Source: a virus (Duplodnaviria; Heunggongvirae; Uroviricota; Caudoviricetes). From it: a stretch of 64,000 nucleotides of DNA. The stretch covers positions 38,321-102,320 of IMG/VR virus record IMGVR_UViG_3300028797_000098; one strand, written 5' to 3'. A program made the position numbers and the translations under genes. The first letter of the stretch is position 1, and every line of letters begins with the position of its first letter. Positions 1-64,000 of the stretch are shown here, piece by piece. Below the pieces are notes generated by a model. It was not told the origin of the DNA and searched no databases. It saw nothing but the letters and a program-made list of their open reading frames with translations.

Positions 1-1497
1 GAACGCCGTGGCCTCTCCTTTATTGGCTATCTCATTGTAAAGGGTAGCCCGAATACCACCCAGTCTGCAGATATTGACACCCTTATCAGCCTTGGCTTTG
101 AAGTTCCGGAACACCATGTTGTTGAACATGTTGTGCAGTTCACCGCAGTTGCCGAAGGCATGCGTGAACGCCGCTTTGAACAGGCCTATCCGATTGACGG
201 TGTGGTCATCAAGGTGAACGACAAGAACCGTCAGCCGGAACTGGGCTACACTGCCAAGTCCCCGAACTTCTATCGTGCTTACAAGTTCCCGCCCGAGGAA
301 AAGGAAACCGAACTCGTCGATATTGAACCGTCAGTTGGCATGTCCGGTGCAAATACACCTGTATGCATCGTCAAACCAGTACATCTTGCTATGACTACGG
401 TCTCCCGCATTTCTGGACATAACTGGGATACCGTTGAATATCTTGGCCTTTACAAGGGATGCCACGTGGTCATCCGTAAGGCCGGTGAGATTATTCCGGA
501 ACTTGTTAAGTGTGTTGAAACAGGACGAAGCAAGGATGACTATGAAGTCATTCGCGACCAGTATGATCGTCATAAACCGGAACCGATTCCACACGTCGAG
601 CCGTATAATGGACTAACCGCCGGCGAACGCTACATGCGCCCGAAGGTCTGTCCGTTCTGCGGTGCTGAATTGAAATATGCGGTGAACGCCGAAGGTCGTG
701 AATTGGTTGCTTGGATTTGCGACAATGAAAACTGTACGTCCCAATTTGTGTTGAAACTTGCAAATTTTGCCTCCCGTGACTGCATGAACATCATGGGTGT
801 GGGCGAAAGCATGGCCGAATTGCTTTTCGAGGCGGGTAAGGTCCGTTCCTTTGACCAGCTCTACACGCTTACCAAGGAAGACTTGGTTGGCCTCGGCAAC
901 ATCCGTGAAAAGAGCGCCGTGAAGATTATTGCGGCAATCGCGAAGACCAAGGACAACTACCTGCATCAGCTTATTGAAGGGTTCTCCATTCAGGGGCTCG
1001 GACATCAGGCGTCTCCGGTGGTTGCATCCTGCGTGTCTAAGGCGGGCGGCTTCAGGTCCTTCGTGTCCTCTGAACCTGGAACCTCCGCCAAATTCTTGGG
1101 TGATTTCGTCGACTTTGCAAAGGAAGGGGGCGTAAGCGATATCATCATGACCCGTTTCGTCACGTTCATTAACCAGAACAAGGAAATGATTGCCAAGATG
1201 GTTGAGCTCGGCGTGGCCCAGAAGGTCAAGGAAGCCCAGAGCATGAAACTTGCTGGAAAGGTATGCATCATGACCGGTACGTTCTCCAAGCTTGACCGTG
1301 ACGTGTTCAAGGATATGGTAGTGTCCAACGGGGGTACAATCTGCTCTTCCATTACGAAGAAGTGCAACCTTGTGCTCCTTGGCGACAATGCCGGCCCGAA
1401 GAAGATTAAGGCTATTGATGAGTATCAGAAGGCCGGCCAGAAGATTGATGTGTACACCCCTGAAACATTGGATGAATTCTTGAAACTGTTGGACTAG
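1..1497 (+). CDS. ligA: NAD+-dependent DNA ligase (LigA-type), 5' end outside window
   Basis: Frame 1 is open from nt 1. Cys4 zinc finger (VCPFCGAEL...WICDNENC), HhH region and C-terminal BRCT-like segment (KVCIMTGTFSKLDRDVFKD...NLVLLGDNAGPKKIKA) in LigA order. Confidence 0.8.
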   Translation, partial: ERRGLSFIGYLIVKGSPNTTQSADIDTLISLGFEVPEHHVVEHVVQFTAVAEGMRERRFEQAYPIDGVVIKVNDKNRQPELGYTAKSPNFYRAYKFPPEEKETELVDIEPSVGMSGANTPVCIVKPVHLAMTTVSRISGHNWDTVEYLGLYKGCHVVIRKAGEIIPELVKCVETGRSKDDYEVIRDQYDRHKPEPIPHVEPYNGLTAGERYMRPKVCPFCGAELKYAVNAEGRELVAWICDNENCTSQFVLKLANFASRDCMNIMGVGESMAELLFEAGKVRSFDQLYTLTKEDLVGLGNIREKSAVKIIAAIAKTKDNYLHQLIEGFSIQGLGHQASPVVASCVSKAGGFRSFVSSEPGTSAKFLGDFVDFAKEGGVSDIIMTRFVTFINQNKEMIAKMVELGVAQKVKEAQSMKLAGKVCIMTGTFSKLDRDVFKDMVVSNGGTICSSITKKCNLVLLGDNAGPKKIKAIDEYQKAGQKIDVYTPETLDEFLKLLD

Positions 1498-1501
1498 CAA
1501 G

Positions 1502-1852
1502 ATGCGGAATCTCGGACAGACAATGATGCGCCATGGATACCAGGCGACTTTCATCAAGGTGGACTGTTATGGAAATCTCGCCCTGCTGTATGCCATCATG
1601 GATGAACGCCATATCCAGATTTGCGATCATGTCTGGGTCCGGGTGGGCCCATGGTGCGAACAACTGGAACCTGGGTCGGTGATAACATTCACTGCGGTCC
1701 CAATCAAGTATGTAAAACAGAATCAGCATACGACCCATCAGCTTGAAGTCGATGTTACCCTGAGTGACATCGAGGACATGCGAAAGGTGGGTGAAATTGA
1801 AATACACAAGGTGGAATACGAGCTACCGGAGGAATCGGATGACCAAGGATGA
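1502..1852 (+). CDS. hypothetical protein
   Basis: 116-aa ORF packed against neighbours. Confidence 0.4.
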   Translation: MRNLGQTMMRHGYQATFIKVDCYGNLALLYAIMDERHIQICDHVWVRVGPWCEQLEPGSVITFTAVPIKYVKQNQHTTHQLEVDVTLSDIEDMRKVGEIEIHKVEYELPEESDDQG

Positions 1853-2090
1853 TTTTACCAAGCGCCTGATTGAACTGGGGTTCACGCATGACGGCAATGA
1901 TTTTTCAAAGGATATCCTGGTGTTTCGTCAGAATGATGCCGAGAACCGGTTTGAGGTGTTCTACAAGGCTAGTTCCAATTGCCCCGAGACGCCTCCAGCA
2001 TATTTGTATGAAGAACTCTACCGAGATATGAAACAGAATGCGTTTGACTATTACGTGAATAATCTGTATGAGGCTATAAAGGAGTTTTAA
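1839..2090 (+). CDS. hypothetical protein
   Basis: ATG after GGAGG. Trimmed from the track ORF 1764-2090. Confidence 0.4.
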   Translation: MTKDDFTKRLIELGFTHDGNDFSKDILVFRQNDAENRFEVFYKASSNCPETPPAYLYEELYRDMKQNAFDYYVNNLYEAIKEF

Positions 2091-2306
2091 ATGAACGAGC
2101 ACAAAACCGCAATCATAGGCGACATTCGTAATGGAGTCTATATCAAGCTTAGTGCAAAATCTAAGTGTGTTCACGAGAAGGTTGGCAATCCGGCACCGGC
2201 TGATGATACCGGTGAACTCGTTGTTATGATTGAAAATGTGAAAACATCGGCTATCAGGTGGATTCCGGTGGAACAGCGGGTATATCTTGCAGAGGAGTAC
2301 AACTAA
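2091..2306 (+). CDS. hypothetical protein
   Basis: 71-aa ORF. Its stop overlaps the next start. Confidence 0.35.
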   Translation: MNEHKTAIIGDIRNGVYIKLSAKSKCVHEKVGNPAPADDTGELVVMIENVKTSAIRWIPVEQRVYLAEEYN

Positions 2307-2551
2307 TGGATATCGTTCGTGAAGGCACTACCAAGAAGATCCGTTTCGTGTGCGAGGAATGCGACTGCATTTTCGATGCCGACCTCGGAGAGGCCAAGGT
2401 CACCCGTCAGGGTCGGGGTGCGTTTGATTACGTGAACTATACGTGTCGGTGCCCGCATTGCGGCTATTCCTGCGACAAGACGGTAAATATCCACTGTCCC
2501 GAACAGCGCATGCAGGCCATAGGTGCATACGGCATTGAAATCAAAGTGTAA
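2306..2551 (+). CDS. zinc-ribbon protein (two CxxC pairs)
   Basis: AGGAG then ATG. Motifs CEECDC...CRCPHCGYSC. Confidence 0.45.
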   Translation: MDIVREGTTKKIRFVCEECDCIFDADLGEAKVTRQGRGAFDYVNYTCRCPHCGYSCDKTVNIHCPEQRMQAIGAYGIEIKV

Positions 2552-2721
2552 TAGTTTTACAGCATGACTATGACTTCACATAAGTTGGCTAAATTGCTCC
2601 TGGAACAGCCCGACATCGAGGTAAGGTGTCTGGGTAATACCGAGGAGTTCGGCGTAGAGGAAGTTGGTGATTGGAACGGTGAGTTCGTGTATGTCGCCAT
2701 TCATCATTGCGAGGTGGACCC

Positions 2722-3276
2722 ATGTTCGTAAGGCATCTCGTAACTCCTGAGTTGGTTGGGAAGGCACATGAACTGTTTGCCACAATTTTTCCCGACGAAC
2801 ACCTATATGATGAGGGTGGTCCGTTGAAGAGCTGTTTCGAGCTCTCGTGCGACCCGTCTCATGACCCCAATGACATCTGGCATTATTACCTGTGGAGCGA
2901 CAGTACCCCGGATTGCCCGATGGGTAAGTTCATCGGCATGTCCGGCATCTATACCGAGGCGTCCGATCCGGAAAGCGCGTGGCTCGGGTGGATTGGCGTG
3001 CTGCCCGAGTACCGTCGGGAACGGTTTGCCACCAGGATGCTGAACGCATTTGCCGAGGAGTGCAGGGAACTTGGTTTCAAGTATGCCCGCATCTACACCA
3101 ACGAGAACAACACCCCGGCCCGGAAATGCTACCTGTTCAATGACTATACCGAGGAAAAGTACAATGGCCCTACCCCGGACTATGTGCTGACCGGTGGCCC
3201 GATTTGGATCTATTCCAGGTCGCTATATCCTGAAAATGAACTAGTGCTTTGGAACGATAGGCACCTGGACTTCTAG
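2722..3276 (+). CDS. GNAT-family N-acetyltransferase
   Basis: GAGGTGG SD then ATG. Acetyl-CoA-binding-like segment WIGVLPEYRRERFATRMLNAFAEECRELGF. Confidence 0.5.
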   Translation: MFVRHLVTPELVGKAHELFATIFPDEHLYDEGGPLKSCFELSCDPSHDPNDIWHYYLWSDSTPDCPMGKFIGMSGIYTEASDPESAWLGWIGVLPEYRRERFATRMLNAFAEECRELGFKYARIYTNENNTPARKCYLFNDYTEEKYNGPTPDYVLTGGPIWIYSRSLYPENELVLWNDRHLDF

Positions 3277-3323
3277 TAAAATCTTATAAATCTGTCCCCA
3301 GATACAATAAGGGATGGTTTACC

Positions 3324-4274
3324 GTGGAATTCTCTAAGTACCTCAAAATTCTTGAATCAATGGCCGTTGACTCCAGCAGCCGCAGTCTTTGTGAGGCTGC
3401 TGCCGATGAAATGATGTCCACCGATGTTGGTGCGGATACGACTATCAATACCTATATGATAAATGTGGGTACTGAATTCCGTAAGATGATGCTCGACATG
3501 GGCAAGGATATTACTGAATATGCTGTCAACGAAGCATTCAAGAAGAATAGCGACTATGTATTCAGTGCTTTCGAGGATGGTGTATCCGCGAAGACGGTTG
3601 CAGCAAAGCTATATGGTGATGCACTGAGTGTTCCTCCGAAGGCATCCTACGTGGAACCAGTCCATTACACATCGTCACCCGAAGGCGAGTCCTTTGAAAA
3701 ACATCAGTTCCCGATGGTTGCCGAAAGCGTCGGCTCTATTACTGACTACGTGAAGAAGAATGCTATCGGGCTTGCAATCGCAGCAGCGCTTGGTGCCGGT
3801 GGTATGGCCGGTATCCCGAAGGCGTTTGATGCGGCTAAGGATGTAAAGCACAATATTCAAGAACAGATAGTTAAAGATGATAACGAAATGCAGGTAGTCA
3901 ACCAGGTTGCCCAATGGAACCTGAGCGGCCAAAATATTGGCAACAAGAAGGGCTGGCGGTATGTTGACTACAAGGATAAGCCAGGCATCTATGGCCCGCA
4001 TTTCAAGAATGTATCACTTGCTGATCTGGAACATGAAAATAGTCCAAGAACGCACGAGCCGCTGCAGATCGGCTGGTATGTCAGCGGAGACGGTAAGCAG
4101 GTATTTTCCACGGTCACCGGCAAGTATTTCAAGCTCAACAAGTCTTTCTATGACAATAATTTCACCCGTAATGACCTTGGGGAGGCAGCGGGTGTCGGCG
4201 CCCGGTATATCCTGCCTGTCAACGATTGCTATGACTGGGACCTTGACAAATATTATGGCGAGGGGAACTGGTAA
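3324..4274 (+). CDS. hypothetical protein
   Basis: 316-aa ORF, GTG start as called by the track. Confidence 0.45.
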   Translation: MEFSKYLKILESMAVDSSSRSLCEAAADEMMSTDVGADTTINTYMINVGTEFRKMMLDMGKDITEYAVNEAFKKNSDYVFSAFEDGVSAKTVAAKLYGDALSVPPKASYVEPVHYTSSPEGESFEKHQFPMVAESVGSITDYVKKNAIGLAIAAALGAGGMAGIPKAFDAAKDVKHNIQEQIVKDDNEMQVVNQVAQWNLSGQNIGNKKGWRYVDYKDKPGIYGPHFKNVSLADLEHENSPRTHEPLQIGWYVSGDGKQVFSTVTGKYFKLNKSFYDNNFTRNDLGEAAGVGARYILPVNDCYDWDLDKYYGEGNW

Positions 4275-4663
4275 TGTCAGCTGATGCACCGAACATGATA
4301 GTCTTCGGTGGACGCTCCGAAGCTGTGCAGGAACCGGGCATGGACGCGGTTACCATGTTTAACCGCATGGCCATGGAAAATCCGGTATATGGCCGTAACC
4401 TGGTCCTGGAACGGCTTGCGACATTTGATAATAGCGCCCGGTTCTCGACGGATGACGAGACAGAACTGGATGCCTATGTGCAGACCCTGTTCCTTGAACC
4501 ACTGGGTGAGCACGGTTATGATGTGAATGGCGATTCATATGGTGATTTCAAGAAGATGCAGGCTGAACTGACTGGACAGGAATATGTCCCGGAAGATGCT
4601 TATGCCGAAAGTGCGGAAGATTTCATGAATTCATTCAGTCTCATATTCGGCAGTCGCGCATAA
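4274..4663 (+). CDS. hypothetical protein
   Basis: ATG overlaps the upstream stop. Followed by a terminator hairpin. Confidence 0.45.
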   Translation: MSADAPNMIVFGGRSEAVQEPGMDAVTMFNRMAMENPVYGRNLVLERLATFDNSARFSTDDETELDAYVQTLFLEPLGEHGYDVNGDSYGDFKKMQAELTGQEYVPEDAYAESAEDFMNSFSLIFGSRA

Positions 4664-4697
4664 TACGCAATGAACATTTGCTATTGAAATAGTTTTA

Positions 4698-4724
4698 CCC
4701 CGGATAACAACCGGGGTTATTTTT
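4698..4724 (+). terminator. rho-independent terminator
   Basis: CCCCGG-ataacaa-CCGGGG followed by TTATTTTT. Confidence 0.55.
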
Positions 4725-5591
4725 ATGACAATGGATGAATATGTCGCTGCATTGCACGAAATGAGTGTCCGTCTGGATATTCGTTGGTCGAAGGCACGTC
4801 TTGAACAGTATGCAAAGACCAATTACACCAGAAACGTGCTTCTAGTCAAGCCGAGCCTGTATTACACGCTGTTCAGGATGCCATGGCATTTCCTGTGCAC
4901 CCCGTTCAACAGGTTGATGAACTGGATTGGTGACCATATGCCGCTATACGATTATGATAATAGGCCGATGGATGACGGTTACATCCACTTTACTGCGATG
5001 TTGAAAATGGCCGGATTCGTGCCTTTGCAGGATTATGGCTGGCATGTCGTCGATGCCAAGCCGGTGTGCAACATGGAACCGGAACTGTTCAAGAAGTATT
5101 TCCGTTCCCAACGGATGGCAACTAGGATGATGTCAATGAATAGGGCTGAAGAATTCCTGGATGCACTCTATTCTGACTACGTGGAAAAGCATCATATCTA
5201 TGAATTTGGCAAGTACCATAGGTTCACCACGAAGCAAAGGGAAAAGATACTCAATATAATTGCCAAGGCTGATCCTGCAAAGTCTTATATCTCAATCAAT
5301 AATAGTTCGAGCGCTGGTTTCCCAGGTGAAAAATACCGGGCCAATTTTAACATAGATGATACCCGTTATTTGTACATCAGCGTCGCAGGGCCGTTGGCAA
5401 CTCCGGAAGGCGCCCCGAAGGTAATTGTGAAAACTTCGTGGACAAAGATCATTGACGACAACGACGTGTTCAAGCATCAGACATGGTTCAACGGTGACTG
5501 CATCGGGTGGCTCACGAGACGGATGGATGAACTGGAACCGGAGTACAAGAAGGCTCACCCGGAGTTCTCGCCTGGCCATGCGGAAGATTAA
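4725..5591 (+). CDS. hypothetical protein
   Basis: 288-aa ORF that starts immediately after the terminator. Confidence 0.5.
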   Translation: MTMDEYVAALHEMSVRLDIRWSKARLEQYAKTNYTRNVLLVKPSLYYTLFRMPWHFLCTPFNRLMNWIGDHMPLYDYDNRPMDDGYIHFTAMLKMAGFVPLQDYGWHVVDAKPVCNMEPELFKKYFRSQRMATRMMSMNRAEEFLDALYSDYVEKHHIYEFGKYHRFTTKQREKILNIIAKADPAKSYISINNSSSAGFPGEKYRANFNIDDTRYLYISVAGPLATPEGAPKVIVKTSWTKIIDDNDVFKHQTWFNGDCIGWLTRRMDELEPEYKKAHPEFSPGHAED

Positions 5592-5593
5592 AA

Positions 5594-5616
5594 ATGATGT
5601 AAATTTCTTTTTACAT
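5594..5616 (+). terminator. hairpin terminator
   Basis: ATGTAAA-tttcttt-TTACAT followed by AAAAAG. Confidence 0.4.
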
Positions 5617-5871
5617 AAAAAGTTTCAAAAAAGCCTTGAAAATCCATCATTTTTATTCTACTATTGCTATAAACAATATGACGAATAGCCAATTTGGGCG
5701 CGAATGTGTTCAAATAAGCTATGAAAGAGAATTTACTATGAAACAACAACTGTCACACTTAGATTATCGCACGATGAGTTTTGCATTGGCAGAACGTAAT
5801 CTCGGTTGCGCCAAGAAAATGGGACAGTTGCACTGGTAAAAATTCCTTATAAAAGGTTAGGTTGATAAGGA

Positions 5872-5905
5872 ACCAGGTTGCAACAAAAGAGCAACCTGGT
5901 TTTTT
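5872..5905 (+). terminator. strong rho-independent terminator before the tRNA array
   Basis: ACCAGGTTGC-aacaaaagag-CAACCTGGT (10-bp stem) followed by TTTTTT. Confidence 0.7.
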
Positions 5906-5920
5906 AATTACCTACCATTT

Positions 5921-5995
5921 GGGTTTGTAGCTCAGTTTTGGCAGAGCGCCTGCCCTGCAAGCAGGAGGTCGCGGATTCGAATTCCGCCAGATCCA
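5921..5995 (+). tRNA. tRNA-Ala(TGC)
   Basis: Cloverleaf read by eye. G3:U70 present. Anticodon loop ccTGCaa. T-loop TTCGAAT. No encoded CCA. Confidence 0.7.
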
Positions 5996-6053
5996 CTAAC
6001 GCTTGGCTCGTGAAGCCTCGCAGCAGATTGACATTTCGGATGACTTTTATTAT

Positions 6054-6129
6054 GGGCCATTAGCTCAGTTTTGGTAGAGCGCCTGCATGGCATGCAGGAG
6101 GTCATCGGTTCGAGTCCGATATCGGTCCA
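6054..6129 (+). tRNA. tRNA-Ala(GGC)
   Basis: Anticodon loop atGGCat. G3:U70 only if one nt bulges in the 3' acceptor strand. Confidence 0.55.
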
Positions 6130-6138
6130 GTACACTAT

Positions 6139-6214
6139 GGGTCATTAGCTCAGTTTTGGTAGAGCACTTCGTTCGCATCGAAGAGGTCGTCGGTTCGAGC
6201 CCGACATCGATCCA
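6139..6214 (+). tRNA. tRNA-Ala(CGC)
   Basis: Anticodon loop ttCGCat. Same 3'-acceptor bulge as the previous tRNA. Confidence 0.55.
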
Positions 6215-6218
6215 CTAT

Positions 6219-6290
6219 GCTCCATTAGCTTAACTGGAAGAGCACCCGGCTACGAACCGGACGATTGGGATTCGACTTCCTGATGGAGCA
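6219..6290 (+). tRNA. tRNA-Arg(ACG)
   Basis: Perfect acceptor GCTCCAT/ATGGAGC. Anticodon loop ctACGaa. Confidence 0.65.
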
Positions 6291-6299
6291 CTACTTTAT

Positions 6300-6373
6300 G
6301 GGACCTTAGAATACGCTGGCTAGTTCATCGCCCTTTCACGGCGGGGAACCGGGATCGACACCCGGAGGTCCTA
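6300..6373 (+). tRNA. tRNA-Glu(TTC)
   Basis: Anticodon arm CGCCCTTTCACGGCGG identical to E. coli tRNA-Glu. Anticodon loop ctTTCac. Confidence 0.7.
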
Positions 6374-6445
6374 CTAAATGGATTTTGGAGCAGTATCCAT
6401 CCGGCTTTGCCGGGAAGCAACCTAGGTTGCATCGTGCTCCACCAT

Positions 6446-6519
6446 CCTCATCTATATCAATTGGTTAGATAGCTACTCTGATAAGGTAGAGGTTCCTGAT
6501 TCGAGCTCAGGGGTGAGGA
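6446..6519 (+). tRNA. tRNA-Ile(GAT)
   Basis: Acceptor CCTCATC/GGTGAGG. Anticodon loop ctGATaa. T-loop TTCGAGC. Confidence 0.65.
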
Positions 6520-6523
6520 CTAT

Positions 6524-6596
6524 GGGTCTGTAGCTTAAGAGGAAGAGCGTCCGGTTTGCACCCGGTTGGTATGGTTTCGAGCACCATCAGTATCCA
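6524..6596 (+). tRNA. tRNA-Ala(TGC), second copy
   Basis: Anticodon loop ttTGCac. G3:U70 with a 1-nt bulge in the 3' acceptor strand. Confidence 0.5.
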
Positions 6597-6613
6597 CGAT
6601 TTTAATTCTATAT

Positions 6614-6686
6614 GCACCATTAGCTCAGTTGGTAGAGCAGTTGCCTCTTAAGCATCGGGTCCAAGGTCCGAGTCCTTGATGGTGCA
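6614..6686 (+). tRNA. tRNA-Lys(CTT)
   Basis: Perfect acceptor GCACCAT/ATGGTGC. Anticodon loop ctCTTaa. Confidence 0.65.
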
Positions 6687-6698
6687 CGAAGAAATTAT

Positions 6699-6773
6699 TG
6701 CGGTGTAGCTCAGTCCGGTCAGAGCAGCGGAATCATAATCCGTTGGTCGAAGGTTCAAATCCTTCTTCCGCAA
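6699..6773 (+). tRNA. tRNA-Met or Ile2 (CAT)
   Basis: U1:A72. Anticodon loop atCATaa. T-loop TTCAAAT. Confidence 0.6.
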
Positions 6774-6886
6774 CGATGCAGCCCGGCAGTTAAAGAATGC
6801 CGGTCCCGACAAAGATAAGGTCGGTCGGTATAAAGCGCCGAAACAACATAAGAACCTAAAGCACCGGGGGCTGCGTTAAACATTTT

Positions 6887-6960
6887 GGGGGCGTGGTGAA
6901 GAGGCTCAACACAGCGGTCTGTCTAACCGCCATTCGCGGGTTCGAACCCCGCCGCTCTCG
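6887..6960 (+). tRNA. tRNA-Asp(GTC)
   Basis: Anticodon arm GCGGT-ctGTCta-ACCGC. Acceptor with two G:U pairs. T-loop TTCGAAC. Confidence 0.55.
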
Positions 6961-6964
6961 TTAT

Positions 6965-7039
6965 ACTCGGTTAGCTCAGTTGGTCCAGAGCGGCTGCCTT
7001 ACAAGCAGCGGGTCAGCGGTTCGACTCCGTTATCGAGTA
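6965..7039 (+). tRNA. tRNA-Val(TAC)
   Basis: Anticodon loop ctTACaa. D-loop agttggtcca. Confidence 0.65.
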
Positions 7040-7048
7040 CGAAATTAT

Positions 7049-7120
7049 AGGGATTTAGGACAGTGGCTAGTCTAGCGCTCTCCAAAAGCGTCTACGGGAG
7101 TTCGAGTCTCTCAGTCCCTG
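7049..7120 (+). tRNA. tRNA-Trp(CCA)
   Basis: Anticodon loop ctCCAaa. T-loop TTCGAGT. Confidence 0.65.
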
Positions 7121-7132
7121 CGAAATTTTTAT

Positions 7133-7215
7133 GGGTGTGCCGAAGAGTTGGAGATCTTCTTCGGTCTGTAAAACCGACGGCTACGCCTTTGATGGTCCGA
7201 ATCCATCCACACCCA
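7133..7215 (+). tRNA. tRNA-Tyr(GTA), class II
   Basis: Perfect acceptor GGGTGTG/CACACCC. Anticodon loop ctGTAaa. 13-nt variable arm. Confidence 0.7.
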
Positions 7216-7226
7216 CTATTCTTTAT

Positions 7227-7299
7227 TCCACCTTAGCTCAGTAGGTAGAGCGGGCGACTGTTAATCGCCTGGTCCCACGTTCGAGTCGTGGAGGTGGAG
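7227..7299 (+). tRNA. tRNA-Asn(GTT)
   Basis: Acceptor TCCACCT/AGGTGGA. Anticodon loop ctGTTaa. Confidence 0.7.
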
Positions 7300-7306
7300 C
7301 TAATAT

Positions 7307-7382
7307 TGCCGATTAGCCAAGCGGTAAGGCGCCGCGCTCTGAACGCGGGATTCTTTCGGTGGTTCGATCCCATCATCGGCAA
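7307..7382 (+). tRNA. tRNA-Gln(CTG)
   Basis: U1:A72. Anticodon loop ctCTGaa. Unusually long 9-nt variable region. Confidence 0.5.
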
Positions 7383-7393
7383 CTAAATTTTAT

Positions 7394-7464
7394 GCACCTA
7401 TGTTGTAGTGGTAGCAAACGACCTTGCCATGGTTGAAGCTCCGGATCGTACCCGGATAGGTGCT
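7394..7464 (+). tRNA. tRNA-Gly(GCC)
   Basis: Perfect acceptor GCACCTA/TAGGTGC. Anticodon loop ttGCCat. Confidence 0.7.
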
Positions 7465-7468
7465 CTAT

Positions 7469-7553
7469 CTCGTCGTGGGGGAATTTGGTAGACCCGCCAG
7501 CTTGAGGGGTTGGTGTTGAAATACACGTGGTGGTTCGAGACCACTCGACGAGA
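7469..7553 (+). tRNA. tRNA-Leu(GAG), class II
   Basis: Anticodon loop ttGAGgg. Long variable arm. Confidence 0.6.
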
Positions 7554-7566
7554 CTAACTTTAACAA

Positions 7567-7651
7567 CGCCCAGTGATGGAATTGGGTAGACAATGCGGAC
7601 TTAAAATCCGCAGCGAGTATTCGCGTGCCGGTTCGATGCCGGTCTGGGCGA
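7567..7651 (+). tRNA. tRNA-Leu(TAA), class II
   Basis: Perfect acceptor CGCCCAG/CTGGGCG. Anticodon loop ctTAAaa. Variable-arm stem GCGA/TCGC. Confidence 0.6.
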
Positions 7652-7725
7652 CTACAAGGGACAATGAATATGAAACGAAAATACAAACGATTATGATGGT
7701 GACGACTGCCAATTCAGTCGTGTCG

Positions 7726-7798
7726 GCTCCATTAACTCAGAAGATAGAGTACCGCCCTTTTAAGGCGGGAGTCGAGATGGCGGAATTCTCATGGAGCA
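7726..7798 (+). tRNA. tRNA-Lys(TTT)
   Basis: Perfect acceptor GCTCCAT/ATGGAGC. Anticodon loop ctTTTaa. Non-canonical T-loop GGCGGAA. Confidence 0.5.
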
Positions 7799-7805
7799 CT
7801 ATAAT

Positions 7806-7876
7806 GCACCTATGGTGTAGCGGTAACACGGCAGTCTTCCAAACTGCACTCGCCAGTTCGATTCTGACTAGGTGCT
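7806..7876 (+). tRNA. tRNA-Gly(TCC)
   Basis: Same acceptor as tRNA-Gly(GCC). Anticodon loop ctTCCaa. Confidence 0.65.
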
Positions 7877-7885
7877 TTATTATAC

Positions 7886-7967
7886 CGATCTGTGGCGGAA
7901 AGCATACGCAACGCACTCAAAATGCGTCGTCCGAAAGGAATTGTGGGTTCGTGTCCCACCAGATCGA
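7886..7967 (+). tRNA. tRNA-Leu(CAA), class II
   Basis: Perfect acceptor CGATCTG/CAGATCG. Anticodon loop ctCAAaa. Long variable arm. Confidence 0.6.
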
Positions 7968-7971
7968 CTAT

Positions 7972-8056
7972 CGGCATGTGGCGTAACTGGTAGCCGCGCT
8001 GCGTTCAGGGCGCAGTGTACATTTGTACGTGATGGGTTCGAATCCCTCTGTGCCGA
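7972..8056 (+). tRNA. tRNA-Leu(CAG), class II
   Basis: Anticodon loop ttCAGgg. Variable-arm hairpin GTACA/TGTAC. Weak T-stem. Confidence 0.5.
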
Positions 8057-8061
8057 CTTAT

Positions 8062-8133
8062 GGCCCCTTAGACCAGCGGTTAAGTCACAGGATTCTCATT
8101 CCTGGCACCCGAGTTCGAGCCTCGGAGGGGCTA
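8062..8133 (+). tRNA. tRNA-Glu(CTC)
   Basis: Anticodon loop ttCTCat. T-arm CCGAG-TTCGAGC-CTCGG. Confidence 0.6.
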
Positions 8134-8137
8134 CTAT

Positions 8138-8210
8138 TGGGCCGTGGTGCAATTGGTAGCACGCAAGATTTTGAGTCTTGATGTTGTTGGTTCAAGTCCA
8201 GCCAGCTCAA
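8138..8210 (+). tRNA. tRNA-Gln(TTG)
   Basis: U1:A72. Anticodon arm CAAGA-ttTTGag-TCTTG. Confidence 0.6.
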
Positions 8211-8213
8211 TTC

Positions 8214-8296
8214 CCCGAGGTGGCGGAATGGTAGACGCGCCTGCCTTAGGAGCAGGTGCCCGGAAGGGCGTGCAGGTTCGAGTCCTGTCCTCGGGA
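8214..8296 (+). tRNA. tRNA-Leu(TAG), class II
   Basis: Perfect acceptor CCCGAGG/CCTCGGG. Anticodon loop ctTAGga. Long variable arm. Confidence 0.6.
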
Positions 8297-8305
8297 TAAT
8301 GATAT

Positions 8306-8380
8306 GCGCTCTTAGCCAAGCCTGGTCTAAGGCAAGTGGTTGCAACCCACTGATCGGCGGTCCGAATCCGTCAGAGCGCT
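8306..8380 (+). tRNA. tRNA-Cys(GCA)
   Basis: Perfect acceptor GCGCTCT/AGAGCGC. Anticodon loop ttGCAac. Confidence 0.65.
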
Positions 8381-8394
8381 CGAAAGATTTTTAT

Positions 8395-8467
8395 GGGGCT
8401 GTAGCTCAGTTGGTAGAGCGGCAGGTTGAAGCCCTGCGCGTCGGAGGTTCGACTCCTCCCGGTCCCA
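8395..8467 (+). tRNA. tRNA-Phe(GAA)
   Basis: Canonical GTAGCTCAGTTGGTAGAGC D-arm. Anticodon loop ttGAAgc. Confidence 0.7.
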
Positions 8468-8473
8468 CTATTT

Positions 8474-8561
8474 GGAAATGTCCCATAATTGGTTATTGGC
8501 CCTCCTTGGAAAGGAGCGTGGTGGTGAAAGCTGCATGAAGGTTCGAGTCCTCCCATTTCCG
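8474..8561 (+). tRNA. tRNA-Ser(GGA), class II
   Basis: Perfect acceptor GGAAATG/CATTTCC. Anticodon loop ttGGAaa. Long variable arm. Confidence 0.55.
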
Positions 8562-8568
8562 CGAATTT

Positions 8569-8655
8569 GGAAGCGTAGACCTAATTGGTAAGGCCCCCGG
8601 CCCGAACCCGGTGGTGAGGAAGTTCCTCATGTAGGTTCAAGTCCTGCCGCTTCCG
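8569..8655 (+). tRNA. tRNA-Ser(CGA), class II
   Basis: Perfect acceptor GGAAGCG/CGCTTCC. Long variable arm. Anticodon reading CGA is tentative. Confidence 0.45.
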
Positions 8656-8659
8656 CTAT

Positions 8660-8743
8660 GGAAGCGCACGAGATTGGCGACTCAAGCGGACTTGAAATCC
8701 GTGGTTCCGCAAGGGCTTGGGGGTTCGACTCCCTCCGCTTCCG
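8660..8743 (+). tRNA. tRNA-Ser(TGA), class II
   Basis: Same acceptor as the previous tRNA. Anticodon loop ctTGAaa as in E. coli tRNA-Ser. Confidence 0.55.
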
Positions 8744-8752
8744 CGAAAGTAT

Positions 8753-8825
8753 TCCGACATAGCTCAATTGGTAGAGCAGTTCATTCGTAATGAACCGGTT
8801 GCTCGTTCGACCCGAGCTGTCGGAG
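8753..8825 (+). tRNA. tRNA-Thr(CGT)
   Basis: Perfect acceptor TCCGACA/TGTCGGA. Anticodon loop ttCGTaa. Confidence 0.65.
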
Positions 8826-8829
8826 CTAT

Positions 8830-8918
8830 GGAGAGGTAGCCTAATTGGTAAGGCAGGGGCTTGCTAAGCCCCCGTGGCCCTCAAAAGCTGCTTGCAGGTT
8901 CGAACCCTGTCCTCTCCT
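8830..8918 (+). tRNA. tRNA-Ser(GCT), class II
   Basis: Perfect acceptor GGAGAGG/CCTCTCC. Anticodon loop ttGCTaa. Long variable arm. Confidence 0.55.
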
Positions 8919-8924
8919 CTACAT

Positions 8925-8998
8925 GGTGTCAGTAGCTCAATCGGTGGAGCCCTGGTTTGTGGAACCAGCTGTTGCAAGTTCAAGCCTTGTCTGATACC
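8925..8998 (+). tRNA. tRNA-His(GTG) with encoded G-1
   Basis: Extra 5' G opposite discriminator C. Anticodon loop ttGTGga. Confidence 0.65.
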
Positions 8999-9046
8999 CT
9001 AAGTCATCTGAAATGTCGCGGATTTATTCAAGCAAAAGGATACAAC

Positions 9047-9376
9047 ATGATTACGGTAGCACAGATCAACGAATTGCGCAAGGCGACCCAGGTGAGCATG
9101 CTTCTATGTAAGCAGGCCCTGGAAGCGACCGGTGGCGATTTCGATGCCGCCAAGGAATGGCTCAGGGGCCAGGGCGGCGAGGTCGCCGGTGGCCCTTCCG
9201 AGTTCGGCGTCACCCTTTTCGCCGATGGCGCCGTCAATCAGCATGGTGTCACCGATGTCTTCACCTATTCCGACGGACATTCCACCGTGGACATCCGCGG
9301 TTATAGCGGTACGACCCCTTCTACCGTATGGGCCGATTTCAGGCACCAGCTCGTATTGAGACCGGCCAAGGCCTAG
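9047..9376 (+). CDS. EF-Ts N-terminal (UBA-like) domain protein
   Basis: AAAGGA SD then ATG. MITVAQINELRKATQVSMLLCKQALEATGGDFDAAKEWLRGQG resembles the EF-Tu-binding N-terminus of EF-Ts. The remainder is unrelated. Confidence 0.5.
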   Translation: MITVAQINELRKATQVSMLLCKQALEATGGDFDAAKEWLRGQGGEVAGGPSEFGVTLFADGAVNQHGVTDVFTYSDGHSTVDIRGYSGTTPSTVWADFRHQLVLRPAKA

Positions 9377-9383
9377 TCTTTCA

Positions 9384-9459
9384 GCCGGCGTAGCTCAATG
9401 GACTTCAGAGCACTCGACTTCTAATCGACAGGTTGCCAGTTCGACCCTGGCCGTCGGCA
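9384..9459 (+). tRNA. tRNA-Arg(TCT)
   Basis: Anticodon loop ctTCTaa. T-arm GCCAG-TTCGACC-CTGGC. Followed by TTTTTT. Confidence 0.6.
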
Positions 9460-9505
9460 TTTTTTGTTCATATTTTGTGAATATCTGTTGCCAACATGTG
9501 AAAAT

Positions 9506-9518
9506 ATTGCTATATATT
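9506..9518 (+). promoter_or_regulatory. TTTGCTAYATTT-family promoter element
   Basis: ATTGCTATATATT 40 nt upstream of the 9558 ATG. Confidence 0.4.
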
Positions 9519-9557
9519 CGATAACAAAAACATTAACATCTAACAAAGGATTGAAAA

Positions 9558-9788
9558 ATGAAGAAGAACGCTGTTGCTTCCGCCACGAAGACTGTTGCAG
9601 ACAAGGAATCTCAGGCAACTATCAAGAAGCTCACTGCTGAAAATGCAAAGCTCACGAAGTCCCTCAAGTCCGCTGTCGCCAAGGCTGACAAGGCTGCTTC
9701 CGCATCTGCCGCTAAGCTTGCAAAGGCTAACGACAAGATTGCAAAGTTGCAGGAAACTGTCGCAGCTCTCAAGGGCAAGAAGAAGTAA
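9558..9788 (+). CDS. small Lys/Ala-rich coiled-coil (histone-H1-like) protein
   Basis: AAAGGATTGAAAA then ATG. 76 aa, about 45% Ala+Lys. Confidence 0.5.
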   Translation: MKKNAVASATKTVADKESQATIKKLTAENAKLTKSLKSAVAKADKAASASAAKLAKANDKIAKLQETVAALKGKKK

Positions 9789-9828
9789 TTCAAACCACAT
9801 ACCCTCCTTTGTGGTAGGCAACCGGCAT

Positions 9829-9862
9829 CATGAGGGCCGGTTGTCATTTTTTATTCGTATTG
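9829..9862 (+). terminator. rho-independent terminator
   Basis: CAACCGGC-atcatgaggg-CCGGTTG followed by TCATTTTTT. Confidence 0.6.
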
Positions 9863-9870
9863 CTATATTC
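9859..9870 (+). promoter_or_regulatory. promoter element ATTGCTATATTC
   Basis: Ends 5 nt before the ATG at 9876. Confidence 0.45.
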
Positions 9871-9875
9871 GGTGT

Positions 9876-10547
9876 ATGGAACAAGGAACAAGACTTTACA
9901 TCAATATTACCAACCGCTGCAATACGGACTGCCCGTTTTGCTGCATGTACTCCGGAACGGGAAATACTATCGACATGGATTTCGATGTGTTCCGTCGCAT
10001 CATAAATGAATGCCATGGCGACTTCGAGATTCAGTTTGAGGGCGGTGAACCCTTGATCCACAAGAATTTCTACCTATTCCTCGAATATGCCATCTCGACT
10101 GGCCGTTGCAAGAAGGTGAATATCCTGACGAACGGCATCGTGCTCGGGAAACACCTGCCTCGCCTGGTAAGTGTGTACAAGTGGTATGACATTCCCTTTG
10201 AAATCAAGGTATCGGTGAACTACTGGCTTATCAGGAAGCATGAAAACCATATCAAGCTGATTGCCGACTATGTGTTCGCCACCGAATACATGCCGAACTT
10301 CAATATTGTCCTGAATACCCGCAAGCGGCATAACGATGAGTGGATTGACGAGGAAATCAAGAATGCCGGGATGGAGGCCATTAACCACTCATTTTACCTT
10401 CAGAGTTATGGTAAGATGACTGGAAGCGACTATGATGGGGTGAAGATTGTCCAGAACATTGAAAACTGGCAGATTTACTCTGTAGATGGGCTGTGTTTCC
10501 ATCAGGACCTGGTTGCCCGTTCCGAACATGAGAGGAATCTATCGTGA
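9876..10547 (+). CDS. radical SAM protein, paralog 1 (MoaA/PqqE-like core)
   Basis: CNTDCPFCC CxxxCxxC motif, FEGGEPLIH, ILTNG. Confidence 0.7.
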   Translation: MEQGTRLYINITNRCNTDCPFCCMYSGTGNTIDMDFDVFRRIINECHGDFEIQFEGGEPLIHKNFYLFLEYAISTGRCKKVNILTNGIVLGKHLPRLVSVYKWYDIPFEIKVSVNYWLIRKHENHIKLIADYVFATEYMPNFNIVLNTRKRHNDEWIDEEIKNAGMEAINHSFYLQSYGKMTGSDYDGVKIVQNIENWQIYSVDGLCFHQDLVARSEHERNLS

Positions 10548-11506
10548 ATACCATCAAGTTTGCTCCATACAATGACTTCGTGACCGAACAGCACGATGTC
10601 GAGCATGCCTCGGTGGACACCGTTAAGGTGGGTGAAACTGAGTACAGGTTCTACAACCCCTGCAACCTGAACGTGTTCATCACGAATACGTGTCAGAACG
10701 CATGCGACTTCTGCATCAACAAGGGGCAGACGGACCAGTTCCGCATGGGTGACACTACATATTACGAGGACTTGGAGAAGGGTCTGGAAAAGCTGTCCGG
10801 TGTGAAGCTGGAAGCGACCATCACAGGCGGGGAACCTACTCTTCTCCCGAGACGCCTGGTCGAGACAGTTCGTATCCTGACCAAGCACGGGGTGCATGAA
10901 CGCACCGTGTCTACCACAGGCATCGGACTCCTTGAAAAGTACGAGGGGAAGACCGTCTTCCAGCACCTAATCGAGAATGGGTACACCCACAATATCTCGA
11001 TTAGCCGCATGGCCGAGGACGAATGGGAGAATGACCGCATCATGATGGGCGAGAAGTATTCGTCCAGGCAGCGTAACATTGGAAACGACGAGCTTAGGCG
11101 CCTCGCGACCATCGCCAAGGCGAATGGGGTTCAGTTACGCACCAGTACCAATTTACTTGCCGGACATGTTGATTCGTTCAAGAAGATGCTTCAATTTGTC
11201 GATTTTCAGTATGGTAATGGTATCGAAAGCTGTCTGTTCCGTGAGCTCGAAGGAAAGATACAGAAAATGTGGACGCCGATTGACTGGATTGCCGATACCG
11301 TGCGTATCATTAAGGATTTTAAATATGTCAAGACGGTGAACGGCATGTTCTATGACATAGAACAGTATCTGTACACTTCGCAGGCAACTGGGATGGAGTA
11401 CATTGTCAAGGTTTACAAGAACCATGTGGTCGATGCCGACATCATTGGTTCGCTTTCATTTAATCACGGTGTCATCCGAAAAGGATTTCATGGAGAAGAA
11501 ATATGA
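10544..11506 (+). CDS. radical SAM protein, paralog 2
   Basis: CQNACDFC, ITGGEPTLL, TTGIG. ATGA overlap with the upstream gene. Confidence 0.7.
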   Translation: MNTIKFAPYNDFVTEQHDVEHASVDTVKVGETEYRFYNPCNLNVFITNTCQNACDFCINKGQTDQFRMGDTTYYEDLEKGLEKLSGVKLEATITGGEPTLLPRRLVETVRILTKHGVHERTVSTTGIGLLEKYEGKTVFQHLIENGYTHNISISRMAEDEWENDRIMMGEKYSSRQRNIGNDELRRLATIAKANGVQLRTSTNLLAGHVDSFKKMLQFVDFQYGNGIESCLFRELEGKIQKMWTPIDWIADTVRIIKDFKYVKTVNGMFYDIEQYLYTSQATGMEYIVKVYKNHVVDADIIGSLSFNHGVIRKGFHGEEI

Positions 11507-12627
11507 TTAAAGTGGGTGCAGAAAGAGAAATTCGCTGGCAGCCTGAACTTAGAGAAGAACGCCAGAAGAATTACGATATTACACAATACGAGAGCATTCA
11601 TCACAAGTTTGCTACTGGTGATTTTGATGTCTACAAGAACTTCAACTTCAGTATCTTCATCAGCGACTACTGCAACGCGGACTGCAAGTTCTGTGTTGCA
11701 CAGCTCCGCTATGCCAACAAGGGGCTGATGTACCAGAAGGAGAAGCTGCCGGATAACCTGTGGCTGACCCGCTGCCGTGAAGTTCTTGAAATGATCCGTC
11801 CCCTCAACCCGAGCATTTCCATTACGGGCGGTGAACCGACTATGTCCAAGAAGCTCATTCCGGTTCTTGAAATGGTGAACGAGCTTGGTTTCCGCAAGCG
11901 CACCATCACGACCAACGGTTCGCACCTCTTTGACAAGGTGGGCAACAAGATGATTATTGACCATCTTATTGATAACGGATGGAATCACTTGAACATTTCC
12001 CGCCCGGCAATCACCGACGAGACTGCGAAACGCCTCATGCGCTTCAATAACGAGGAAGGTTTCTGTTCCAATGAAATGATGCGTGACATCATCGACATTA
12101 CGAACCATTCCGACATGAAACACCGCATTTCCTGCCTCCTCTTGAAGGAGGAAGTGAACTCCGTTGAAAAGATGAAGGAGTATTTGGACACCTATATCGA
12201 CATGGGCGCCAACAATTTCATCTTCCGCGAGCTCATGGACTACGACACGACCGCAATCAACCTGGAAAAGACCAAGTATTGTGTGGACAACAAGGTCAAG
12301 CTGAACGATATCTGGGCCAAGATTGACAATTACCCTGAATTCGAGAAGTACCTGAACATCCTCGGCTACTATTACTATGTGGAAATCTACAAGTACCGTG
12401 GCGCGACGGTCGCCTCCGAGGGCGCTAACATGGTCCAGCAGGGTCTCGAAGTGAAGAAGCACCCGAACCGTGTCTACGAGGCCGTGTTCCATCCGAATGG
12501 AAACCTCTGCGCATCCTGGATTGACAAGGAACGCATCCTTGACCCGTATTACATTGAGCATAAGATCGTCAAACGCCGTTTTGGCGATACTGCTAACTCG
12601 GATGCCAACCTCAAAGTGGGGAAATAG
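11503..12627 (+). CDS. radical SAM protein, paralog 3
   Basis: CNADCKFC, ITGGEPTM, TTNGSHL. Clearly paralogous to 10544-11506. Confidence 0.7.
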   Translation: MIKVGAEREIRWQPELREERQKNYDITQYESIHHKFATGDFDVYKNFNFSIFISDYCNADCKFCVAQLRYANKGLMYQKEKLPDNLWLTRCREVLEMIRPLNPSISITGGEPTMSKKLIPVLEMVNELGFRKRTITTNGSHLFDKVGNKMIIDHLIDNGWNHLNISRPAITDETAKRLMRFNNEEGFCSNEMMRDIIDITNHSDMKHRISCLLLKEEVNSVEKMKEYLDTYIDMGANNFIFRELMDYDTTAINLEKTKYCVDNKVKLNDIWAKIDNYPEFEKYLNILGYYYYVEIYKYRGATVASEGANMVQQGLEVKKHPNRVYEAVFHPNGNLCASWIDKERILDPYYIEHKIVKRRFGDTANSDANLKVGK

Positions 12628-12628
12628 C

Positions 12629-13348
12629 ATGAAAATCGGTATCATTTGTGGAAATATCGGCTCTGGAAAGAGCAGTGTGGCCGAAGAACTCAGGAAGATG
12701 GGTTACCCGGTCATCAACACGGACGACCTGATGAAGGTTATCTACAAGAGCAACCCTAGCGTGTACGGCACTGTCACCTCCATCTGGGGCCAGGATTCAA
12801 TCGACATGTTCGGTTCCCTGTCCCAGGAAGTGCGCGACCTCGCCTTGAAGGACGAGACCGTATATGATTTCCTCATGAACCTTGTCCAGTACCCGCTGCG
12901 TTCTGCGCTTGGGAAGATATTCTGCAATTTCACCTTTGACCGGGCGTATAACGACAAGACGATCTTCATCGAGAGCGCCGTCATGTGCAAGTGGATGTAC
13001 GAATGGGTCAACCCAGCGCGTACTATCGACCATGTATTCCGCATCACCGTGCCGAATACCGACGAGCGCCTTTACCGCGTGGTGAACCGCTATGCCCGCC
13101 GCAATCGAATCGAGACGGAATGCACCGGTTTCAGTGTGCTTCCTGATGAGGAATACAAGAAGAACAAGCTGCTGCTGGCCGATTTCAGGAAGATGGTCGC
13201 TCTTACGGATGACATGCAGACTAACCTGTATAACAAGTGGCTTGGTTCCAACGATCCGCATTTCCCGGAACCTATCGTGCTTGTGAACGAGGGACGCGAA
13301 GACGTGAAGCGGATTGCCAATCGTATTGTTGAAATTGTTTCAAAGTAA
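12629..13348 (+). CDS. P-loop kinase, dephospho-CoA kinase (CoaE)-like
   Basis: MKIGIICGNIGSGKSSVAEELRKMGYPVINTDDL matches the CoaE Walker A and VIDAD context. Starts 1 nt after the upstream stop. Confidence 0.55.
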   Translation: MKIGIICGNIGSGKSSVAEELRKMGYPVINTDDLMKVIYKSNPSVYGTVTSIWGQDSIDMFGSLSQEVRDLALKDETVYDFLMNLVQYPLRSALGKIFCNFTFDRAYNDKTIFIESAVMCKWMYEWVNPARTIDHVFRITVPNTDERLYRVVNRYARRNRIETECTGFSVLPDEEYKKNKLLLADFRKMVALTDDMQTNLYNKWLGSNDPHFPEPIVLVNEGREDVKRIANRIVEIVSK

Positions 13349-13367
13349 ACGTTTTTTAACAATTCAA

Positions 13368-13400
13368 TGGCACTGCTATTTTTCAAAGTAGTGCCATTTT
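13368..13400 (+). terminator. hairpin terminator
   Basis: AATGGCACTGCT-attttt-caaAGTAGTGCCATT followed by TTTT. Confidence 0.5.
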
Positions 13401-13411
13401 TGCTATATTTT
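13397..13411 (+). promoter_or_regulatory. promoter element TTTTGCTATATTTT
   Basis: 6 nt upstream of the ATG at 13417. Confidence 0.5.
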
Positions 13412-13416
13412 CTTGT

Positions 13417-14181
13417 ATGAATAAAAATAATCCAGTAAAACTGTCCGATATCAAGGAATTCTTGCCTGAAGGCCCGGTGTTGTTCAATCCGCCCAAGACG
13501 ATGTATGTTTGGGATGATGACGATGCGAATGACCCTGAAACAAGTGCACCTTACCTTGCTGAGGTGTTATACGTAAATCCTTCTCTGGGTGTTAAGCGTG
13601 TGTTTGCTCGCGGGAATGGAATGGCTGCGCAGAATGCAGGCGCCACCTGGGACCACTGCGCCGAAACTACCGGTACGGGACGGCTATTTGCACTGGCATA
13701 CATTGATGGCACATTGGGTTCTAGTGAGCAGCTGGACCACCATGTGATCAAGATATTTAATGATGACGATGTGAAGATTAACCCGTCTGCCGGATTGGCA
13801 ACTTATCGTGAGCTATCCGAATGGCTTTCAAAAGGCAAGGGACAGGTTTTAATGGCCCGTCAAGACGATGCGATTATTCCGCCAACAATTACCAATACGC
13901 TTGCGTATCCGAATCATTTGGATGAAAAACCAGTGCCTTATTCATTGACTGCGGGTACCGGTGAAATGTATTACAAGATTAGGCGATACGACGATACCGA
14001 ATTTGTTGATCCGCTTCGTAAGAACCTGGAAGAACCGTCTTGCAAGGCTGTACTTGATTCTGCAGTTGAAGTGCCGGAATCGGTTAAGCATAATCTTGGA
14101 CTGCAACCCGGGCAATGTTGTCATCATTTAGCCAGTACTCCCGATTGGTCAACTGTTGTAGATGAGGGTAATCATGGATAA
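13417..14181 (+). CDS. hypothetical protein
   Basis: 254-aa ORF directly after a promoter element. Confidence 0.5.
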   Translation: MNKNNPVKLSDIKEFLPEGPVLFNPPKTMYVWDDDDANDPETSAPYLAEVLYVNPSLGVKRVFARGNGMAAQNAGATWDHCAETTGTGRLFALAYIDGTLGSSEQLDHHVIKIFNDDDVKINPSAGLATYRELSEWLSKGKGQVLMARQDDAIIPPTITNTLAYPNHLDEKPVPYSLTAGTGEMYYKIRRYDDTEFVDPLRKNLEEPSCKAVLDSAVEVPESVKHNLGLQPGQCCHHLASTPDWSTVVDEGNHG

Positions 14182-14929
14182 GGAAGAAGAAAAGAAGAAA
14201 ATCGATGACTTGTTTGCTCCTCATGACTTAGACCTTGAAGGATTTTCCGATGCAGTAAAGGCGAGATTCGAAGAAGCGACCTGCCGTACCGATAACCAGA
14301 ATGAGTACATGCTTTTCCCCGATGGGTGTGAATTGGGCATGATTGGAACTATGGTGAACGAACATGGTATTGAAGTTCCGGTCTATGAACGTGGGCTGTC
14401 AATCAGGTCAAAAATGAAAAGCTATGGCCCTGATTGGGCGAAAGAGATGGGTGTATATACCGAAGAGCAGCTTTCTGACCCCGAATACATGGAAACTGAG
14501 CTGTTTGCCGCTGCCGAGGAAGATTTTGAATATAATACCGTCAGGTCCCTCCCATATCAGCATGAGCATGCCCCGGTAATCATGGAAGTCCTGCATGACA
14601 TCGATGAGCGCGGCGATTCTAGTCGCTGGGATATGCCAATCGTTGGTAAATTGGACAAGCGTTGGGACAGTGCGTTCATTGGGACGATTGAAAATTCTGA
14701 TTATGCTCCCGTTGCAGTATATGAATTTGGACTGTTAGTCAAGGCCATGATGAGCGAAAACGACGTAGATGCTGATTTCGGCAAGGAACTTACGAAAAAG
14801 TATATTGCCGAAGGTATTCACGGCGACAAGCCCGTCATCCTTTACGGTTTCAAGGTAGATGCCGACCGTTGGGATGCTCTCAGGAAGGACATAAACGACG
14901 AAATGATGGAGGCTTTCTTCAATGCCTAG
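14174..14929 (+). CDS. hypothetical acidic protein
   Basis: Asp/Glu-rich ORF. Start may be 14162 or 14174. Confidence 0.45.
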   Translation: MDKEEEKKKIDDLFAPHDLDLEGFSDAVKARFEEATCRTDNQNEYMLFPDGCELGMIGTMVNEHGIEVPVYERGLSIRSKMKSYGPDWAKEMGVYTEEQLSDPEYMETELFAAAEEDFEYNTVRSLPYQHEHAPVIMEVLHDIDERGDSSRWDMPIVGKLDKRWDSAFIGTIENSDYAPVAVYEFGLLVKAMMSENDVDADFGKELTKKYIAEGIHGDKPVILYGFKVDADRWDALRKDINDEMMEAFFNA

Positions 14930-15500
14930 ATACGATAAGCCGGAATACGAGGGAGATTCCCGTCCGGAAACCCAGAAGCATATTGACCTAGTGAATGAAA
15001 ATGGCAAGAAGTTCTGTGACAAGTTCCTTGAACGTCTTAAGAATCACGATGCCTCCAAGCTAGTGGAGCCTGAACATAAATATTTTGACAAGGGCACCCC
15101 TAATTTGAAGACTAGTACCTATGGCGAAAAGTCTTATGACGATGCCAAGTCGAAGATAAAGCCGGGCCTTGACCATCACTATGCCGAGAATGATCATCAC
15201 CCCGAGCATTTTGGGGAGCAGGGCATATCTGGAATGAATCTGTACCAGTTGCTTGAGATGTGGATTGACTGGACAGCGGCTGTGAAGCGTCATGCCGACG
15301 GCAATATCTTCAATAGCCTTATGTACAACAAGGACAGGCCGGAATTCCACATGGATGACCAGGTGTTCAACATCCTGATGAATACTGCCACCGAGGATTT
15401 TCCGGAGCAGATGGATTCCGCGAATGAAAAATTCCAGAATTACATCAACGGAATGTTGAAAGAGGGTGACGATGTGGGAACTGATACTGGAGATAATTGA
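14922..15500 (+). CDS. hypothetical protein
   Basis: 192-aa ORF. ATGCCTAG overlap with the upstream gene. Confidence 0.45.
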   Translation: MPRYDKPEYEGDSRPETQKHIDLVNENGKKFCDKFLERLKNHDASKLVEPEHKYFDKGTPNLKTSTYGEKSYDDAKSKIKPGLDHHYAENDHHPEHFGEQGISGMNLYQLLEMWIDWTAAVKRHADGNIFNSLMYNKDRPEFHMDDQVFNILMNTATEDFPEQMDSANEKFQNYINGMLKEGDDVGTDTGDN

Positions 15501-15654
15501 TGTAATGCTGGACTGGTTTGCCATACCGGACTGGCCTTTCTCCAAGAAATCCAAAAAGGACAAGTAAAAATGGACATGGACCGTGCATTGGCGTTTATTT
15601 TCACGCTTGTTTGCGTGGTTTTTGTACTATGGTTGATATCTTCGTGGTAAAAAT

Positions 15655-15972
15655 ATGAGAGAATTCTGCAACTGCCCCTGTTGCCGGCACAGTGCGGGGG
15701 AACTTACTGACCGGGAGTATGCCTGGTACCTGAAAGGGTGTATTGAGATGGCCGCTTCAATTCCGAAAGAAATAATTGAAAAATGGAAATCGGAAAGCGC
15801 AGCCAAGGTTGAAAGCGATTTTGAGTGTGACTTATGGACCGAGGACTCAGGAAACCGTATCATACTGAAAGAACTTATTGAGCACATGAAAAGGGAAGGG
15901 CAACTGGTCGACCCGGCGTTCCTTCATCCGGAAGAATATCGTTTTCCAGAGGAAAAGAAAGATGGAAAATAG
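15655..15972 (+). CDS. hypothetical Cys-rich protein
   Basis: Begins MREFCNCPCCRH. Confidence 0.4.
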   Translation: MREFCNCPCCRHSAGELTDREYAWYLKGCIEMAASIPKEIIEKWKSESAAKVESDFECDLWTEDSGNRIILKELIEHMKREGQLVDPAFLHPEEYRFPEEKKDGK

Positions 15973-16369
15973 GAAAGTAGTTGAGCACGGCATCTACCGT
16001 CATTTCAAGGGCAAGTATTACATTGTCGAAGGGATTGCCAACAATTCCGAGACCAGTGAACCGATGGTAGTCTATCGTCACCTGTATGGCGACAGGTCGC
16101 TCTGTGTCCGTCCAGTGGATATGTTCCTTTCGGAAGTTGACCATGAGAAGTATCCGGATGTGAAACAGAAGTACCGCTTCGAGGAAGTGGGCGAATATGG
16201 TGGCAAACCTGTCGATGACAAAAGCGTGGGGCCGTTTCCTTGCTTATGCGAGATGTTCGGTATTGACCGACATGCCGCGGATGCCCAGGACGCCCTCATG
16301 AGTGCAATATGGGCGAACACTCCTCATTTCAGTGGGCCAAAGACCGACATTGGTAAGGGTAATACATAA
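15962..16369 (+). CDS. DUF1653-like protein
   Basis: GIYRHFKGKYYIVEGIANNSETSEPMVVYRHLYGD...VRPVDMF matches the DUF1653 pattern as I recall it. Confidence 0.45.
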   Translation: MENRKVVEHGIYRHFKGKYYIVEGIANNSETSEPMVVYRHLYGDRSLCVRPVDMFLSEVDHEKYPDVKQKYRFEEVGEYGGKPVDDKSVGPFPCLCEMFGIDRHAADAQDALMSAIWANTPHFSGPKTDIGKGNT

Positions 16370-16830
16370 TGAAGAAAAAATGGAAAGACGGTGAGGATCG
16401 TAATACATACAAGGATGAATGGTGGGAAGCTTTAATCCATCGTTACTTTCCCGATGCTGTGTTTACTAATACTCTTTTGCCCTATGATGTTTGCCGTATT
16501 GCGACAATAAATGGGCAGAATCTATTCTATAGTAATGATGACGGTACATATTCAATTGCCGTTGAAGTTGACGAGGAATATACGAGTGTTCGAAACAAGC
16601 AAAAATACACCAAAATGCTGGTTGATTTCGTTGTCGAGTACCGCGAAAAGGAATATCTGAATAAGAACCTGATGTTCAAGGACTTAGCTAGATACATATT
16701 GAATAGCCCGCTTTATAATATGCGAAATTATTTCATTAAGGATATCAGCATGCCTAATGCGAAAGCAATCACGATTACCGCGCAGAACATTGACAATCCC
16801 GATGATGAACGGCAAATTCATCTTCATTAG
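16369..16830 (+). CDS. hypothetical protein
   Basis: 153-aa ORF. TAATG overlap with the upstream gene. Confidence 0.45.
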   Translation: MKKKWKDGEDRNTYKDEWWEALIHRYFPDAVFTNTLLPYDVCRIATINGQNLFYSNDDGTYSIAVEVDEEYTSVRNKQKYTKMLVDFVVEYREKEYLNKNLMFKDLARYILNSPLYNMRNYFIKDISMPNAKAITITAQNIDNPDDERQIHLH

Positions 16831-16849
16831 ACCATTGTGGAGTTAAAAT

Positions 16850-17482
16850 ATGATTGATAAGACTAACGACCCGCATTATCCTGTAATGCCTGGAATGGAA
16901 CTGCCCCATAACATCAAGGTGGAGGTTCATAAAGGCGAATTGGAACATTTGAAGAACCTTGCAGATACTGCACTTTCCGATTTTGCACGTATGGAAGAAG
17001 AAAATGCCACATTAAGGAAGATGATTGCGTCATATCAGCGCGAATCTGCGACCGGTTCCATGTGGATTTCAATGGATGAACGCGAACCTACAGAAGAAGA
17101 TGGTCTTCTTTGTTTGCTATGGGAAGACGGAACTCCGGATGTGGGGCAATACTATAATGATGTTGGTCGGATAGTTACCCATGGCGACCGTTGCCTTGAT
17201 GTGGTAACTGGGGATGAGGGACATTCGATTGAATGGTGGATGCCGGTGCCTCCCCATCCGAACAAAATTAACCCACCGGTTGCGGTTGCTGAGCAGGATC
17301 CTAAGCCGGCATATGTCGTTGTACTGAAAATGATGGATTCTTGGTGCCTGGTGGGCAAGAAGGTGTTCATGCGGAAGGATGATGCGGAGAATTTCTGCAC
17401 ATACGCACAGGATAAGGTGCAAAAAATACTGGATGTGGAAGAGGTCAAGATATTTGACCGATATGAACTGCCGAAGGATTAA
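16850..17482 (+). CDS. hypothetical protein
   Basis: 210-aa ORF. Confidence 0.45.
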   Translation: MIDKTNDPHYPVMPGMELPHNIKVEVHKGELEHLKNLADTALSDFARMEEENATLRKMIASYQRESATGSMWISMDEREPTEEDGLLCLLWEDGTPDVGQYYNDVGRIVTHGDRCLDVVTGDEGHSIEWWMPVPPHPNKINPPVAVAEQDPKPAYVVVLKMMDSWCLVGKKVFMRKDDAENFCTYAQDKVQKILDVEEVKIFDRYELPKD

Positions 17483-17488
17483 ACAGTC

Positions 17489-17512
17489 AGGTTGCCGCAA
17501 GGCAACCTTTTT
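17489..17512 (+). terminator. rho-independent terminator
   Basis: AGGTTGCC-gcaa-GGCAACCT followed by TTTTT. Confidence 0.7.
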
Positions 17513-17523
17513 GCTACATTTGG
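17508..17523 (+). promoter_or_regulatory. promoter element TTTTGCTACATTTGGG
   Basis: Contains TAcaTTTG. 3 nt before the ATG at 17527. Confidence 0.5.
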
Positions 17524-17526
17524 GAC

Positions 17527-18762
17527 ATGAAGATTGAAGAAAAGTACATTTCCGAGACAGTCAAGAAGGGTATCGGCTTGCTCGCCGAAATCCATAAGCG
17601 CGGGCACGAGGCATACATTGCCGGTGGCGCCGTGCGCGACCTCGTAATTCGCCAGTTGCACATGGTGTCGGGTTCCGAAAATGAAGTTCCCGTGCATGAC
17701 GTGGACATCGCGACCAACATGCCCATCGAGGACCTGAAACTTGCCTTCCGCTGCGACTCCAATAACGGGGAAGCGCATGGCACGATCCTGGTCCATTATG
17801 ATGGCCTGGTGTTTGAGGTGACCCAGTTCCGCGTCGATGGCAACTATTCCGACGGTCGCCACCCGGATTCGGTGAATTTCACCAAGTCCTTCAAGGAAGA
17901 CTGCGCCCGGCGTGACTTTACCATTAACGCTATGGGTCTGGACAAGGACCTCAATGTCATCGACTATTTCGGCGGTATTGACGACCTGGTATTCCGTCGT
18001 CTCCGTGCAGTGGGCAACCCGTATGACCGCATGACCGAGGATTCCCTCCGTATCATTCGCGGTATGCGATTTGCCGCCCGTTTCGGTTTCGTGATTGACG
18101 ACCTTACCAAGTTGGCCATGCGCAGCCGCCTGCACCACATCAAGAGCGTGGCGATGGAGCGCATCCATGACGAATTGCACAAGTGTGCCGAGTATGGCGT
18201 GCTGCCTTTCGTGAACATGATTGGGTACCTGTCCGAGTATGGCATCGGATCAATTTTCCAGGATGTCGGCTTCTGCTTTGACCGTCAGCGCATGCTCGTG
18301 GAATCCTTGGTACGCGGAAACGTGGATGCCGATACAATCATGTCGGTATTCATCTGCATGCTGCCGAAGAAGTCCATGGAATGGCTCCGCTGCACCCGTA
18401 AGGAAATCCGCATGGCCGAGCGCATCAGGGATGGCCTGATTGGCATCATGTCCGGAAAGTTCGGTCTTGCCGATGAGCAGTTGCTCTATTCCGTTGAACT
18501 GGCCGCTTCCCCGGAATTCAGGCTCATTACCAACCTGTACCGCGAACTGAACCCGTATGGTACCGCCCTGGGTGATGGTGCGGCGACGATATGCGATGTC
18601 ATTGCGCGTTGCAGGAAGGGCGTACCCGAATACGGAAAGCAGGTTGCCGCGGAAGGTATCCAGGAAGGACCGGAATTTGGCAAGCGCCTGCGGGAAGTCA
18701 TCCTCGCCGACTACAAGAGAATCAAGGATGAGTGGGACAAATCAATGAACAGGATGTGGTAA
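17527..18762 (+). CDS. cca: tRNA nucleotidyltransferase (CCA-adding enzyme)
   Basis: Class II head domain GGAVRDLVI...DVDIAT, then RIIRGMRFAARFGF. Confidence 0.75.
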   Translation: MKIEEKYISETVKKGIGLLAEIHKRGHEAYIAGGAVRDLVIRQLHMVSGSENEVPVHDVDIATNMPIEDLKLAFRCDSNNGEAHGTILVHYDGLVFEVTQFRVDGNYSDGRHPDSVNFTKSFKEDCARRDFTINAMGLDKDLNVIDYFGGIDDLVFRRLRAVGNPYDRMTEDSLRIIRGMRFAARFGFVIDDLTKLAMRSRLHHIKSVAMERIHDELHKCAEYGVLPFVNMIGYLSEYGIGSIFQDVGFCFDRQRMLVESLVRGNVDADTIMSVFICMLPKKSMEWLRCTRKEIRMAERIRDGLIGIMSGKFGLADEQLLYSVELAASPEFRLITNLYRELNPYGTALGDGAATICDVIARCRKGVPEYGKQVAAEGIQEGPEFGKRLREVILADYKRIKDEWDKSMNRMW

Positions 18763-19160
18763 TCGTGGCAAAACCTACATGGACAGAAATTAGTGAGTTC
18801 AAGGACTGGATGGTCGAGCGCGGTTATGAAACCGACCGTGACCGCACCCGTTTCAAGAAGGGAAAGGACGGGATTGCCTTGGAATTCTGGATTGGCGAGT
18901 GTGCCAACGGTTCATTCAAGTGCCTCAATGCGCAGGTTCAACTGAATTTCGTTGACACATGGTTTCATACTGCCGGCATATTCCGTACCGGGGCGTTCAT
19001 GCCGTGCAAGACACTCTCGCATGAGTATGTGCTCATGTGCGAACTCCAGCACCGCAAGATTGAACTGGAAACCGAATCCTTCTTCGCCAAGGCAAATAAC
19101 CTGATTGCCGAAACGACCGATGAAATCAAGAAAATTAACCGCGGAGCACAGAATGCCTAA
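18732..19160 (+). CDS. hypothetical protein
   Basis: 142-aa ORF that overlaps both neighbours. Confidence 0.4.
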   Translation: MGQINEQDVVIVAKPTWTEISEFKDWMVERGYETDRDRTRFKKGKDGIALEFWIGECANGSFKCLNAQVQLNFVDTWFHTAGIFRTGAFMPCKTLSHEYVLMCELQHRKIELETESFFAKANNLIAETTDEIKKINRGAQNA

Positions 19161-19992
19161 CGACAACAGAAAGTACAACATCGGCATCTTCGAGAACACG
19201 ATGGGCAAGATCAACGATGACCCTATGCTTGGGGATATCATCAAGAATTCCATCTTGAACCAGGTGTTCCACCTGAAACCGGTGGACATCAAGTCCATCG
19301 CCCCGATTTACGACGAGGATTGCCCGGTTACGGTCTCCCGCGACCGTTCGATTGACAGCGCGTTGAGGTGGAAGAAGGCCATTCCCGGTGGAAAGGTGGC
19401 CGTCCTCAACTTTGCGAGCGCGACCCGTCCCGGTGGTGGTGTGGTTACTGGCTCCTCTGCCCAGGAAGAGTGCATCTGCCGTTGCACCACGCTCTACCCG
19501 TGCCTTACGACCCAGGAAGCGGATATCCGTTTCTATGACCCACACCGCAAGAACGTGGGCCCGTTGCACAACGACGACATCATCTATACGCCGAATGTCG
19601 CAATTCTCCGTAACGATGATTACGACTGGCTCCCTGAGCCGGTGTTCATCGACGTGATTACCTGCGCCGCGCCCAACCTGCGCGAGAAGAACATTTCCAA
19701 GTACAACCAGGAGCGCGAACCGGCACCGGATATTTCTCCCGAGGAATTGAAGGCACTCCATGTGTCCCGTGCCCGTCAGATTTTGAACTCCGCGGCGCAG
19801 CAGTTTGCGGATGTGGTCATCCTCGGCGCGTTCGGGTGCGGTGCCTTCCGTAATGACCCGGAAGTTGTCGCGGCTGCCTACAAGGAAGTCGTGCCGGAAT
19901 TCCGTAAGCGTTTCAAGGCAATCGAGTTTGCCGTATATTGCCGTGGAGCGGACACCGAAAACTTTGAAGCGTTCCAGAAGGTGTTCGGATGA
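19153..19992 (+). CDS. macro-domain-like protein, TIGR02452/DUF2263 (microbial PARG-like)
   Basis: VLNFASATRPGGGVVTGSSAQEECICRCTTLYPCL and FGCGAFRNDP resemble DUF2263. Confidence 0.55.
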   Translation: MPNDNRKYNIGIFENTMGKINDDPMLGDIIKNSILNQVFHLKPVDIKSIAPIYDEDCPVTVSRDRSIDSALRWKKAIPGGKVAVLNFASATRPGGGVVTGSSAQEECICRCTTLYPCLTTQEADIRFYDPHRKNVGPLHNDDIIYTPNVAILRNDDYDWLPEPVFIDVITCAAPNLREKNISKYNQEREPAPDISPEELKALHVSRARQILNSAAQQFADVVILGAFGCGAFRNDPEVVAAAYKEVVPEFRKRFKAIEFAVYCRGADTENFEAFQKVFG

Positions 19993-20519
19993 TCGATTGC
20001 AAAGGTAATACTCTCGAAGCAATCGAGAAGGACTGTTCCCAACCGGGGTGGTATGCTATCTATTCGGATGGGCGCCCCAATGAGGCCGTATCTCCTGCCG
20101 TAATCGCCCAGGCGCGGCTCATTCAGCCGTTTGTCCCCATCGAAATGGAGCTTTTCCCGTGTCCGGACGGTTCCGTACAGTGGGAAGATGCCGACCATAC
20201 CCTCGAAGTGTATGCCGACAAGTTCAAGTACGATGACGAGGAAGTGTCCTTCGGGGATGCGGTTGAAAAATTGAAGGCTCTTGATTACAATGAGCGCGAG
20301 TTCAAGCTGGAACTTACGTTTCCAAAGGAATTCCGCGAACATTTCCAGCGTGACCAGTTCAAGGACTCGCTTGGGAGGCTCGCGTTCGATGCACGGGAGC
20401 TCTTCAAGGAAAAGATGCTGCACAAGCCGAATACGCTGTGCACGTTGAGTGGTCTTGAAGAGGTTGAACTCATTGAGAAAATCAGGGATGCGGTCGCGTC
20501 CGGGAGGATAGTCAAGTGA
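19989..20519 (+). CDS. hypothetical protein
   Basis: 176-aa ORF. ATGA overlap with the upstream gene. Confidence 0.45.
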   Translation: MIDCKGNTLEAIEKDCSQPGWYAIYSDGRPNEAVSPAVIAQARLIQPFVPIEMELFPCPDGSVQWEDADHTLEVYADKFKYDDEEVSFGDAVEKLKALDYNEREFKLELTFPKEFREHFQRDQFKDSLGRLAFDARELFKEKMLHKPNTLCTLSGLEEVELIEKIRDAVASGRIVK

Positions 20520-20761
20520 TTGAATGGATCCAGGATAACAAGTGGCGCATCGTAATCCCGGAAGGGACGATGCACAAGTTCCGCGTTGACAACAAGCCGT
20601 ATGTTGTGAACCTCATGTGCAACAGTTTCAATGCGTTCCGCAACTATCTGCAGACAGGACGCCTTGGCTTGTTCGATGGCCTGTCCGCAAAGGATTGGGA
20701 AACTGTAAGGAAGATAGCCATCGGCAGGCGGGACATTCCGTTGAAAGTCAACCTTGCGTAA
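20516..20761 (+). CDS. hypothetical protein
   Basis: 81 aa, GTG start overlapping the upstream stop. Confidence 0.35.
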   Translation: MIEWIQDNKWRIVIPEGTMHKFRVDNKPYVVNLMCNSFNAFRNYLQTGRLGLFDGLSAKDWETVRKIAIGRRDIPLKVNLA

Positions 20762-20771
20762 GATTTAACAT

Positions 20772-20800
20772 AATGCGGTTTCCAAATGACCGCATTTTTG
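20772..20800 (+). terminator. rho-independent terminator
   Basis: AATGCGGT-ttccaaatga-CCGCATT followed by TTTT. Confidence 0.6.
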
Positions 20801-20810
20801 CTATATTTTG
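20795..20810 (+). promoter_or_regulatory. promoter element TTTTTGCTATATTTTG
   Basis: 3 nt before the ATG at 20814. Confidence 0.5.
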
Positions 20811-20813
20811 AAC

Positions 20814-22160
20814 ATGAACGATAATAGCGAAATTTTCAAGAATAACATCCCGGAACTCCCGCCGTTCTCGAAGGAACTCGAACGGTACTGGCAGGAACAG
20901 GTAACCAACGGTGCCATGTCCGAAACCGAGAAGAGGGTCCATGAAAAGGGTATCCTCCTCATCAAGGTGGCCGCGGGTTCGCAGTCGTTCGGTCTTGCCA
21001 CCGAGACTTCCGATGTGGACATTCACGGTGTGTATATCCTGAAATGGAGCGAGCGCATCAAGCACGATGCCCCGAGCCAGATTGCCGACGAGAAGAACAA
21101 CGAGGTCTACTGGGACATCACGAAGTTCCTTACCGAGTTGAACTCCGCCAATCCCCAGGCCCTCGAAATGCTCTATGCTCCGAAGCATTGCGTATTTGTG
21201 GGCCAGTCTATCCTCGAAATCCTCCGAAAGAAATTTGACTTCCTCACCATGCGTTGTGACAAGTCGTTCTGCGAGTATGCCCGTGGCCAGGTTGACCGTG
21301 CGAAGGGCCTGAACAAGAAGGTATTCGATCCGCAGCCGGAGAGGCGCCCGCGTTTCGTCGATTTCATCTATGTCCTCGATGGCAACCTCGCCACTCCCCT
21401 CATGGAATGGATTAAGGCCAATTATCGCGGCAAGCCGGAAGAAGTCCAGCGTTGGTTCTCCATCGCCCGGATCGACCATGGCGATTGCATCTACGCGGTG
21501 TATTTCCAGAAGAAGCCGCTGTCCATCAGTATCCACAAATTCGTCCGGAAATGTCTCTCCAAGGTATTCAAGGGTGTCCGTCAGCTTCCCGAGCACAAGT
21601 GGCGTTGGGGCTATGGTGTCGTCCGTGACATCGAGCGCAGCGATGATATCCAACTCAACTCCATCCCAAAGGGTTTGAGCTCCGTTGCCCATATCTTCGT
21701 GAACCGCAACGACTTTGCACGTAAATGCAAGAAGTGGCACGAGTATTGGGATTGGGTCAAGTCCCGTAACGAGGAACGCTACAACACCACGTTGAAGCAT
21801 GGCCAAGGCTACGATGCGAAGAACATCATGCACTGTGTCCGTCTGCTCCTTACCGCTTACGGTATCGCCACCGAGCATACCGTCCCGGTCTACCGCGCTG
21901 ATAAGGATTTGTGCAACATGGTCTGTATGGATTACAACAAGCACCCGTACAGCAATGACCGCGATTTCCTCCTTGCAATCAAGAATGGTGACTGGACGTT
22001 TGACGACATCATCGACTATATCGGTGCACTTGGCAAGGAAGTTAACAAGGCTTTTGCCGCATCCGGATTAAAGGAAAAGGCCTATACGCCGGAAGAAATC
22101 GACGAGTTTGCAGTCGAACTCTCTAAAAATATCCTTCCGATGGAATGGAAGAATTTTTAA
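20814..22160 (+). CDS. Pol-beta-superfamily nucleotidyltransferase
   Basis: GSQSFGLATETSDVDIHGVY is the G[SG]x9-13Dx[DE] motif. ATG at 20814 preferred over the TTG at 20808 used by the track. Confidence 0.5.
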   Translation: MNDNSEIFKNNIPELPPFSKELERYWQEQVTNGAMSETEKRVHEKGILLIKVAAGSQSFGLATETSDVDIHGVYILKWSERIKHDAPSQIADEKNNEVYWDITKFLTELNSANPQALEMLYAPKHCVFVGQSILEILRKKFDFLTMRCDKSFCEYARGQVDRAKGLNKKVFDPQPERRPRFVDFIYVLDGNLATPLMEWIKANYRGKPEEVQRWFSIARIDHGDCIYAVYFQKKPLSISIHKFVRKCLSKVFKGVRQLPEHKWRWGYGVVRDIERSDDIQLNSIPKGLSSVAHIFVNRNDFARKCKKWHEYWDWVKSRNEERYNTTLKHGQGYDAKNIMHCVRLLLTAYGIATEHTVPVYRADKDLCNMVCMDYNKHPYSNDRDFLLAIKNGDWTFDDIIDYIGALGKEVNKAFAASGLKEKAYTPEEIDEFAVELSKNILPMEWKNF

Positions 22161-22178
22161 ACAAAAAGGAAAGAAAAA

Positions 22179-22613
22179 ATGAAAGAAGAAACAATCACCG
22201 TCCAATATCGTTCCCCAGAAACCGCCCGTATCACCATTCGCGAAAAGGGTGACTGGATTGATCTTACTGCCGACGAAGATGTGGAAATCAAGCAAGGTGA
22301 ACTTAAGCTCATTCATCTTGGCGTGGCAATGAAGCTTCCAGAAGGATATGAAGCGCATCTTGCTCCGCGTTCTTCCACCCTCAAGAACTTCGGTGTTCTC
22401 CAGGCAAACTCTGTTGGTGTCGTAGACAACTCCTATTGTGGCCCTAATGACTGGTGGCGCTTCCCTGCATATGCTACCCGCGATACGGTAATCAAGCGCG
22501 GTGAACGCATCTGCCAGTTCCGCATCATGGAGAAGCAGCCGAAAATCAACATTGTTGAAGGCCAGATGGTTGATAAGGACCGTGGTGGCTTCGGCTCTAC
22601 CGGAACCAAGTAA
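22179..22613 (+). CDS. dut: dUTP diphosphatase (trimeric dUTPase)
   Basis: AGLDL-like motif, [14 protein letters not shown]-terminal GGFGSTG. Confidence 0.8.
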
Positions 22614-22628
22614 TAAGAAGATTAAACC

Positions 22629-23048
22629 ATGAAACTTTCTACTTTTATTTTCATCACTTCGTTCCTTGATGGCTTGGATGACCTTTTCAAGGTCTTGGCT
22701 ACCGTGGCATTCTTTGGTGCGATTATCGCATTTGTCATGTTCGTTATCTGGAAGGGTGCAAAGGATTCCGGAAGCCAACGGGATGTGGAAGAAATTGAAC
22801 CATGGATTAAGTTCATGCGAGTCCAATATTGGTTACCGGCATTCCTGTTCTTTTCCATCCTTGCTTCTGCAATTCCGCCGAAGACGGAAATGTACGCCAT
22901 GTATGGTTCTGAAATCGTGTCTAAGCTTGCCGATTCTGCCAATTTGCAGCAGGCTGGCAAGGATACACAGGAAATTGTCCACAGTCTCTCCATTATCTTG
23001 AAGGGTGCTGCGGATGAAGTCGAAAAGCCGAACCAGCAAAAGAAATAA
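22629..23048 (+). CDS. membrane protein
   Basis: Two predicted TM helices (TFIFITSFL..., FFGAIIAFVMFVIW, LPAFLFFSILASAI). Confidence 0.45.
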   Translation: MKLSTFIFITSFLDGLDDLFKVLATVAFFGAIIAFVMFVIWKGAKDSGSQRDVEEIEPWIKFMRVQYWLPAFLFFSILASAIPPKTEMYAMYGSEIVSKLADSANLQQAGKDTQEIVHSLSIILKGAADEVEKPNQQKK

Positions 23049-23068
23049 CCGGTTGCCAAATGCAACAG

Positions 23069-23084
23069 TAATTGCTATATATTG
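23069..23084 (+). promoter_or_regulatory. promoter element TAATTGCTATATATTG
   Basis: Preceded by the GGTTGC-caaa-TGCAAC hairpin. The 840-aa gene starts about 195 nt downstream. Confidence 0.4.
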
Positions 23085-23278
23085 AATAACGGCTAGGCGG
23101 CCCCTTGCGCGGCTGACTGGCTGGATTGAACGAAGAGGATTTGGATGGGACGTGTGTCGGCCCTCACCGCAAGGTGGTCAGCGGCTGGCGCGTGTTCTTG
23201 AAAGGTCCTTGGAGGCTGCGGTCGAGCAGGGGGACGCCCCTGTAAGGCCGCAGTTTCTGTTTTTTAAAGAGAGTAACG

Positions 23279-25801
23279 ATGCTACCGAACGAAACTGCAC
23301 ATGGTTCAGAAGGCGATGCCTACCGCTACACCAAGAAGGTCCTGATGGCCCTACCCAACAGGGGGCGGCTGCAGACTATCTATGAGGAAATTGCCCAGAA
23401 AAGGGGGATTTCTTCCTGGACCCGTGCAGCATACCAGGAGGTCCGTACCCACTTTTTCAGGGACGGACAGTGCAAGATCCGTTTCGCGCCGGGTGCCGCA
23501 AGAATTGCGTTTGGCGAATTGTCGCTTGGTACAGGTGATGAAGAACCGGGGCCGATTGGCCGTCTTCATGACATAATTCGCATTATTTCCATTGCCCATT
23601 CGAGTGAGTATGACCGTTATCTTGGTATTGACGGTAGACGCCCGTCATTCAAGGAACTTGATGAAATATATGGCCAGAGGATAGCCAAGCAATGGAGCGC
23701 GATGCGACGCATGCTCCGCAGACGGAAGTATGGACAGAGACGTTATGAGATAATCCCTCTTGATGAATTTGAAACGGCGAACAAATATGCCGAATACACC
23801 CAGCCGCATGTGTGGTGCCACCTCAATTCACAGAGCATGTTTGACCATTATCGGATGGCCAGTGCCGGGGATAAGAAGCTGCCGGTGAAACTTTACCTGG
23901 CCGTTCTTCCTGGTTTCGAGAATTTGACCGAAAGCGATGAACTGTATGGCGAATCCATGCTGGGTATCGACATCGGGCCCGGTGGCCGTCTAGTCCATGT
24001 GAATAACCGGTGGAACCATGCCCATGACAATGTGGATGTCCGCAAGGGCGACAACAAGTACGACGAGGTTGAACTTTCGGACTTGCTTGGTGGCCCATTC
24101 TTTGAACTATGCCCACCCTATGGGCATGATACATATCGTGAGCTGGCGGTCCGCATGCGCGAGGAGCGACTTACAAACAATGCCAAGGTGATTGCTGATA
24201 GGAAGAAGATTACTAAGAGTATATGCCTTGGCAAGAACCGCATTCGCCGGTCCGGAACATTCACTGACAAGAGGGATGGCAAGACCTACCGTACGGAGAC
24301 TATTGGAGGCAGGACGTGGATGGCCGAACCACTCAAGTACTCTCCAACGAAAATTCCGGAAATTCCGGCAAATCTGAAAAAACTGGAAACCATACTATGC
24401 CCCGTACGCCCGGAAATCAAGGTATTCCTTCCGATCCTGTGTGTTACCCGCACAGAAGAAGGACTGACATGTTCGATTGACTGGCAACATCCTGCCGATG
24501 CTGAGACGGCAAATGTCATAACGCATGAATGCAATGGCCGGGTTAATGATTCGGTGTATGTTCACCATGATATGCCGAATAACTATGTGGTAAAGACTTC
24601 CTCCAGATGCTATGTTAGTATGGGTGGCAACATAGATGTGTATGATGCGATATATAACGTGTTTCTTGAAGGGGTCAAGATAGGCGATACCATCATCGAT
24701 GGCTCTTTATTAGAGGACTTGTCGTCATGTCTTGATTTTGGCCAGGCTGACAACTACTGGGCACAAGTGCGTGATGAACGTGAGCGAACCGTGCGTGATG
24801 CACTGGAGAAAGCGAACCTCCCGCATGACGAGACGAGTGTTACAGTTGTTACCGATATGCTTGTTAAGGAATATACCAATGGCCGGGGTATTGGGGAGTT
24901 TAGGATAACCGACCAGGTAGGCAACTCCGGCACATATGGCCGAGCGTCACTTATATTATTGACCCATTCCAACACGCCGCATTCGCGTAACTATTTACAG
25001 TTTGGTAAGGCAAGGGAACTCGTCACATATAGATACAAGGCGGATGCTTTAACCCCGGAGACGGAAGCGATTATACGCGCTCTCAATCCGTCCATTACCG
25101 TCAGCGTGACGGCTGAAGATGGTTCGCGGGGTGTATTGTATTCGCATGCGGATATCAAGGAGACCATACCGGACGGCTGGCACTTGCCAACCATTGATGA
25201 CCTGTATCGCCTGTATTCGGCGTTGGGTGGAAAGGTTATTCGAAGCGGTGCTGGAAATTGCAACAAAATATGCTCCAATTCCTGGTCTAATGGCCGTGCG
25301 TTTACCATGTGCGGTGTCAGGATACCGAAACAATTACATAAGGATGATTCATATCCATCTCTGTATATTACGACTGACCAGGGAAGGTGCGACATAGTTC
25401 ACAGTAACGAGGATGAGGATGATGAAATCCGGGAAACTGGAAAGAGTGCGCCGGATATCATGCGGGACTTGATGGGGTTTGGTTCATTGGTTAAAATTGC
25501 TGGCCAAGACACCGGGTTTATTCAAAATTCAACATTTGGCAATGTGGCCCCGTTTGTGTCGCAGGAAGTATGTATCACGGACTTGCTTGACACTGATGGG
25601 AACGTGAAAACGCAGATTCATTGGTTTAGGTCGGCAAGGGTTGATCTTGTTGGCGACCAGCTCATAATGCACACTGAGACCGAACGGCAAGAAGAGAGAC
25701 TTATGGTCGGCGATGGGCAGTACATTACCGACGAGGGCTTCATACAGTACAACAAGTTTACAAACTCCCGCAGACGGTTTTTGTTCCTGGTGAAGGACTA
25801 G
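23279..25801 (+). CDS. large protein with a Fib_succ_major (TIGR02145-like) domain
   Basis: FTDKRDGKTYRTETIGGRTWMAEPL and PDGWHLPTIDDLYRLYSALGG match the Fibrobacter succinogenes major paralogous domain consensus. Confidence 0.6.
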   Translation: MLPNETAHGSEGDAYRYTKKVLMALPNRGRLQTIYEEIAQKRGISSWTRAAYQEVRTHFFRDGQCKIRFAPGAARIAFGELSLGTGDEEPGPIGRLHDIIRIISIAHSSEYDRYLGIDGRRPSFKELDEIYGQRIAKQWSAMRRMLRRRKYGQRRYEIIPLDEFETANKYAEYTQPHVWCHLNSQSMFDHYRMASAGDKKLPVKLYLAVLPGFENLTESDELYGESMLGIDIGPGGRLVHVNNRWNHAHDNVDVRKGDNKYDEVELSDLLGGPFFELCPPYGHDTYRELAVRMREERLTNNAKVIADRKKITKSICLGKNRIRRSGTFTDKRDGKTYRTETIGGRTWMAEPLKYSPTKIPEIPANLKKLETILCPVRPEIKVFLPILCVTRTEEGLTCSIDWQHPADAETANVITHECNGRVNDSVYVHHDMPNNYVVKTSSRCYVSMGGNIDVYDAIYNVFLEGVKIGDTIIDGSLLEDLSSCLDFGQADNYWAQVRDERERTVRDALEKANLPHDETSVTVVTDMLVKEYTNGRGIGEFRITDQVGNSGTYGRASLILLTHSNTPHSRNYLQFGKARELVTYRYKADALTPETEAIIRALNPSITVSVTAEDGSRGVLYSHADIKETIPDGWHLPTIDDLYRLYSALGGKVIRSGAGNCNKICSNSWSNGRAFTMCGVRIPKQLHKDDSYPSLYITTDQGRCDIVHSNEDEDDEIRETGKSAPDIMRDLMGFGSLVKIAGQDTGFIQNSTFGNVAPFVSQEVCITDLLDTDGNVKTQIHWFRSARVDLVGDQLIMHTETERQEERLMVGDGQYITDEGFIQYNKFTNSRRRFLFLVKD

Positions 25802-25816
25802 TTGCCACCTTCTGCC

Positions 25817-25836
25817 CATTTTGCTACATTTTGGGT
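25817..25836 (+). promoter_or_regulatory. promoter element CATTTTGCTACATTTTGGG
   Basis: Immediately upstream of the ATG at 25837. Confidence 0.5.
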
Positions 25837-26661
25837 ATGAATCCTAATATCAACAAGGCAATAGACATTTTCAACTCGGAACATCCGGTCTCGACCATCC
25901 TCGAAAACCGAGATTTCTTCCCGTTCATCGAAAATGAAATGATGGGGGTCGCCCATCCGAAGGTACACTGCGAGGGTGACGTGTGGGACCATACCGCCCT
26001 CGTAATCAAGAATTTACGCGATGGCCATGACTGGGTGGACGTGATGATTGCCCTGTTCCACGATGCCGGCAAGAAGCGTGCACTCGAAAAGAACGAGGGC
26101 AAGAACATGGCCGGACATGAACTTTACAGCCTGGATGTGTTCAACGAATGGATCCGAAACGAGGTTGGTGGGGTCATCCCCAATATCGTCCCGCTTCACT
26201 GGGTCATCGAGAACCACATGAACGCCCTGGTCCTCGGTGAAATGAAGTCCAGGTTCCGCATCATGCAGATTGTGACCCACCAGTGGTTCCCTAGGCTCCA
26301 TACATTGGCCGATGCCGACTGCAAGGCAACCATCGGCGAGGATGGCAAGCCCGTGCATGACTTCATGCGGGAAGTGCTGCTTTCACCCAAGGTGTCGCGA
26401 TGGGTTGGCCAGTGCGCCCCGGCGCCCATTGCCAACGAGAATGACTTCTACGAGGCGGATGTCCCGCTGAATTTCACCCGTGCGGCAGTGGAGTTCGGCC
26501 TGAAACTGCAGGTCAACGGGAACATCACTGACCGTCAGCATATTATCAACGGCGTGCTTGGTGACAAGGCATTCAGGCAGACCATTACCGACTGGCACGA
26601 AAAGTGTGACCAGTGGGTTGAAAATTTGAAGAAGGAATTTCCGGATGACGACTTACATTGA
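25837..26661 (+). CDS. HD-domain phosphohydrolase
   Basis: H...HD motif (MIALFHDAGK). ATG preferred over the TTG at 25831. Confidence 0.55.
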   Translation: MNPNINKAIDIFNSEHPVSTILENRDFFPFIENEMMGVAHPKVHCEGDVWDHTALVIKNLRDGHDWVDVMIALFHDAGKKRALEKNEGKNMAGHELYSLDVFNEWIRNEVGGVIPNIVPLHWVIENHMNALVLGEMKSRFRIMQIVTHQWFPRLHTLADADCKATIGEDGKPVHDFMREVLLSPKVSRWVGQCAPAPIANENDFYEADVPLNFTRAAVEFGLKLQVNGNITDRQHIINGVLGDKAFRQTITDWHEKCDQWVENLKKEFPDDDLH

Positions 26662-26935
26662 TAAGAAGCATCGCGTCAAGAAGATTGACGACTGGTGGAT
26701 ACCACAGTGGAAGCATGGCTGGTTTATATTTGGTTACTGGATCCGTTATAGGCTGATGGTAGCCGAGTTTGCCATGGGTGCTTTTGAAATGTATTCCGAA
26801 TCATGGCGAGAAGTGAAGTTTAAATCGGAAAAAGACGCGATTCAGTTCGTTAAAACTGCCATTGAACGGGGATATAAAGGCACATATTATGTTAAATTTG
26901 ATGAATCTTACCCAGCCGGGATAAAGAATTGGTAA
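26645..26935 (+). CDS. hypothetical protein
   Basis: 96-aa ORF. Confidence 0.4.
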   Translation: MTTYIDKKHRVKKIDDWWIPQWKHGWFIFGYWIRYRLMVAEFAMGAFEMYSESWREVKFKSEKDAIQFVKTAIERGYKGTYYVKFDESYPAGIKNW

Positions 26936-26938
26936 ATT

Positions 26939-28018
26939 ATGGAACACAAGATTGCAGTTTATGGCGGCGCATTTGACCCGCTTACCGTTGCCCATGAGGC
27001 AATTATTCAGTATCTTTTGGAAAACTACCCGGAAGTCCATGTCTATGTGACCGACAATGATGAAAAACAGTACAATGCATCATTCCAGGACCGTTATGGC
27101 ATGTTGATTGCCCGGTTTCCGAAACTGAACATCCATAAGCAGTCGGTTCGTACCTTCGATAATCTCGAAACAGTGTATGGAACATATGTTTCCGGATCCG
27201 AGAACAAGAATCCGGACATTGACCTCATTATCGGCATGGATGAGCTTGAAGCCCTTCTGGCCGGCAAGTGGAAAGATTCTGACAAGCTCATCGACAAGTA
27301 CAGCATCCGTGTATTCAACCGTGGAAAAAACTTCAATTTCCATACGGAACTTGGTACCCGAGGCGATATCAACCCTATTTTCGTAAATGTTCCCGATGTG
27401 TCGTCCACAGCTGTCCGTAGTGACATGCTCATGAACCCCATGTATGGGGGAATGTCGGTTTCGCCGCAAGTTCTTGGGTATATTTTCCAGCATGGATTAT
27501 ATCACCAGGATAATCCGCTAATACATTGGAACACTGAACATCAGGAACTTGCCAACTACAAGCCAGGCGATTATCCAAAACCTTCGGTTACGGTGACTTC
27601 CGTGGTTATCAACAGCATTGGCGAACCTACCATTGGTCGAGAGGACCAGGTGCTTCTAGTGCGCCGCAAGCGCTGGCCGTTCGCTAACTACTGGTGTCTC
27701 CCTGGTGGCTTTACCAATCCGCATGAACCCATCGAGAATTGCAGCTGTCGTGAACTCCATGAGGAAACGGGGCTTGTACTCTACCCTAATCAGGTTCACC
27801 AATTGAAGGTGTATATCCCGGAAGACCCTCGCGAGAATGTTCCTGGACACTGGGCGTATGACGTGGGTGTCTATGTTCGTGGGATTTTCGGGGCAGTCAA
27901 GGGTGACGACGATGCTGCCGAGGCAGCATGGTTCCCGTTGAGCGTAGCCCGCAAGGCTCACTTGGCGTTCCACCATAACCAAATCCTTGAAGATTACATC
28001 AAGACGATCGGGGGATAG
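26939..28018 (+). CDS. nadM: bifunctional NMN adenylyltransferase / Nudix (ADP-ribose pyrophosphatase), NadM-Nudix type
   Basis: N-terminal AVYGGAFDPLTVAHEAII (H/TxGH nucleotidyltransferase motif). C-terminal Nudix box LPGGFTNPHEPIENCSCRELHEETG. Confidence 0.7.
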   Translation: MEHKIAVYGGAFDPLTVAHEAIIQYLLENYPEVHVYVTDNDEKQYNASFQDRYGMLIARFPKLNIHKQSVRTFDNLETVYGTYVSGSENKNPDIDLIIGMDELEALLAGKWKDSDKLIDKYSIRVFNRGKNFNFHTELGTRGDINPIFVNVPDVSSTAVRSDMLMNPMYGGMSVSPQVLGYIFQHGLYHQDNPLIHWNTEHQELANYKPGDYPKPSVTVTSVVINSIGEPTIGREDQVLLVRRKRWPFANYWCLPGGFTNPHEPIENCSCRELHEETGLVLYPNQVHQLKVYIPEDPRENVPGHWAYDVGVYVRGIFGAVKGDDDAAEAAWFPLSVARKAHLAFHHNQILEDYIKTIGG

Positions 28019-28020
28019 CC

Positions 28021-28329
28021 ATGCACAAGATGTTTCCTGACATACCTCTGCCAAATCTGGTTATTGGCGTTGCAGGCGGTTTTCGTAGTTATCACCTGGC
28101 TAAGAATGTGCATGACCATTCTATTATTGAACCTATTTTCCATTTACCCAATAAGCCGCCGGCTGACTGGAATATTTCCGAGGATGAATGGGAACATGAC
28201 ATCAATCTGTGCCTTCAGGCTCGTGTAAAGGGCCGCTGGTACGGCGATGACATATTGCATCCTATCCCGATGACTGACGACATGGTTAAATTCATTGAAA
28301 AATGGGAGTCCGAATGTTCGAAGCAATAA
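28021..28329 (+). CDS. hypothetical protein
   Basis: 102-aa ORF. Confidence 0.4.
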   Translation: MHKMFPDIPLPNLVIGVAGGFRSYHLAKNVHDHSIIEPIFHLPNKPPADWNISEDEWEHDINLCLQARVKGRWYGDDILHPIPMTDDMVKFIEKWESECSKQ

Positions 28330-28439
28330 GGAAATGGCTGCATAAGGTAACTGCGCCGAAATGCAAACACCTGAATTTTACGCTGAACGGAAAGCCCACG
28401 GCTTCAGCCGTGGGATGATGAAAATGGTTGCCAATTAAG

Positions 28440-29745
28440 AAAAGTTTTTATAGATTGTTATAAACTTCTCTATGATAAGAGTTCTTGCCCGTCCTCCTAT
28501 CAAGGTTAGATTTTAAATGTCCACGGAATGCTGACGGGCAAATTAAGCGTTCTGTGGGCATTTGCTTATCTATGGTTGAATTGAAGACATACAAGTACAA
28601 GCTGTACAATCGAGATGCTCTAAGGTATCTCAACAATATACTTGTAGTTGCTGGACGGATATACAACCACTGCATTGCTCTGCACCGTCGGTACTACGGT
28701 ATCTATCATAAGATGCTTAATAAATACCAGTTGCAGAAGCACTTAACCAAACTGAAGAGACAATATCCAGAGTGGAATGAGGTTCCGTCGCAAGCCATTC
28801 AAGACATCACAGATAGGATAGACCGAGCATATCGGTTGTTCTTCTTGAACTTGAAGGCTGGAAAGAAGACCAATCCGCCTCACTTTCAGAAGACGGCTAA
28901 ATACCGTTCATTCACAACGAAGCAAGCTGGATATAAATTCCACGACTTTAACAGAGTTAAGATATGCAAGAAGGATTTTCCCTACTGGAACAGCAGGGAT
29001 TTTGATGGCAAGGTCAAGACCTTAACTGTCAAACGCAAGAGCAACGGATTCTACATATACATCGTCGTTGAGCAAGAATGTACACAGACAGAGTGGACTA
29101 AATCGGGTGAAATCGTTGGTTTCGACTTCAGTCTGCACGACTTCTTGGTTTCCTCTAACGGCGACGATTGTAGTATGCCTAAAATATTGCAGAAGAACCT
29201 CAAATCATTGAGAAACCTATCAGAAAAATACCGAAAGAGCAAGGGTAAGCGAGGTTCGCTGCGTACATTGCAGAAGCTACACGAGAAAGTAGCCAATCAG
29301 CGTTCCGATATGCACTGGAAGTTGGCTCGGCAGTTCTGCCGAGACTACGATGTTATGGTGTTTGAGACGCTAGACTTGGCCAACCTATCCAAGAAGTACA
29401 AGAAGTCTATGTACGATTTCGGGTTCAATGCTTTCTTGAGTATTCTCGAATATGTAGCTCATAAGACTGGTAAGACCGTAATGTACGCCGATAAGTGGTA
29501 TCCATCGTCGCAATTATGCTCCGAATGTGGTTATCAGAACCACGACCTAAAGGATGTATCTATCCGTCATTGGATATGTCCTAGCTGTGGTGCGGAACAC
29601 GATAGGGATAGAAATGCCGCCCGTAACTTATGTAAGGTAGGGGCATCTACCTTTGGGACATGTTGCCCATCTGTGGCAACTCCCAGAATCCCACGACTTT
29701 AGTCGTGGGAGTATGTCAAGAAGAACTGAGCGGACAGCGTTTCAT
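28440..29745 (+). mobile_element. IS200/IS605-family tnpB-only element (IS1341-like); boundaries approximate
   Basis: Left-end hairpin TTGCCCGTC...GACGGGCAA (28485-28541). Right-end hairpin CCCACGACT-tt-AGTCGTGGG (29686-29706). No tnpA. Confidence 0.6.
28572..29702 (+). CDS. tnpB: TnpB (IS605 OrfB) RuvC-like RNA-guided nuclease
   Basis: N-terminus LKTYKYKLYNRDALRYLNN. C-terminal zinc finger CSECGYQNHD...CPSCGAEHDRDRNAARNL. Confidence 0.8.
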   Translation: MVELKTYKYKLYNRDALRYLNNILVVAGRIYNHCIALHRRYYGIYHKMLNKYQLQKHLTKLKRQYPEWNEVPSQAIQDITDRIDRAYRLFFLNLKAGKKTNPPHFQKTAKYRSFTTKQAGYKFHDFNRVKICKKDFPYWNSRDFDGKVKTLTVKRKSNGFYIYIVVEQECTQTEWTKSGEIVGFDFSLHDFLVSSNGDDCSMPKILQKNLKSLRNLSEKYRKSKGKRGSLRTLQKLHEKVANQRSDMHWKLARQFCRDYDVMVFETLDLANLSKKYKKSMYDFGFNAFLSILEYVAHKTGKTVMYADKWYPSSQLCSECGYQNHDLKDVSIRHWICPSCGAEHDRDRNAARNLCKVGASTFGTCCPSVATPRIPRL

Positions 29746-29810
29746 GATGGATGGGCCTGGCTTCGGGTTCCATAAAATCTAGGATTGCATATAGTTGCCG
29801 GCAATGCCGG

Positions 29811-29829
29811 CATTTGCTATATTTGGAAC
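29811..29829 (+). promoter_or_regulatory. promoter element CATTTGCTATATTTGGAAC
   Basis: Preceded by the GCCGGC-aat-GCCGGC hairpin. ATG at 29830. Confidence 0.5.
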
Positions 29830-30384
29830 ATGACGGAAATATTTATAGACATCGAGAATACGCTCATTGACGACTTGTACAGTTGTACGCTTTTGGAGGA
29901 GCAATGTAAGCGAATTTCAAGCTATGTCTTGGAAAAAATTGCTGAACATGAACATGGAATGCCCGTCAAGGTAAGTTTGTTTACTTGGGGGTGGAAGACT
30001 AAGGATGAAATTCGGGATTACGTCGTAAAGTGGCTATTCGACGCACTGGAAATTCCGGCGGAAAATCGTGGTCGGGTATGGACCAAGGATGATTCTATCG
30101 AGTGTGCTTACAAGCATAAGTGGGTCAATACTAAGGATGAACTGGAAATCGATGACCTGCATATCCCTGGTGCAATGAATCGCTATGGATTAAATAAACA
30201 GATGTGTTTCGTGCAGCAAGCCATGGATGAAACTAGTTTCCCGTCAAGAATAGATAACACCGAAACCGATGAGTTTATCCTCATCGACGATACTAACAAT
30301 AGGTGGTATGAGACTCGTTCCATGACGACGTACGACCACAATGTGGAAGTAATTATAACGTTTGAACACCCGGAGGAAATTTAA
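29830..30384 (+). CDS. hypothetical protein
   Basis: ATG directly after the promoter element. Confidence 0.45.
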   Translation: MTEIFIDIENTLIDDLYSCTLLEEQCKRISSYVLEKIAEHEHGMPVKVSLFTWGWKTKDEIRDYVVKWLFDALEIPAENRGRVWTKDDSIECAYKHKWVNTKDELEIDDLHIPGAMNRYGLNKQMCFVQQAMDETSFPSRIDNTETDEFILIDDTNNRWYETRSMTTYDHNVEVIITFEHPEEI

Positions 30385-30782
30385 TGGAAGGTGTACTTGG
30401 CAGAATATTTAATGATTTTATCCAGGATAAGTTTACCGAAGATGAAATCAAGCAGGCTATTGCAAGGGAAACTGACGAATATGGCATTGAAGTTTCCGAT
30501 GACTCTTCTCGGATTAAGATGTATCCGAAAGATAGTGAGTCGGTGGTTGCTCCGGTTGTTCTTACAGTGGAGCATCATATTAAATGGCCGAAGGACAAGT
30601 GCTGGCACATGGAACTATTGAACCCGTTTGGAGAAGATTCGCACAATGACCCGAAAAATCATGTCAGGTGGATCAGCATACCGTTTAGGGTCTTTCTTGA
30701 CAAGGTGACAGCATTGCTGACTGATAGTAAATTTATGGATAAGGAAACGTTAAGGAGAATCAATGGCTATCTTGGTATGTAA
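30384..30782 (+). CDS. hypothetical protein
   Basis: 132-aa ORF. TAATG overlap with the upstream gene. Confidence 0.45.
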   Translation: MEGVLGRIFNDFIQDKFTEDEIKQAIARETDEYGIEVSDDSSRIKMYPKDSESVVAPVVLTVEHHIKWPKDKCWHMELLNPFGEDSHNDPKNHVRWISIPFRVFLDKVTALLTDSKFMDKETLRRINGYLGM

Positions 30783-31125
30783 TAGCATCAATGGAAATTG
30801 CATCCAAATCAATGGAAAGACAATCAAGGCCCCGTCGGGTTCAAGCATCACGATTGATGGTGACAACATCATTGTTGGCGATGAAGTGATTGTCTGCAAG
30901 GAAAAGGTTGTCAACATTTCAATCGAAGGTACGGTCGGCTCTGTTACAACAAGTTCCGGATACATCAAGGTTACTGGCGATGCAGGAAACTGCACAAGCT
31001 CTAGCGGCGACATTACAATCGGCGGAAGTGCCGGCAATATTGAAACAAGTTCCGGCGACGTGGACGTGGGTGGTTCCGTTTCGGGTAATATTAACACAAT
31101 GTCCGGTGACATCAGTCATCACTAA
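30763..31125 (+). CDS. beta-helix repeat protein (bactofilin/DUF4097-like)
   Basis: Repeating G-x-I/V-x-V-x-G units (ITIDGDNIIVGDEVIV...VTGDAGNCTSSSGDITIGGSAGNIETSSGDVDVGGSVSGNI). Confidence 0.4.
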   Translation: MAILVCNSINGNCIQINGKTIKAPSGSSITIDGDNIIVGDEVIVCKEKVVNISIEGTVGSVTTSSGYIKVTGDAGNCTSSSGDITIGGSAGNIETSSGDVDVGGSVSGNINTMSGDISHH

Positions 31126-31138
31126 AAGGAGTAATCAA

Positions 31139-31582
31139 ATGACCGACATCATTACCATTATCGCAATCGTGCTTTTCGGCATCGGGGTTGTATGGGAAAT
31201 CCTGGGTACACGTGAATCGAAGCCCAAGATTACGAGCGATTTTGCCAAGCTTATCTGCTGTGCACAGTATGAACAGGCTACCCTGCTCATGACGAAAAGC
31301 GACAAGAAGCGTCTTGGCAAGGAACTTAAAGCTATCATGCGGGATGCCGAGAAGAAAGACCGCAAGAATGTTCCGTGCCATGGCGGTGCGACACAGAAGA
31401 ATCGCTTCCGCTATGCCTATGAACTTTACCGCATGTTTGTCGGCGAGCTCAAAGTCAAGCAGTCTTTTCTTGACCAGTGCGAGCTTGATGACGGGCACAA
31501 GTCGGATATTGACCATTTGAAGGCCTGTATCAGTGAACTGGATGCCATCCAGAAGCAAGCACAGCCTATTTCGAATTTTTAA
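31139..31582 (+). CDS. membrane protein
   Basis: AAAGGAG SD. N-terminal TM helix IITIIAIVLFGIGVVW. Confidence 0.45.
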   Translation: MTDIITIIAIVLFGIGVVWEILGTRESKPKITSDFAKLICCAQYEQATLLMTKSDKKRLGKELKAIMRDAEKKDRKNVPCHGGATQKNRFRYAYELYRMFVGELKVKQSFLDQCELDDGHKSDIDHLKACISELDAIQKQAQPISNF

Positions 31583-31601
31583 CAAACAAGGATAAAACAA
31601 C

Positions 31602-32408
31602 ATGAAAAAAATCATTGCATTTTTAGCAATTCTCATCCTCTTCGCGTTCACTGGATGCTCCCAGATCGACCAAACTGAACGCGGTGTCGTTCTCAACTTC
31701 GGTAAGGTGAGCGAAACAATGGAACCTGGTCTCAACTTCTACAATGTCATCACTGAGAAGGTGGTCAAGATTCCGGTCAAGACGCAGCTTGAAACCATGC
31801 GGGTCGGTGCCGGCTCAAAGGACATGCAGGAAGTTACCGTCGGGGTCAACGTGAACTATCATATTGATCCAAAGAAGGTTGATGAAGTGTATGGCCAGTT
31901 CGGTACTGATGCGGTCGTGACTATCTTGCAGCCGAAGATGCGTGAAACCATTACCGGTGTTACCCCACAATATGTTGCAGAAGAAATGTTGCAGAAGCGT
32001 GAAGAAGTCCGTCGCCGTATGGAACAGGCTTTGCGTAACAAACTGGATTCAGCCAATTCCCATATCATTCTTGACGGCTTTACCATCTATGAATTCAAGT
32101 TTGACGCCCAGTTTAACAAGAGTATCTTGGATAAGCAGATTGCTGAACAGAATTCCTTGAAGGAAAAGAATATCCTTAAGGCTGTTGAATACCAGAATGA
32201 ACAGAAGAAGATTGCTGCCAAGGCTGATTCTGCTGCCAAGGTTATTGCTGCCAAGGCTGATTCTGTAGTAATTGCCACCCGTCTCAAGGCGTTAAAGCAG
32301 CAAAACAGCAAGGAATATATCACGTTGCAGTGGATTGAAACCTGGAATGGCGAGCTCCCCGACGTTGTGGCCAATGACAAAATCATGCCAATCATTGACT
32401 TGAAATAA
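31602..32408 (+). CDS. SPFH/band-7 (prohibitin-like) lipoprotein
   Basis: Lipobox signal MKKIIAFLAILILFAFTGC. SPFH-like core with coiled-coil C-terminus. Confidence 0.6.
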   Translation: MKKIIAFLAILILFAFTGCSQIDQTERGVVLNFGKVSETMEPGLNFYNVITEKVVKIPVKTQLETMRVGAGSKDMQEVTVGVNVNYHIDPKKVDEVYGQFGTDAVVTILQPKMRETITGVTPQYVAEEMLQKREEVRRRMEQALRNKLDSANSHIILDGFTIYEFKFDAQFNKSILDKQIAEQNSLKEKNILKAVEYQNEQKKIAAKADSAAKVIAAKADSVVIATRLKALKQQNSKEYITLQWIETWNGELPDVVANDKIMPIIDLK

Positions 32409-32437
32409 AATTTAGGAAAATCCTCCGATATGGCTGG

Positions 32438-32455
32438 AAATTTGCTATATTCGGG
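32438..32455 (+). promoter_or_regulatory. promoter element AAATTTGCTATATTCGGG
   Basis: Followed by a non-coding structured region and then tRNA-Gly(CCC). Confidence 0.45.
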
Positions 32456-32708
32456 ATAACAGTCGTCCGTTCTGCCACAAGAATCAGTGGAGTGTCGCTT
32501 GGGGTCATGACCAGGCAGCCGATGAGCGGTCCTGAATCATCAGTAAATGGTTCTGTGCCCATGCAGATATCATGCGGCGGGGGATGCCTTTCCCCTTTCT
32601 GGAAATTCGCTCCCATAAGGAAGAAATTAGGCACCCTTCCCCTGGGGTAAAAGGGGAAACGGTTGGACCACCCGTTACCGTGACGTGATTTACCACGGAG
32701 GCCCACCA

Positions 32709-32781
32709 TGCGGGAGTAGCTCAGGTGGTAGAGCGAGGCATTCCCATTGCCTAGGTCGCGAGTTCGAATCTCGTCTCCCGC
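32709..32781 (+). tRNA. tRNA-Gly(CCC)
   Basis: Perfect acceptor GCGGGAG/CTCCCGC. Anticodon loop ttCCCat. T-loop TTCGAAT. Confidence 0.7.
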
Positions 32782-32800
32782 TTTAGCAAAGGATGACAAC

Positions 32801-33061
32801 ATGGCACTGTACACGACGCCGAAAGAGACCACTTGGAAGGAGTTCCAGAGCACAGGACTTCTTCTTTTTATCAACACCTTCCTACACATCTTCGGGTGGT
32901 GCATCGTGATTGAGTGTGACGATGAAGGCGCCGACCGTGCATACCCCGCCCGCACATCCTGGCGCGGTTTCTCCGAGGATTCGATGACCCGTGCTTACCA
33001 GAAACTTACAAAGAAGATGCAGGAAGACCTCCCGCAGCTTCTCGAAGATACGAAGGACTAA
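32801..33061 (+). CDS. small membrane protein
   Basis: AAAGGA then ATG. TM helix GLLLFINTFLHIFGWCIVI. Confidence 0.35.
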   Translation: MALYTTPKETTWKEFQSTGLLLFINTFLHIFGWCIVIECDDEGADRAYPARTSWRGFSEDSMTRAYQKLTKKMQEDLPQLLEDTKD

Positions 33062-33063
33062 TA

Positions 33064-33863
33064 TGGCTGAAAGTGAATTTGACGACGTAAGATGCACTGC
33101 CCAGGATGGACAGGAAACTGAGTTCTACCACTGGGCAATCAAGCTCCAGAAGGACCCGTGGACCGTCCGTACTGACAAAATTCAGGACATTAAGTACCTG
33201 TTCTTCCGTTGGAACCATGGACAAGTGAATGCTTTTGAAGTTTCCATGAAATTTGACCTGGAAACCGGTCATTATGACGTATGTAATGTGGTTCCACTTG
33301 CGATTCCTCAATTTACCCCTCGTGAGTATAATAATAATCTTGAACGATTTGTGAATGAGATTCTTATTCCATTCAATCAGGAAAATGGAAATTCGCTTCA
33401 TTTTGAATATGAGAGATGCGGCGGACGCATGACCTATGATTACAGTCTGGATATCAAGGATATGTGGAGCAAACAGACTACCGAGGATTTACAGAAAATC
33501 TTCGTTCGAGAGATGTATTGCGCCCGTATTGAAATAATGGAAGATGTGCTTAACAGATACACGCATGAAATTGTTTCACTTGAAAAACATTCGGAAATTT
33601 CCCATCAGATTGCCGATATTATTACGAGACAGCTGCTTAGACCGGCAGATTGCGATGTTTTGATGGCAGCACAGTGCTTTGTCGGTATGTGCATGAAGAA
33701 AATGGTCATGTGCACACCTCCCACAACGATGTTTGATGAGTTCCTGACTGATGAATACCGAAAGCATTTAAATTTACTAATCGGCGTTGATACAAACTTG
33801 CTGGAAGGCACTATTCAGATTGGTGCCATAAGAACTAGCGTGTATTCGTTTTTTGCCAATTAA
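33064..33863 (+). CDS. hypothetical protein
   Basis: 266-aa ORF. Confidence 0.45.
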
Positions 33864-33874
33864 GGAGATTTGAG

Positions 33875-34501
33875 ATGGAACTTACATTTGCAGAAGTGAA
33901 AAAGGCACTGAAAATCATCCAGGACTGGGGTAACTGCGCCGGTGAGCGTGCTGTAGAGGAAATTGATAGGATTTCTAAGTGGCAGAACTTGAATATCAAG
34001 GATATTCATGGTATCCAGAAAGCGTTGAAAGACGGTGTGGATGATAGTGCGAAGAGTATTTTGCAGCATGAACTTAAACTTCACAAGCTTGTGTACAGGC
34101 ATGACTTGAAACGCAATATGAAGCGTCGCTGGCTCATGCGGGTGGTCAAGGATTTGAATTCCTGGATTCATTCTACTAGAAGGCTTCTTGATGGTGTTGG
34201 TTGTTTCTATAAAAATGGCCAGTGGAAGTCGCGTTTTCATGTGGAACGTGGTCCACAATTTAACTACATTTGTGACCTTCAGGATGCCACCGGCGAACTC
34301 GATCCGTACTTCATTCTCCGTACGCCATTCAAGCTCCACGGTAATCCTATTGAATTGATTGTGAAGCATCGAATGGAATGGATTTGTGATGCGCTCAGAA
34401 AGGATACCGGTGAAGATACGGGATTTGAAATATATCAGGCAATCCTTGTTAACGATGTGGAAGCTGAGTTCAATGCATTCTTTGGTAAACTAGACGGTTG
34501 A
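33875..34501 (+). CDS. hypothetical protein
   Basis: GGAGATTTGAG then ATG. 208 aa. Confidence 0.5.
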   Translation: MELTFAEVKKALKIIQDWGNCAGERAVEEIDRISKWQNLNIKDIHGIQKALKDGVDDSAKSILQHELKLHKLVYRHDLKRNMKRRWLMRVVKDLNSWIHSTRRLLDGVGCFYKNGQWKSRFHVERGPQFNYICDLQDATGELDPYFILRTPFKLHGNPIELIVKHRMEWICDALRKDTGEDTGFEIYQAILVNDVEAEFNAFFGKLDG

Positions 34502-34504
34502 TGT

Positions 34505-34951
34505 ATGGGTACCAACTATTATCTGAGAAATAAGGAGTTGCCTCATAATTGGCCATATAGGTCCAATTATGGACTCCATATTGGAAAATCGAGCTATGGG
34601 TGGGCGTTTTCACTTCATGTGATTCCGGGCATAGCCGAGAGTCTTGATGATTGGAGAAAACTATGGAATTCTCGCCGTTTCGTTATCGAAGATGAATATG
34701 GTGAGCGGATTTCTAAGAAAGAAATGCTATCCATCATAACCGAACGTGGAAAGCTGTCGCCGGAGCATAAGTATTCCGGGACGAAAAGCAGACTACCCGA
34801 TGTTCCTTTGGACGAATGGGACCAGAAGACGCATTTGCATCGGCATGTCCCCGAAATTCGACATGATGAAATGGGAAATGTTGAATACAAGGAATTAAAC
34901 AAGATCAACTGGGGCCTGGGATATGACCTCATGGTTGGCGAATGGTGTTAA
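34505..34951 (+). CDS. hypothetical protein
   Basis: 148-aa ORF. Confidence 0.45.
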   Translation: MGTNYYLRNKELPHNWPYRSNYGLHIGKSSYGWAFSLHVIPGIAESLDDWRKLWNSRRFVIEDEYGERISKKEMLSIITERGKLSPEHKYSGTKSRLPDVPLDEWDQKTHLHRHVPEIRHDEMGNVEYKELNKINWGLGYDLMVGEWC

Positions 34952-34963
34952 ACGAGGTACAAA

Positions 34964-36358
34964 ATGGCACAGATTCTTACAGAAAAGAAGAAACTTAGCT
35001 TGGCAATGCCGAACAGAAAGGGTCGTCGCAAGCCGGATGCAAGGCTCATTACGCCGGCTCTTCCGAAACAGTACAAGAAAAAGGACCCGAATAAATGGAT
35101 TATTCAACATTTGACTGCAACCGATTTATACAAGTACAGCATGGGCCAGTTGTACTTCCACAAGCACCGTAATGTACAGGCCCGCTGGGAGTTTAAACTC
35201 CGTTCCAAGGGTGTACGCCTTGATTACTTGCACGATGCAATCAATCGCGAACTCGACCACCTTTGCACCCTCCGCTATACGGATTGGGAACTTACTGGAA
35301 TTGGTAAAGTTGCACCGTGGATTGATGATGACTTCCTCCGTGAACTGAAACGCTTCCAGTTGCAGCGTGAATACATTCACTGCGAATATGATCCGGACGA
35401 TGAATGTGGGCTCAAAATCTGGGCAGAAGGCTCCCAGATGGATGTCTACTGGTTTGAAATCTACGTGTTGCAGATTGTGCAGCACCTCTACTTCGACGAC
35501 CTTGAAATCGACTGGGAAGCTTCCAAGCGTAACCTTGCCGAAGTAATCAAGAAGTGGAAGGAAGCATCCGAACGCGGCATCAAGTTTACCGTTTCTGACT
35601 TCGGTATCCGCCGTGGCGTATCCGACGAATGGAACGAATACATGGTGTCCACCCTCTTGAAGGAACTTCCGGGCGTGTTTGTGGGTACATCCAATGTGTA
35701 CCTCGCTATCAAGCTTGGTTGTAAGGCTATCGGCACTTTTGCGCATGAGCTTTACGCGGTCTACCAGGGCCTCGATGATGTAAAGCTCCGCAAGTGCCAG
35801 ACTCAGGTGTTTGAAGACTGGATGCACGAATTCGGCGGTGATCTCGGTATTGCCTTGTCCGATAACTTTGGCTTCAAGGCGTTCCTCGAAGATTTCGGTG
35901 CAGGCTCTCGTCGCGGCAAGCTCTATGCCAAGGTGTTCGATGGCTGCCGGCATGACTCCGGCAACCCGTACACTTGGGGCGAAATGCTCATTGCCCATTA
36001 CAAGAAGTTGAAGATTGACCCGGCCACCAAGGTTGGCTGTTGGAGCGACAGTCTCGATGTGGACAAGTCCATCGCCATCGCCGAGCACTTCAACCTCCGT
36101 ATCAAGATTGCCTTCGGCATCGGGACATTCCTCAGTGCTTCCATCGTGAAGTTCAAGGGCAATGCCGAGCGCAAGCCGCTTTCCATGGTCATGAAGGTTG
36201 TGAAGGTCAAGGCCCACAACGATGCACCGTGGGTTTGGGCTGTTAAACTGTCCGATTCCATCGGCAAGACCATGTGCCCCGACCAGGACCATGTGGAACT
36301 CGTAAAACGGACATTCAATTACAGCTCCATCGACGAGGTGCAGGAGGTTTGCCAGTGA
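34964..36358 (+). CDS. nadV: nicotinamide phosphoribosyltransferase (NAMPT/NadV)
   Basis: 464 aa. NAPRTase-family core resemblance (FGIRRGVS, GTSNVYLA...FAHELY). Partner of the NMNAT-Nudix gene, as in known phage NAD+ salvage pairs. Confidence 0.65.
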   Translation: MAQILTEKKKLSLAMPNRKGRRKPDARLITPALPKQYKKKDPNKWIIQHLTATDLYKYSMGQLYFHKHRNVQARWEFKLRSKGVRLDYLHDAINRELDHLCTLRYTDWELTGIGKVAPWIDDDFLRELKRFQLQREYIHCEYDPDDECGLKIWAEGSQMDVYWFEIYVLQIVQHLYFDDLEIDWEASKRNLAEVIKKWKEASERGIKFTVSDFGIRRGVSDEWNEYMVSTLLKELPGVFVGTSNVYLAIKLGCKAIGTFAHELYAVYQGLDDVKLRKCQTQVFEDWMHEFGGDLGIALSDNFGFKAFLEDFGAGSRRGKLYAKVFDGCRHDSGNPYTWGEMLIAHYKKLKIDPATKVGCWSDSLDVDKSIAIAEHFNLRIKIAFGIGTFLSASIVKFKGNAERKPLSMVMKVVKVKAHNDAPWVWAVKLSDSIGKTMCPDQDHVELVKRTFNYSSIDEVQEVCQ

Positions 36359-36921
36359 GCAAGCTCGGCCCGTTAAACGACTTATTTGAGTCCGAGACTG
36401 CTACAATCACCTCTCCGACCGGGGAAGTGGTTCCCGTTAAGACCTATCGTTTTTCCAAGCCGGACCCGAAGAAGGAATTGGCTTGGAAGGCGCTTGAAAA
36501 TGCCAGGGAGGCATTGCGGGTGGCGGAGGAGAATTATCGGACGGTTTCCAAGGATGACCAGACTAGCCGCATTAAGCTTCTGGATGACTTCTACCGGGAC
36601 AAATGGGTGCTTGAGTATGACCGGTTGCCCATGATGATGGGCAAAGGTGTTCCTATCAAGGAAAATTTCATCATTACCAAGGTCGAAAAGGTTATTTTCA
36701 TTGGCAATGGGTTTGTTTCCGTCAAGGGAAAGATGCTCAAGGTTGCTGGAAAGGACAAGCTTGAAATTCCGTATGGTGGCTCCAAGCTTTCGGTCTCTGT
36801 GGCAACCGGGAACGATCTTCGGATTTCCAGGGTAGACCAGGTGCTTACCGGTAACCAGCTTGACAAGCTGCTTGACAAGGTGCGCAATAACTTCTTTGAC
36901 AAGACGGGTTCCATATGGTAG
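36355..36921 (+). CDS. hypothetical protein
   Basis: GTG start overlapping the nadV stop. 188 aa. Confidence 0.4.
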   Translation: MSKLGPLNDLFESETATITSPTGEVVPVKTYRFSKPDPKKELAWKALENAREALRVAEENYRTVSKDDQTSRIKLLDDFYRDKWVLEYDRLPMMMGKGVPIKENFIITKVEKVIFIGNGFVSVKGKMLKVAGKDKLEIPYGGSKLSVSVATGNDLRISRVDQVLTGNQLDKLLDKVRNNFFDKTGSIW

Positions 36922-37199
36922 GCGAATGCTCCATCTGCCCTATCGATTGGGATGACTATTACGAGAATGTCGAGATGGCCTTGAAGACCATCTGGGATTC
37001 CAATCTGGACGATGTGGTTAAGGAACGGCTGGAAGAATTACTCCGGGTAGATACGATTAACGCCTACCCGAAACCCATCCAGTCATGGGACGATACTAAG
37101 GGTAATATCGATGGAATTTGCCCAGTTGGCGCCTCGGTGCCCGAGGTGGACTGGTTGCGGGGGCAAGTAGACAAGTTGTGTAAAGGAACTGCATTATGA
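36915..37199 (+). CDS. hypothetical protein
   Basis: 94-aa ORF. Confidence 0.4.
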   Translation: MVGECSICPIDWDDYYENVEMALKTIWDSNLDDVVKERLEELLRVDTINAYPKPIQSWDDTKGNIDGICPVGASVPEVDWLRGQVDKLCKGTAL

Positions 37200-38299
37200 G
37201 TAGCGAGAACGAGGAAGCGCAGCGTCGAGAATTTTTCGAGACACGTACGCCGGAGGATCCGGCCTACTATTCCCCGAGGATTTTGGACCTACACGATTAC
37301 GAAAGCGGGAAGATGCTTACCAAGCGCGGCCAAGATATCATGGAACGTCTCCGTGCCATGGATTGGCAGGAAGTGCTCAGGGAATACCTGAGAAATTGGA
37401 TTACGGGCATGCAGATGCTCCATGTGGTCTCGACCGACTTCAACACCGGGAACAGTTCTCCGGCCCAGTACGGGTGGTATCCGGATGGATATCTCCAGGT
37501 TGCCTACGAAAAGCTCCGTGCGTCGGTTCTTGAAGACCATCCTAACCTGACTGATGGTAAGTGCAAACTGGATTCGCATTACTCGATTATCAAGGTCGAG
37601 CGTGACCTCGGATACGGCAAGAAGGTGTCTCGCACAATCGACATGTCGATAGAGTTCTACATTCCACTCCACAGGAAGGGAATCTGTTACAAGTGCAGTG
37701 CCAAGGCATATGGTGACAATGGTTTCTGTGACGAATTTGTCCAGTACGCCAAGGAGCTGCAATCTAAAATGGAGGCCTTCAAAAAGGAACCGCTGCTCAA
37801 GACCGACTTGCGCCCGTACGACACCTATCCTGATATTTCATCCTACAAGGACAGGCGAGACCAGCTTGGCATAATACGTCACTACATGGTTCATGACACT
37901 GTGGGCAAACGGGGCAAGTGCCGGTTTACTCAAGGTTTCATCGATGCTTACAAAGACGCCCGTGACTTCTGTAAGGCGCTTCCCGACCTTAACTTTTCTG
38001 AGGTCCGTGATGCCTTCGAGTACAAGGGTAAGACATACACTGCCGAGGAGTATGACTTTCCGGCCAATGAGTTTCCGGATGAAATCCAGTTTGTCAGGCT
38101 GCTTGCCGAGGATGTCCTCTTATACAAGTACGGGTTACTCGATGCCATGGTCGAGTATAAGTGGGACAAGGAAAGTCAAGCCCGGATGTTTATCTGGCAC
38201 TGGCGAGACAAGCTTCACCAACAGGTCACACCGGATATCAAAGAATGGATCGAGAAATGGATTCCCACTGACCGAATCAATTATGTAATGGGTAAGTAA
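37196..38299 (+). CDS. hypothetical protein
   Basis: 367-aa ORF. ATGA overlap with the upstream gene. Confidence 0.5.
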   Translation: MSSENEEAQRREFFETRTPEDPAYYSPRILDLHDYESGKMLTKRGQDIMERLRAMDWQEVLREYLRNWITGMQMLHVVSTDFNTGNSSPAQYGWYPDGYLQVAYEKLRASVLEDHPNLTDGKCKLDSHYSIIKVERDLGYGKKVSRTIDMSIEFYIPLHRKGICYKCSAKAYGDNGFCDEFVQYAKELQSKMEAFKKEPLLKTDLRPYDTYPDISSYKDRRDQLGIIRHYMVHDTVGKRGKCRFTQGFIDAYKDARDFCKALPDLNFSEVRDAFEYKGKTYTAEEYDFPANEFPDEIQFVRLLAEDVLLYKYGLLDAMVEYKWDKESQARMFIWHWRDKLHQQVTPDIKEWIEKWIPTDRINYVMGK

Positions 38300-38300
38300 T

Positions 38301-38882
38301 ATGAGAAGACTTTTTATAATCAGGAAGGACTTGAACCTTCATGCCGGCAAGCTTGCCGCCATGGTTGGCCACTGTGCTGAATGTTACTGGCTAAACGTAT
38401 TTAAGCATATGAGTGTCGTCAAGGACAACGAATACGATATACTGCCAGTAGAAACCCCGGACGACCCCGATTATTGGATGTTGTATCGTCATCCTGGTGT
38501 ATATGCTGCGGCGAAAGCTGCTCATGAACGGGGTGAGAAAACCTTCCAATACAAGGCGGAAAACTCCCGTCCTACGAAGACGATTGCGTTTGAAATCCCG
38601 AAAGAAATCTGGGATGGTTACATCAATGATATCTTCACGAAGACAATCTGTGAGGCAAAGAACCTTAACCATCTAATGAAGGTGGAAGAGGTCGCCAAGG
38701 AACTTGGTCTTGTCCCGCTCATTGACTATGGGTATATCGACGATGTTTGCAAGACCGACCTGACACCGGAATTTACCGACGCGGATGGTGTGGGCCGGTG
38801 CCGCGTTGGCATCTGGTTCAAGCCACTCCCGGATGAAATTAGCCGTAAGTTGAGCAAGAAGTATCAACTGTATAAGGATTAG
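38301..38882 (+). CDS. hypothetical protein
   Basis: 193-aa ORF. Confidence 0.45.
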   Translation: MRRLFIIRKDLNLHAGKLAAMVGHCAECYWLNVFKHMSVVKDNEYDILPVETPDDPDYWMLYRHPGVYAAAKAAHERGEKTFQYKAENSRPTKTIAFEIPKEIWDGYINDIFTKTICEAKNLNHLMKVEEVAKELGLVPLIDYGYIDDVCKTDLTPEFTDADGVGRCRVGIWFKPLPDEISRKLSKKYQLYKD

Positions 38883-38885
38883 ACC

Positions 38886-39197
38886 ATGAAGGATACTAGG
38901 ATAGAAGACTTGGTCAAGACCATATTGCAGGCGACCAGTGTCAAGGAAGTTATCGACGCTGATGGAAACCGTATGAGCGTTGGCTCAAACCGTCTCCATC
39001 TGAGCGTTACCGATGATGTCGATATCATTATCGAGACAAATATGGGCCCGATGTATGACGTGTGGATTCAGAACCATACCGAGGGAGAAGGATGCACAGT
39101 CGCCCGTACTGAGGACTTGAAGAAGGTAGCAGCATTCATCCTAAGCGTATTCAAATTGTGCGGAGTAAAACCAAATGGATCGAAAAAAGAAGGCTAG
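38886..39197 (+). CDS. hypothetical protein
   Basis: 103-aa ORF. Confidence 0.4.
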   Translation: MKDTRIEDLVKTILQATSVKEVIDADGNRMSVGSNRLHLSVTDDVDIIIETNMGPMYDVWIQNHTEGEGCTVARTEDLKKVAAFILSVFKLCGVKPNGSKKEG

Positions 39198-39534
39198 GGA
39201 ACTACTGTCCCTTCCATGTTTGGGTTATTGGCAAAATACTACGGATTGCCGAGACTTCTGTTGTGATTATTATGCGGAAATCGACTGTGAAGATTGCGTA
39301 TGCAATTTCGGCAAGACCGGTAAACATCCCTATGACCCCAGGACTAGCAAACCAATATCAGGAAAAGTGCTCAAATGCATGAAGGCAATGGTAAGAGATG
39401 CAAGCAAAGAAGCTAAATTACGAGAATTACGGGAGGATGCTATTATCCTCAGCGAGGCAAGTGGGGAAGACATCTATCCATTTGGCCCAATTGATCAACT
39501 GGTTGTCATTCCAAGACCATCCACAGGACTTTAA
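39175..39534 (+). CDS. hypothetical Cys-rich protein
   Basis: Contains CRDFCCDYYAEIDCEDCVC. Confidence 0.4.
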   Translation: MDRKKKARELLSLPCLGYWQNTTDCRDFCCDYYAEIDCEDCVCNFGKTGKHPYDPRTSKPISGKVLKCMKAMVRDASKEAKLRELREDAIILSEASGEDIYPFGPIDQLVVIPRPSTGL

Positions 39535-39567
39535 GCCTCTGGAAGTCAAAATGGAGCTTGTTGAGAT

Positions 39568-39864
39568 ATGATAAAATGTGCAGAAGTAAAGAAATACTTG
39601 GATGAAATAGGCATCCCGTACATCACCAAGGATGCTAATGACATGGAGGTATTGCAGCTGCAATACAACCAGGATCTGTGTGCAATTTTTCCTCCGGTGG
39701 AAGACTGTGTTAAGTACAGTGTCATTCTGGCATATAACGGCGCGGTGCAGAGCGGAACCACTATGGACCTTGACCAGTTGAAAGAGTGGATTTACAAGGT
39801 CTGGATATTGAATTCCGAGGATTATGTTTATGAAGACGAACCTAAAGGGGAGGTTATCAACTGA
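39568..39864 (+). CDS. hypothetical protein
   Basis: 98-aa ORF. Confidence 0.4.
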   Translation: MIKCAEVKKYLDEIGIPYITKDANDMEVLQLQYNQDLCAIFPPVEDCVKYSVILAYNGAVQSGTTMDLDQLKEWIYKVWILNSEDYVYEDEPKGEVIN

Positions 39865-40190
39865 TGAAATGGCGAATTAAGGAAATTTTTAGCCCGAAAT
39901 ACAATAGGACGCTGTATGTTCCGCAGATGAAGGGGCTGTTCTTTTATAGCAGTTTTTCTTATGAGGAATATTGCGATTGTATAGAGCACCTGCATAGCAT
40001 GTGCGATGATTTCTTTCTGGTGTGGGAGTTCCCGAGTAATCGGGTTGGCTTCAAGACGATTAAGCGTGCAAAGGATATGATTGGATATTACAAAGAACAT
40101 TGTAAAATTGTTGCCGAACACAAGGAAGCCGAAAGGAAAGCTATTGAACTGGGAAAGAAGATTAAACCGAAATACATCGAGGTAGAATAA
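39864..40190 (+). CDS. hypothetical protein
   Basis: 108 aa. ATGA overlap with the upstream gene. Confidence 0.4.
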   Translation: MKWRIKEIFSPKYNRTLYVPQMKGLFFYSSFSYEEYCDCIEHLHSMCDDFFLVWEFPSNRVGFKTIKRAKDMIGYYKEHCKIVAEHKEAERKAIELGKKIKPKYIEVE

Positions 40191-40471
40191 TGCAGGCGTT
40201 TTATTGTGCGAATTCCGTATATGCCAACCGGGATGAAAATGGTGTGTTCCATACCCGTTATTGGGAAATGGCCAGTTCCAACCGTGGATGTACTGAACTG
40301 GACTTGATTGATGTCCAGATTGATGGTGATTATTTTGCCTTGGTTGTCTGCTATCCAGGGAAGCCGGAAAGTACCCATACACTCTATGCCAAGAAGGTGA
40401 CATCCGGTAATGACCGTTGCGGATGGCGCAAGCGCGTGGGTGGAATCGGCTTTGAGGAAGTTGCCGGTTGA
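40190..40471 (+). CDS. hypothetical protein
   Basis: 93 aa. TAATG overlap with the upstream gene. Confidence 0.4.
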   Translation: MQAFYCANSVYANRDENGVFHTRYWEMASSNRGCTELDLIDVQIDGDYFALVVCYPGKPESTHTLYAKKVTSGNDRCGWRKRVGGIGFEEVAG

Positions 40472-40502
40472 CGGCCACGTGCATAAATGCTAGGTTTGAT
40501 AT

Positions 40503-41102
40503 ATGGAAAAGATTGTTTATTCAGAAAGAATCCGTGACTTGATTGACCATCTGGTGCGTATCAAGGTAATTCATAAGAAGAAGGGTTATCTTGTTGGATG
40601 CCAGCAAATGCTTGAAAAAGCTCTCGACATCAGCACTGATTATGATCAGCATAATGCACTTGAAACAATCAAGGCCGAAATTTGCGCTTTGCAGCATGAA
40701 GAAACCCAGCTTCGTAAAAAGACCGGTGAGGTTAAGACTGAACTGGCTGAACTCCTGATGGAAACATATAGGGGTAAGATTGTCCGTGCAGGTGACTCGG
40801 TATTTCACATGATTGACCGGGTTGAATTTGCGTCCGGAAATGATACGCTTATCGTGTTTTACACAAGAGGGCTTGATACCAAGCTTAAGACGATGGATGC
40901 GAAACACAGGTGCTGTGATGATATGGTCCGCATGTGGCCGGAACCGTTGAAGCTGGACTTGCCGGAAGGTGAACATTATCTTACGGGTCTTCCGAGAATG
41001 TACTTTGTTACATGGGAGGACTTGGAACCGGAATTCGAACTAATCGATCCGACCGGTTCAATCAAGAAGAATGCCGCTGAAATGTGGGGCATCAAGATAT
41101 GA
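40503..41102 (+). CDS. hypothetical protein
   Basis: 199-aa ORF. Confidence 0.45.
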   Translation: MEKIVYSERIRDLIDHLVRIKVIHKKKGYLVGCQQMLEKALDISTDYDQHNALETIKAEICALQHEETQLRKKTGEVKTELAELLMETYRGKIVRAGDSVFHMIDRVEFASGNDTLIVFYTRGLDTKLKTMDAKHRCCDDMVRMWPEPLKLDLPEGEHYLTGLPRMYFVTWEDLEPEFELIDPTGSIKKNAAEMWGIKI

Positions 41103-41503
41103 CGCTTGAACAGCTATATCACTGCCTTGGAAGCTATGTCCGGAATGGGTATGGGTTCCTTAATGTTGGTGTTGAAAATGCATTTGGCGAAGGGGGCGAC
41201 CTTAATGCCGTCGTTCTCTCCAATGATGGAAAGTCAATAATCTTTAAGGAATCGTTTGAACCCCAGTTCTTTGAGGGTGGGTTATACGATGTAGACCTGA
41301 AAGGACCGTTTATTGCCAGGCGGGCTACCGGTGACGAAGGCCCGGGAACTAAGGCTGGTGATCATATCCTTGAACGGGATGATGGTGACAAGATGATGCA
41401 TGTTATCAACGGGATTCCTGAAAACGCCAGATTTACTGGCATTGTTGCACACTTTAGCATATTGAAAGAAAAGGAAGAATGCAATGGTCAAGAAGCCGGT
41501 TAA
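41084..41503 (+). CDS. hypothetical protein
   Basis: 139-aa ORF. Confidence 0.4.
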   Translation: MGHQDMTLEQLYHCLGSYVRNGYGFLNVGVENAFGEGGDLNAVVLSNDGKSIIFKESFEPQFFEGGLYDVDLKGPFIARRATGDEGPGTKAGDHILERDDGDKMMHVINGIPENARFTGIVAHFSILKEKEECNGQEAG

Positions 41504-42005
41504 ACAAGAAGCGAAGCGTAAGAGTCTTCGCGAACGTGCCATCGATGAACTGAAAGATCTTGTAAAGAATAAGCCGGATGAGTTTGATTCTGAACGGCTT
41601 GATGAAGTAATCGCTCAAATAAATTCGGTTCCAGATGAACATTTGGATGCGTACCTTGTCCTACAGGAACCTTTTAAACTGGTGTGTCGGCAGGTGGAAT
41701 TTACGCCTGAAGAGCTTGGAAAAATCAAGGACATGCTGGAAAAGAATTTTACTGTATTAAATTTCAAGCAATGCGATAAAGATGACCGTATCCGAGACGA
41801 CTATGGGTTTAATGTTTCCACAAAACAATGTCCGAATGTTTCTGCGTGGATAAGCAAGATGCGTCCCATGTTTGACGACTATAAAGATGGGTATTTCAAT
41901 ATTCTTCTATGCGGTGGCCTGTTCTCATATTGTGACTACAACTTCAAAACCATTGATGAAATGGTTCTGAAACTAAAAAGCCTGATTGAAAATTATAACG
42001 GCTAG
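41484..42005 (+). CDS. hypothetical protein
   Basis: 173-aa ORF. Confidence 0.45.
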   Translation: MVKKPVKQEAKRKSLRERAIDELKDLVKNKPDEFDSERLDEVIAQINSVPDEHLDAYLVLQEPFKLVCRQVEFTPEELGKIKDMLEKNFTVLNFKQCDKDDRIRDDYGFNVSTKQCPNVSAWISKMRPMFDDYKDGYFNILLCGGLFSYCDYNFKTIDEMVLKLKSLIENYNG

Positions 42006-42505
42006 GGTCCTAGTGTAATCCCGACTGACTTGGCCAGCTTATCAAGGCTGGCCTTGTCTGCTGAAGAGACATAGGAATTGTCCACCTTGTGGTCAATCAT
42101 GAGTTCTTGGATTGCCAGGTCCCACTGCCCATTAAGACACATCGAGCGATACTTCTCGATATTTTCCACGGAGGACATGAGTCGGAGAAGGTATTCGGCC
42201 TCGTCGTCGTTGGTGTAGACTGTCTGGAGTGTGCCGTCTTCAAGTTTGAACTTGATCCGGTAGGTGTATGGAATGTCTACTTCAAGTTTGCATGAATCGA
42301 TTGTATCAAGAGGGCCTATTCTACGGCAAACTTCGCCTTTTTGGCTGAATTTCCCTTTCTCGGTGGACAGGATGGTCACCGGATTCTGTCCGTGCCTCGC
42401 CTCCGAGATGTTGAACATGGGAAAGAACGGGGACATGGGGGCCAACTTGAATGCACACCAGATTCCACTGACTGGGACTGCTGAAATTTGGGTTACTTCT
42501 TCCAT
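42002..42505 (-). CDS. hypothetical protein
   Basis: 167-aa minus-strand ORF. Minus-strand promoter-like TTTTTTGCTACTTTTC lies just upstream. Confidence 0.45.
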   Translation of the reverse strand: MEEVTQISAVPVSGIWCAFKLAPMSPFFPMFNISEARHGQNPVTILSTEKGKFSQKGEVCRRIGPLDTIDSCKLEVDIPYTYRIKFKLEDGTLQTVYTNDDEAEYLLRLMSSVENIEKYRSMCLNGQWDLAIQELMIDHKVDNSYVSSADKASLDKLAKSVGITLGP

Positions 42506-42518
42506 TTTACATTCCTTT

Positions 42519-42561
42519 TATTTGAAAAGTAGCAAAAAATGCGCTCTTTTGCTATATTTAT
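42519..42561. promoter_or_regulatory. divergent promoter pair sharing the palindrome AGCAAAAAATGCGCTCTTTTGCT
   Basis: Minus: TTTTTTGCTACTTTTC. Plus: CTTTTGCTATATTTATTGC followed by the ATG at 42565. Confidence 0.45.
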
Positions 42562-42564
42562 TGC

Positions 42565-43143
42565 ATGAAAAAGATTGAATATCCAGAAGACCTTCTGAAA
42601 ACCGTCGATACATTCTCTGAACTTCGCGCAATCCGCAGCTTGATTGGCAAGTACATGATGATAAAGAAGCTTATGTACGATGTCAAGCGGGACGAGAATG
42701 TGACTTCAAGACTCCCCGATGACCTTATCACGGGGGTCCGAGATAGAATTGCTGAATTGAACGAAAGACGGGACTTCTTGGCCTCGAAGGAAGACGATAT
42801 CCGGCATCGACTGGTGGATTCTCTCAAAGATTTGCTGGTTTCCAAGATTTTGCATATGGAACGGTTTGACAATGCGTGGAAACTGGATGAGTATGTTGCT
42901 GTCGAAGACGTTTCGTGGTATGGACCCGTCGATATCAGGATAACCGGAAAGGCATACCAGCTTGACTGTAATTACTCTTTGACTAGGCGGGATTACACCG
43001 ATACGTTCCCCCTATGGATGGATTCCCCGGAGGCATTGAATTATAAGGGTCCCCACTATGACAATTTGCTTCCGCTTATTGCCGAGATGGATGGTGAGGA
43101 CGATGTGAAACAGCACTTGCTGGGTGAAACCTTTAACTTCTGA
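42565..43143 (+). CDS. hypothetical protein
   Basis: 192-aa ORF. Confidence 0.5.
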   Translation: MKKIEYPEDLLKTVDTFSELRAIRSLIGKYMMIKKLMYDVKRDENVTSRLPDDLITGVRDRIAELNERRDFLASKEDDIRHRLVDSLKDLLVSKILHMERFDNAWKLDEYVAVEDVSWYGPVDIRITGKAYQLDCNYSLTRRDYTDTFPLWMDSPEALNYKGPHYDNLLPLIAEMDGEDDVKQHLLGETFNF

Positions 43144-43399
43144 GGAAATTATGACAATCATGCGCGAATATCACGACAAGGACGGCAACTACTGGGAAAT
43201 CGAGACTTCCCATTACATTCCGCCGGAGGAAGCGATCAAGAATCCGGCGTATGTGCGCGGATGCATCACTGCCGAGGAACGTCGCAATGAGGAAAATGCA
43301 AGACGCCGGTTTGAACGGCTTAGCCGTAATTTGAACATTGCAATGATTAGCCTGCTCATAATTATGGGTATCGTGTTGATTATCCAGAGGACATTTTGA
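43124..43399 (+). CDS. small protein with C-terminal TM helix
   Basis: C-terminal IAMISLLIIMGIVLII. Confidence 0.4.
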   Translation: MKPLTSEEIMTIMREYHDKDGNYWEIETSHYIPPEEAIKNPAYVRGCITAEERRNEENARRRFERLSRNLNIAMISLLIIMGIVLIIQRTF

Positions 43400-44145
43400 T
43401 TATGAACTACCTGCAACTGAAAGACAATTCGACATTCGCCCCGGAAGAGGCTGCACTGGCCGAGTATTTCGGTGAGGGTAACTACGTACCGTTCCACGCG
43501 AAGGAGATCCTGCAACGGCGCATCATTCTGCTGCCGGGCGACTTCTTGGCCGGTGGCCTGCAGGTTACACTCCCTGCGCTTAGACAGCTCGGGGTGGATA
43601 ACTACCGAAACGACGACTACCCGGAAGAATTGGTCAAATACCTGCACCGCAACGTATGGTCCGGCAACATGAAGTATTTCCGCCGGAGGATTGAAGCCGA
43701 CGGCGAAATTGTGCCGGTGTTCATCAAGCCCATGCGCAAGGTGAAACGGTTTACTGGCCGTGTTATCAGTACAGCCGACGACCTGTCCCCCCTGTGCAAC
43801 ATCGGCGGCAATGTTGAACTGTACTGCTCCGAACAGGTTCGCTGGGTTTCCGAATATCGCGTACCGGTAATACATGGGAAAATCCAGGGATATTTCTGGT
43901 ATGATGGCGACAAAAGTATTACAGTGGACACTGCGGAAGTGGAGAAGATGGTTCATGATTATGTAATGGCGCCTTGGGCATATTGCTTGGATGTTGGCGT
44001 GCTTGACACCGGTGAGACTGCCCTGGTTGAGGTGAACGACGCTTTTAGCATAGGTATGTACGCGGGTATGGAAAAATGCTATGGGGATTTGCTAACAACG
44101 CGATGGAATGAACTTACATTTAGAGGAGTGAAACCTAACTTATGA
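43396..44145 (+). CDS. ATP-grasp-like protein (tentative)
   Basis: VPVFIKPMRKVKRFTGRV...E.R.P...G...DVGVLDTGETALVEVNDAFS pattern. Confidence 0.35.
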   Translation: MIMNYLQLKDNSTFAPEEAALAEYFGEGNYVPFHAKEILQRRIILLPGDFLAGGLQVTLPALRQLGVDNYRNDDYPEELVKYLHRNVWSGNMKYFRRRIEADGEIVPVFIKPMRKVKRFTGRVISTADDLSPLCNIGGNVELYCSEQVRWVSEYRVPVIHGKIQGYFWYDGDKSITVDTAEVEKMVHDYVMAPWAYCLDVGVLDTGETALVEVNDAFSIGMYAGMEKCYGDLLTTRWNELTFRGVKPNL

Positions 44146-44789
44146 CAGATGAAGAAATGAAACACAAGGCGGACTTGTTCAAGAAGTTCTGCGCTATGTC
44201 TCCAGACCAATTGGAGGCATATGAAAAGAAATTTAAAGAGGCTGAAGAGAAAGCCAAAGATGAAGAGGAGAAATATCGTCGCTGTTCATTGGAGTATTGT
44301 CATTACAACAAGGTTGTTGAGCTTGCCAAGAAAGGCTGTAAGCACCTATTCGGAAAGTGGTATGCGACGAAGAGCGGCCTCGGGAATCACCCGACCGTCT
44401 TCCGGGTGCTTAAGATGACAACAGGCACCGAAGATGAAGAATTCGATATCCTGGATGTGCAGGGAAAAACGGTGCTTACTCCGAAACAGTGGTTCAAGAG
44501 CACCAAGGTTTCTGTATACATGTTCCGGTTTGCGCCGGATTATGACTCCAAACCGGATGTATATACGAAGACTTCGTTTGAGGCCGGCGATTTATGTGCG
44601 TTGGAAAATTTTATCAATGCGCTGCTTAAAGAGATTGGCGCTGAACACGACTGGTGGAAGATGAGCGTGGAAGAATTCAGAGAAATGCTGAAAGAGAACC
44701 GTGAATCGTACGTCAAGGACGTAGACCATATCCTGATGGGCGACAACATTGACACAATCAAGAAACTTTGCAACATATTGGGTATCTAA
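44142..44789 (+). CDS. hypothetical protein
   Basis: 215-aa ORF. Confidence 0.45.
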   Translation: MTDEEMKHKADLFKKFCAMSPDQLEAYEKKFKEAEEKAKDEEEKYRRCSLEYCHYNKVVELAKKGCKHLFGKWYATKSGLGNHPTVFRVLKMTTGTEDEEFDILDVQGKTVLTPKQWFKSTKVSVYMFRFAPDYDSKPDVYTKTSFEAGDLCALENFINALLKEIGAEHDWWKMSVEEFREMLKENRESYVKDVDHILMGDNIDTIKKLCNILGI

Positions 44790-45571
44790 TGCAGAAATTT
44801 AACCCCCCTAACGAAACTGAATACACCGAATACCTGAATGATTCCAGCCATGCGGAATGGTATGACAAGGCGAGTAATAATCTTGAGCGAATACAGAAGA
44901 AAATAGACGATGAATCGGATTCGATTGAGCTTGCTAAACAGTTTGTCCCATTCTGCAAGAGACTGCAGTCGATAGCTGATGACGTTGTGGGAAAGTGGGC
45001 ATTCCTTGAACCGGGCACGGAAGTTAATTTTGGCGACAAGACGACGAAGTTACAAAATCCAATGATCCTGTATGGATTGTCATTGAACTTGTGTACTCGC
45101 ATTGTTTTGCCTGAAAATGGCGGATTTGCGAAGAATCTGGTTGGCAAGGATGGCAAGGTTGTTGAAGTGTCTTTCAATGATATGTATTATCTTGATAGAA
45201 TCAAGTTTTCTGCAATCATGCTGACAAACAAGGTTGCTAGGATTATACCCGCAATCATCTATGATGACTACATGTTTTGTTCAAAGGGGTATAAATTGGG
45301 TCCTTCATTGACTTTGACTGAAATGATTGACACGATCTTGGAAAAGGAAGACCGGTATAACCGGGTTTATCATATCATCAAGGATATGACGACGGACGGT
45401 GCTAAAGAGAAATGCGAAGAATTTCTGCGTGCCAACAAGGATCGCCTTCTTGGAACACTTGGCAACGATCGTGAAAACATCATCAAGGGCTATGATTATA
45501 TCACCGAGAACATTGGAACGGTCCTGTTTGATGGCGAGAAGGTCATGAAGCTCTACGGGAGCTACGGGTAA
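44768..45571 (+). CDS. hypothetical protein
   Basis: 267-aa ORF. Confidence 0.45.
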   Translation: MQHIGYLMQKFNPPNETEYTEYLNDSSHAEWYDKASNNLERIQKKIDDESDSIELAKQFVPFCKRLQSIADDVVGKWAFLEPGTEVNFGDKTTKLQNPMILYGLSLNLCTRIVLPENGGFAKNLVGKDGKVVEVSFNDMYYLDRIKFSAIMLTNKVARIIPAIIYDDYMFCSKGYKLGPSLTLTEMIDTILEKEDRYNRVYHIIKDMTTDGAKEKCEEFLRANKDRLLGTLGNDRENIIKGYDYITENIGTVLFDGEKVMKLYGSYG

Positions 45572-45801
45572 TGGGTACTATTGCACAAATATTGAGGGGC
45601 ATCATCAGGGCAATATTCTATGCGATTGAGTATGTACTGTATTTCCCGATGGTTGTAATGCTGTTCATCGCATTTGGAATACCGGCTATTCTTGTCCTAT
45701 GGGCATTTGATGACCGGCTGACGTTCCGAGAGTGGTGGCTTAAGACCTGGAACGATACCATGAGGCTATGCGGAATGCCTTATGACCCCAGATGGAAGTA
45801 A
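45571..45801 (+). CDS. small membrane protein
   Basis: TM helices in AIFYAIEYVLYFPMVVMLFIAFGIPAILVLWAF. Confidence 0.4.
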   Translation: MGTIAQILRGIIRAIFYAIEYVLYFPMVVMLFIAFGIPAILVLWAFDDRLTFREWWLKTWNDTMRLCGMPYDPRWK

Positions 45802-45814
45802 TTTTGGGTAGGAG

Positions 45815-46186
45815 GTGATTATGAAGCTCAAATGGAATGGCTTTGACCTTGAATTGACCGTAGAAGAACTGAAGCAGATGGTGAAGGAGGGCCTTATTGA
45901 CCCCAATGACGAGAAGGTGCCTTATCCTGACGACTGGAAGGATCTCCTGAAGCGGATTCCTGAACAGCCTAACCAGCCGTTGCGGCCCAGGGACCCTTTA
46001 CAACCGTATGTCCCGAGCGTACCGAATCCATACAAGTTCCCCGTGGTTACGACGTATGGATGCCAGTCGCTTGATACCGCAATCGGCGATACCCCGTTAA
46101 ACGGCAAGGCTGTGTGGGATGGAACGACTGCACTCGGAGATAAGGGTGACGATGACGGAGGGAAGCCTATATGTTTGCGGCCTTAA
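45815..46186 (+). CDS. hypothetical protein
   Basis: GGAGGTGATT then ATG. 123 aa. Confidence 0.45.
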   Translation: MIMKLKWNGFDLELTVEELKQMVKEGLIDPNDEKVPYPDDWKDLLKRIPEQPNQPLRPRDPLQPYVPSVPNPYKFPVVTTYGCQSLDTAIGDTPLNGKAVWDGTTALGDKGDDDGGKPICLRP

Positions 46187-46587
46187 AGAAGCTGCTTGGA
46201 CTTCCGTATAATCCATATGAAGGAATTACCGTCAGGGTGGAAAAGGACAACCTAGTGGAATACTGTCCGGGTCCGCATACGATATTAAGTAAACTCCCGT
46301 ATACATTTCCAGGGTCATGCGTGAATGTGGTTTACATGCCAGGGTACTCCATTAAATCCGGGGAACCGGGGCGTAACCTGTTTGTGCTGTTGTTCACCGA
46401 GACAAAACCGTATGAATTGTGTGACGATACTGTCAGGGTAGTCCTGGTGAATCAGTCACCCGACGGAAAGCTGTTTTGGACCAGGGTATGGGGTCACACC
46501 GATTTGGTGGAAAGAATTGGTCCCAAGGGATATGATTTCATGATACGGAATTCAAGGGTCAACTGGGGAATGATGCGTATTGGATAG
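46171..46587 (+). CDS. hypothetical protein
   Basis: 138-aa ORF. Confidence 0.45.
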   Translation: MFAALKKLLGLPYNPYEGITVRVEKDNLVEYCPGPHTILSKLPYTFPGSCVNVVYMPGYSIKSGEPGRNLFVLLFTETKPYELCDDTVRVVLVNQSPDGKLFWTRVWGHTDLVERIGPKGYDFMIRNSRVNWGMMRIG

Positions 46588-46602
46588 AAATCCTTTGCAA
46601 AA

Positions 46603-46636
46603 CACGGAAAAGGGCTCCTTTCGGAGCCCTTTTTTG
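46603..46636. terminator. bidirectional rho-independent terminator between convergent genes
   Basis: AAAAGGGCTCC-tttc-GGAGCCCTTTTTTG. Confidence 0.7.
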
Positions 46637-46654
46637 TTTTTGTTGGATGGCGGG

Positions 46655-47062
46655 CTATCCTTCGCGCCGCACTATGTCTTCATATGTTTCGGCTGGTTCC
46701 GGTGGAGGATCCTTGAATCGCTCGGCACATAACCGGAGGAATTCAGACCAGTAGTCCGGATGAATATCGAATTCGGCGGAACTTCTGTCTACCTTGATTG
46801 ACACATAGACTTCCTTCCCACCTTTCGTCGTAAAGTTGCCACTGAATTTGAAAATACCATTCACTTCGCCGGTCGCTCTGCAGCTGACAGAAGTGATACA
46901 GTCCGGGAGAGACTTGTTTACCTCTACAGCAGCTTCCAAGTCTTCCTGAATCTCATCAAATGTATTCGTAAATAGTACGGAGTAAATACCCCCGTATTTC
47001 GGCTTTACCTGACAAGCTTTGTGTGCAGCTTGCGTAATTTGCTCACGAGTAACCTTGCTCAT
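46655..47062 (-). CDS. hypothetical protein
   Basis: 135-aa ORF with SD AGGAGATCC. Confidence 0.5.
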   Translation of the reverse strand: MSKVTREQITQAAHKACQVKPKYGGIYSVLFTNTFDEIQEDLEAAVEVNKSLPDCITSVSCRATGEVNGIFKFSGNFTTKGGKEVYVSIKVDRSSAEFDIHPDYWSEFLRLCAERFKDPPPEPAETYEDIVRREG

Positions 47063-47071
47063 AGGATCTCC

Positions 47072-47482
47072 TTAGTGGACAGGTTTCAGGCCGTTCTCGG
47101 TGACCCAAGCGGCATCGATGTATATCTTGCGCCTGAGGTACAGTTCTTCGAGGAACACCACGTCGGCGATGTTCCAGTTGACCGGGTAGACCCCGTCCCA
47201 TTCCGTAATTGCGTCCGCGTAGAACTCGTACCAGTCGTCGTTGAGACACCAGCATCCGAGCTTGGTATCGCAGTAGGTATAGTGCGGATAGTTGCGTTCG
47301 ATGAGTTCTATCACCTGTTTCTCATAGGATGGATCGAGCACGAGGACCGAGAACAGTGTATTGGTGTAGTCCTTGTAGTCCAAGCGCTCGTTAATCCAGC
47401 GTTGGATACGTGCCGCGCTAGTGCATGGATTCCCATCCTGGTCATGATTCATTTCCACAACACGTTCATTGTACGGCTTCAT
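47072..47482 (-). CDS. hypothetical protein
   Basis: 136-aa ORF. Confidence 0.45.
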   Translation of the reverse strand: MKPYNERVVEMNHDQDGNPCTSAARIQRWINERLDYKDYTNTLFSVLVLDPSYEKQVIELIERNYPHYTYCDTKLGCWCLNDDWYEFYADAITEWDGVYPVNWNIADVVFLEELYLRRKIYIDAAWVTENGLKPVH

Positions 47483-48012
47483 TAGATATTCCCCTGTGCT
47501 TCATTCAATGCCCTGTCAAGGCGCTTGTTCACTGTCTTGCGAGCATTCTTGATAATGCTTGCTGCTTTTTCCGCGGAAATGACGGCAAGGTTCCCGATGT
47601 CCTTGACCCGGCGGTTGATATCCACCTCATAGATGCCACCGTTCAGGTATCCTTCGGCGGACAGGTACATCATGTGCTTCGCGATGATACGGAAGCTGTT
47701 CCCGCCTTCCCACTGCAAGGCCTTCACGACCTTGTAGATGGTGTAATGCTGCCCGTGGAACGGACACTCGTCATCATCGTTCCATCCGCCCACAATGACC
47801 CATTGGTTCATGATGCGGGAGAGCATCTCGTTCACGTACTTCTTGTCCACCCCGTCAATAACGAGCTGACGCTTCTTTTTCAGGTCCTCGATCTGCTCGT
47901 CGAGTTCCTTGACCTGCTGTTCCGGGGTGGGTTTCGCCTTGAACATGACCAAGCTTTCCACCGAGTCAAGTATATTCTGCATCATTTGGGCGTCTCCTTC
48001 GATTTCTTCCAC
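47482..48012 (-). CDS. hypothetical protein
   Basis: 176-aa ORF. Confidence 0.45.
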   Translation of the reverse strand: MEEIEGDAQMMQNILDSVESLVMFKAKPTPEQQVKELDEQIEDLKKKRQLVIDGVDKKYVNEMLSRIMNQWVIVGGWNDDDECPFHGQHYTIYKVVKALQWEGGNSFRIIAKHMMYLSAEGYLNGGIYEVDINRRVKDIGNLAVISAEKAASIIKNARKTVNKRLDRALNEAQGNI

Positions 48013-48186
48013 TGGTTGAGAATCTCGTCAAATTCCTTGGCGGATTTGAGATAGTGTTGGGCGGTTAGAACATTGGGTTCTAGTTTATTGTGTGCCGCAT
48101 AGGTAATGCTTGCTACGACAGTTGCCCTGTTATATTCAATCTTCATTATAGTGTCGCTGTCATAGGCGGCAGTGCCGACATTCGTC

Positions 48187-48834
48187 CTAAACACTATTAT
48201 CATGGGTTTGTTCCTTGCAGTAGTTCACTTGTTTCATGAATTCGGCTAAGGGTACCGGAACACCTTTGGCGGGGTTGTTGGCTTTGTAGAACATGAGGAC
48301 CGAAATGTACTGGGGCGGGATGCGCTTTGCCAGCCACACCCTGTCGTTGCCCACGAAGAACTCGATGCCGTCGGCCATTGCCTGCTTGGCGTTAATCCGC
48401 ATGATGAGCGTGCGCCCCTTGCGCCTCTTGGCCACCGTTTCCGCCATCTGGGTATCGGTGGACATATGGACATACTGGCGGGCCATGGGCAGGATGCCGT
48501 CCTTGGCGATTGCCTCCACGCAGAACTCGTTGGTGCCGTGGTACAGGATGTCAGGAGGGGTCCCGGCTTCCTTCTTGATGGTCTGGGGGACGCTGTGGCC
48601 ATAGAGGGCGCGGATGCGGTCCCCTACGATTTCATGACGCTTCTTGTCGGAAGTGCGGATGATTTCTTCCAGGTCTTCCTTGGTGACCGGGCGGTCATAA
48701 TCCTTGTTCTCATTGAGGGCATGGAGGAGCTGTTCGATGGGGACGAAGCCTTCCTCATCCAGTTCCAGTTCGTATTCCCACGGTGCATGGCGCAGCGCGT
48801 AGGAGATTTCCTTTGAGAGTTCTTTCAGGTTCAT
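48187..48834 (-). CDS. kptA: RNA 2'-phosphotransferase (KptA/Tpt1)
   Basis: LSKEISYALRHAPWEYELELDEEGFVPIEQLLHAL and RHEIVGDRIRALYGHS match Tpt1 signature regions. AAGGAG SD 8 nt before the ATG. Confidence 0.7.
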   Translation of the reverse strand: MNLKELSKEISYALRHAPWEYELELDEEGFVPIEQLLHALNENKDYDRPVTKEDLEEIIRTSDKKRHEIVGDRIRALYGHSVPQTIKKEAGTPPDILYHGTNEFCVEAIAKDGILPMARQYVHMSTDTQMAETVAKRRKGRTLIMRINAKQAMADGIEFFVGNDRVWLAKRIPPQYISVLMFYKANNPAKGVPVPLAEFMKQVNYCKEQTHDNSV

Positions 48835-49124
48835 TTGAGTTCTCCTTTCAAATCTTTCCCACAAATGTGAAAAATGCTAGCATTTGGCCTCCTTGAACGT
48901 AACGTCGTTGTAGAATGTTGCTTCTACGATACTGAGGTCCTGGCCGGGGAAGTTCTTCTTCAGGTAGTCCATGGTGCGCTTGGCGCCAGCCTTGCCAGCG
49001 AACTTCATTGCCTATTCGGCACTGTTGCAATAGACAATGCGCTTCCTGTCGGCAAAGGTCCAGTTCTGTACGGCCTGGTCCCTGTAGTCATTCACGATGA
49101 TGTATTTTACGTCCGGTCTTTCCA

Positions 49125-49724
49125 TTATTTTCCTTTGTCTTTGATATAATCAACAAATGCTTTCGTGTAGATCGGGAGTTCGTTAACCATGATTTCGAGT
49201 AGATCGATAAGTCCTCCATATTTGAGGCCGTTGCCAAGAACATATTTGTAATTTTCGCAAGATAAGCGCAAAGGCATAATTAGCATCTCATTACCGTAAA
49301 TCCCGTTTTTCTCAATTTCTTGGCGAAGGGTGTGCGAGTCGAAGAATATGGCATGCTTGCCTGTATCCGCATGTCCTTCGACGACACACATTGCACCTAG
49401 CTTGCAATTCTCCGTAATGATTAAATTTGGCTGCTGCATTCGGTTCTGTACGCACTGCTCTCCGTTACGGGAGGTGAAATATAGCGATGTCGGGTTGTTG
49501 AATGAAATGCGATCAGCTAAATCCAGTTGCGTATGAAGTGCGAATAGCGTACGCAAGCTTTCCTGGGTTGCCGCAATAGCTTGTTCGGCCTTTTCAAGAC
49601 GGCTAATACACGACTTGATCTTTTCATCACGGTCAGTTTTCTTTCGTTCCTTAAATTTATCAAGGAGCGTTTCCATTTCCTGGCGGTCGATATTGAATAG
49701 TGGCGGTGTAGATGCATTTTCCAT
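49125..49724 (-). CDS. hypothetical protein
   Basis: 199 aa. Minus-strand promoter element GGTTTGCTACATTTTATGC and a GTTGC hairpin lie upstream. Confidence 0.5.
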   Translation of the reverse strand: MENASTPPLFNIDRQEMETLLDKFKERKKTDRDEKIKSCISRLEKAEQAIAATQESLRTLFALHTQLDLADRISFNNPTSLYFTSRNGEQCVQNRMQQPNLIITENCKLGAMCVVEGHADTGKHAIFFDSHTLRQEIEKNGIYGNEMLIMPLRLSCENYKYVLGNGLKYGGLIDLLEIMVNELPIYTKAFVDYIKDKGK

Positions 49725-49730
49725 GCATAA

Positions 49731-49746
49731 AATGTAGCAAACCGTT
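49731..49746 (-). promoter_or_regulatory. promoter element TTTGCTACATTTTATG on the minus strand
   Basis: Immediately upstream of the ATG at 49724. Hairpin GTTGC-cactatt-GCAAC lies further upstream. Confidence 0.5.
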
Positions 49747-49798
49747 GCAATAGTGGCAACAAAATGCTAGTTTTGGAATAAGCGGAGGAAAATGTTAT

Positions 49799-50170
49799 AT
49801 GTCTTTATGCGCGATCATTCCAATTGCAATCGTCGTATTGATAATAGGCGCGGCACTGTTCATGACGTATTGGGACTATAAGCACTATAACCCCTATACG
49901 GAAGTAGTGTGCATAAACAACAATTCGTTTATTGTCGATACCAGTCTCATCAGTACACTGGACCGAATTGAAAATGGAGAACCGTCTATCCTGTCGGGGA
50001 CATCCACCCTTCTGTATCAGAAGCTCAAGGGGGAACTTACCCTTGCTGCAATGAAGGAGGCGCCGAAGACTGTGAAGACTTACTATCTTGCAACGGCAAC
50101 CTTCCACAATGGCAAGATTATCATTGATTATACCCTCGTTCAAAACATTGCCGACCTTTATCGGAAGTAG
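49799..50170 (+). CDS. membrane-anchored hypothetical protein
   Basis: N-terminal TM helix LCAIIPIAIVVLIIGAALFM. Confidence 0.45.
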   Translation: MSLCAIIPIAIVVLIIGAALFMTYWDYKHYNPYTEVVCINNNSFIVDTSLISTLDRIENGEPSILSGTSTLLYQKLKGELTLAAMKEAPKTVKTYYLATATFHNGKIIIDYTLVQNIADLYRK

Positions 50171-50175
50171 GATTT

Positions 50176-50517
50176 ATGTATAGGCTTGGCCCGATAAATA
50201 GCTTTTCATTTGATGTTGAACCGAATAAGGTGCAGATAATCAGAAACCATTTCCATAATGGTGATGATATTTATGCCAATGTCCGTGCCAGGGGGAACAC
50301 GAAGATACTGTGGGCATCCGACTGGGATATCGAACAGGGTGAGGTTCCGGCTGCATACGAGCTAAGTTTCGGTGAGCAGGAATACACTGTGCACGAAGAG
50401 CGTCAGAATATTGTCATTATCAATCAGAGTGACAAGACTCAGCATGTCCTCATTGAACTAGGGGCATTCGAGTATATTCCTAGATGCTGGTCAGTTACGG
50501 CAACAACGGGGTTCTGA
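50176..50517 (+). CDS. hypothetical protein
   Basis: 113-aa ORF. Confidence 0.4.
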   Translation: MYRLGPINSFSFDVEPNKVQIIRNHFHNGDDIYANVRARGNTKILWASDWDIEQGEVPAAYELSFGEQEYTVHEERQNIVIINQSDKTQHVLIELGAFEYIPRCWSVTATTGF

Positions 50518-50680
50518 TGTACAGGATTGAGTACAGGAGCGAAAACCACCCGGAATTCGGGTATTCCCATTGCTATGCGGTCAAGTACAAGGCCAGGATA
50601 GTGACCCGGCATGGCAAACGGCGAGTTGAATGGATTGAAATGGGGCCGTGCGATAGCATCGGCATGCTAATGAGGTAATC

Positions 50681-50911
50681 ATGTGGAATAGACTAATGAG
50701 AAAACTGCCCAAGCGGGTCATCAAGCGGGAAACCGGCACCTTTTACCCCCAGGTGTGGTTCCTGTGGTGGCACTATGTATGGACAACGTATTACGAGAGT
50801 TGGACGCCCGAATCGTTTGGCAACATGGATGAGGCCATTCGGCTTTTGGAAACCAGGTGGAGGGACTGTTCGGTACCAAAATCGGTTACCGTCGTATGGA
50901 GGGACAGATGA
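50681..50911 (+). CDS. hypothetical protein
   Basis: 76-aa ORF. Confidence 0.3.
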   Translation: MWNRLMRKLPKRVIKRETGTFYPQVWFLWWHYVWTTYYESWTPESFGNMDEAIRLLETRWRDCSVPKSVTVVWRDR

Positions 50912-51192
50912 TTGAAGTTCCATTGAAAACATGGGTGCTCTGCTGGATTCCTGCCCCTGGCCGCAACGACCCGGAAATACATTACTGGGGAGGAAAGGGC
51001 CACGGCTGTTGGGAAACCGATATTTCCCAGGCTACCCACTTTGCCACTCTCGGGGCAGCAAAGACAAAGATGACCGCAAATAGAAAACATATGACCGGTC
51101 GCGGCTGGTGGAATTTCACGGATGAAGACAGGATGTTCATTGGGCAGATAGATACCATTATCCAAATTAACGAGACAGGATTCGAAGGATGA
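50857..51192 (+). CDS. hypothetical protein
   Basis: 111-aa ORF. Confidence 0.4.
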   Translation: MEGLFGTKIGYRRMEGQMIEVPLKTWVLCWIPAPGRNDPEIHYWGGKGHGCWETDISQATHFATLGAAKTKMTANRKHMTGRGWWNFTDEDRMFIGQIDTIIQINETGFEG

Positions 51193-51695
51193 CACAGAAA
51201 ACGGAATTCAACGAAAACGATTTCCTTGCAGAACTTAAGTCGGTTGTTGATGAGATAGGCGGAAAGTTGTCTATTGCGCTCAATAACAATGACATGTCAT
51301 ACGTTGTTACCTATTATAGGAACGGAATTCCTTTCAAGATTAGTCTTGAAGCACTGGAAGCTGTGTGTAGCACGAATGGGCCCGGGACTCTGCGGCAAAC
51401 ATTGCTAGAAGCGACAACGCATGTAACGATGCTGAACGATAAGCAGAATGCGTTGATATGCGAACTGATGAACGTAAGCGATACGATTTCGAATCATGCT
51501 GAGACAACGCAAGAACGTGCTGAGAAGTTGAAAGCTATTGTCCAGAAGATAATGCCGGAAAAGATGGAATCATATTGTCATACGAGCGAGGATTTGTCCA
51601 TGGACCCGTTTGGTAGATTCGAGAAGGACGATGTGTTCAATATACTGCTGAGAGCCATGAAGTATGACCTTATTCAGCACATTGCGAATATATAG
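51189..51695 (+). CDS. hypothetical protein
   Basis: 168-aa ORF. Confidence 0.45.
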   Translation: MTQKTEFNENDFLAELKSVVDEIGGKLSIALNNNDMSYVVTYYRNGIPFKISLEALEAVCSTNGPGTLRQTLLEATTHVTMLNDKQNALICELMNVSDTISNHAETTQERAEKLKAIVQKIMPEKMESYCHTSEDLSMDPFGRFEKDDVFNILLRAMKYDLIQHIANI

Positions 51696-51704
51696 GAGGA
51701 ATAC

Positions 51705-52298
51705 ATGAGCAAGATATTTGTAGAGAAGTTTGATGATAACGTCCTGCGGGCGGGCGACATTTGCTACGCCCTTTACAAGAAATATCCGGGTGGATTCAAG
51801 TTCTGCATAGGCCATTTCCGTTCCGCATATGACTACGAGGCCGAGGCGGAATGGCTGGATGCGCATGAAAAGGATCCGATTCCGGCCAGTTACATTGCCA
51901 AGGAAGTGAGTGACTGGAAGCTGGAAGATATATGCGACTCCGCCAAGTTTGCCGCTCACTTGGATGTGATTGCCAGGGACCGGTGGGAGAAGGTAAAACA
52001 ATCTTCCAAGGCGTACGATGACTGGAAGGCCGGTCTTGTTGCTATGCGTATTGAAGAACATGACCTTCCTTTGAGCAAGCGCCTGATGCCCCCGTTGTTT
52101 GCCGAGCCTACTTTTGCGGACATGTATTACAGCGTCATTCGGGACAATAAGATGCTTGAACCCAAGTGGGCCGCATACAAAAAGCGGCTTAATGAATTGG
52201 TTGATAAGGCCTGCCGGGAAGAATGGAAGAAAGTTACCGAAGAAAAGGCCAGAGTCCGCCCATTATCCACTAAGGAAGGCATTGCGATACCTCCATAA
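51705..52298 (+). CDS. hypothetical protein
   Basis: GGAGGAATAC then ATG. 197 aa. Confidence 0.5.
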   Translation: MSKIFVEKFDDNVLRAGDICYALYKKYPGGFKFCIGHFRSAYDYEAEAEWLDAHEKDPIPASYIAKEVSDWKLEDICDSAKFAAHLDVIARDRWEKVKQSSKAYDDWKAGLVAMRIEEHDLPLSKRLMPPLFAEPTFADMYYSVIRDNKMLEPKWAAYKKRLNELVDKACREEWKKVTEEKARVRPLSTKEGIAIPP

Positions 52299-52362
52299 CG
52301 GGCAACCGGTGGCTAAGGATTCGGCGATAAACTTCGCCCGGAGCTTAGACCAGAGGTAAAAG

Positions 52363-52608
52363 ATGTTGTTGGATAATGTACCGGATACTGCTATAATGGA
52401 TGCCATTGAAGAACATGTGCGTAATGCCCGAATGGAATTCCTTGCAGTGCATCCGGAGTGCATAGATGCTACCGTGGAAATCGTTAAGGTCGAGCGTACA
52501 CCGGGCCACTGTGAGGTGGAGGTGAAGCTACACCCGAAACGGGAGCCGATAACGATCCACAATGTGAAACTGAATGTATCAATGGAGAAGAATGATGAAA
52601 ATACCTGA
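52363..52608 (+). CDS. hypothetical protein
   Basis: 81-aa ORF. Confidence 0.4.
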   Translation: MLLDNVPDTAIMDAIEEHVRNARMEFLAVHPECIDATVEIVKVERTPGHCEVEVKLHPKREPITIHNVKLNVSMEKNDENT

Positions 52609-52935
52609 AACGGTAGAGAAATGGAAACGGGTCCTTGAAGAGCAGAAACAGAAGGAACAACTCCATGTGATTTCCTACCCGGAATATGAGCGCCTGAAGA
52701 TATCCAAGCTCGATGAAAAGCGGTACCGGGAAGAATATCTGGGGATGCCTGTGGTGGATTAGAATGGCGCAGCATTTCTGGTGGGGATTTCTATATTTTG
52801 CCAAGACCGGCAAGCGGTCGTACGGGTACATCCTGAACAAGAAGGATTACCACCATGCGCTCGACCGGTATAAGCGTGAACAGATACTGAAAACAGAACG
52901 GTCTGAAATGGACCATTTAGCATAGGAGAAACAAC

Positions 52936-53343
52936 ATGCAGGTGAATTCGATTGAAACCTTTAAGCTCAATCCGGACAAGAAATACCATGATATCAAGGA
53001 TAAGGTCGCTGACCTTGTGAACTACATTCTCACATATGTCTCGGAATGCCCTCCGCACTGGATTATCATGACTCCGGACCTCATATCGCTGTTGCTGATT
53101 CCGCCAACTGGAATCCTTACGGTTATGTCCGACTCTCCAGGGGAATATTTGCTGAATCCTACGAATACCAGGGTCACATTGAACCAGTATTCATTAAGCG
53201 GTTCTGAAATGAGCGCCATCATCTTCACGGAGGCTACTGATTCTATGCACATCATCAACTTCGGCAAGGCTAAGGACTTCATCGGCGACTTGCCGACTGG
53301 CGATGAATGGATGAATACACCCCAATGGGGAAGGATGATTTAA
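52936..53343 (+). CDS. hypothetical protein
   Basis: GGAGAAACAAC then ATG. 135 aa. Confidence 0.45.
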   Translation: MQVNSIETFKLNPDKKYHDIKDKVADLVNYILTYVSECPPHWIIMTPDLISLLLIPPTGILTVMSDSPGEYLLNPTNTRVTLNQYSLSGSEMSAIIFTEATDSMHIINFGKAKDFIGDLPTGDEWMNTPQWGRMI

Positions 53344-53354
53344 GGAGGGTTGAC

Positions 53355-53573
53355 ATGACTTTGTTTCCACGACAGTTTCCGTCTTTGTTCCGGGATGATA
53401 CCCCATACACATACCCGGACGGTTCCCGTATCCCGTTTGACCTTGTAATGGCCCTGACCATCCAGCGGCATATTTCAGTATCGGAGGCTCGCGATCTATT
53501 GATTGAAGGTTGGCGGGGCGGGAAGGGCAACAGGGCGCAGAGGCGCCAAAGGAAGAAGCATAAAGACGTTTAA
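53355..53573 (+). CDS. small basic protein
   Basis: AAGGAGGG SD. Lys/Arg-rich C-terminus. Confidence 0.4.
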   Translation: MTLFPRQFPSLFRDDTPYTYPDGSRIPFDLVMALTIQRHISVSEARDLLIEGWRGGKGNRAQRRQRKKHKDV

Positions 53574-53589
53574 GCGCGGCTGCGGTCGC

Positions 53590-53632
53590 TTGAATTATAA
53601 ACTACCGGTGATTACCGCCGGCAGTTTTTATA
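53590..53632 (+). terminator. terminator hairpin (TATAAACTACCGG family)
   Basis: ACTACCGGTG-attaccg-CCGGCAG followed by TTTTT. Confidence 0.5.
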
Positions 53633-53656
53633 TGGCCACTAAATAGGAAATCGACG

Positions 53657-55612
53657 ATGATTGACACACTTGAGAAGAAGTACATCCCGCTGGTTGCGAA
53701 AATGATATTTAACGGACTGAACTCCCGCAATCTCAGTGACCATGCACTGAATTTCCGTTCTCGTTACAGCAGCCGTGGCGACCGGTGCCGGCGGGACCAT
53801 GAATGCGCCAAGGATATCATACGGTCGGTGGTGAGGAATCCGCAGCGGTGCAAGATTGCGGTTCTTGGATATGAAATGAAGGCCAACGGCTACGTGAGAT
53901 ATGTCGCTTACGCTTACGACCCGAATCTGGGCAGCCTGGGTGCTGCCAAGGTGATTACGGCAGATGCCCCGTTCCCGCCGACCAAGTACCTGCAGCCCCA
54001 GATTTTGACCACGTACCGGGAGTACATCGGTGCCCAGCAGAAACAGCAGCTTGAAGAGATGATGCCAATTTCGTACATCATGGAAGGCAAGACCGAAGCT
54101 GAATACCGAGCCCACAAGGAAGACCTGCGGAACGCTATGATGAATGCGCAGGTTTCTGCCAGGAAGTCCCAGGATGCAATGGCTAAATTGCAGGAGATAA
54201 TGCCAAAACGGGGCAATTTGACCAAGTCGATTACGGAAATGTTTACCAGGTCAGGCGGAAATTATGAAGAAATTCCTTATGAGCAGATGAAGGAGGCCTT
54301 GATTGCCCGCAGTGCCCTCAATGACACCATTGGCAACCTGGTCAAGATAATCAAGGAGAGCAAGCCGAATTTTGGCGAGCCTGCGGTGGAAGTATCCTCC
54401 ATTCCATCGGATGAATATGATTCTCTGGTCAAGGAATTCATCGAGATCGGTGCCAAGAAGCATGATCGACTGTATGCGGAATATATGCCCCCGGAAGCGG
54501 TTGAGGAAATTAAGGCGAGATACAGGGAACTCAATGATAAGCTGGGCGCGACGATTCCGGAAAATGAAAATACTATAAACTGCTTTGAAAGTAATTATGG
54601 GAGACACCTGATGTCTAGCAAACAAGTAAAATTCAACGCATTCCTCGAATCCGTATGTAACCAGTTCGGGTGCCGGGATGCCCTCCGTCCACTCCAGCAG
54701 GGTTTTGCTGCCCTTTGTGAAGCATTTGCTTACCGTACTGGCGAGTTGCCTCGTGCGGAAAGCAACTACTATACGTTGGTTGAAGGCAACTGCACTATCA
54801 AGAATATGCCTATTTCGGAAATTACCAAGGATGTTGTTGATAAAAAGAATATTCGTTTGGTAAGTAATGATTATGACTATTACCGTTGCATGAGTGCTGC
54901 AGAAGCCACTAGGGCTATGCGCGAGCAGAAGGGATATCATTCTTCCGACAAGGGGTGGGTTGTTATTTATTCGTCTCCTAAGGAATTTATTGCCGCCAAG
55001 GATACTAAGAATAACGGCGTGTTCGTATACCAGGCCAAGTTGCGGGTTCAACATGCTGGCGAATCGCTAGATAATGACCCGGAATGGAATATGAACCCAG
55101 CTGACCGTAAGGCTAATCGAAAGGCTCGCTGGGATCGTACAACCCAAGGTGTTTCCTTTAACCGCCCTAAAATTCCGCAAGAAATAGTCGATAAGGTTGA
55201 AAAACTTGCTGACCACATGGGTTGGAAGGTTTCGTTTGGCGAAGATTACGCCCGTAACAGATACGGTGATACTACTAATCGAATGGGAGACTGCTTCACC
55301 TTTACCCGGGTGCTTTCATCTAATGAAACTGGGCCGGATAATGTAGACAGTAAAATGATTGATGCCGTTATGACCAATCTCGGCTGTAGACTAGTCAATC
55401 GTGATGTTGAGGGACCGGATGGTATCGATCAAACGGTGTATGAATATACTACCTATATGTATGAGGATTCTGAAGCTTATGTGGATCCGGATGCCGATGA
55501 TTTCTATTATAGGCGGCGTGCAAATCCGGATGATCCGGAATTGCAGGACTACAATGAATATTCAGACCGCAGGATGGAAAACCGGTCGAACCGCTGGGAC
55601 AGCGATTACTAG
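53657..55612 (+). CDS. large hypothetical protein (651 aa)
   Basis: Long ORF bracketed by two near-identical terminators. Confidence 0.55.
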   Translation: MIDTLEKKYIPLVAKMIFNGLNSRNLSDHALNFRSRYSSRGDRCRRDHECAKDIIRSVVRNPQRCKIAVLGYEMKANGYVRYVAYAYDPNLGSLGAAKVITADAPFPPTKYLQPQILTTYREYIGAQQKQQLEEMMPISYIMEGKTEAEYRAHKEDLRNAMMNAQVSARKSQDAMAKLQEIMPKRGNLTKSITEMFTRSGGNYEEIPYEQMKEALIARSALNDTIGNLVKIIKESKPNFGEPAVEVSSIPSDEYDSLVKEFIEIGAKKHDRLYAEYMPPEAVEEIKARYRELNDKLGATIPENENTINCFESNYGRHLMSSKQVKFNAFLESVCNQFGCRDALRPLQQGFAALCEAFAYRTGELPRAESNYYTLVEGNCTIKNMPISEITKDVVDKKNIRLVSNDYDYYRCMSAAEATRAMREQKGYHSSDKGWVVIYSSPKEFIAAKDTKNNGVFVYQAKLRVQHAGESLDNDPEWNMNPADRKANRKARWDRTTQGVSFNRPKIPQEIVDKVEKLADHMGWKVSFGEDYARNRYGDTTNRMGDCFTFTRVLSSNETGPDNVDSKMIDAVMTNLGCRLVNRDVEGPDGIDQTVYEYTTYMYEDSEAYVDPDADDFYYRRRANPDDPELQDYNEYSDRRMENRSNRWDSDY

Positions 55613-55631
55613 TCGTTCCTAGTCCTATAAT

Positions 55632-55668
55632 ATTATAAACTACCGGGAAACAAATCCCGGTAGTTTTT
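55632..55668 (+). terminator. rho-independent terminator (TATAAACTACCGG family)
   Basis: ACTACCGGGA-aacaa-ATCCCGGTAGT followed by TTTTG. Confidence 0.7.
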
Positions 55669-55713
55669 GTATATGACCGGCACACAAGAAAAACGCTTTG
55701 GGTGGGCATAGCC

Positions 55714-56367
55714 ATGCAGTTTGTACAATCACATCCCGCATTTAACGATACCATAGATTCTTTGAAGCATGAATTCCGTGATGACCGGTCAAACGATGTC
55801 ATCATATGTGGAGCCCATGATTTATCACATGCTCATGCCCTTGGCGAATATAAGAGAAAAGATGGTAAGGTAATCGTGTTCAACCAGGAACCGTTGCTCG
55901 CCAAGCAGCGCAATTTCATGCACGTTGGGTACTTCGCATGGCTTACGCAAGCCGATGAAGTGTGGGACTATGATGAGGAGAATATCAGGGTATTGAAGCT
56001 GATTCGCCCTGATGTGAAGCTCCATGTGCTCAAACCGTATAAGGTGTGGCCTAAGGAAGCCAAGAAGGATATCGACATATTGTTCTATGGGTCCATGAAC
56101 GACCACCGGAAGAAAATATTGGACGAATTGAGCAAAAGGCACAATGTCAAGATTCTTACCAACTGCTGGGATAGCAACGAGCTTGACCGGTGGATCCTTC
56201 GTAGCAAGATTTTACTGAATCTGCATTACTACAATGAGACATCATTACAAGAACAGGCACGAATGATTAGGTGGATAGGGGCGCCATGCCGCATAGTGAG
56301 TGAACCGTCGGTACATAATTACTTAGGTGTGGAAGAAATGGATGAAACGGCAATAATGGGAATGTAA
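55714..56367 (+). CDS. putative glycosyltransferase (tentative)
   Basis: Sits in the glycosyltransferase cluster. Weak Rossmann-like pattern (DIDILFYGSMNDHRKKILDEL). Confidence 0.35.
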   Translation: MQFVQSHPAFNDTIDSLKHEFRDDRSNDVIICGAHDLSHAHALGEYKRKDGKVIVFNQEPLLAKQRNFMHVGYFAWLTQADEVWDYDEENIRVLKLIRPDVKLHVLKPYKVWPKEAKKDIDILFYGSMNDHRKKILDELSKRHNVKILTNCWDSNELDRWILRSKILLNLHYYNETSLQEQARMIRWIGAPCRIVSEPSVHNYLGVEEMDETAIMGM

Positions 56368-56381
56368 CGGGGTGTGGCCGT

Positions 56382-57059
56382 ATGAAAGATTATATTGTAT
56401 CAATGACTTCATGGAAAGGACGTGTCAAAGATGCTGGACCATCCATTTTCAGCTTATTAACACAGACTATTAAGCCAAAAAAGATAATTCTAAATTTATC
56501 GGCTGCCGAATTTTCTTCGATGGATGCGCTTCCCGCCGATATCCGCCTATTATCGAAAGCATATTTTCCGTTTTTTGAAATAAATTGGATATCCGGAAAA
56601 AACACCAAGGCATTCAAAAAAGTTATTCCTACAATTCAGCGATATAAACACAATGATTATGCCATACTTGCTGGCGATGATGATATGTTATATCTACCCA
56701 ATTATGCTGAATTTATGTTATCATTACTTGAAGCGTATCCTAGAAATTATTTTACGCCAGGAACTTGGGGAAGACATGTTCATGGCTATGCCATGATTTA
56801 CAGCACAAAGTGGTTCATGGATGATTTACTGTATAGTTTAACATCGGCAGACATGGATGTAATATGTTCAAGCGACTTATGGATAACAGATGTTCTGGCG
56901 CATGAAAACATTTCCCCGATGGTTGTTCCGGAAATATCAACGTTATTCATCGATATGAAAAAGAATGATACTGCACTAAGTAAGCAATATACCTCTATTC
57001 CATACGAAAGACGACGTGATGCATGTGTTAAAGCCATTAGGAGATATTATGGTAAATAA
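56382..57059 (+). CDS. putative GT-A-fold glycosyltransferase
   Basis: DDD (DxD-like) motif ILAGDDDMLY. Paralog of 57711-58388. Confidence 0.45.
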   Translation: MKDYIVSMTSWKGRVKDAGPSIFSLLTQTIKPKKIILNLSAAEFSSMDALPADIRLLSKAYFPFFEINWISGKNTKAFKKVIPTIQRYKHNDYAILAGDDDMLYLPNYAEFMLSLLEAYPRNYFTPGTWGRHVHGYAMIYSTKWFMDDLLYSLTSADMDVICSSDLWITDVLAHENISPMVVPEISTLFIDMKKNDTALSKQYTSIPYERRRDACVKAIRRYYGK

Positions 57060-57708
57060 AATAATTCGGTATGCAATTCATTCCCCTAACTACAAACTTG
57101 TGAATAAAATGCCAGGCGTCATTGATTTAACTCATGAAGAACCTGAAGCATATAGTAATTTTAGGTTTAATGAGCATCATTGGACCACAAACTATGTATG
57201 GAATACATTTATTCCACGCTTGTCCAATGATTTATCGTTACATTTTAATCCAGCCGAATTTGTATATATAACCCATGTTACTGATGGACATGATCTTAGT
57301 TATCATATTCCAGCTTCCGATGAAGTGGTTATCGTAAATGATTTGTTTTATGATACAACGACCGCGATGCGGATATCGGAGACTGCATTTAACAAGAATT
57401 TCAAGTCATATTTAGGTTGTTTTACGGATTATCACAAATTATTCATTTGCTCACATAGATGTGCTCACATAGCTAATACAAATAGCGTTACCGATCGTAA
57501 TTTACTATTAAATACCGATTCGATGTCAGTGCCATTGATGCTGTATTTAATGCATAATTTCAAGAATATCTTAATTTTGGATAATAGAACGGAACGTTCG
57601 TATGCGACTCGTATTGATGAGTTTTGCAAACATAGCAATTTAACTTACATGGAATTGTTTATTGCTGATTCATACAACATGCATAAATATGCAACCAACA
57701 TTAAATGA
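57016..57708 (+). CDS. hypothetical protein (glycosyltransferase cluster)
   Basis: 230 aa, AT-rich. Embedded between paralogous glycosyltransferases. Confidence 0.4.
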   Translation: MMHVLKPLGDIMVNKIIRYAIHSPNYKLVNKMPGVIDLTHEEPEAYSNFRFNEHHWTTNYVWNTFIPRLSNDLSLHFNPAEFVYITHVTDGHDLSYHIPASDEVVIVNDLFYDTTTAMRISETAFNKNFKSYLGCFTDYHKLFICSHRCAHIANTNSVTDRNLLLNTDSMSVPLMLYLMHNFKNILILDNRTERSYATRIDEFCKHSNLTYMELFIADSYNMHKYATNIK

Positions 57709-57710
57709 TT

Positions 57711-58388
57711 TTAGGCGAAGCGTTGATCGCGAACCCATTCAGCCACCTTAGCCGAGCCGGTGAGCGGTTTGTCCTCATCATGAAAGTAACATGGAAATGT
57801 AGTTGATATCGCTAATGGCTGGATAACTGCCTTTTGAAATATATTGGCAAAGAATCCATCATCTTGATAGCTTGATGTGGTGTATTGTTCAAATTCACTT
57901 AGTATATAACCAAACAGTGATGGCGGGTATAAAGTCGCTGGACCACATGTGCAAAACGGAATTTTTGATTTTCGATAATTGATTGGTATGTTTGTATTTT
58001 TCAGATGCGCATTATATAGCTCTTGTGCATAGTTGCATACATATATACAATCATCATCTGCGCTAATGATGGGGACTGTTTGATATTTATGCATAGTGAA
58101 GCAAACTTTTTTGAATGATTTGAAATTAGTTTTTACCCATAAAAGTTCTATCTTCTTAGAGTTTGCCAATAGTATGATATCATTTGGCATCTCCAGCATT
58201 TTTTGGGGAAACTCATCGGTCGATAAAACCAGGACAATATGAAACCCAGGGCAATTCGATATGAGACTAAATAAGGTTAGCCCGACGGTTGTAATCCGTG
58301 CTTTCCATGATGTAAGTGATATGATTGCTTGCTCGCCATCATATTGTTTTCCATCAGTACCAATTATTTCGCTATGTATATCTTGCAT
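57711..58388 (-). CDS. putative GT-A-fold glycosyltransferase (inverted paralog)
   Basis: ISLTSWKARITTVGLTLFSLI...IISADDDCIYV parallels 56382-57059. Confidence 0.45.
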   Translation of the reverse strand: MQDIHSEIIGTDGKQYDGEQAIISLTSWKARITTVGLTLFSLISNCPGFHIVLVLSTDEFPQKMLEMPNDIILLANSKKIELLWVKTNFKSFKKVCFTMHKYQTVPIISADDDCIYVCNYAQELYNAHLKNTNIPINYRKSKIPFCTCGPATLYPPSLFGYILSEFEQYTTSSYQDDGFFANIFQKAVIQPLAISTTFPCYFHDEDKPLTGSAKVAEWVRDQRFA

Positions 58389-58489
58389 AATCTGTAGTTT
58401 ATAGAATTAGCTCAGTAGTCTGTATAGTATCATTATCGCCCCGCATAACCCGCCATTCCTTGCGACAGCCACGGGTTGCCGGACGGTGC

Positions 58490-58512
58490 CCAGTTTGCTA
58501 TGTTTTCTATAT
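58490..58512 (+). promoter_or_regulatory. promoter element CCCAGTTTGCTATGTTTTCTAT
   Basis: Immediately upstream of the ATG at 58513. Confidence 0.45.
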
Positions 58513-58906
58513 GAGACATATCAATGCCAAGGAGCTACCCGTAATGCTAAATCAAAATCTTCATAATTTCTTCACCGAAGCAAAAACCGCGCTTGGAATC
58601 CATGGCAGCATTGATGACATGGCTTCTGATATTGGAAAGAAAGTATACCGGGTAGCGAAAGAACTCTCCAGGCAGTACGTCGATGGGACGGTGATGTTTA
58701 AGGACGCGGAGCATACCGACCCATATCAAGAAGTCCACTACAAAATCTCATGGGGCAAAGAACACGGAGAAAAAGTCACTGAAATCTGGGATGATGCAGT
58801 GTTTGCGGATGACGAATTGACTGGCCTATACTGCTTAAACGTTGCGACTGATGAAATGTGCGACGAGTTCGAATACATCAAAGAAATTAAACGAATCAAG
58901 AAGTAG
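58513..58906 (+). CDS. hypothetical protein
   Basis: Alternative start at 58545 after AAGGAG. Confidence 0.4.
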
Positions 58907-58920
58907 TACGTATCCGGCTT

Positions 58921-59931
58921 CTATACCCCGTAGTCATCAAGGTGCTTGATGATTTCTTCGGCGCCGTCATACCCGTCTCTTTCAGTGGCCAGGTTGACAG
59001 CGCGTGCCAGTGAGGCAGCGGTTTGCCAGCACTGTTTCCTGCGTTCCTCGGGGATCCTTCCTTCATTCCTCTTGGAATGGATGAACATGTCGTAAATCTT
59101 CTTGGCCATCTCGTTCGGACTGAGCAGCCAGTTCATACGGATGAAGCTGATGATGTGTCCCTGGACATCGGCGTCGATTTCCCAGGGAAGGAACTCGTGG
59201 TGCAGATGCGGGTCGTATTCTTCGGGCTTGATTCCGTACTTGGCGACTTCCTCCTCGGCGTTAGGCATTTCGCCGCACTTCTCCTGGACGTAGTGTGTCA
59301 GCTCGTGGGTAATCGCTTCAATAGCCGTACCTGTATTCAGGAGGGTCTCGACACCGTCAAGGATGTCAAGTGTCACCCGGTCACTGGTCTTCAGTTCCTG
59401 CATCATTTTCCAGATGCGCATTGCCTTGTCCTTGAGGTAGGCATTCTTGGTGCGTCTGCATTCATGCATCCACTCTGCGGCGAGGTCGGGGATGGTAATC
59501 TGGACCAGGTCCATCCCGACGGAATATTGGGCGCCGGTATCGTTATATTCGTCGGGGACGAGCGATATGCGGATGGTGAGCCCGTTGTCGAAGTTGGCAA
59601 TCTTGTCCAGGTTGTCCGGGTCGGAAAAGTCGAAATCATCCGGGTCGCCCCAGTCGAGATCGGTCAGTTCGTGTTCTGCGATGAAAATCGGTTCGGTAAT
59701 CGGGTCACCGCGCCCGCCGTTGGAGAGGTGCTCCCTTTCCTTCTTAATCCAGTCATTGACACGTCCCATGAGGAGATTGAATTGCTTTCTCACCTCTATG
59801 GCCCTTGCGGTATGGATGGACTCGCATAGGCACCGGAAGCCCTCCTGTAGGGGCTTTGCTGCCTCCATGCAGGCGAATTCGCCGCATACTCTGTCGATGA
59901 AGTTGGAGAACTGTATCTGGGTCTTTTCCAT
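58921..59931 (-). CDS. HExxH-motif protein (putative zinc metallopeptidase)
   Basis: ITHELTHYVQE. 336 aa. Confidence 0.4.
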   Translation of the reverse strand: MEKTQIQFSNFIDRVCGEFACMEAAKPLQEGFRCLCESIHTARAIEVRKQFNLLMGRVNDWIKKEREHLSNGGRGDPITEPIFIAEHELTDLDWGDPDDFDFSDPDNLDKIANFDNGLTIRISLVPDEYNDTGAQYSVGMDLVQITIPDLAAEWMHECRRTKNAYLKDKAMRIWKMMQELKTSDRVTLDILDGVETLLNTGTAIEAITHELTHYVQEKCGEMPNAEEEVAKYGIKPEEYDPHLHHEFLPWEIDADVQGHIISFIRMNWLLSPNEMAKKIYDMFIHSKRNEGRIPEERRKQCWQTAASLARAVNLATERDGYDGAEEIIKHLDDYGV

Positions 59932-59970
59932 AGTAAAACTGCAAGGGTTCGTGACCCTTGCAGTTTATAG

Positions 59971-60318
59971 TTAGAGGCCTTCCTTGCGGCAATATTCCTC
60001 TACCCGTTCCTTGGCTTCGGCGACGTTTCTTAGGCTAATCACTCCCTTCTTTTCAAGGTAGTAGGCGACTGTCAGCCATGTTACGGTCAGCATGTCACGG
60101 TCAGTGTATGGATTGTGGGCAATTCGTGCATTAAGCGTCCATATCTTGTCGAAGTTGCATCCTGCATGTTCCAGTGCCTTCTTGGCGATTTCCTTGGGGC
60201 AGATTTCAAAATCCCATGCCCGTTTTACCCAATCCAGCCCGTGCCTTTCGACGGCATCCATGAATGCCATGTATCTGCGCTGGTCGCGATCGAGTCCGTC
60301 TGTGTCAATTTCACACAT
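59971..60318 (-). CDS. hypothetical protein
   Basis: 115-aa ORF. Confidence 0.45.
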   Translation of the reverse strand: MCEIDTDGLDRDQRRYMAFMDAVERHGLDWVKRAWDFEICPKEIAKKALEHAGCNFDKIWTLNARIAHNPYTDRDMLTVTWLTVAYYLEKKGVISLRNVAEAKERVEEYCRKEGL

Positions 60319-60336
60319 CGAGTTAACTCCTTTGGT

Positions 60337-60726
60337 CTACCATAGGATGACCATCATGATTATCACTATTACTAAAAAGATTCCAAACAATTCCTTGCAA
60401 TCGTCCGATGATATGGACTCGGATGTGGAGTCATCATCGTCATCATCCCGCCATCCCTTGTGGTAGTCATCGGGGAAGTCGGCTTTTGCATCCGGGTCCA
60501 TGAAGGCTTCTTCCGAGTGCCATCCGTCACCGTATTCCACCCAGATGTCATCGTCCTCGTCCTCGAGCTTTTCCCATTCCCAGATGTCGTCATCGTCGCT
60601 CAGCCGGTTCTTGTATTCGTATGTCGGTTCCCGGTCGTCCTCCATGGAGGCGGGTATCCCCGGCATCCTCGATATGAACGGGCTCTCGTAGCCCGGATCA
60701 ATCATTCGTCTATATCTTTTCGCCAT
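60337..60726 (-). CDS. highly acidic protein
   Basis: Asp/Glu/Trp-rich with an N-terminal TM helix. Confidence 0.4.
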
Positions 60727-60894
60727 AGCCTGTCCCAGTATTTCTTCCAGAAGATTTCGTAGCCGGATGGCGTCTTGTCACCGTCGAAGATGCCGGCGAC
60801 ACAGAGAAGCCAGTCGGATTCGTAGTTTTCTAGGTCCTTCATCAGAGTTCCACCTCGACTTCCTTGATTACCTTGCGGAAGTCATCCTTGCATT

Positions 60895-61431
60895 TCATTT
60901 TGTCTGCCAGTCATTGATGATATCAGAGAGCTCCTTACAAGACGCCATCAGCGCCTTGGCTTCTTCTTCCTGATTCTTGATGCGCTTTTGGCACTTCTTG
61001 ATGTCAAGGGAAGCGCCTGCCCTCTCTAGCATCTTGGCGATCCATTCGCCAGACTTCTCGAAGGCGATCTCCTTGAAAGACTTCATGTTCTCCTGAGCGT
61101 AGACTGTGTCGACTCCGCATTCTCGTTCGGGAATGAAGGCTTCCACTCTGTAGGATTTCAGCACCTTTCCAGACCAGTAGTCCTCGTGCTCGTCGAAGGC
61201 CTCGATGAGCTTGATGCCGGACATGGATTCTCTCATGTAGTCGATGAGTTTATCGGATACGAAGTTGTGGTCTCCGTGGTAATTGTCGTATCTCTTCCCG
61301 TCACTCAGCTTTTTGATCTTCTTCGGAAACTTGTACCACAGGTTGAACCGGTAGTTGCTGTTTCCGATTCTCGGGAAGTCGCCACGGACTGGCGCATCTT
61401 CGGCTTCAGGTATTACGTCAAATTTTTCCAT
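60895..61431 (-). CDS. hypothetical protein
   Basis: 178-aa ORF. Confidence 0.45.
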   Translation of the reverse strand: MEKFDVIPEAEDAPVRGDFPRIGNSNYRFNLWYKFPKKIKKLSDGKRYDNYHGDHNFVSDKLIDYMRESMSGIKLIEAFDEHEDYWSGKVLKSYRVEAFIPERECGVDTVYAQENMKSFKEIAFEKSGEWIAKMLERAGASLDIKKCQKRIKNQEEEAKALMASCKELSDIINDWQTK

Positions 61432-61470
61432 TTATTCCTCTCGGGTTTCCAGTTATCCCTCTCGCTCAGC

Positions 61471-61764
61471 CTAATCACGGTATGCCAAGAACGATGGTCT
61501 GTATTTGTCATTGTTGTATGAGCCAAGTTGTTCAAGCTGCGTTTCAGACAGCTTTTCAAACACCGGTGTCATACGGAGAAAGTGAGTCGCATTTGAGAAA
61601 TAGCACACAGGTATTACACCTTCGGGAACGGGTTCATCGTAATAGGTTTCACCCGTTTGCCAGTTTCTATGGCAACTGACGGAAATCACTTCCTTGTCGT
61701 AGATTTCGCAAAGACGTTCTACTTCTTCTTTGCCAAGTTCCATAAGTTCTTTATAGTCTTTCAT
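61471..61764 (-). CDS. hypothetical protein
   Basis: 97-aa ORF. Confidence 0.45.
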   Translation of the reverse strand: MKDYKELMELGKEEVERLCEIYDKEVISVSCHRNWQTGETYYDEPVPEGVIPVCYFSNATHFLRMTPVFEKLSETQLEQLGSYNNDKYRPSFLAYRD

Positions 61765-61772
61765 AAATCCTC

Positions 61773-62103
61773 CTAGTGGATTTGTTGTAAGAGTTGTTCA
61801 ACGGAACTTCCGGCCTTGTGTTCTAGGTCCAGCAGGGATGTCAGGTAAAGCACGACATCCAGCGCTGCCTTGATTTCGACCATGTGGTCCTTGTCGGTCC
61901 CTATCTTGACTACGTGTCTGGCGTTGAAGTTGAGGGTCCCCACGGTATTGGTCAGGACGGACACCCGGCATGATGACTCGGGTAACTGGACGATGGGACA
62001 GTCGAGTAAGACAGTCACGGGAATGTTCTGCTCGAACGATACGAGGGTGCCTACGATGACACAGCCGTCACCCAGATGGACAATAAGGGGGATATTGGTC
62101 ATG
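61773..62103 (-). CDS. hypothetical protein
   Basis: AAGGAGAACCC then ATG on the minus strand. ATGA overlap with the upstream gene. Confidence 0.45.
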
Positions 62104-62917
62104 GGTTCTCCTTGTACATGTTGAAAATCTCGGCGAACTGTTCCTGCCGGCGTGCAAGCTGGCGTGCGTTGCCCCTGGCGAGCCATTCGTCGAACTCGGG
62201 GTCCTTCTTGTACTTTTCCTTTGAGGTGGCGTCGAGCATCGCCGCATTGGAATCCTGGCAGAGCTTAACGAAGTCGATGAAGCCCTGGTCGGTCTCGCTC
62301 CCGAAGGTGTAGGTCCTGTCGTACAGGTCAATGACGACCTTCATGCCATCCACGCGGACGTGGCCGATTTCGCCATCGTAGTAGTGCGAGGCTTCGCCGG
62401 TATAGATTGTGAGCTCGTCCTTCTTCATGTTCGGGACGATGCCCGCGTGGCGGTTGCGCTTGAAGTCCCATTCCAGTTCGAGCTTGCGGTGGATTGCGCT
62501 GAATATGGCCAGCTTGAAGGGAGGGACATGGTCCTTGTCGTACCATCCGGAGCCATAGTCGCCAATCTTGCGCGTGTATCCCTGTTCGCGGAGGTAGTCA
62601 TCGACGCTTCCCTCGTGGAACGGCTCGATGTCGAGGTATTCCCACTTCTCGTTGATCTTGGCGACCCTCTTGCAGTTCAGGTCCTTCAACAGGGTATTGT
62701 CCCATGTGTGCCAGTAGGCGTCATAGGAATCCTTGCCGTACTCGACCTTGTGGCCGGTGCTGTCCACTTCGAGCGCCTTGTCGAACAGTGGGCACACGTA
62801 TCCCCATTGCGGGGTGGTGTCGAGCATCTTCTTGGTAAGGAAGCGGTAGGAGGAGAGCTTGTCTTCCCCGGTGACACCACCGGACAAGATGTACATTTTG
62901 TTTAGAATTCTTCCCAT
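62099..62917 (-). CDS. hypothetical protein
   Basis: 272 aa. Minus-strand promoter-like CATTTTGCTATATTTG at 63051-63066. Confidence 0.5.
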   Translation of the reverse strand: MGRILNKMYILSGGVTGEDKLSSYRFLTKKMLDTTPQWGYVCPLFDKALEVDSTGHKVEYGKDSYDAYWHTWDNTLLKDLNCKRVAKINEKWEYLDIEPFHEGSVDDYLREQGYTRKIGDYGSGWYDKDHVPPFKLAIFSAIHRKLELEWDFKRNRHAGIVPNMKKDELTIYTGEASHYYDGEIGHVRVDGMKVVIDLYDRTYTFGSETDQGFIDFVKLCQDSNAAMLDATSKEKYKKDPEFDEWLARGNARQLARRQEQFAEIFNMYKENP

Positions 62918-63105
62918 AGTTTCATAACCCTGCCCTTATAGGCTGTGACTGCTGAATACTGAATGTACATATTCAAACTGCTGTCGCATGTATTCGGCAA
63001 ATTGCCCCATTGTCCATTTTTGACATCTCAAAATCATATAAAACTATTGACAAATATAGCAAAATGAAGTATATTTGCAATAGAATTGCCTAAGAAATCG
63101 AAAAA

Positions 63106-64000
63106 ATGAAGACGGTTAAGCTGACAATAAGCAACAGGATAGATGTGCTGGACGACATGCGTGTGTTCAGTAGTATAGTCCACGTTGCCTACAACCGTTA
63201 TCAGGATGGGATGGACGAGAAGGAAGTCCGTGCGTACTGTAATAATTTATTTGCAACGAACCGTTGGTTCATCCAGTGTGCGATCAAGGAAGCGGCTGCC
63301 TTGCATAAATTAAACGGGGATACGCGAATACTGTTCGGCGGCAAGAACAACCTTCACCAGTACCTTACCGGGATTATAGACAAGCTAACATTCAAATATC
63401 GTAGGATGTTTCCTGTAGGAATACAGGGTCAGGCGAACTATCAAGGAAATCGTCTATTTGATTTCGACTTAAATAACCAGAAGATTTTGTACAAGCCATG
63501 CCGGGGCAGGCATGTTGACATAGAATTTCTTCCGATGCGGAAGAAGATAGCAAACGAGCTTGCGAAGGTGCAGGAGCTTGCGGAGCAAAACAAGATAACG
63601 GTATCGGTTAAGTTGTCTGAAAAGTACGTATGGCTTACTTACGATGAGAGTCTGATATACGATGCGAGGTTCAAGAAGCTTAAGCGTAACCGAATACTGG
63701 GTATCGACATGAATCCCAGCTATATCGGGCTTTCCGTAATAGAGTTCGACAAGAACGATGAATTCAGGGTGCTTCACAAGCGTGTATTCGATTTGAGCAA
63801 ATTAACGGTATCCTCCGGCAAGGCAAGCAGCGATTCCGCATCCAAGTACATTACGAACAAGCTAAGGCACGAGACGATTGCGATTGCACACGAGATTTCC
63901 CGACTTGTGGATGTGTGGAAATGCAGGACGGTCGCCATTGAGGATCTAAGCATCAAGCCGAAGGATCACAAGAAAGGCAAGAAGGTAAACCGGCTATGCA
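63106..64000 (+). CDS. tnpB: TnpB-like RuvC nuclease, 3' end outside window
   Basis: Open frame runs from the ATG at 63106 to the window end, so the stop-requiring ORF track misses it. RuvC-I ILGIDMNPSYIG and RuvC-II IAIEDLSIK. Confidence 0.55.
   Translation, partial: MKTVKLTISNRIDVLDDMRVFSSIVHVAYNRYQDGMDEKEVRAYCNNLFATNRWFIQCAIKEAAALHKLNGDTRILFGGKNNLHQYLTGIIDKLTFKYRRMFPVGIQGQANYQGNRLFDFDLNNQKILYKPCRGRHVDIEFLPMRKKIANELAKVQELAEQNKITVSVKLSEKYVWLTYDESLIYDARFKKLKRNRILGIDMNPSYIGLSVIEFDKNDEFRVLHKRVFDLSKLTVSSGKASSDSASKYITNKLRHETIAIAHEISRLVDVWKCRTVAIEDLSIKPKDHKKGKKVNRLC

Follow-up and report, generated by a model that had tools for sequence, protein, structure and literature searches.

Networks of NAD+/ADP-ribose metabolism and RNA repair have already been described in jumbo phages (PMC7824862, PMC9503650), and Preiss-Handler genes are known from such phages as well (PMC11662467). 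Bacterial-type poly(ADP-ribose) glycohydrolases (PARGs) are biochemically tied to the removal of ADP-ribose from RNA 2′-OH and 5′-phosphate ends (PMC11833690). RlaP extends damaged RNA 3′ ends by 1-2 NMPs (PMC12776372).

We analysed a 64,000-nucleotide stretch of viral DNA (the window) from the accessory region of a jumbo phage, uncultured and of gut or rumen origin; contigs related to this phage exceed 220 kb. The window is unusually rich in enzymes of NAD+ use, NAD+ rebuilding and ADP-ribose processing, which stand beside tRNA and RNA-repair genes. The gene combination is a variant of the known jumbo-phage network and recurs in other giant phages. The genes listed by an earlier, sequence-only reading do exist at or near the positions given there and look catalytically intact by their motifs, while several identities had to be corrected. 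The features are as follows.

1-1497, plus strand: LigA, NAD+-dependent DNA ligase, C-terminal 498 aa (Pfam DNA_ligase_OB, DNA_ligase_aden, BRCT, HHH_5)
5921-9459, plus strand: array of 33 tRNA genes (ARAGORN)
17207-22175: recently exchanged block CCA-g23-PARG-g25-g26-RlaP, 4.97 kb, 95.6% DNA identity to IMGVR_UViG_3300037454_000941 (L018)
17527-18762, plus strand: class II CCA-adding tRNA nucleotidyltransferase (PolyA_pol head, 99.9 bits, and RNA-binding domain)
18732-19160, plus strand: g23, 142 aa, between the CCA enzyme and PARG
19153-19992, plus strand: bacterial-type PARG, DUF2263/TIGR02452 macro domain (PF10021, 108 bits; TIGR02452, 182 bits against a cutoff of 50)
19989-20519, plus strand: g25, 176 aa, its start overlapping the PARG stop codon
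20516-20761, plus strand: g26, ORF of 81 aa, 4-nt overlap with g25
20814-22160, plus strand: RlaP-family Pol-beta nucleotidyltransferase (PF10127, 61.6 bits against a cutoff of 23; GS...DxD motif)
25837-26661, plus strand: g31, stand-alone HD-domain phosphohydrolase, like the helical body/HD region of class II tRNA nucleotidyltransferases
26939-28018, plus strand: NadD-like (HIGH-superfamily) mononucleotide adenylyltransferase fused to an ADP-ribose-pyrophosphatase-type Nudix domain (Pfam CTP_transf_like and NUDIX)
32710-32782: tRNA-Gly(ccc), outside the array (ARAGORN)
34964-36358, plus strand: PncB-type nicotinate phosphoribosyltransferase (TIGR01514, 337 bits against a cutoff of 269.6; Pfam NAPRTase and NAPRTase_N)
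46655-49724, minus strand: unit g71-KptA-g68-g67-g66 (ORFs and codon scores), with a TTTGCTACAT motif ahead at 49741-49732
48834-48187, minus strand: RNA 2′-phosphotransferase Tpt1/KptA, 225-aa ORF (PF01885, 135.5 bits)

The unit structure was assigned from overlapping start and stop codons and from an upstream hairpin-TTTGCTAYAT motif. This motif occurs 16 times against about 4 expected, and it stands upstream of the CCA gene, RlaP, the HD gene and the KptA unit. On the plus strand, the CCA enzyme leads the unit CCA-g23-PARG-g25-g26, preceded by a hairpin plus TTTGCTACAT motif; RlaP leads the unit RlaP-dUTPase, preceded by a hairpin plus TTTGCTATAT motif; and g31 is the first gene of the unit holding NadD-Nudix. 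The NAD+, ADP-ribose and RNA-repair genes are dispersed across 49 kb. They occupy both strands, make up four or more transcription units and are separated by many genes of other kinds. Radical SAM enzymes, dUTPase, TnpB, Band7 and R2K ATP-grasp are among the latter.

We favour, with a probability of roughly 0.65, the reading that the window holds counter-defence and self-maintenance modules, each transcribed on its own, which form a guild with NAD+/ADP-ribose as its common currency and not one self-contained pathway. We infer the enzymes' substrates, how the steps follow one another and a role of the guild against defence. Among the NAD+ consumers, LigA would spend NAD+ on DNA joining. The Pfam domains listed above uphold the NAD+-dependent ligase proposed at 1-1497, and NCBIfam LigA models gave 311 bits for this segment. 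The start lies upstream of the window, the full gene encoding 727 aa at 7813-9996 of the source contig (L007).

The gene at 34964-36358 had been read as NadV/NAMPT. We exclude this identity, as the protein carries NAPRTase_N and not NAMPT_N, passes the TIGR01514 equivalog and matches solely NAPRTases in the PDB (best 1YIR, 212 bits). It is of the PncB type and holds a GTFAH motif at residues 257-261, whose His we take to be the PncB phosphohistidine, after E. coli PncB. Since the salvage enzyme is PncB and not NAMPT, the route is the deamidated Preiss-Handler one.

The NMNAT-Nudix proposed at 26939-28018 stands as an adenylyltransferase fused to a Nudix domain with all motifs complete ((H/T)xxH as GGAFDPLTVAH, SSTAVR and the Nudix box), but its first domain is NadD-like, not NadM-like. 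NCBIfam NadD profiles are its best match (70.8 bits over residues 3-190, the full adenylyltransferase domain, below cutoff). NadM-Nudix and NrtR models and phage NadM-Nudix proteins align over the Nudix half only. In the PDB, the Nudix domain matches those of NrtR and NadM-Nudix, and the nearest sequence match of the adenylyltransferase domain, a weak one, is PPAT. Such fusions are rare, with only 36 homologue clusters among 5.8 billion proteins. In the guild, PncB would make nicotinate mononucleotide, which the NadD-like domain would then adenylylate. Neither PncA nor NadE turned up in the window or in the 10 kb flanking it on each side; thus the window genes alone cannot complete NAD+ from nicotinamide, and NadE (final amidation) and PncA (nicotinamide to nicotinate) have to be supplied by the host or by other parts of the phage genome.

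Performing ARAGORN searches, we counted 34 tRNA genes and not the 35 reported before; they cover 19 amino acids, without Pro, and 27 are confirmed by the Rfam tRNA model at gathering score. Inspection of the 3′ ends found CCA encoded in none of the 34, which explains the CCA enzyme more simply than tRNA repair does. That enzyme, also named by the sequence-only reading, was recovered with its GGAVRD, DVD and RRDFTINA motifs (NCBIfam CCA model 219 bits, under its cutoff of 290), and it would mature and repair the CCA-less ends. The expected Pol-beta nucleotidyltransferase at 20814-22160, an ORF also singled out for an RNA-repair search, is an RNA-repair enzyme indeed, more specifically RlaP (PF10127), and may restore lost RNA 3′ nucleotides. 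The CCA-type HD phosphohydrolase g31 probably clears 2′,3′-cyclic or 3′-phosphate ends, as judged from fold similarity and gene context only.

The sequence-only reading was to fall if the macro-domain protein lacked its ADP-ribose-binding glycine-rich loop; the signature loops, GGG-x7-QEE and GAFGCGAFRNDP, are intact and align to the D. radiodurans (5ZDA, 114 bits) and T. curvata (3SIG) PARGs. This PARG would take ADP-ribose off macromolecules, most plausibly RNA 2′-OH or 5′-phosphate ends, and the Nudix domain of the fusion would cleave free ADP-ribose to AMP and ribose-5-phosphate. For KptA, the R-H-R-R tetrad whose loss would equally have spoken against that reading is complete: R25, H26, R76 and R129 (225-aa ORF numbering) align identically with R18/H19/R68/R121 of C. 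thermocellum Tpt1 (CthTpt1, 6E3A; 193 bits), and the RR, HGT and YGHS residues are also conserved. KptA may spend NAD+ to strip RNA 2′-phosphates or to ADP-ribosylate 5′-phosphate ends. Its gene is present on 7 metagenome contigs. The partners in its unit gave no Pfam hits; a homologue of one, g68, lies near the NAD/CCA cluster of the giant-phage contig L035.

We then weighed the proposal that this gene set amounts to a self-sufficient tRNA repair pathway of the Trl1/Tpt1 type, working by healing and sealing, with 2′-phosphate opening of cleaved tRNAs, 5′-phosphorylation, ligation into a 2′-phosphate junction, NAD+-dependent resolution of that junction by KptA and clearance of the ADP-ribose cyclic phosphate by the macro protein. 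KptA intact by motifs, together with RlaP, the CCA enzyme and the HD phosphohydrolase, is what it expects, and reviews have proposed repair by KptA, 2H and macro proteins for jumbo phages (PMC9503650, PMC7824862). However, Pfam, NCBIfam, PHROG and motif scans of the window and 10 kb either side found no RNA ligase, RtcB or 2H cyclic phosphodiesterase (the enzyme that would leave the 2′-phosphate) and no clear polynucleotide kinase. Two more ORFs suggested as candidates (53657-55612 and 47482-48012) gave no RNA ligase, Pnkp or phosphodiesterase match. The P-loop kinase at 12629-13348 speaks for the proposal, but it resembles CoaE and sits in a radical-SAM unit that is also conserved in L027. 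In the giant phage L033 an Rnl1-type ligase does adjoin the PncB/NadD-Nudix module and RlaP, yet the Rnl1 type in the T4 system joins 3′-OH/2′-OH ends and leaves no 2′-phosphate. Moreover, the known Appr-1″-p phosphatases are Poa1p-like macro domains, not PARG-type ones (preprint 10.64898/2026.01.28.702374). These results support neither 'self-sufficient' nor 'Trl1/Tpt1 type', and we regard the pathway as unlikely.

KptA and PARG might instead act as writer and eraser, KptA mainly capping RNA or DNA 5′-phosphate ends with ADP-ribose against exonucleases or ligation, and PARG uncapping them, either to regulate or to proofread KptA side-products in the manner of aprataxin. Tpt1/KptA enzymes do cap 5′-phosphate ends, and of the erasers tested the bacterial PARG SCO0909 was the most active on RNA whose 5′-phosphate a KptA-like enzyme had ADP-ribosylated (PMC11833690; see also PMC6582358 and PMC12678800). 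Both genes are intact in the window and co-occur in Bacillus phage G. Against this, the two lie about 29 kb apart in the window and belong to separate units on opposite strands. The immediate company of PARG is NAD+ synthesis (L031) or CCA and RlaP, in no case KptA, and no viral contig held relatives of both in a seed scan, weak evidence as exact 8-residue seeds were needed. We give this dedicated pairing little credence.

Returning to the guild, its comparative support comes from other giant phages. In a tblastn search of 50,697 GenBank phage records, KptA relatives appeared in 98, PARG in 20 and PncB in 13, and these sets barely overlap. The NadD-like-Nudix fusion adjoins PncA in five divergent giant-phage lineages, usually with PncB and NadE too; its homologues there are distant (33-38% identity; contig GC 30-57%). 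The order is PARG-NadD-Nudix-PncA-NadE, contiguous, in L031, LigA...PncB...NadD-Nudix...PncA...NadE in L032 and RlaP-metallophosphatase...Rnl1 RNA ligase-PncB-x-NadD-Nudix-PncA-NadE in L033. In L034 and L035, CCA, a homologue of g31 and Band7 diverge from PncB-NadD-Nudix-PncA, with Thg1 nearby. Bacillus phage G carries KptA within a Nudix-PncA-PncB-KptA-NadD-NadE cluster; its PARG adjoins a tRNA array. Families that are individually rare cluster repeatedly, which speaks for more than chance and supports this part of the earlier reading.

This recurrence also bears on the view that independent accessory genes simply gathered in variable giant-phage regions, the 'network' being a grouping by shared cofactor. 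The dispersed layout with unrelated genes between would suit it, as would the varying PARG neighbourhoods in L019, L020 and Lak phages and the mosaic region, in which high-identity blocks are common (e.g. L027). In L019 and L020, whose PARG homologues are 44-49% identical, neither NAD nor RNA-repair genes flank PARG, and the PARG and RlaP matches of Lak phages lie hundreds of kb apart. Tight, repeated clustering in five other lineages of differing GC and in Bacillus phage G, of families each rare in the 50,697 records, makes a complete lack of coupling quite improbable. We count the dispersed layout, the variable PARG neighbourhoods, the PncA, NadE and RNA ligase not found here, the adenylyltransferase score below the NadD cutoff and an HD role drawn from fold and context against the guild.

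Finally, we compared the exchanged block with its close relatives. Protein identity to L018 is 93-100% within the block against 35-77% outside; in the flanks, alignable segments are about 70-81% identical and much does not align. We count this block in favour of the guild. Within the block, g23 gave no Pfam or PHROG hit and is conserved (93-100% in L018, 42% in L027), and g26 is 98.8% identical in L018. The gene order shared with the close relatives L018 and L027 may stem from common ancestry and not from function, another point against the guild. High-identity blocks are common in this mosaic region, the radical SAM g13 (91%) and RlaP (88%) of L027 standing amid neighbours of 40-60%.

Megablast found no DNA near-identical to the window among 50,697 GenBank phage records. 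Metagenome contigs carry its genes verbatim, such as JGI 3300031998 Ga0310786_10000071 (160 kb) and one contig of the 0.2-1 Mb class; the related IMG/VR viral contigs measure 184-380 kb. Distant protein matches lie in huge gut phages (Lak phages and 600-kb 'uncultured phage' records) and in Bacillus phage G. Thus, the window, which is densely coding with a predominance of the plus strand and a GC content of about 48%, is a piece of an uncultured jumbo phage genome. We take the JGI samples holding its genes to be rumen communities.

A curated list of 94 ORFs was compared with Pfam and the key ORFs with NCBIfam. PHROGs were run on the window's first half, with almost no matches. Gene starts were assigned heuristically. 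Most ORFs entered the Pfam and PHROG scans as linker-joined pseudo-proteins, so that each family is represented by its best stretch alone and E-values come out slightly inflated; the 'Serglycin' Pfam matches were discarded as an artefact of the GS linker. Performing profile searches, alignments and motif inspection, we find that all the genes listed in the sequence-only reading exist in the window. They form several units and not one operon. The unit borders were drawn from hairpin-TTTGCTAYAT sites and from overlapping stop and start codons.

Genes and units of the window
1-1497, LigA
5921-9459 (array) and 32710-32782, tRNA genes, 34 in total
17527-18762, CCA enzyme
18732-19160, g23
19153-19992, PARG (macro-domain protein)
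19989-20519, g25
20516-20761, g26
20814-22160, RlaP
25837-26661, HD protein (g31)
26939-28018, NadD-like-Nudix fusion
34964-36358, PncB
48834-48187, minus strand, KptA
Unit 1 (motif and codon overlaps): CCA enzyme-g23-PARG-g25-g26
Unit 2 (motif and codon overlaps): RlaP-dUTPase-g29
Unit 3 (motif and codon overlaps): HD protein-g32-NadD-like-Nudix-g34
Unit 4 (motif and codon overlaps): long unit including tRNA-Gly and PncB
Unit 5 (motif and codon overlaps), minus strand: g71-KptA-g68-g67-g66

The motif TTTGCTAYAT occurs 16 times in the window against about 4 expected. The sites range over 9506-63554 (for example 17489-17519, 20772-20806 and 29796-29822) and usually lie 7-20 nt 5' of a start codon, often with a GC-rich hairpin before them. 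The motif resembles a phage-specific promoter, or a junction of terminator and promoter, that marks transcription units. A sigma-70 promoter scan of the window gave 31 sites against 26 expected, which is not above chance.

Among the NAD+ enzymes, LigA is cut by the window start, which leaves 498 of its 727 aa, the C-terminal part, inside. The gene at 34964-36358 had been called NAMPT/NadV, an identity that we reject in favour of a PncB-type NAPRTase. Its N-terminal domain is NAPRTase_N, its PDB matches are exclusively NAPRTases, and it passes the TIGR01514 equivalog (337.2 bits against a cutoff of 269.55, profile positions 1-397 of 399); NF003704 gave 379 bits against 379.

The proposed NMNAT-Nudix protein is indeed an adenylyltransferase-Nudix fusion, with the HIGH-type GGAFDPLTVAH, the SxxxxR-type SSTAVR and the Nudix box all complete. 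Its Nudix half matches the ADPR-pyrophosphatase Nudix type of NadM-Nudix proteins, but the fusion is not of the NadM type: for PRK05379-series models, 2QJO/2QJT and phage NadM proteins, the alignment begins only at about residue 150. The N-terminal half fits NadD profiles, NadD being the best full-length NCBIfam profile at 70.8 bits (cutoff 167), and its matches to PDB sequences are weak (PPAT 35 bits, NaMNAT 20 bits). A NadD role is favoured by the PncB/NadE context of this domain in other phages, its own NadD score being below the cutoff. With 36 clusters among 5.8 billion proteins, the fusion family is small, and its members come almost entirely from metagenome contigs. Directly downstream of the fusion gene lies a TnpB (IS605 OrfB plus Cas12f-like TNB, 28485-29702) that is not present in the relative IMGVR_UViG_3300037454_000941. 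A second TnpB-like ORF (63106-64000; SSO2105_N in the source contig) runs past the right end of the window.

The two-gene logic is that of NARP2, the NadV-NatV pair of Vibrio phage KVP40 (Nampt and a bifunctional Nmnat-Nudix): one gene encodes a phosphoribosyltransferase and the other an adenylyltransferase with an ADP-ribose-type Nudix domain fused to it. In contrast to NARP2, the transferase of the window is a PncB-type NAPRTase and the adenylyltransferase is NadD-like, with NadM-type proteins aligning over the Nudix half only. Thus, the predicted product is deamido-NAD, which would need NadE, and nicotinamide would first need PncA. According to PMC13464706, the phage NAD+ routes shown experimentally are NARP1, NARP2 and NARP3, none with nicotinate or NadD/NadE steps; Preiss-Handler gene clusters have been noted in gut jumbo phages (PMC11662467).

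The neighbourhoods around the NadD-like-Nudix fusion in other giant phages give the strongest support for the central idea of the sequence-only reading, a NAD+-centred gene network. We inspected five distant members of the fusion family (33-38% identity, on contigs of 30-57% GC), a handful picked by homology and not a statistical test. An isochorismatase-family gene (PncA) adjoins the fusion in all five loci, PncB in four (56-70% identical to that of the window) and NadE in three. One locus (L031) reads PARG-NadD-Nudix-PncA-NadE, with a PARG 53% identical to ours immediately upstream. Another (L033) has an RlaP (43%), a metallophosphatase and a T4 Rnl1-type RNA ligase, of which the ligase abuts PncB and the RlaP gene lies about 4.4 kb upstream of the Rnl1 gene. 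LigA lies 4 kb from PncB in L032. In the two remaining loci (L034 and L035), Thg1 is close by, and a CCA enzyme (34%), an HD-protein homologue (36-37%) and Band7 are divergent from PncB-NadD-Nudix-PncA. A single run of genes in Bacillus phage G reads Nudix-PncA-PncB-KptA-NadD-NadE, its Nudix protein gp273 being 36% identical to the Nudix half of our fusion, and the phage G PARG lies beside a tRNA array and a second macro protein. Thus, the same families are recurrently linked in other giant phages, whereas the version of the window is partial and dispersed, with TnpB interrupting next to NadD-Nudix and with PncA and NadE not found in it.

In the phage G cluster gp273-gp283, KptA is physically linked to a deamidated NAD+ pathway, a combination of genes shared with the window, and phage G also has a PARG near a tRNA array. 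The phage G genes form a complete, uninterrupted set in which Nudix and NadD are two proteins, whereas the version of the window is dispersed, fused and without PncA/NadE. The phage G PncB is of a different subtype from ours (no tblastn match).

Some smaller features recur at these loci. A SPFH/Band7 (HflK-like) protein and the 120-aa ORF upstream of it (30763-31125 and 31602-32408) form a pair found again beside the CCA/HD/PncB cluster of L034, where the small ORF is 38% identical. The ~190-aa protein at 29785-30384, with an N-terminal DIENT (HAD-like) motif, and the 176-aa KptA neighbour at 47482-48012 each have a homologue 30-32% identical near the CCA/HD/PncB cluster of L034/L035; both may be further members of the co-recurring gene set. 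TnpB is also close to the NAD module in L033.

Jumbo phages are described as combining tRNAs, CCA enzyme, RlaP, KptA, macro and Nudix domains, NAD+ ligase and NAD+ salvage, an inventory read by Iyer, Burroughs, Aravind et al. as a counter to tRNA-cleaving and NAD+-depleting host defences (PMC7824862, PMC9503650). Our gene inventory matches these surveys. They differ in describing NadV with NadM or NadR (the amidated route), with no mention of PncB, PncA, NadE or the NadD-like-Nudix fusion; PARG is only one macro-domain class among theirs, and their ligase, 2H and PNK were not found in the window. In the literature searched, we found no description of a conserved PncB/PncA/NadE module with the fusion at its hub, of a recurring physical tie of this module to PARG, CCA and CCA-type HD proteins, RlaP/Rnl1 and LigA, or of a mobile CCA-PARG-RlaP block. 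A specialist would expect the gene inventory, and the PARG and Preiss-Handler links are testable leads, not surprises.

KptA matches PF01885 with 135.5 bits (cutoff 26) over profile positions 4-176 of 177, which covers both the RNA lobe and the NAD+ lobe. It aligns to Clostridium thermocellum Tpt1 (CthTpt1) with 193 bits; the NCBIfam equivalog models gave 192 bits, below their cutoff of 231. The essential Tpt1 tetrad is Arg18-His19-Arg68-Arg121 in C. thermocellum numbering (PMC6333775). All four residues are identical at the aligned positions of the phage protein (in LRH, DKKRHEI and ARQYVHMS), and the Arg139/Arg140 phosphate-caging pair, HGT and YGHS residues are also kept. The phage KptA may serve to take 2'-phosphates off repaired RNA, or to cap ends that carry a 5'-phosphate. 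The neighbours of KptA in Dickeya and Clostridioides phages are all annotated as hypothetical.

The macro-domain protein scores 108 bits with PF10021 and 182 bits with TIGR02452 (cutoff 50), and it aligns to the PARG structures of Deinococcus radiodurans and Thermomonospora curvata. These matches identify it as a bacterial-type PARG. Its catalytic signature GGG-x7-QEE is intact, GGGVVTGSSAQEE aligning with the D. radiodurans PARG signature (family pattern GGG-X6-8-QEE), and so is the diphosphate-binding glycine-rich loop, where GAFGCGAFRNDP aligns with GAWGCGVFRNDP of 5ZDA. The two findings that the sequence-only reading named as refuting it, loss of the KptA tetrad or of the macro-domain loop, were thus not observed. 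The neighbouring RlaP, which refines the earlier 'Pol-beta nucleotidyltransferase', matches PF10127 with 61.6 bits (cutoff 23) and carries the catalytic GS...DxD as GSQSFG...SDVD. Members of the RlaP family extend damaged RNA 3' ends by one or two nucleotides (PMC12776372).

The segment 17207-22175, holding the CCA-PARG-RlaP block, is 95.6% identical at the DNA level to IMGVR_UViG_3300037454_000941 (L018, 224 kb). In the flanks, the alignable segments are about 70-81% identical and much does not align. Protein identity to L018 is 93-100% within the block and 35-77% outside, and on the right the block ends 15 nt past the RlaP stop codon. This contrast and this edge indicate that the block was exchanged recently as a unit. 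A more distant relative (L027) keeps its gene order, with PARG 67%, RlaP 88% and g25 51% identical and the CCA gene split into two ORFs.

Is the PARG-RlaP adjacency conserved more widely? It is clade-specific: in two contigs with PARG homologues of 44-49% identity (L019 and L020), these sit among replication, chaperone and glycosyltransferase genes, in Lak phages PARG and RlaP are separated by hundreds of kb, and phage G also lacks the adjacency. Seed-based locus searches overlook diverged relatives. The protein g25, between PARG and RlaP, gave a confident AF2 model with no significant fold match, and its homologues occur in other phages without PARG or RlaP; we therefore rejected it as an obligate enzymatic partner.

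What PARG acts on was considered in two ways. The sequence-only reading had it processing the KptA by-product, a job performed elsewhere by 2H enzymes and Poa1p-type macro domains, of which a phage example is known (preprint 10.64898/2026.01.28.702374). Bacterial-type PARGs, including the Deinococcus enzyme, are the most active of the enzymes tested on 5'-phospho-ADP-ribosylated RNA from a KptA-like enzyme, and in Deinococcus the PARG gene is flanked by those for a ligase and an HD/PNK protein (Lu et al., PMC11833690). Because of these activities and this gene setting, de-ADP-ribosylation of RNA, plausibly tRNA, is our best guess for the role of PARG between the CCA enzyme and RlaP, and a better one than by-product processing. 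The operon DRB0100-DRB0099-DRB0098 of D. radiodurans encodes an RNA/DNA ligase, PARG, and an HD phosphatase plus polynucleotide kinase (PMC11833690); among solved structures, DRB0099 is nearest to the phage PARG. Both settings place a bacterial-type PARG among nucleic-acid end-repair enzymes, with an HD phosphohydrolase in each set. In the window, however, the partners are RNA 3'-end nucleotidyltransferases (CCA enzyme and RlaP) and not ligase plus kinase, and the HD protein is in a separate unit and of the CCA-enzyme type, unlike the HD phosphatase plus kinase of the operon.

ARAGORN found 34 tRNA genes, not the 35 first counted, and 27 are supported by Rfam. Four are tRNA-Ala genes, two with anticodon UGC, and tRNA-Pro is missing from the set. 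None of the 34 encodes the 3' CCA; after the discriminator base, the usual sequence is C-TA or C-GA. Thus, a CCA enzyme is needed just to mature the phage's own tRNAs. The protein at 17527-18762 matches PolyA_pol (Pfam, 99.9 bits) and has the class II head motifs GGAVRD, DVD and EDxxRRDFTINA. The NCBIfam CCA model gave 219 bits, under its cutoff of 290, and PcnB-type models match too; because the tRNA genes lack an encoded CCA, CCA addition is the likely role of this class II-type enzyme. In E. coli, the CCA enzyme acts as a 2',3'-cyclic phosphodiesterase and as a phosphatase through its HD domain, so a part for the HD protein in 3'-end healing would be reasonable. Phmmer of the HD protein and of g25 found no matches among PDB sequences, and the HD assignment thus rests on motif, fold and context.

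In a 310-aa protein of an ENA contig (P0013), the N-terminal ~90 residues of the HD protein run straight into the linker and Nudix half of NadD-Nudix, without the remaining HD protein, g32 and the adenylyltransferase domain (compare window 25837-28018). It is a natural fusion or a deletion variant; being a single sequence, it may be an assembly artefact. In the long unit of PncB, the ORF 38301-38882 has a weak N-terminal Pth2 (peptidyl-tRNA hydrolase) match of 26.8 bits (cutoff 23), with only about 30 residues aligned.

The genes of the window and its flanks do not establish a self-sufficient toolkit of the Trl1/Tpt1 type. Pfam, NCBIfam, PHROGs and motif scans, extended to the flanks through source contigs, revealed no RNA ligase (Rnl families, RtcB), near RlaP or elsewhere, and no 2H phosphoesterase, Pnkp, PncA or NadE in the window or 10 kb either side. 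Within the window, no ORF matched an RNA ligase family of Pfam, NCBIfam or PHROGs or had a credible KxDG/EGxxK motif set, and there was neither a 2H cyclic phosphodiesterase family match nor a convincing double HxT/S motif. Two ORFs proposed as candidates gave nothing relevant against RNA ligase, Pnkp or phosphodiesterase: 53657-55612 had no match and 47482-48012 only a spurious coiled-coil match. Performing tblastn with Rnl1, Thg1, metallophosphatase, PncA and NadE of the related loci, we found no match in the window or its flanks, and a viral-contig scan found no relatives of the L033 Rnl1. Regex scans for ligase motifs I/IV, double HxT/S, HAD and P-loop motifs gave two leads, a weak HxS/HxT pair in 37196-38299 and the DIENT motif in 29785-30384, neither with profile support.

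The sole P-loop kinase (12629-13348) is CoaE-like and lies in a unit with three radical SAM genes. It is unconvincing as a repair 5'-kinase, being CoaE-like and in a radical-SAM unit conserved as such in L027. This unit (9876-13348) has the three radical SAM genes consecutively, directly 3' of the tRNA array; the second and third are weakly viperin/MoaA-like, under cutoffs. The arrangement kept in L027 is reminiscent of viperin-kinase pairs.

Compared with fungal and plant Trl1-Tpt1 splicing, in which Cpd1 and Poa1p clear the by-product, the Tpt1 tetrad is identical in the phage KptA and NAD+ would be the co-substrate in both. However, a Trl1-like ligase, kinase, CPDase and 2H were not found in the window, and its macro protein is of the PARG type, not a Poa1p-type Appr-1''-p phosphatase. 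Phage T4, whose tRNA repair (Pnkp plus Rnl1, with the RlaP homologue NrdC.11) counters anticodon nucleases, shares with the window a RlaP-family enzyme and tRNAs of its own. In contrast, Pnkp and Rnl1 were not found in the window, and T4 repair uses neither NAD+ nor KptA.

NAD+ depletion and tRNA cleavage are among the commonest last-line anti-phage defences of bacteria. Starting from the observed gene identities, intact active sites, unit structure and recurrent linkage, we propose that PncB and the NadD-like domain would convert nicotinate to deamido-NAD, which host NadE or another phage copy would finish to NAD+. This supply would sustain LigA and KptA and offset host NADase defences, while the fused Nudix domain would clear free ADP-ribose and PARG would strip ADP-ribose from macromolecules. 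Going further, giant phages may possess a fourth NAD+ route, a deamidated Preiss-Handler pathway with NadD-like-Nudix and PncB (and PncA/NadE in the complete versions), mechanistically coupled to erasure of RNA ADP-ribose. We give about one chance in four to this as a joint claim that covers the phage-restricted fusion and the mobile CCA-PARG-RlaP cassette together. PARG would here remove ADP-ribose from tRNA 2'-OH or 5'-phosphate ends modified by host ART toxins or by KptA side-reactions; in a variant, it would open 1''-2' glycocyclic ADP-ribose immune signals, which have the same ribose-ribose bond. In the fourth-route reading, the fused Nudix would recycle the released ADP-ribose, and the CCA, RlaP and HD enzymes would rebuild tRNA ends.

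The conserved PncB-NadD-Nudix-PncA-NadE module around a rare fusion is a concrete candidate for a further phage NAD+ route. Its repeated position beside PARG, CCA/HD, RlaP/Rnl1, LigA or KptA suggests joint management by phages of their NAD+ supply, ADP-ribose removal and tRNA repair. It also offers a natural setting for tests of RNA de-ADP-ribosylation, an activity discovered recently in bacterial-type PARGs. The window itself, a partial and dispersed version of the toolkit, carries a more modest message than the module overall.

Other features were seen in the stretch. The 651-aa ORF at 53657-55612 has an internal motif F..F...VC..F.C..A.PLQ.GF..LCE in common with the N-terminus of a 336-aa HExxH protein (58921-59931, minus strand); neither has a database match. 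A gene at 43396-44145 strongly matches R2K clade family 2 ATP-grasp (116 bits), which we take to be a Cdc123-like family with a predicted role in protein modification; no link between this gene and the NAD genes is obvious. The phage itself has, about 9 kb before the window start, a Peptidase_U49 gene (1065-1892 of the upstream-extending source contig L007); this family includes Lit of E. coli, a protease acting on EF-Tu by cleavage. The segment 56000-58400 has a low GC content (37.6% against about 48%) and holds paralogous ~225-aa ORFs at 56382-57059 (plus strand) and 57711-58388 (minus strand) with poor codon scores and a common SWK(G/A)R motif. This low-GC segment may be a recently acquired island.

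What the first reader, a model, noticed from the sequence alone, without database searches (positions are those of the whole stretch)
5921..9459. 3.5-kb array of 34 tRNAs with no encoded CCA and a conserved CTA...TAT punctuation
The array carries 34 cloverleafs. Isoacceptor sets are notable: Leu x5 (GAG, TAA, CAA, CAG, TAG), Ser x4, Ala x4, Gly x2 plus an isolated CCC, Gln x2, Glu x2 and Lys x2. Spacers are often only 4-12 nt. Almost every tRNA is followed, directly after the discriminator, by CTA instead of CCA, and the next tRNA is preceded by (C/T)TAT. Examples are ...ccA-CTAT-gggtcat and ...gcA-CTAcTTTAT-gggacct. This looks like a built-in processing code, with CCA then added by the phage CCA enzyme at 17527. 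Pro, initiator Met and several Arg, Thr and Val isoacceptors were not found in the window.
Basis: seen in the sequence. Interest (0 to 1): 0.55.

Follow-up and report, generated by a model that had tools for sequence, protein, structure and literature searches.

The report
Phage tRNA array with near-CCA punctuation
A rumen jumbo-phage genome carries a tightly packed block of 33-34 transfer-RNA genes whose short spacers obey a strict pattern (C-T/G-A after each tRNA, T-A-T before the next). The T-A-T half fits the known preference of the bacterial tRNA-cutting enzyme RNase P, so this is a very regular example of a known kind of element, not a new kind.

Summary
ARAGORN tRNAs at 5921-9459, plus an isolated Gly-CCC. 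None has CCA at positions 74-76. Position 74 is C in 27/34, position 75 is T or G in 33/34 and never C, and position 76 is A in 31/34. Leaders are T(-3) 29/34, A(-2) 28/34 and T(-1) 30/34. Sixteen related arrays, mostly from rumen samples, show zero CCA in 368 genes. Their spacers change length and inner sequence but keep C-K-A at the start and T-W-T at the end.

The pattern is not unique. A(-2)U(-1) is the published optimum for bacterial RNase P. In 389 unrelated viral tRNAs, 78% of CCA-less genes keep C74, and half read C-(not C)-A, mostly CAA. This family uses a CTA/CGA "dialect".

ORF 17527-18762 is a Bacillus-type class II CCA-adding enzyme by motifs and closest solved structures.

Best reading: a polycistronic tRNA operon cut by host RNase P, trimmed at the 3' end, and completed by CCA addition. 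Why K75 and A76 are conserved remains unexplained.

Verdict: new member of a known kind, moderate interest.

The parts
5871..5905 (+). Terminator-like hairpin plus T-run just upstream of the array (AACCAGGTTGC...GCAACCTGGTT TTTTT)
   Evidence: Read from sequence. No sigma-70-like promoter lies between it and the first tRNA.
5921..5995 (+). tRNA-Ala(UGC), G3:U70, A73; trailer CTA
6054..6129 (+). tRNA-Ala(GGC), irregular acceptor stem (mismatches at 6:67 and 7:66, one extra nt), G3:U70 kept; trailer GTACACTAT
6139..6214 (+). tRNA-Ala(CGC), same irregular acceptor stem; spacer CTAT
6219..6290 (+). tRNA-Arg(ACG); trailer CTACTTTAT
6300..6373 (+). tRNA-Glu(UUC), T-loop AUCGACA; ARAGORN only; trailer CTA
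   Evidence: 9 of 21 pairs are compensatory in relatives.
6387..6444 (+). tRNA-like mini-structure. It has an acceptor-like helix plus two hairpins and ends A-CCA, with U at -1. This is the only encoded ACCA at an acceptor-like end in the array.
   Evidence: Fold z=-3.0 to -3.3. Conserved in L033, L041, L057 and L075, with one A-U to G-U to G-C compensatory series. No Rfam family.
6446..6519 (+). tRNA-Ile(GAU), C1-G72; ARAGORN only; spacer CTAT
   Evidence: 12 of 21 pairs compensatory.
6524..6596 (+). Second tRNA-Ala(UGC), irregular acceptor stem; trailer CGA...TATAT
6614..6686 (+). tRNA-Lys(CUU); trailer CGAAGAAATTAT
6699..6773 (+). tRNA with CAU anticodon (elongator Met or Ile2 type; U1-A72, not initiator-like); trailer CGA
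6774..6886 (+). 113-nt structured spacer (closed multi-hairpin). It starts with CGA and ends with TTTT.
   Evidence: Fold z=-2.6 to -3.1. 95-96% conserved in 5 relatives. No Rfam family.
6887..6960 (+). tRNA-Asp(GUC); spacer TTAT
6965..7039 (+). tRNA-Val(UAC), A1-U72; trailer CGAAATTAT
7049..7120 (+). tRNA-Trp(CCA); trailer CGAAATTTTTAT
7133..7215 (+). tRNA-Tyr(GUA), long variable arm; ARAGORN only; trailer CTATTCTTTAT
   Evidence: 15 of 22 pairs compensatory.
7227..7299 (+). tRNA-Asn(GUU); trailer CTAATAT
7307..7382 (+). tRNA-Gln(CUG); trailer CTAAATTTTAT
7394..7464 (+). tRNA-Gly(GCC); spacer CTAT
7469..7553 (+). tRNA-Leu(GAG); ARAGORN only; trailer CTAACTTTAACAA
   Evidence: 7 of 22 pairs compensatory.
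7567..7651 (+). tRNA-Leu(UAA); trailer CTA
   Evidence: Matched only through the tRNA-Sec model in Rfam E-value mode.
7726..7798 (+). Lys-UUU-like cloverleaf. Acceptor GCUCCAU/AUGGAGC, anticodon loop CUUUUAA, no GG in the D-loop and no T-psi-C in the T-loop. Trailer CTATAAT. Either a non-canonical tRNA or a pseudogene.
   Evidence: Not called by ARAGORN or Rfam. Fold. Not homologous to the canonical Lys-UUU of relatives. Identical copies in L057 and L066.
7806..7876 (+). tRNA-Gly(UCC); trailer TTATTATAC
7886..7967 (+). tRNA-Leu(CAA); spacer CTAT
7972..8056 (+). tRNA-Leu(CAG); spacer CTTAT
8062..8133 (+). tRNA-Glu(CUC); spacer CTAT
8138..8210 (+). tRNA-Gln(UUG), U1-A72; spacer TTC
8214..8296 (+). 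tRNA-Leu(UAG); trailer TAATGATAT
8306..8380 (+). tRNA-Cys(GCA); trailer CGAAAGATTTTTAT
8395..8467 (+). tRNA-Phe(GAA); spacer CTATTT
8474..8561 (+). tRNA-Ser(GGA); spacer CGAATTT
8569..8655 (+). tRNA-Ser(CGA); spacer CTAT
8660..8743 (+). tRNA-Ser(UGA); spacer CGAAAGTAT
8753..8825 (+). tRNA-Thr(CGU); spacer CTAT
8830..8918 (+). tRNA-Ser(GCU); spacer CTACAT
8925..8998 (+). tRNA-His(GUG) with encoded G(-1) opposite C73; trailer CTA
9047..9376 (+). 109-aa ORF inside the array. Its N-terminus resembles the EF-Ts N-terminal (UBA-like, EF-Tu-binding) domain.
   Evidence: Pfam EF-Ts_N 1e-5, below cut-off. NCBIfam tsf 5.5e-10. PDB EF-Ts 7vmx 1e-5. Conserved in relatives.
9384..9459 (+). tRNA-Arg(UCU), last gene of the array
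9460..9465 (+). T6 run directly after the discriminator of Arg-UCU; terminator-like end of the operon
   Evidence: Same in relatives.
17527..18762 (+). Class II nucleotidyltransferase, probable CCA-adding enzyme
   Evidence: PolyA_pol head domain 6e-29. Best NCBIfam match is CCA tRNA nucleotidyltransferase, 219 bits, below the 290 cut-off. Motifs GGAVRD/DVD, RRDFTINA, EDSLRIIR and flexible loop YSDGRHP. Closest PDB entries are the CCA-adding enzymes 6ibp (4e-45) and 1miv (7e-38), against poly(A) polymerases at 1e-18.
32710..32782 (+). Isolated tRNA-Gly(CCC); leader CAT, trailer TTA

Best explanation
This is a polycistronic tRNA operon of a rumen jumbo phage (contigs of about 160-300 kb). It holds 33 canonical tRNAs for 19 amino acids, plus one aberrant Lys-like cloverleaf, two conserved structured spacers and a small EF-Ts-like ORF.

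Proposed maturation (all steps inferred; no RNA data):
1. The array is transcribed as one or a few precursors that end at the T-run after Arg-UCU.
2. Host RNase P cuts 5' of every tRNA. The nearly invariant U(-3)A(-2)U(-1) is the optimal proximal leader. A(-2) also cannot pair with C74, which avoids the leader-trailer pairing that inhibits RNase P.
3. Each tRNA is left with a 3-17 nt trailer that begins C74-(U/G)75-A76.
4. Full CCA is never encoded, so the trailer is not protected by the CCA anti-determinant. It is removed by RNase Z and/or 3' exonucleases, back to N73 or to C74.
5. CCA is built or completed by a class II CCA-adding enzyme, which the phage supplies itself (17527-18762).

The C74 that is kept is a partially encoded CCA. 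It may also preserve part of the RCC-L15 pairing with RNase P RNA.

The grammar is a sharp, lineage-specific 'dialect' (CTA/CGA) of a rule common to CCA-less phage tRNA genes: C, then not-C, then usually A.

The array's role is the usual one proposed for large phages: supplying translation capacity independent of the host tRNA pool. Under simple wobble rules the set reads about 86% of codons in the window's ORFs.
For: Shown by tools:
- 33 tRNAs on one strand, with tRNA sequence filling 72% of 3.5 kb.
- Position-specific enrichments with P from 1e-9 to 1e-15.
- 0 CCA in 368 genes of 16 related arrays. In 89 unique spacers of 6 nt or more: C74 72/89; position 75 T54/G25/A10/C0; A76 83/89; T(-3) 76; A/T(-2) 89/89; T(-1) 74. 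Inner spacer composition is C 14% and G 6%.
- Spacer length and interior vary between orthologous junctions while the ends are kept.
- The trailer signal persists without the TAT leader in a distant phage, L085.
- Comparators: Acj9 has CCA followed by ...TTTAT. crAss001 has C74 in 22/23 and A(-2)T(-1) in 19/23. Actinophages have C74 in 15/16 and 10/11.
- 389 unrelated viral tRNAs: 78% of CCA-less genes keep C74; T(-1) 60% and A(-2) 61%.
- CCA-adding enzyme assignment.
- T-run after the last tRNA.
- Decoding coverage of about 86%.

From the literature:
- A(-2)U(-1) is optimal for bacterial RNase P, U(-1) contacts A248, the 3' RCC pairs with the L15 GGU, and leader-RCCA pairing is an anti-determinant (PMC10731613, PMC9433436).
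- RNase P separates polycistronic pre-tRNAs (PMC7049720).
- CCA slows B. subtilis RNase Z about 1500-fold, and RNase Z needs a short 5' leader and cuts after N73 (PMC7479834, PMC1874595).
- Partial CCA in tRNA genes is recognised in M. tuberculosis (PMC10673834).
- Gut jumbo phages average 23 tRNAs and reach 68 (PMC11662467).
Against: - There are no expression or end-mapping data.
- No promoter was found between the upstream terminator-like hairpin (5871-5905) and the first tRNA.
- The host is only tentatively Fibrobacter, so its RNase P type, RNase Z and exonucleases are unknown, and its own tRNA gene flanks could not be examined.
- C74 is a problem for a simple RNase Z model. B. subtilis RNase Z needs U74 in a pocket. 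For eukaryotic RNase Z, C at the first trailer position is the strongest anti-determinant and U at the second enhances it (PMC11649783). CUA trailers might therefore be poor RNase Z substrates for a cut after N73.
- RNase P rules do not explain the strong conservation of A76, the exclusive use of U/G at 75, or the absence of the CAA that is commonest elsewhere.
- The phage enzyme scores below the NCBIfam equivalog cut-off, and only its N-terminal half aligns.
Confidence: 0.72

Rival explanations
1. C-(U/G)-A is an active, lineage-specific 3'-processing signal, not just a disabled CCA. An endonuclease (host RNase Z variant or a phage enzyme) would cut after C74. It would hold N75 in a pocket that accepts the keto bases U and G and rejects C and A, and it would also contact A76. 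The product tRNA-N73-C would then be completed by the phage CCA-adding enzyme. Phage tRNA maturation would thus be tied to a dedicated enzyme pair, and position-75 'dialects' would track enzyme specificity across phage or host lineages.
For: - G at position 75 is enriched about 5-fold over inner-spacer G (25/89 against 6%). A is depleted (10/89 against 39%, mostly in TAT spacers that lack C74). C is absent.
- CTA and CGA interchange at orthologous junctions.
- A76 is 83/89 even where it is not part of the next leader.
- The signal persists in L085 without TAT leaders.
- Other viral arrays show distinct dialects: CAA-rich L158 (19/24), CAA plus CTA in L136, CGT/CGA in L104 and L143.
- E. coli RNase BN/Z removes residues from tRNA-CA, tRNA-CU and tRNA-CCU (Asha 1983, as cited in PMC7479834).
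Against: - No candidate nuclease was found in the 64-kb window.
- No biochemical precedent for a keto-specific pocket at position 75 was found in the papers read.
- U74, not U75, occupies the B. subtilis pocket (PMC11649783).
- The pattern could equally reflect the host RNase P L15 or an exonuclease preference.
Confidence: 0.18
2. The punctuation is a neutral historical relic. The tRNA genes would have spread by duplication together with their flanks, or descend from CCA-encoding ancestors with one mutation, and the flanks simply have not yet diverged.
For: - CTA and CGA are each one substitution from CCA.
- Many junctions are the identical tetramer CTAT.
Against: - The tRNA bodies are fully diverged isoacceptors for 19 amino acids.
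- Spacer interiors and lengths vary freely between relatives while the ends are fixed.
- 0 of 368 genes reverted to CCA, although each is one step away.
- The same ends occur in a phage whose CCA enzyme is only 42% identical.
Confidence: 0.04
3. The conserved junction tetramers act at the DNA level as microhomology. They would allow precise gain, loss and reshuffling of tRNA 'cassettes' between related phages.
For: - Relatives differ by clean insertions or deletions of whole tRNAs (Pro-CGG, Thr-AGT, second Tyr) and by order swaps (Gly-GCC/Gln-CTG, Leu-CAA/Leu-CAG).
- An endonuclease ORF (DUF559) is inserted in the array of L001.
Against: - 3-4 bp is too short to drive recombination.
- It does not explain the strand-specific asymmetry (C-K-A on the 3' side, T-A-T on the 5' side) or the match to RNase P preferences.
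- Dispersed tRNAs in L085 keep the trailer.
Confidence: 0.04
4. The array is a bacterial (host) tRNA operon on a mis-assembled or mis-binned contig, not a phage feature.
For: - The TnpB element at 28377-29719 is 88% identical to copies on a contig binned to a Fibrobacter MAG.
Against: - The same array, in the same gene context, is found on 160-300 kb contigs from many samples and in IMG/VR viral contigs.
- The neighbours are typical jumbo-phage auxiliary genes: NAD+ salvage, PARG, RlaP and a radical-SAM trio (PMC11662467).
- No rRNA or housekeeping operon is present.
- The Fibrobacter-binned contig also carries a homologue of a phage gene from this window.
Confidence: 0.02

Closest known systems
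tRNA gene clusters of T4-like phages (tested here: Acinetobacter phage Acj9, 19 tRNAs)
   Same: Tandem same-strand tRNAs separated by 4-12 nt AT-rich spacers that end ...TTTAT, TTAAT or TTTAA. This gives U(-1)/A(-2) leaders for RNase P.
   Different: Acj9 encodes CCA in 16/19 genes. Here 0/34 do, and position 75 is always U or G. T4-type hosts mature CCA-encoding precursors exonucleolytically (own knowledge).
Bacteroides phage crAss001 tRNA cluster (23 called here)
   Same: CCA-less (21/23), C74 kept (22/23), A(-2) 19/23, T(-1) 19/23, and a host from the FCB group.
   Different: Positions 75 and 76 are loose (T9/A11/C3 and A11/T9). Many spacers are longer than 70 nt, and the cluster is interrupted by ORFs. 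In the window family K75-A76 is nearly fixed, and CAA and CAT are absent.
tRNA arrays of huge/jumbo phages from gut and rumen metagenomes (PMC11662467; Morgado and Vicente 2019, PMC6409571)
   Same: Contigs in the 200-kb class, dozens of tRNAs, and co-occurring NAD+ salvage genes and other auxiliary translation genes. The mean is 23 tRNAs and the maximum 68.
   Different: In the passages searched for tRNA and CCA (PMC11662467) junction grammar and absence of CCA are not discussed; of PMC6409571 only the abstract was seen. This family adds a fully regular punctuation and two conserved structured non-tRNA spacers.
CCA-less tRNA genes and the RNase Z plus CCA-adding pathway of Bacillus subtilis and Mycobacterium
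   Same: Genes lack CCA. 3' maturation must expose N73 (or a partial CCA) for a class II nucleotidyltransferase. The phage enzyme is closest to the Bacillus-type enzymes 1miv and 6ibp. Partial CCA is recognised in M. tuberculosis (PMC10673834).
   Different: B. subtilis trailers typically start with U74, which its RNase Z needs (PMC11649783, PMC8943300). Here position 74 is C, and U or G sits at 75.
Actinophage tRNA clusters (Rhodococcus phage Dorin, Mycobacterium phage CELFI)
   Same: CCA-less with C74 retained (15/16 and 10/11).
   Different: Their dialect is CGT/CTT/CAA with T favoured at 76. Leaders are not TAT, and the genes are dispersed among ORFs.

Membership tests
tRNA (Rfam RF00005 / cloverleaf) | Covariance-model score above the gathering threshold, or a cloverleaf call | tested here: met
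   26 of 33 array genes plus Gly-CCC pass at gathering. Three more pass in E-value mode. All 33 are called by ARAGORN.
tRNA (Rfam RF00005 / cloverleaf) | Helices supported by compensatory substitutions in homologues | tested here: met
   For the four ARAGORN-only genes, 7-15 of 21-22 pairs show double changes across relatives.
tRNA (Rfam RF00005 / cloverleaf) | The same criteria applied to the Lys-UUU-like element at 7726-7798 | tested here: not met
   Not called by ARAGORN at relaxed thresholds or by Rfam at E<=1. The T-loop and D-loop lack the elbow nucleotides.
Phage tRNA gene cluster | Many tRNA genes in tandem on one strand | tested here: met
   33 genes in 3.5 kb, 72% of it tRNA sequence.
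Phage tRNA gene cluster | Located in a phage genome | tested here: met
   An identical region lies on 160-kb and 43-kb contigs. Relatives lie on 224-300 kb contigs and IMG/VR viral contigs. Gene content is typical of gut jumbo phages (PMC11662467). No structural genes fall inside this window, so phage identity rests on context and collections.
CCA-less tRNA genes dependent on CCA addition | No CCA at positions 74-76 of the gene | tested here: met
   0/34 in the window and 0/368 in the family after register check.
CCA-less tRNA genes dependent on CCA addition | CCA is added post-transcriptionally to the mature tRNA | not testable with these tools
   Needs tRNA 3'-end sequencing.
Class II CCA-adding enzyme (ORF 17527-18762) | Head-domain motifs A (GGxVRD...DxD), B (RRD), D (EDxxR) and the flexible loop | tested here: met
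   GGAVRD/DVDIAT, RRDFTINA, EDSLRIIRGMRF and YSDGRHP are seen in the translation. PolyA_pol domain 6e-29.
Class II CCA-adding enzyme (ORF 17527-18762) | Full-length match to a curated CCA-adding equivalog | tested here: not met
   The best NCBIfam model, NF009814, scores 219 bits against a cut-off of 290. Only residues 10-220 align. Solved CCA-adding enzymes are nevertheless far better hits than poly(A) polymerases.
Class II CCA-adding enzyme (ORF 17527-18762) | Adds C, C, A to tRNA-N73 | not testable with these tools
   Needs an enzyme assay.
Optimal bacterial RNase P substrate | U at -1 and A at -2, with no leader pairing to positions 73-75 | tested here: met
   T(-1) 30/34, A(-2) 28/34 and G(-2) 0/34. 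In family spacers of 6 nt or more there is no G or C at -2. The rule is from PMC10731613 and PMC9433436.
Optimal bacterial RNase P substrate | 3' RCCA able to pair with the L15 GGU | tested here: inconclusive
   Only C74 (27/34) is kept. U75 could wobble with G, but G75 could not. The host P RNA is unknown.
B. subtilis-type RNase Z substrate | No CCA after the discriminator | tested here: met
B. subtilis-type RNase Z substrate | Uracil at position 74 entering the activating pocket | tested here: not met
   Position 74 is C in 27/34 and T in 6/34. The requirement is as described in PMC11649783, citing Pellegrini 2012.

The most novel reading that the evidence does not exclude
C74-(U/G)75-A76 is a dedicated 3'-maturation signal, and its position-75 'dialect' co-evolves with a specific processing enzyme. 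That enzyme could be a host RNase Z or RNase P variant, or an unidentified phage nuclease working with the phage CCA-adding enzyme. More generally, CCA-less phage tRNA genes obey a rule not described in the papers read here: they stay exactly one middle-base substitution away from CCA (C-notC-A). This would imply functional reading of C74 and A76 in the precursor. The conserved 58-nt tRNA-like minihelix ending in ACCA (6387-6444) could be a processed small RNA or a decoy for the same machinery.
Probability: 0.18. Interest if true: 0.6.

Novelty: new member of a known kind. Interest (0 to 1): 0.38.

Why it matters
Large tRNA arrays are thought to let big phages translate their genes even when the host tRNA pool is unsuitable or under attack. 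This family gives an unusually clean natural data set. It comprises 16 arrays, 368 genes and about 170 distinct junctions, in which the sequence constraints on pre-tRNA processing can be read directly from conservation.

The leader half reproduces the RNase P optimum that was measured in vitro for E. coli. That suggests the rule also holds in an uncultured rumen system.

The trailer half shows that C74 and A76 are kept while C75 is excluded, and that lineages differ in which base replaces C75. The RNase Z and RNase P rules read here do not explain this. A survey plus simple enzymology could turn it into a host-prediction or processing-pathway marker for phage tRNAs.

For annotation, the grammar helps to set exact tRNA ends. 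It also helps to flag non-canonical members, such as the Lys-like gene and the ACCA-ending minihelix.

Tried and rejected
- Close relatives by protein in IMG/VR: the radical-SAM protein and ORF 4725-5591 gave nothing.
- Megablast of the array against 50,697 deposited phage genomes returned only a 64-nt tRNA-Thr hit.
- Radical-SAM homologues at 69-72% identity (L005, L007) have no adjacent tRNAs. These were dropped as comparators.
- Distant CCA-enzyme homologues P0013 (locus L084), P0031, P0065 and P0114 have no tRNAs within 10 kb.
- Rfam in E-value mode found no known family in the array gaps or upstream of Gly-CCC. The 300-nt stretch before Gly-CCC is not significantly structured (z=-0.85).
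- The sigma-70 promoter scan found no convincing promoter for the array. The only perfect TATAAT (7800-7805) has no -35 element. FCB-type promoters are not covered by the tool.
- Host identification through the TnpB element gave a Fibrobacter-binned contig. That contig also carries a phage-like gene, so it is weak evidence.
- The 'encoded CCA after re-alignment' possibility was checked. All apparent C75 cases are ARAGORN register shifts in Ala and Gln genes.
- I considered that CUA/CGA ends might be used directly without CCA. I rejected this on established knowledge that C75 pairs with 23S rRNA in the A and P sites.
- Key primary papers are not in the library and are cited only through papers that quote them, or as own knowledge: Pellegrini 2003 and 2012, and Dutta 2013.

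Full report
**1. What is there**

ARAGORN finds 34 tRNA genes in the window, all on the plus strand. Thirty-three lie at 5921-9459 and one, Gly-CCC, at 32710-32782.

- Rfam's tRNA model passes 26 of the 33 at its gathering score, plus Gly-CCC.
- Three more appear in E-value mode: Ser-GGA, and Ser-UGA and Leu-UAA through the related Sec model.
- The four ARAGORN-only genes are Glu-UUC, Ile-GAU, Tyr-GUA and Leu-GAG. They are real. When same-anticodon genes from related phages are aligned, 9/21, 12/21, 15/22 and 7/22 predicted pairs show changes on both sides.

- It has a good acceptor stem and a good anticodon arm with loop CUUUUAA.
- It has neither GG in the D-loop nor T-psi-C in the T-loop.
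- It is rejected by ARAGORN even at lowered thresholds and by Rfam.
- It is unrelated in sequence to the canonical Lys-UUU genes at the same place in relatives.

tRNA sequence fills 72% of the 3.5 kb. Of 32 spacers, 24 are 12 nt or shorter. The five long gaps are 58, 72, 113, 154 and 385 nt.

The set covers 19 amino acids; Pro is absent. The single CAU tRNA has U1-A72 and lacks the three G-C pairs typical of initiator anticodon stems. Under simple wobble rules the set reads about 86% of the codons in roughly chosen ORFs of the window.

**2. The punctuation is real and far beyond chance**

I set the discriminator from the acceptor-stem pairing.

| Position | Count (of 34) |
|---|---|
| 74 | C 27 |
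| 75 | T 25, G 8, A 1, C 0 |
| 76 | A 31 |
| -3 | T 29 |
| -2 | A 28 |
| -1 | T 30 |

- Binomial P values against window composition run from 1e-9 to 1e-15.
- Trailers are CTA 18, CGA 8 and others 8. Leaders are TAT 22, TTT 4 and CAT 3.
- CCA occurs 0 times.
- Seven spacers are exactly CTAT and one is TTAT. In these the two motifs overlap.

CTA', and misread one example (Ala-GGC is followed by GTACACTAT).

**3. It is conserved by selection**

The window is identical to parts of a 160-kb JGI contig and a 43-kb ENA contig.

An 18-mer spanning one junction retrieved syntenic arrays from IMG/VR and metagenomes. Protein look-ups added L001 (CCA enzyme 90% identical, 270-kb rumen contig) and L082 (64% identical; analysed separately). 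The pooled set of 16 arrays (window included, L082 not) has 368 tRNA genes, 258 of them non-redundant.

- Trailers are CTA 137 and CGA 49. The TAT leader occurs 137 times.
- Every apparent C at position 75 is a register slip of ARAGORN in Ala or Gln genes. The family therefore has no encoded CCA at all.
- Orthologous junctions differ in length and interior but keep their ends. Arg-ACG to Glu-UUC is ctactttat, ctacatcttat, ctacaacttat, ctacaatat, ctacaacttt or cgattat.
- CTA and CGA toggle in an otherwise identical context. Lys-CUU to Met is cgaacaaattat or ctaacaaattat.

The cleanest test uses the 89 unique spacers of 6 nt or more, where leader and trailer motifs do not overlap.

| Position | Count (of 89) |
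|---|---|
| 74 | C 72 |
| 75 | T 54, G 25, A 10, C 0 |
| 76 | A 83 |
| -3 | T 76 |
| -2 | A 61, T 28 |
| -1 | T 74 |

The interior of the same spacers is 39% A, 41% T, 14% C and 6% G.

tRNAs gained in some relatives, such as Pro-CGG and Thr-AGU, carry the same flanks.

In L085 the CCA enzyme is only 42% identical and the 10 tRNAs are dispersed. Seven trailers are CTA or CGA, yet none of the leaders is TAT. The trailer signal therefore stands on its own.

**4. How special is it?**

Comparators with known hosts:

| Phage | Trailers | Leaders |
|---|---|---|
| Acj9 (T4-like) and an Erwinia jumbo phage | CCA encoded in 16/19 and 9/10 | AT-rich spacers ending ...TTTAT or TTTAA |
| Bacteroides phage crAss001 | CCA-less, C74 22/23, position 75 T/A, position 76 A/T | A(-2) 19/23, T(-1) 19/23 |
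| Rhodococcus phage Dorin | C74 15/16, then CGT, CTT or CAA | not TAT |
| Mycobacterium phage CELFI | C74 10/11, then CGT, CTT or CAA | not TAT |
| Bacillus phage Goe8 | mixed CCA and non-CCA | not tabulated |

As a less biased background I took 76 IMG/VR loci picked only by a D-arm 18-mer, giving 389 tRNAs.
- 204 encode CCA.
- Of the 185 that do not, 145 (78%) keep C74.
- Among those 145, position 75 is A 77, T 46, G 20, C 2, and position 76 is A 90.
- The commonest non-CCA trailers are CAA 58, CTA 23, CTT 14, CAT 12 and CGA 9.
- Whole arrays have 'dialects': L158 has CAA in 19/24, L136 has CAA 9 and CTA 9, and L104 and L143 favour CGT/CGA.
- Leaders overall are T(-1) 60% and A(-2) 61%.

Thus 'C, then not C, then usually A' plus an A-U leader is a general grammar of CCA-less phage tRNA genes. 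The window's family is an unusually strict version that uses only U or G at position 75.

**5. Mechanism**

Established rules explain the leader.
- Bacterial RNase P prefers U(-1), which contacts A248 of the P RNA.
- A(-2)U(-1) is the optimum in high-throughput kinetics.
- Leaders that pair with the 3' RCC are strongly inhibitory (PMC10731613, PMC9433436).
- A(-2) cannot pair with C74. G(-2), which could, is 0/34 here, and neither G nor C occurs at -2 in the 89 unique family spacers of 6 nt or more.
- RNase P is the enzyme that separates polycistronic pre-tRNAs (PMC7049720).

For the trailer:
- Full CCA slows B. subtilis RNase Z about 1500-fold.
- RNase Z cuts after N73 and needs a short 5' leader, so RNase P should act first (PMC7479834, PMC1874595).
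- The complete avoidance of CCA, one mutation away in 186 of the 258 non-redundant genes (CTA or CGA), fits selection to keep the 3' end accessible to such processing.
- The retained C74 is most simply a partially encoded CCA, as recognised for M. tuberculosis (PMC10673834).
- C74 may also keep one pair of the RCC-L15 interaction with RNase P RNA (PMC10731613).

CCA must then be built or completed. ORF 17527-18762 carries the class II motifs GGAVRD...DVD, RRDFTINA and EDSLRIIR, and the flexible loop. Its best solved relatives are genuine CCA-adding enzymes: 6ibp at 4e-45 and 1miv at 7e-38, against poly(A) polymerases at 1e-18. Only the N-terminal half aligns, and the NCBIfam equivalog cut-off is not reached.

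All processing steps are inference. No RNA data were available.

**6. What this does not explain**

- B. subtilis RNase Z needs U74 in a pocket. For eukaryotic RNase Z, C at the first trailer position is the strongest anti-determinant and U at the second adds to it (PMC11649783). C-U-A is therefore not an obviously good RNase Z substrate for a cut after N73.
- None of the rules I read accounts for the near-fixation of A76. Nor do they explain the use of the two keto bases U and G at 75, to the exclusion of the A that is commonest in other phages.
- This leaves room for a more specific reader of the trailer: a cut after C74, an exonuclease stop, or a host-specific RNase P L15. I rate this at about 0.18.
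- The host is only tentatively Fibrobacter. The evidence is a Fib_succ_major domain and an 88% identical TnpB element on a Fibrobacter-binned contig that may itself be phage. The samples appear to be rumen metagenomes, judging by sample names and by the ruminal MAG hits. Host tRNA flanks could not be examined.
- No promoter was found between the terminator-like hairpin at 5871-5905 and the first tRNA.
- The operon ends with a T6 run directly after Arg-UCU.

**7. Embedded non-tRNA elements**

*Gap between Glu-UUC and Ile-GAU.* It holds a 58-nt tRNA-like minihelix at 6387-6444.
- It has a 6-7 bp acceptor-like helix and two hairpins, U at -1, and a 3' end A-CCA. This is the only encoded ACCA in the array.
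- It folds significantly better than shuffles (z about -3).
- It is 96-97% identical in four relatives, with one A-U to G-U to G-C series in a hairpin.
- It is not a tRNA by any tool, so it does not refute 'no encoded CCA'. It does look like a possible RNase P substrate.

*Gap between Met and Asp.* This 113-nt gap is a conserved closed multi-hairpin (z -2.6 to -3.1).

*Gap between His and Arg-UCU.* It holds a conserved 109-aa ORF whose N-terminus resembles the EF-Tu-binding N-terminal domain of EF-Ts.

**8. Verdict**

This is a new member of a known kind: a tRNA operon of a jumbo phage with its own CCA-adding enzyme. Such phages average 23 tRNAs and reach 68 (PMC11662467), and viral tRNA clusters of dozens of genes are catalogued (PMC6409571). 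What stands out is the regularity of its processing grammar.

The leader half is textbook RNase P. The trailer half is one dialect of a widespread 'one-off-from-CCA' rule whose molecular reader is not established. That rule, more than this particular array, is what deserves follow-up.

Noticed in passing
window 6387-6444: A conserved 58-nt tRNA-like minihelix sits between Glu-UUC and Ile-GAU. It ends A-CCA and has U at -1, so it looks like a possible RNase P substrate or small RNA. One compensatory change is seen in relatives. No Rfam family matches.
   Followed up: partly
window 6774-6886: A 113-nt closed multi-hairpin spacer lies between the CAU tRNA and Asp. It is 95-96% conserved in five relatives, folds with z about -3, and matches no Rfam family.
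   Followed up: partly
window 7726-7798: A Lys-UUU-like cloverleaf with an intact anticodon arm has lost both D-loop GG and T-loop T-psi-C. It replaces the canonical Lys-UUU of relatives. Identical copies occur in L057 and L066. It is either a non-canonical tRNA or a pseudogene.
   Followed up: partly
window 9047-9376: A 109-aa ORF inside the tRNA operon has an N-terminus like the EF-Tu-binding N-terminal domain of EF-Ts (PDB 7vmx 1e-5; NCBIfam tsf 5.5e-10). It is conserved in all relatives that cover this position. It may be a phage modulator of EF-Tu.
   Followed up: partly
window 6054-6214 and 6524-6596: Three of the four tRNA-Ala genes have irregular acceptor stems, with an extra nucleotide and mismatches at 6:67 and 7:66. 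All three keep the G3:U70 identity pair and A73.
   Followed up: no
IMG/VR loci L089-L168: There is a general rule in viral tRNA genes. When CCA is not encoded, 78% keep C74 and about half read C-(A/T/G)-A. Array-specific 'dialects' exist, with CAA commonest. I found no description of this in the papers searched.
   Followed up: partly
window 9876-12627: Three consecutive radical-SAM genes lie directly downstream of the array. The trio is conserved even in more distant phages that lack the adjacent array (L005, L007). Function is unknown, with weak similarity to MoaA and viperin-type enzymes.
   Followed up: no
window 133-1497, 19105-19992, 26939-28018, 34964-36358: An NAD+-related gene set is present: NAD-dependent DNA ligase, a microbial PARG-like protein, an NMNAT-Nudix fusion, and a NAPRTase-family enzyme. 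This matches the NAD+ synthesis and use systems reported for gut jumbo phages (PMC11662467).
   Followed up: no
window 28377-29719: A TnpB (OrfB_IS605/Cas12f-like) element is 88% nt and 91% aa identical to two copies on a contig binned to a ruminal Fibrobacter MAG and one on a Prevotella-binned contig. It is a host hint, or a mobile element shared among related phages.
   Followed up: partly
window 20808-22160 and 38301-38882: An RlaP-family (RNA-repair-associated) nucleotidyltransferase and a weak PTH2-like peptidyl-tRNA hydrolase domain are present. These are further RNA- and translation-related genes near the array. A relative (L005) carries RtcB.
   Followed up: no
window 32409-32709: About 300 nt without a convincing ORF lie upstream of the isolated tRNA-Gly(CCC). 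The stretch ends with the same heptamer CCACCAT that precedes Ile-GAU. It has no Rfam hit and is not significantly structured.
   Followed up: partly
L001 1-1067; arrays in L015, L041, L033, L075: Array plasticity among relatives. A DUF559 endonuclease-like ORF and another ORF are inserted in the array of L001. Whole tRNAs are gained or lost (Pro-CGG, Thr-AGU, second Tyr, extra Ala/Glu). Neighbour orders are swapped (Gly-GCC/Gln-CUG, Leu-CAA/Leu-CAG).
   Followed up: partly
window 7799-7805: A perfect TATAAT lies within the trailer and leader before Gly-UCC (CTATAAT). No -35 partner was found. It could be an internal promoter or a coincidence of the AT-rich grammar.
   Followed up: no
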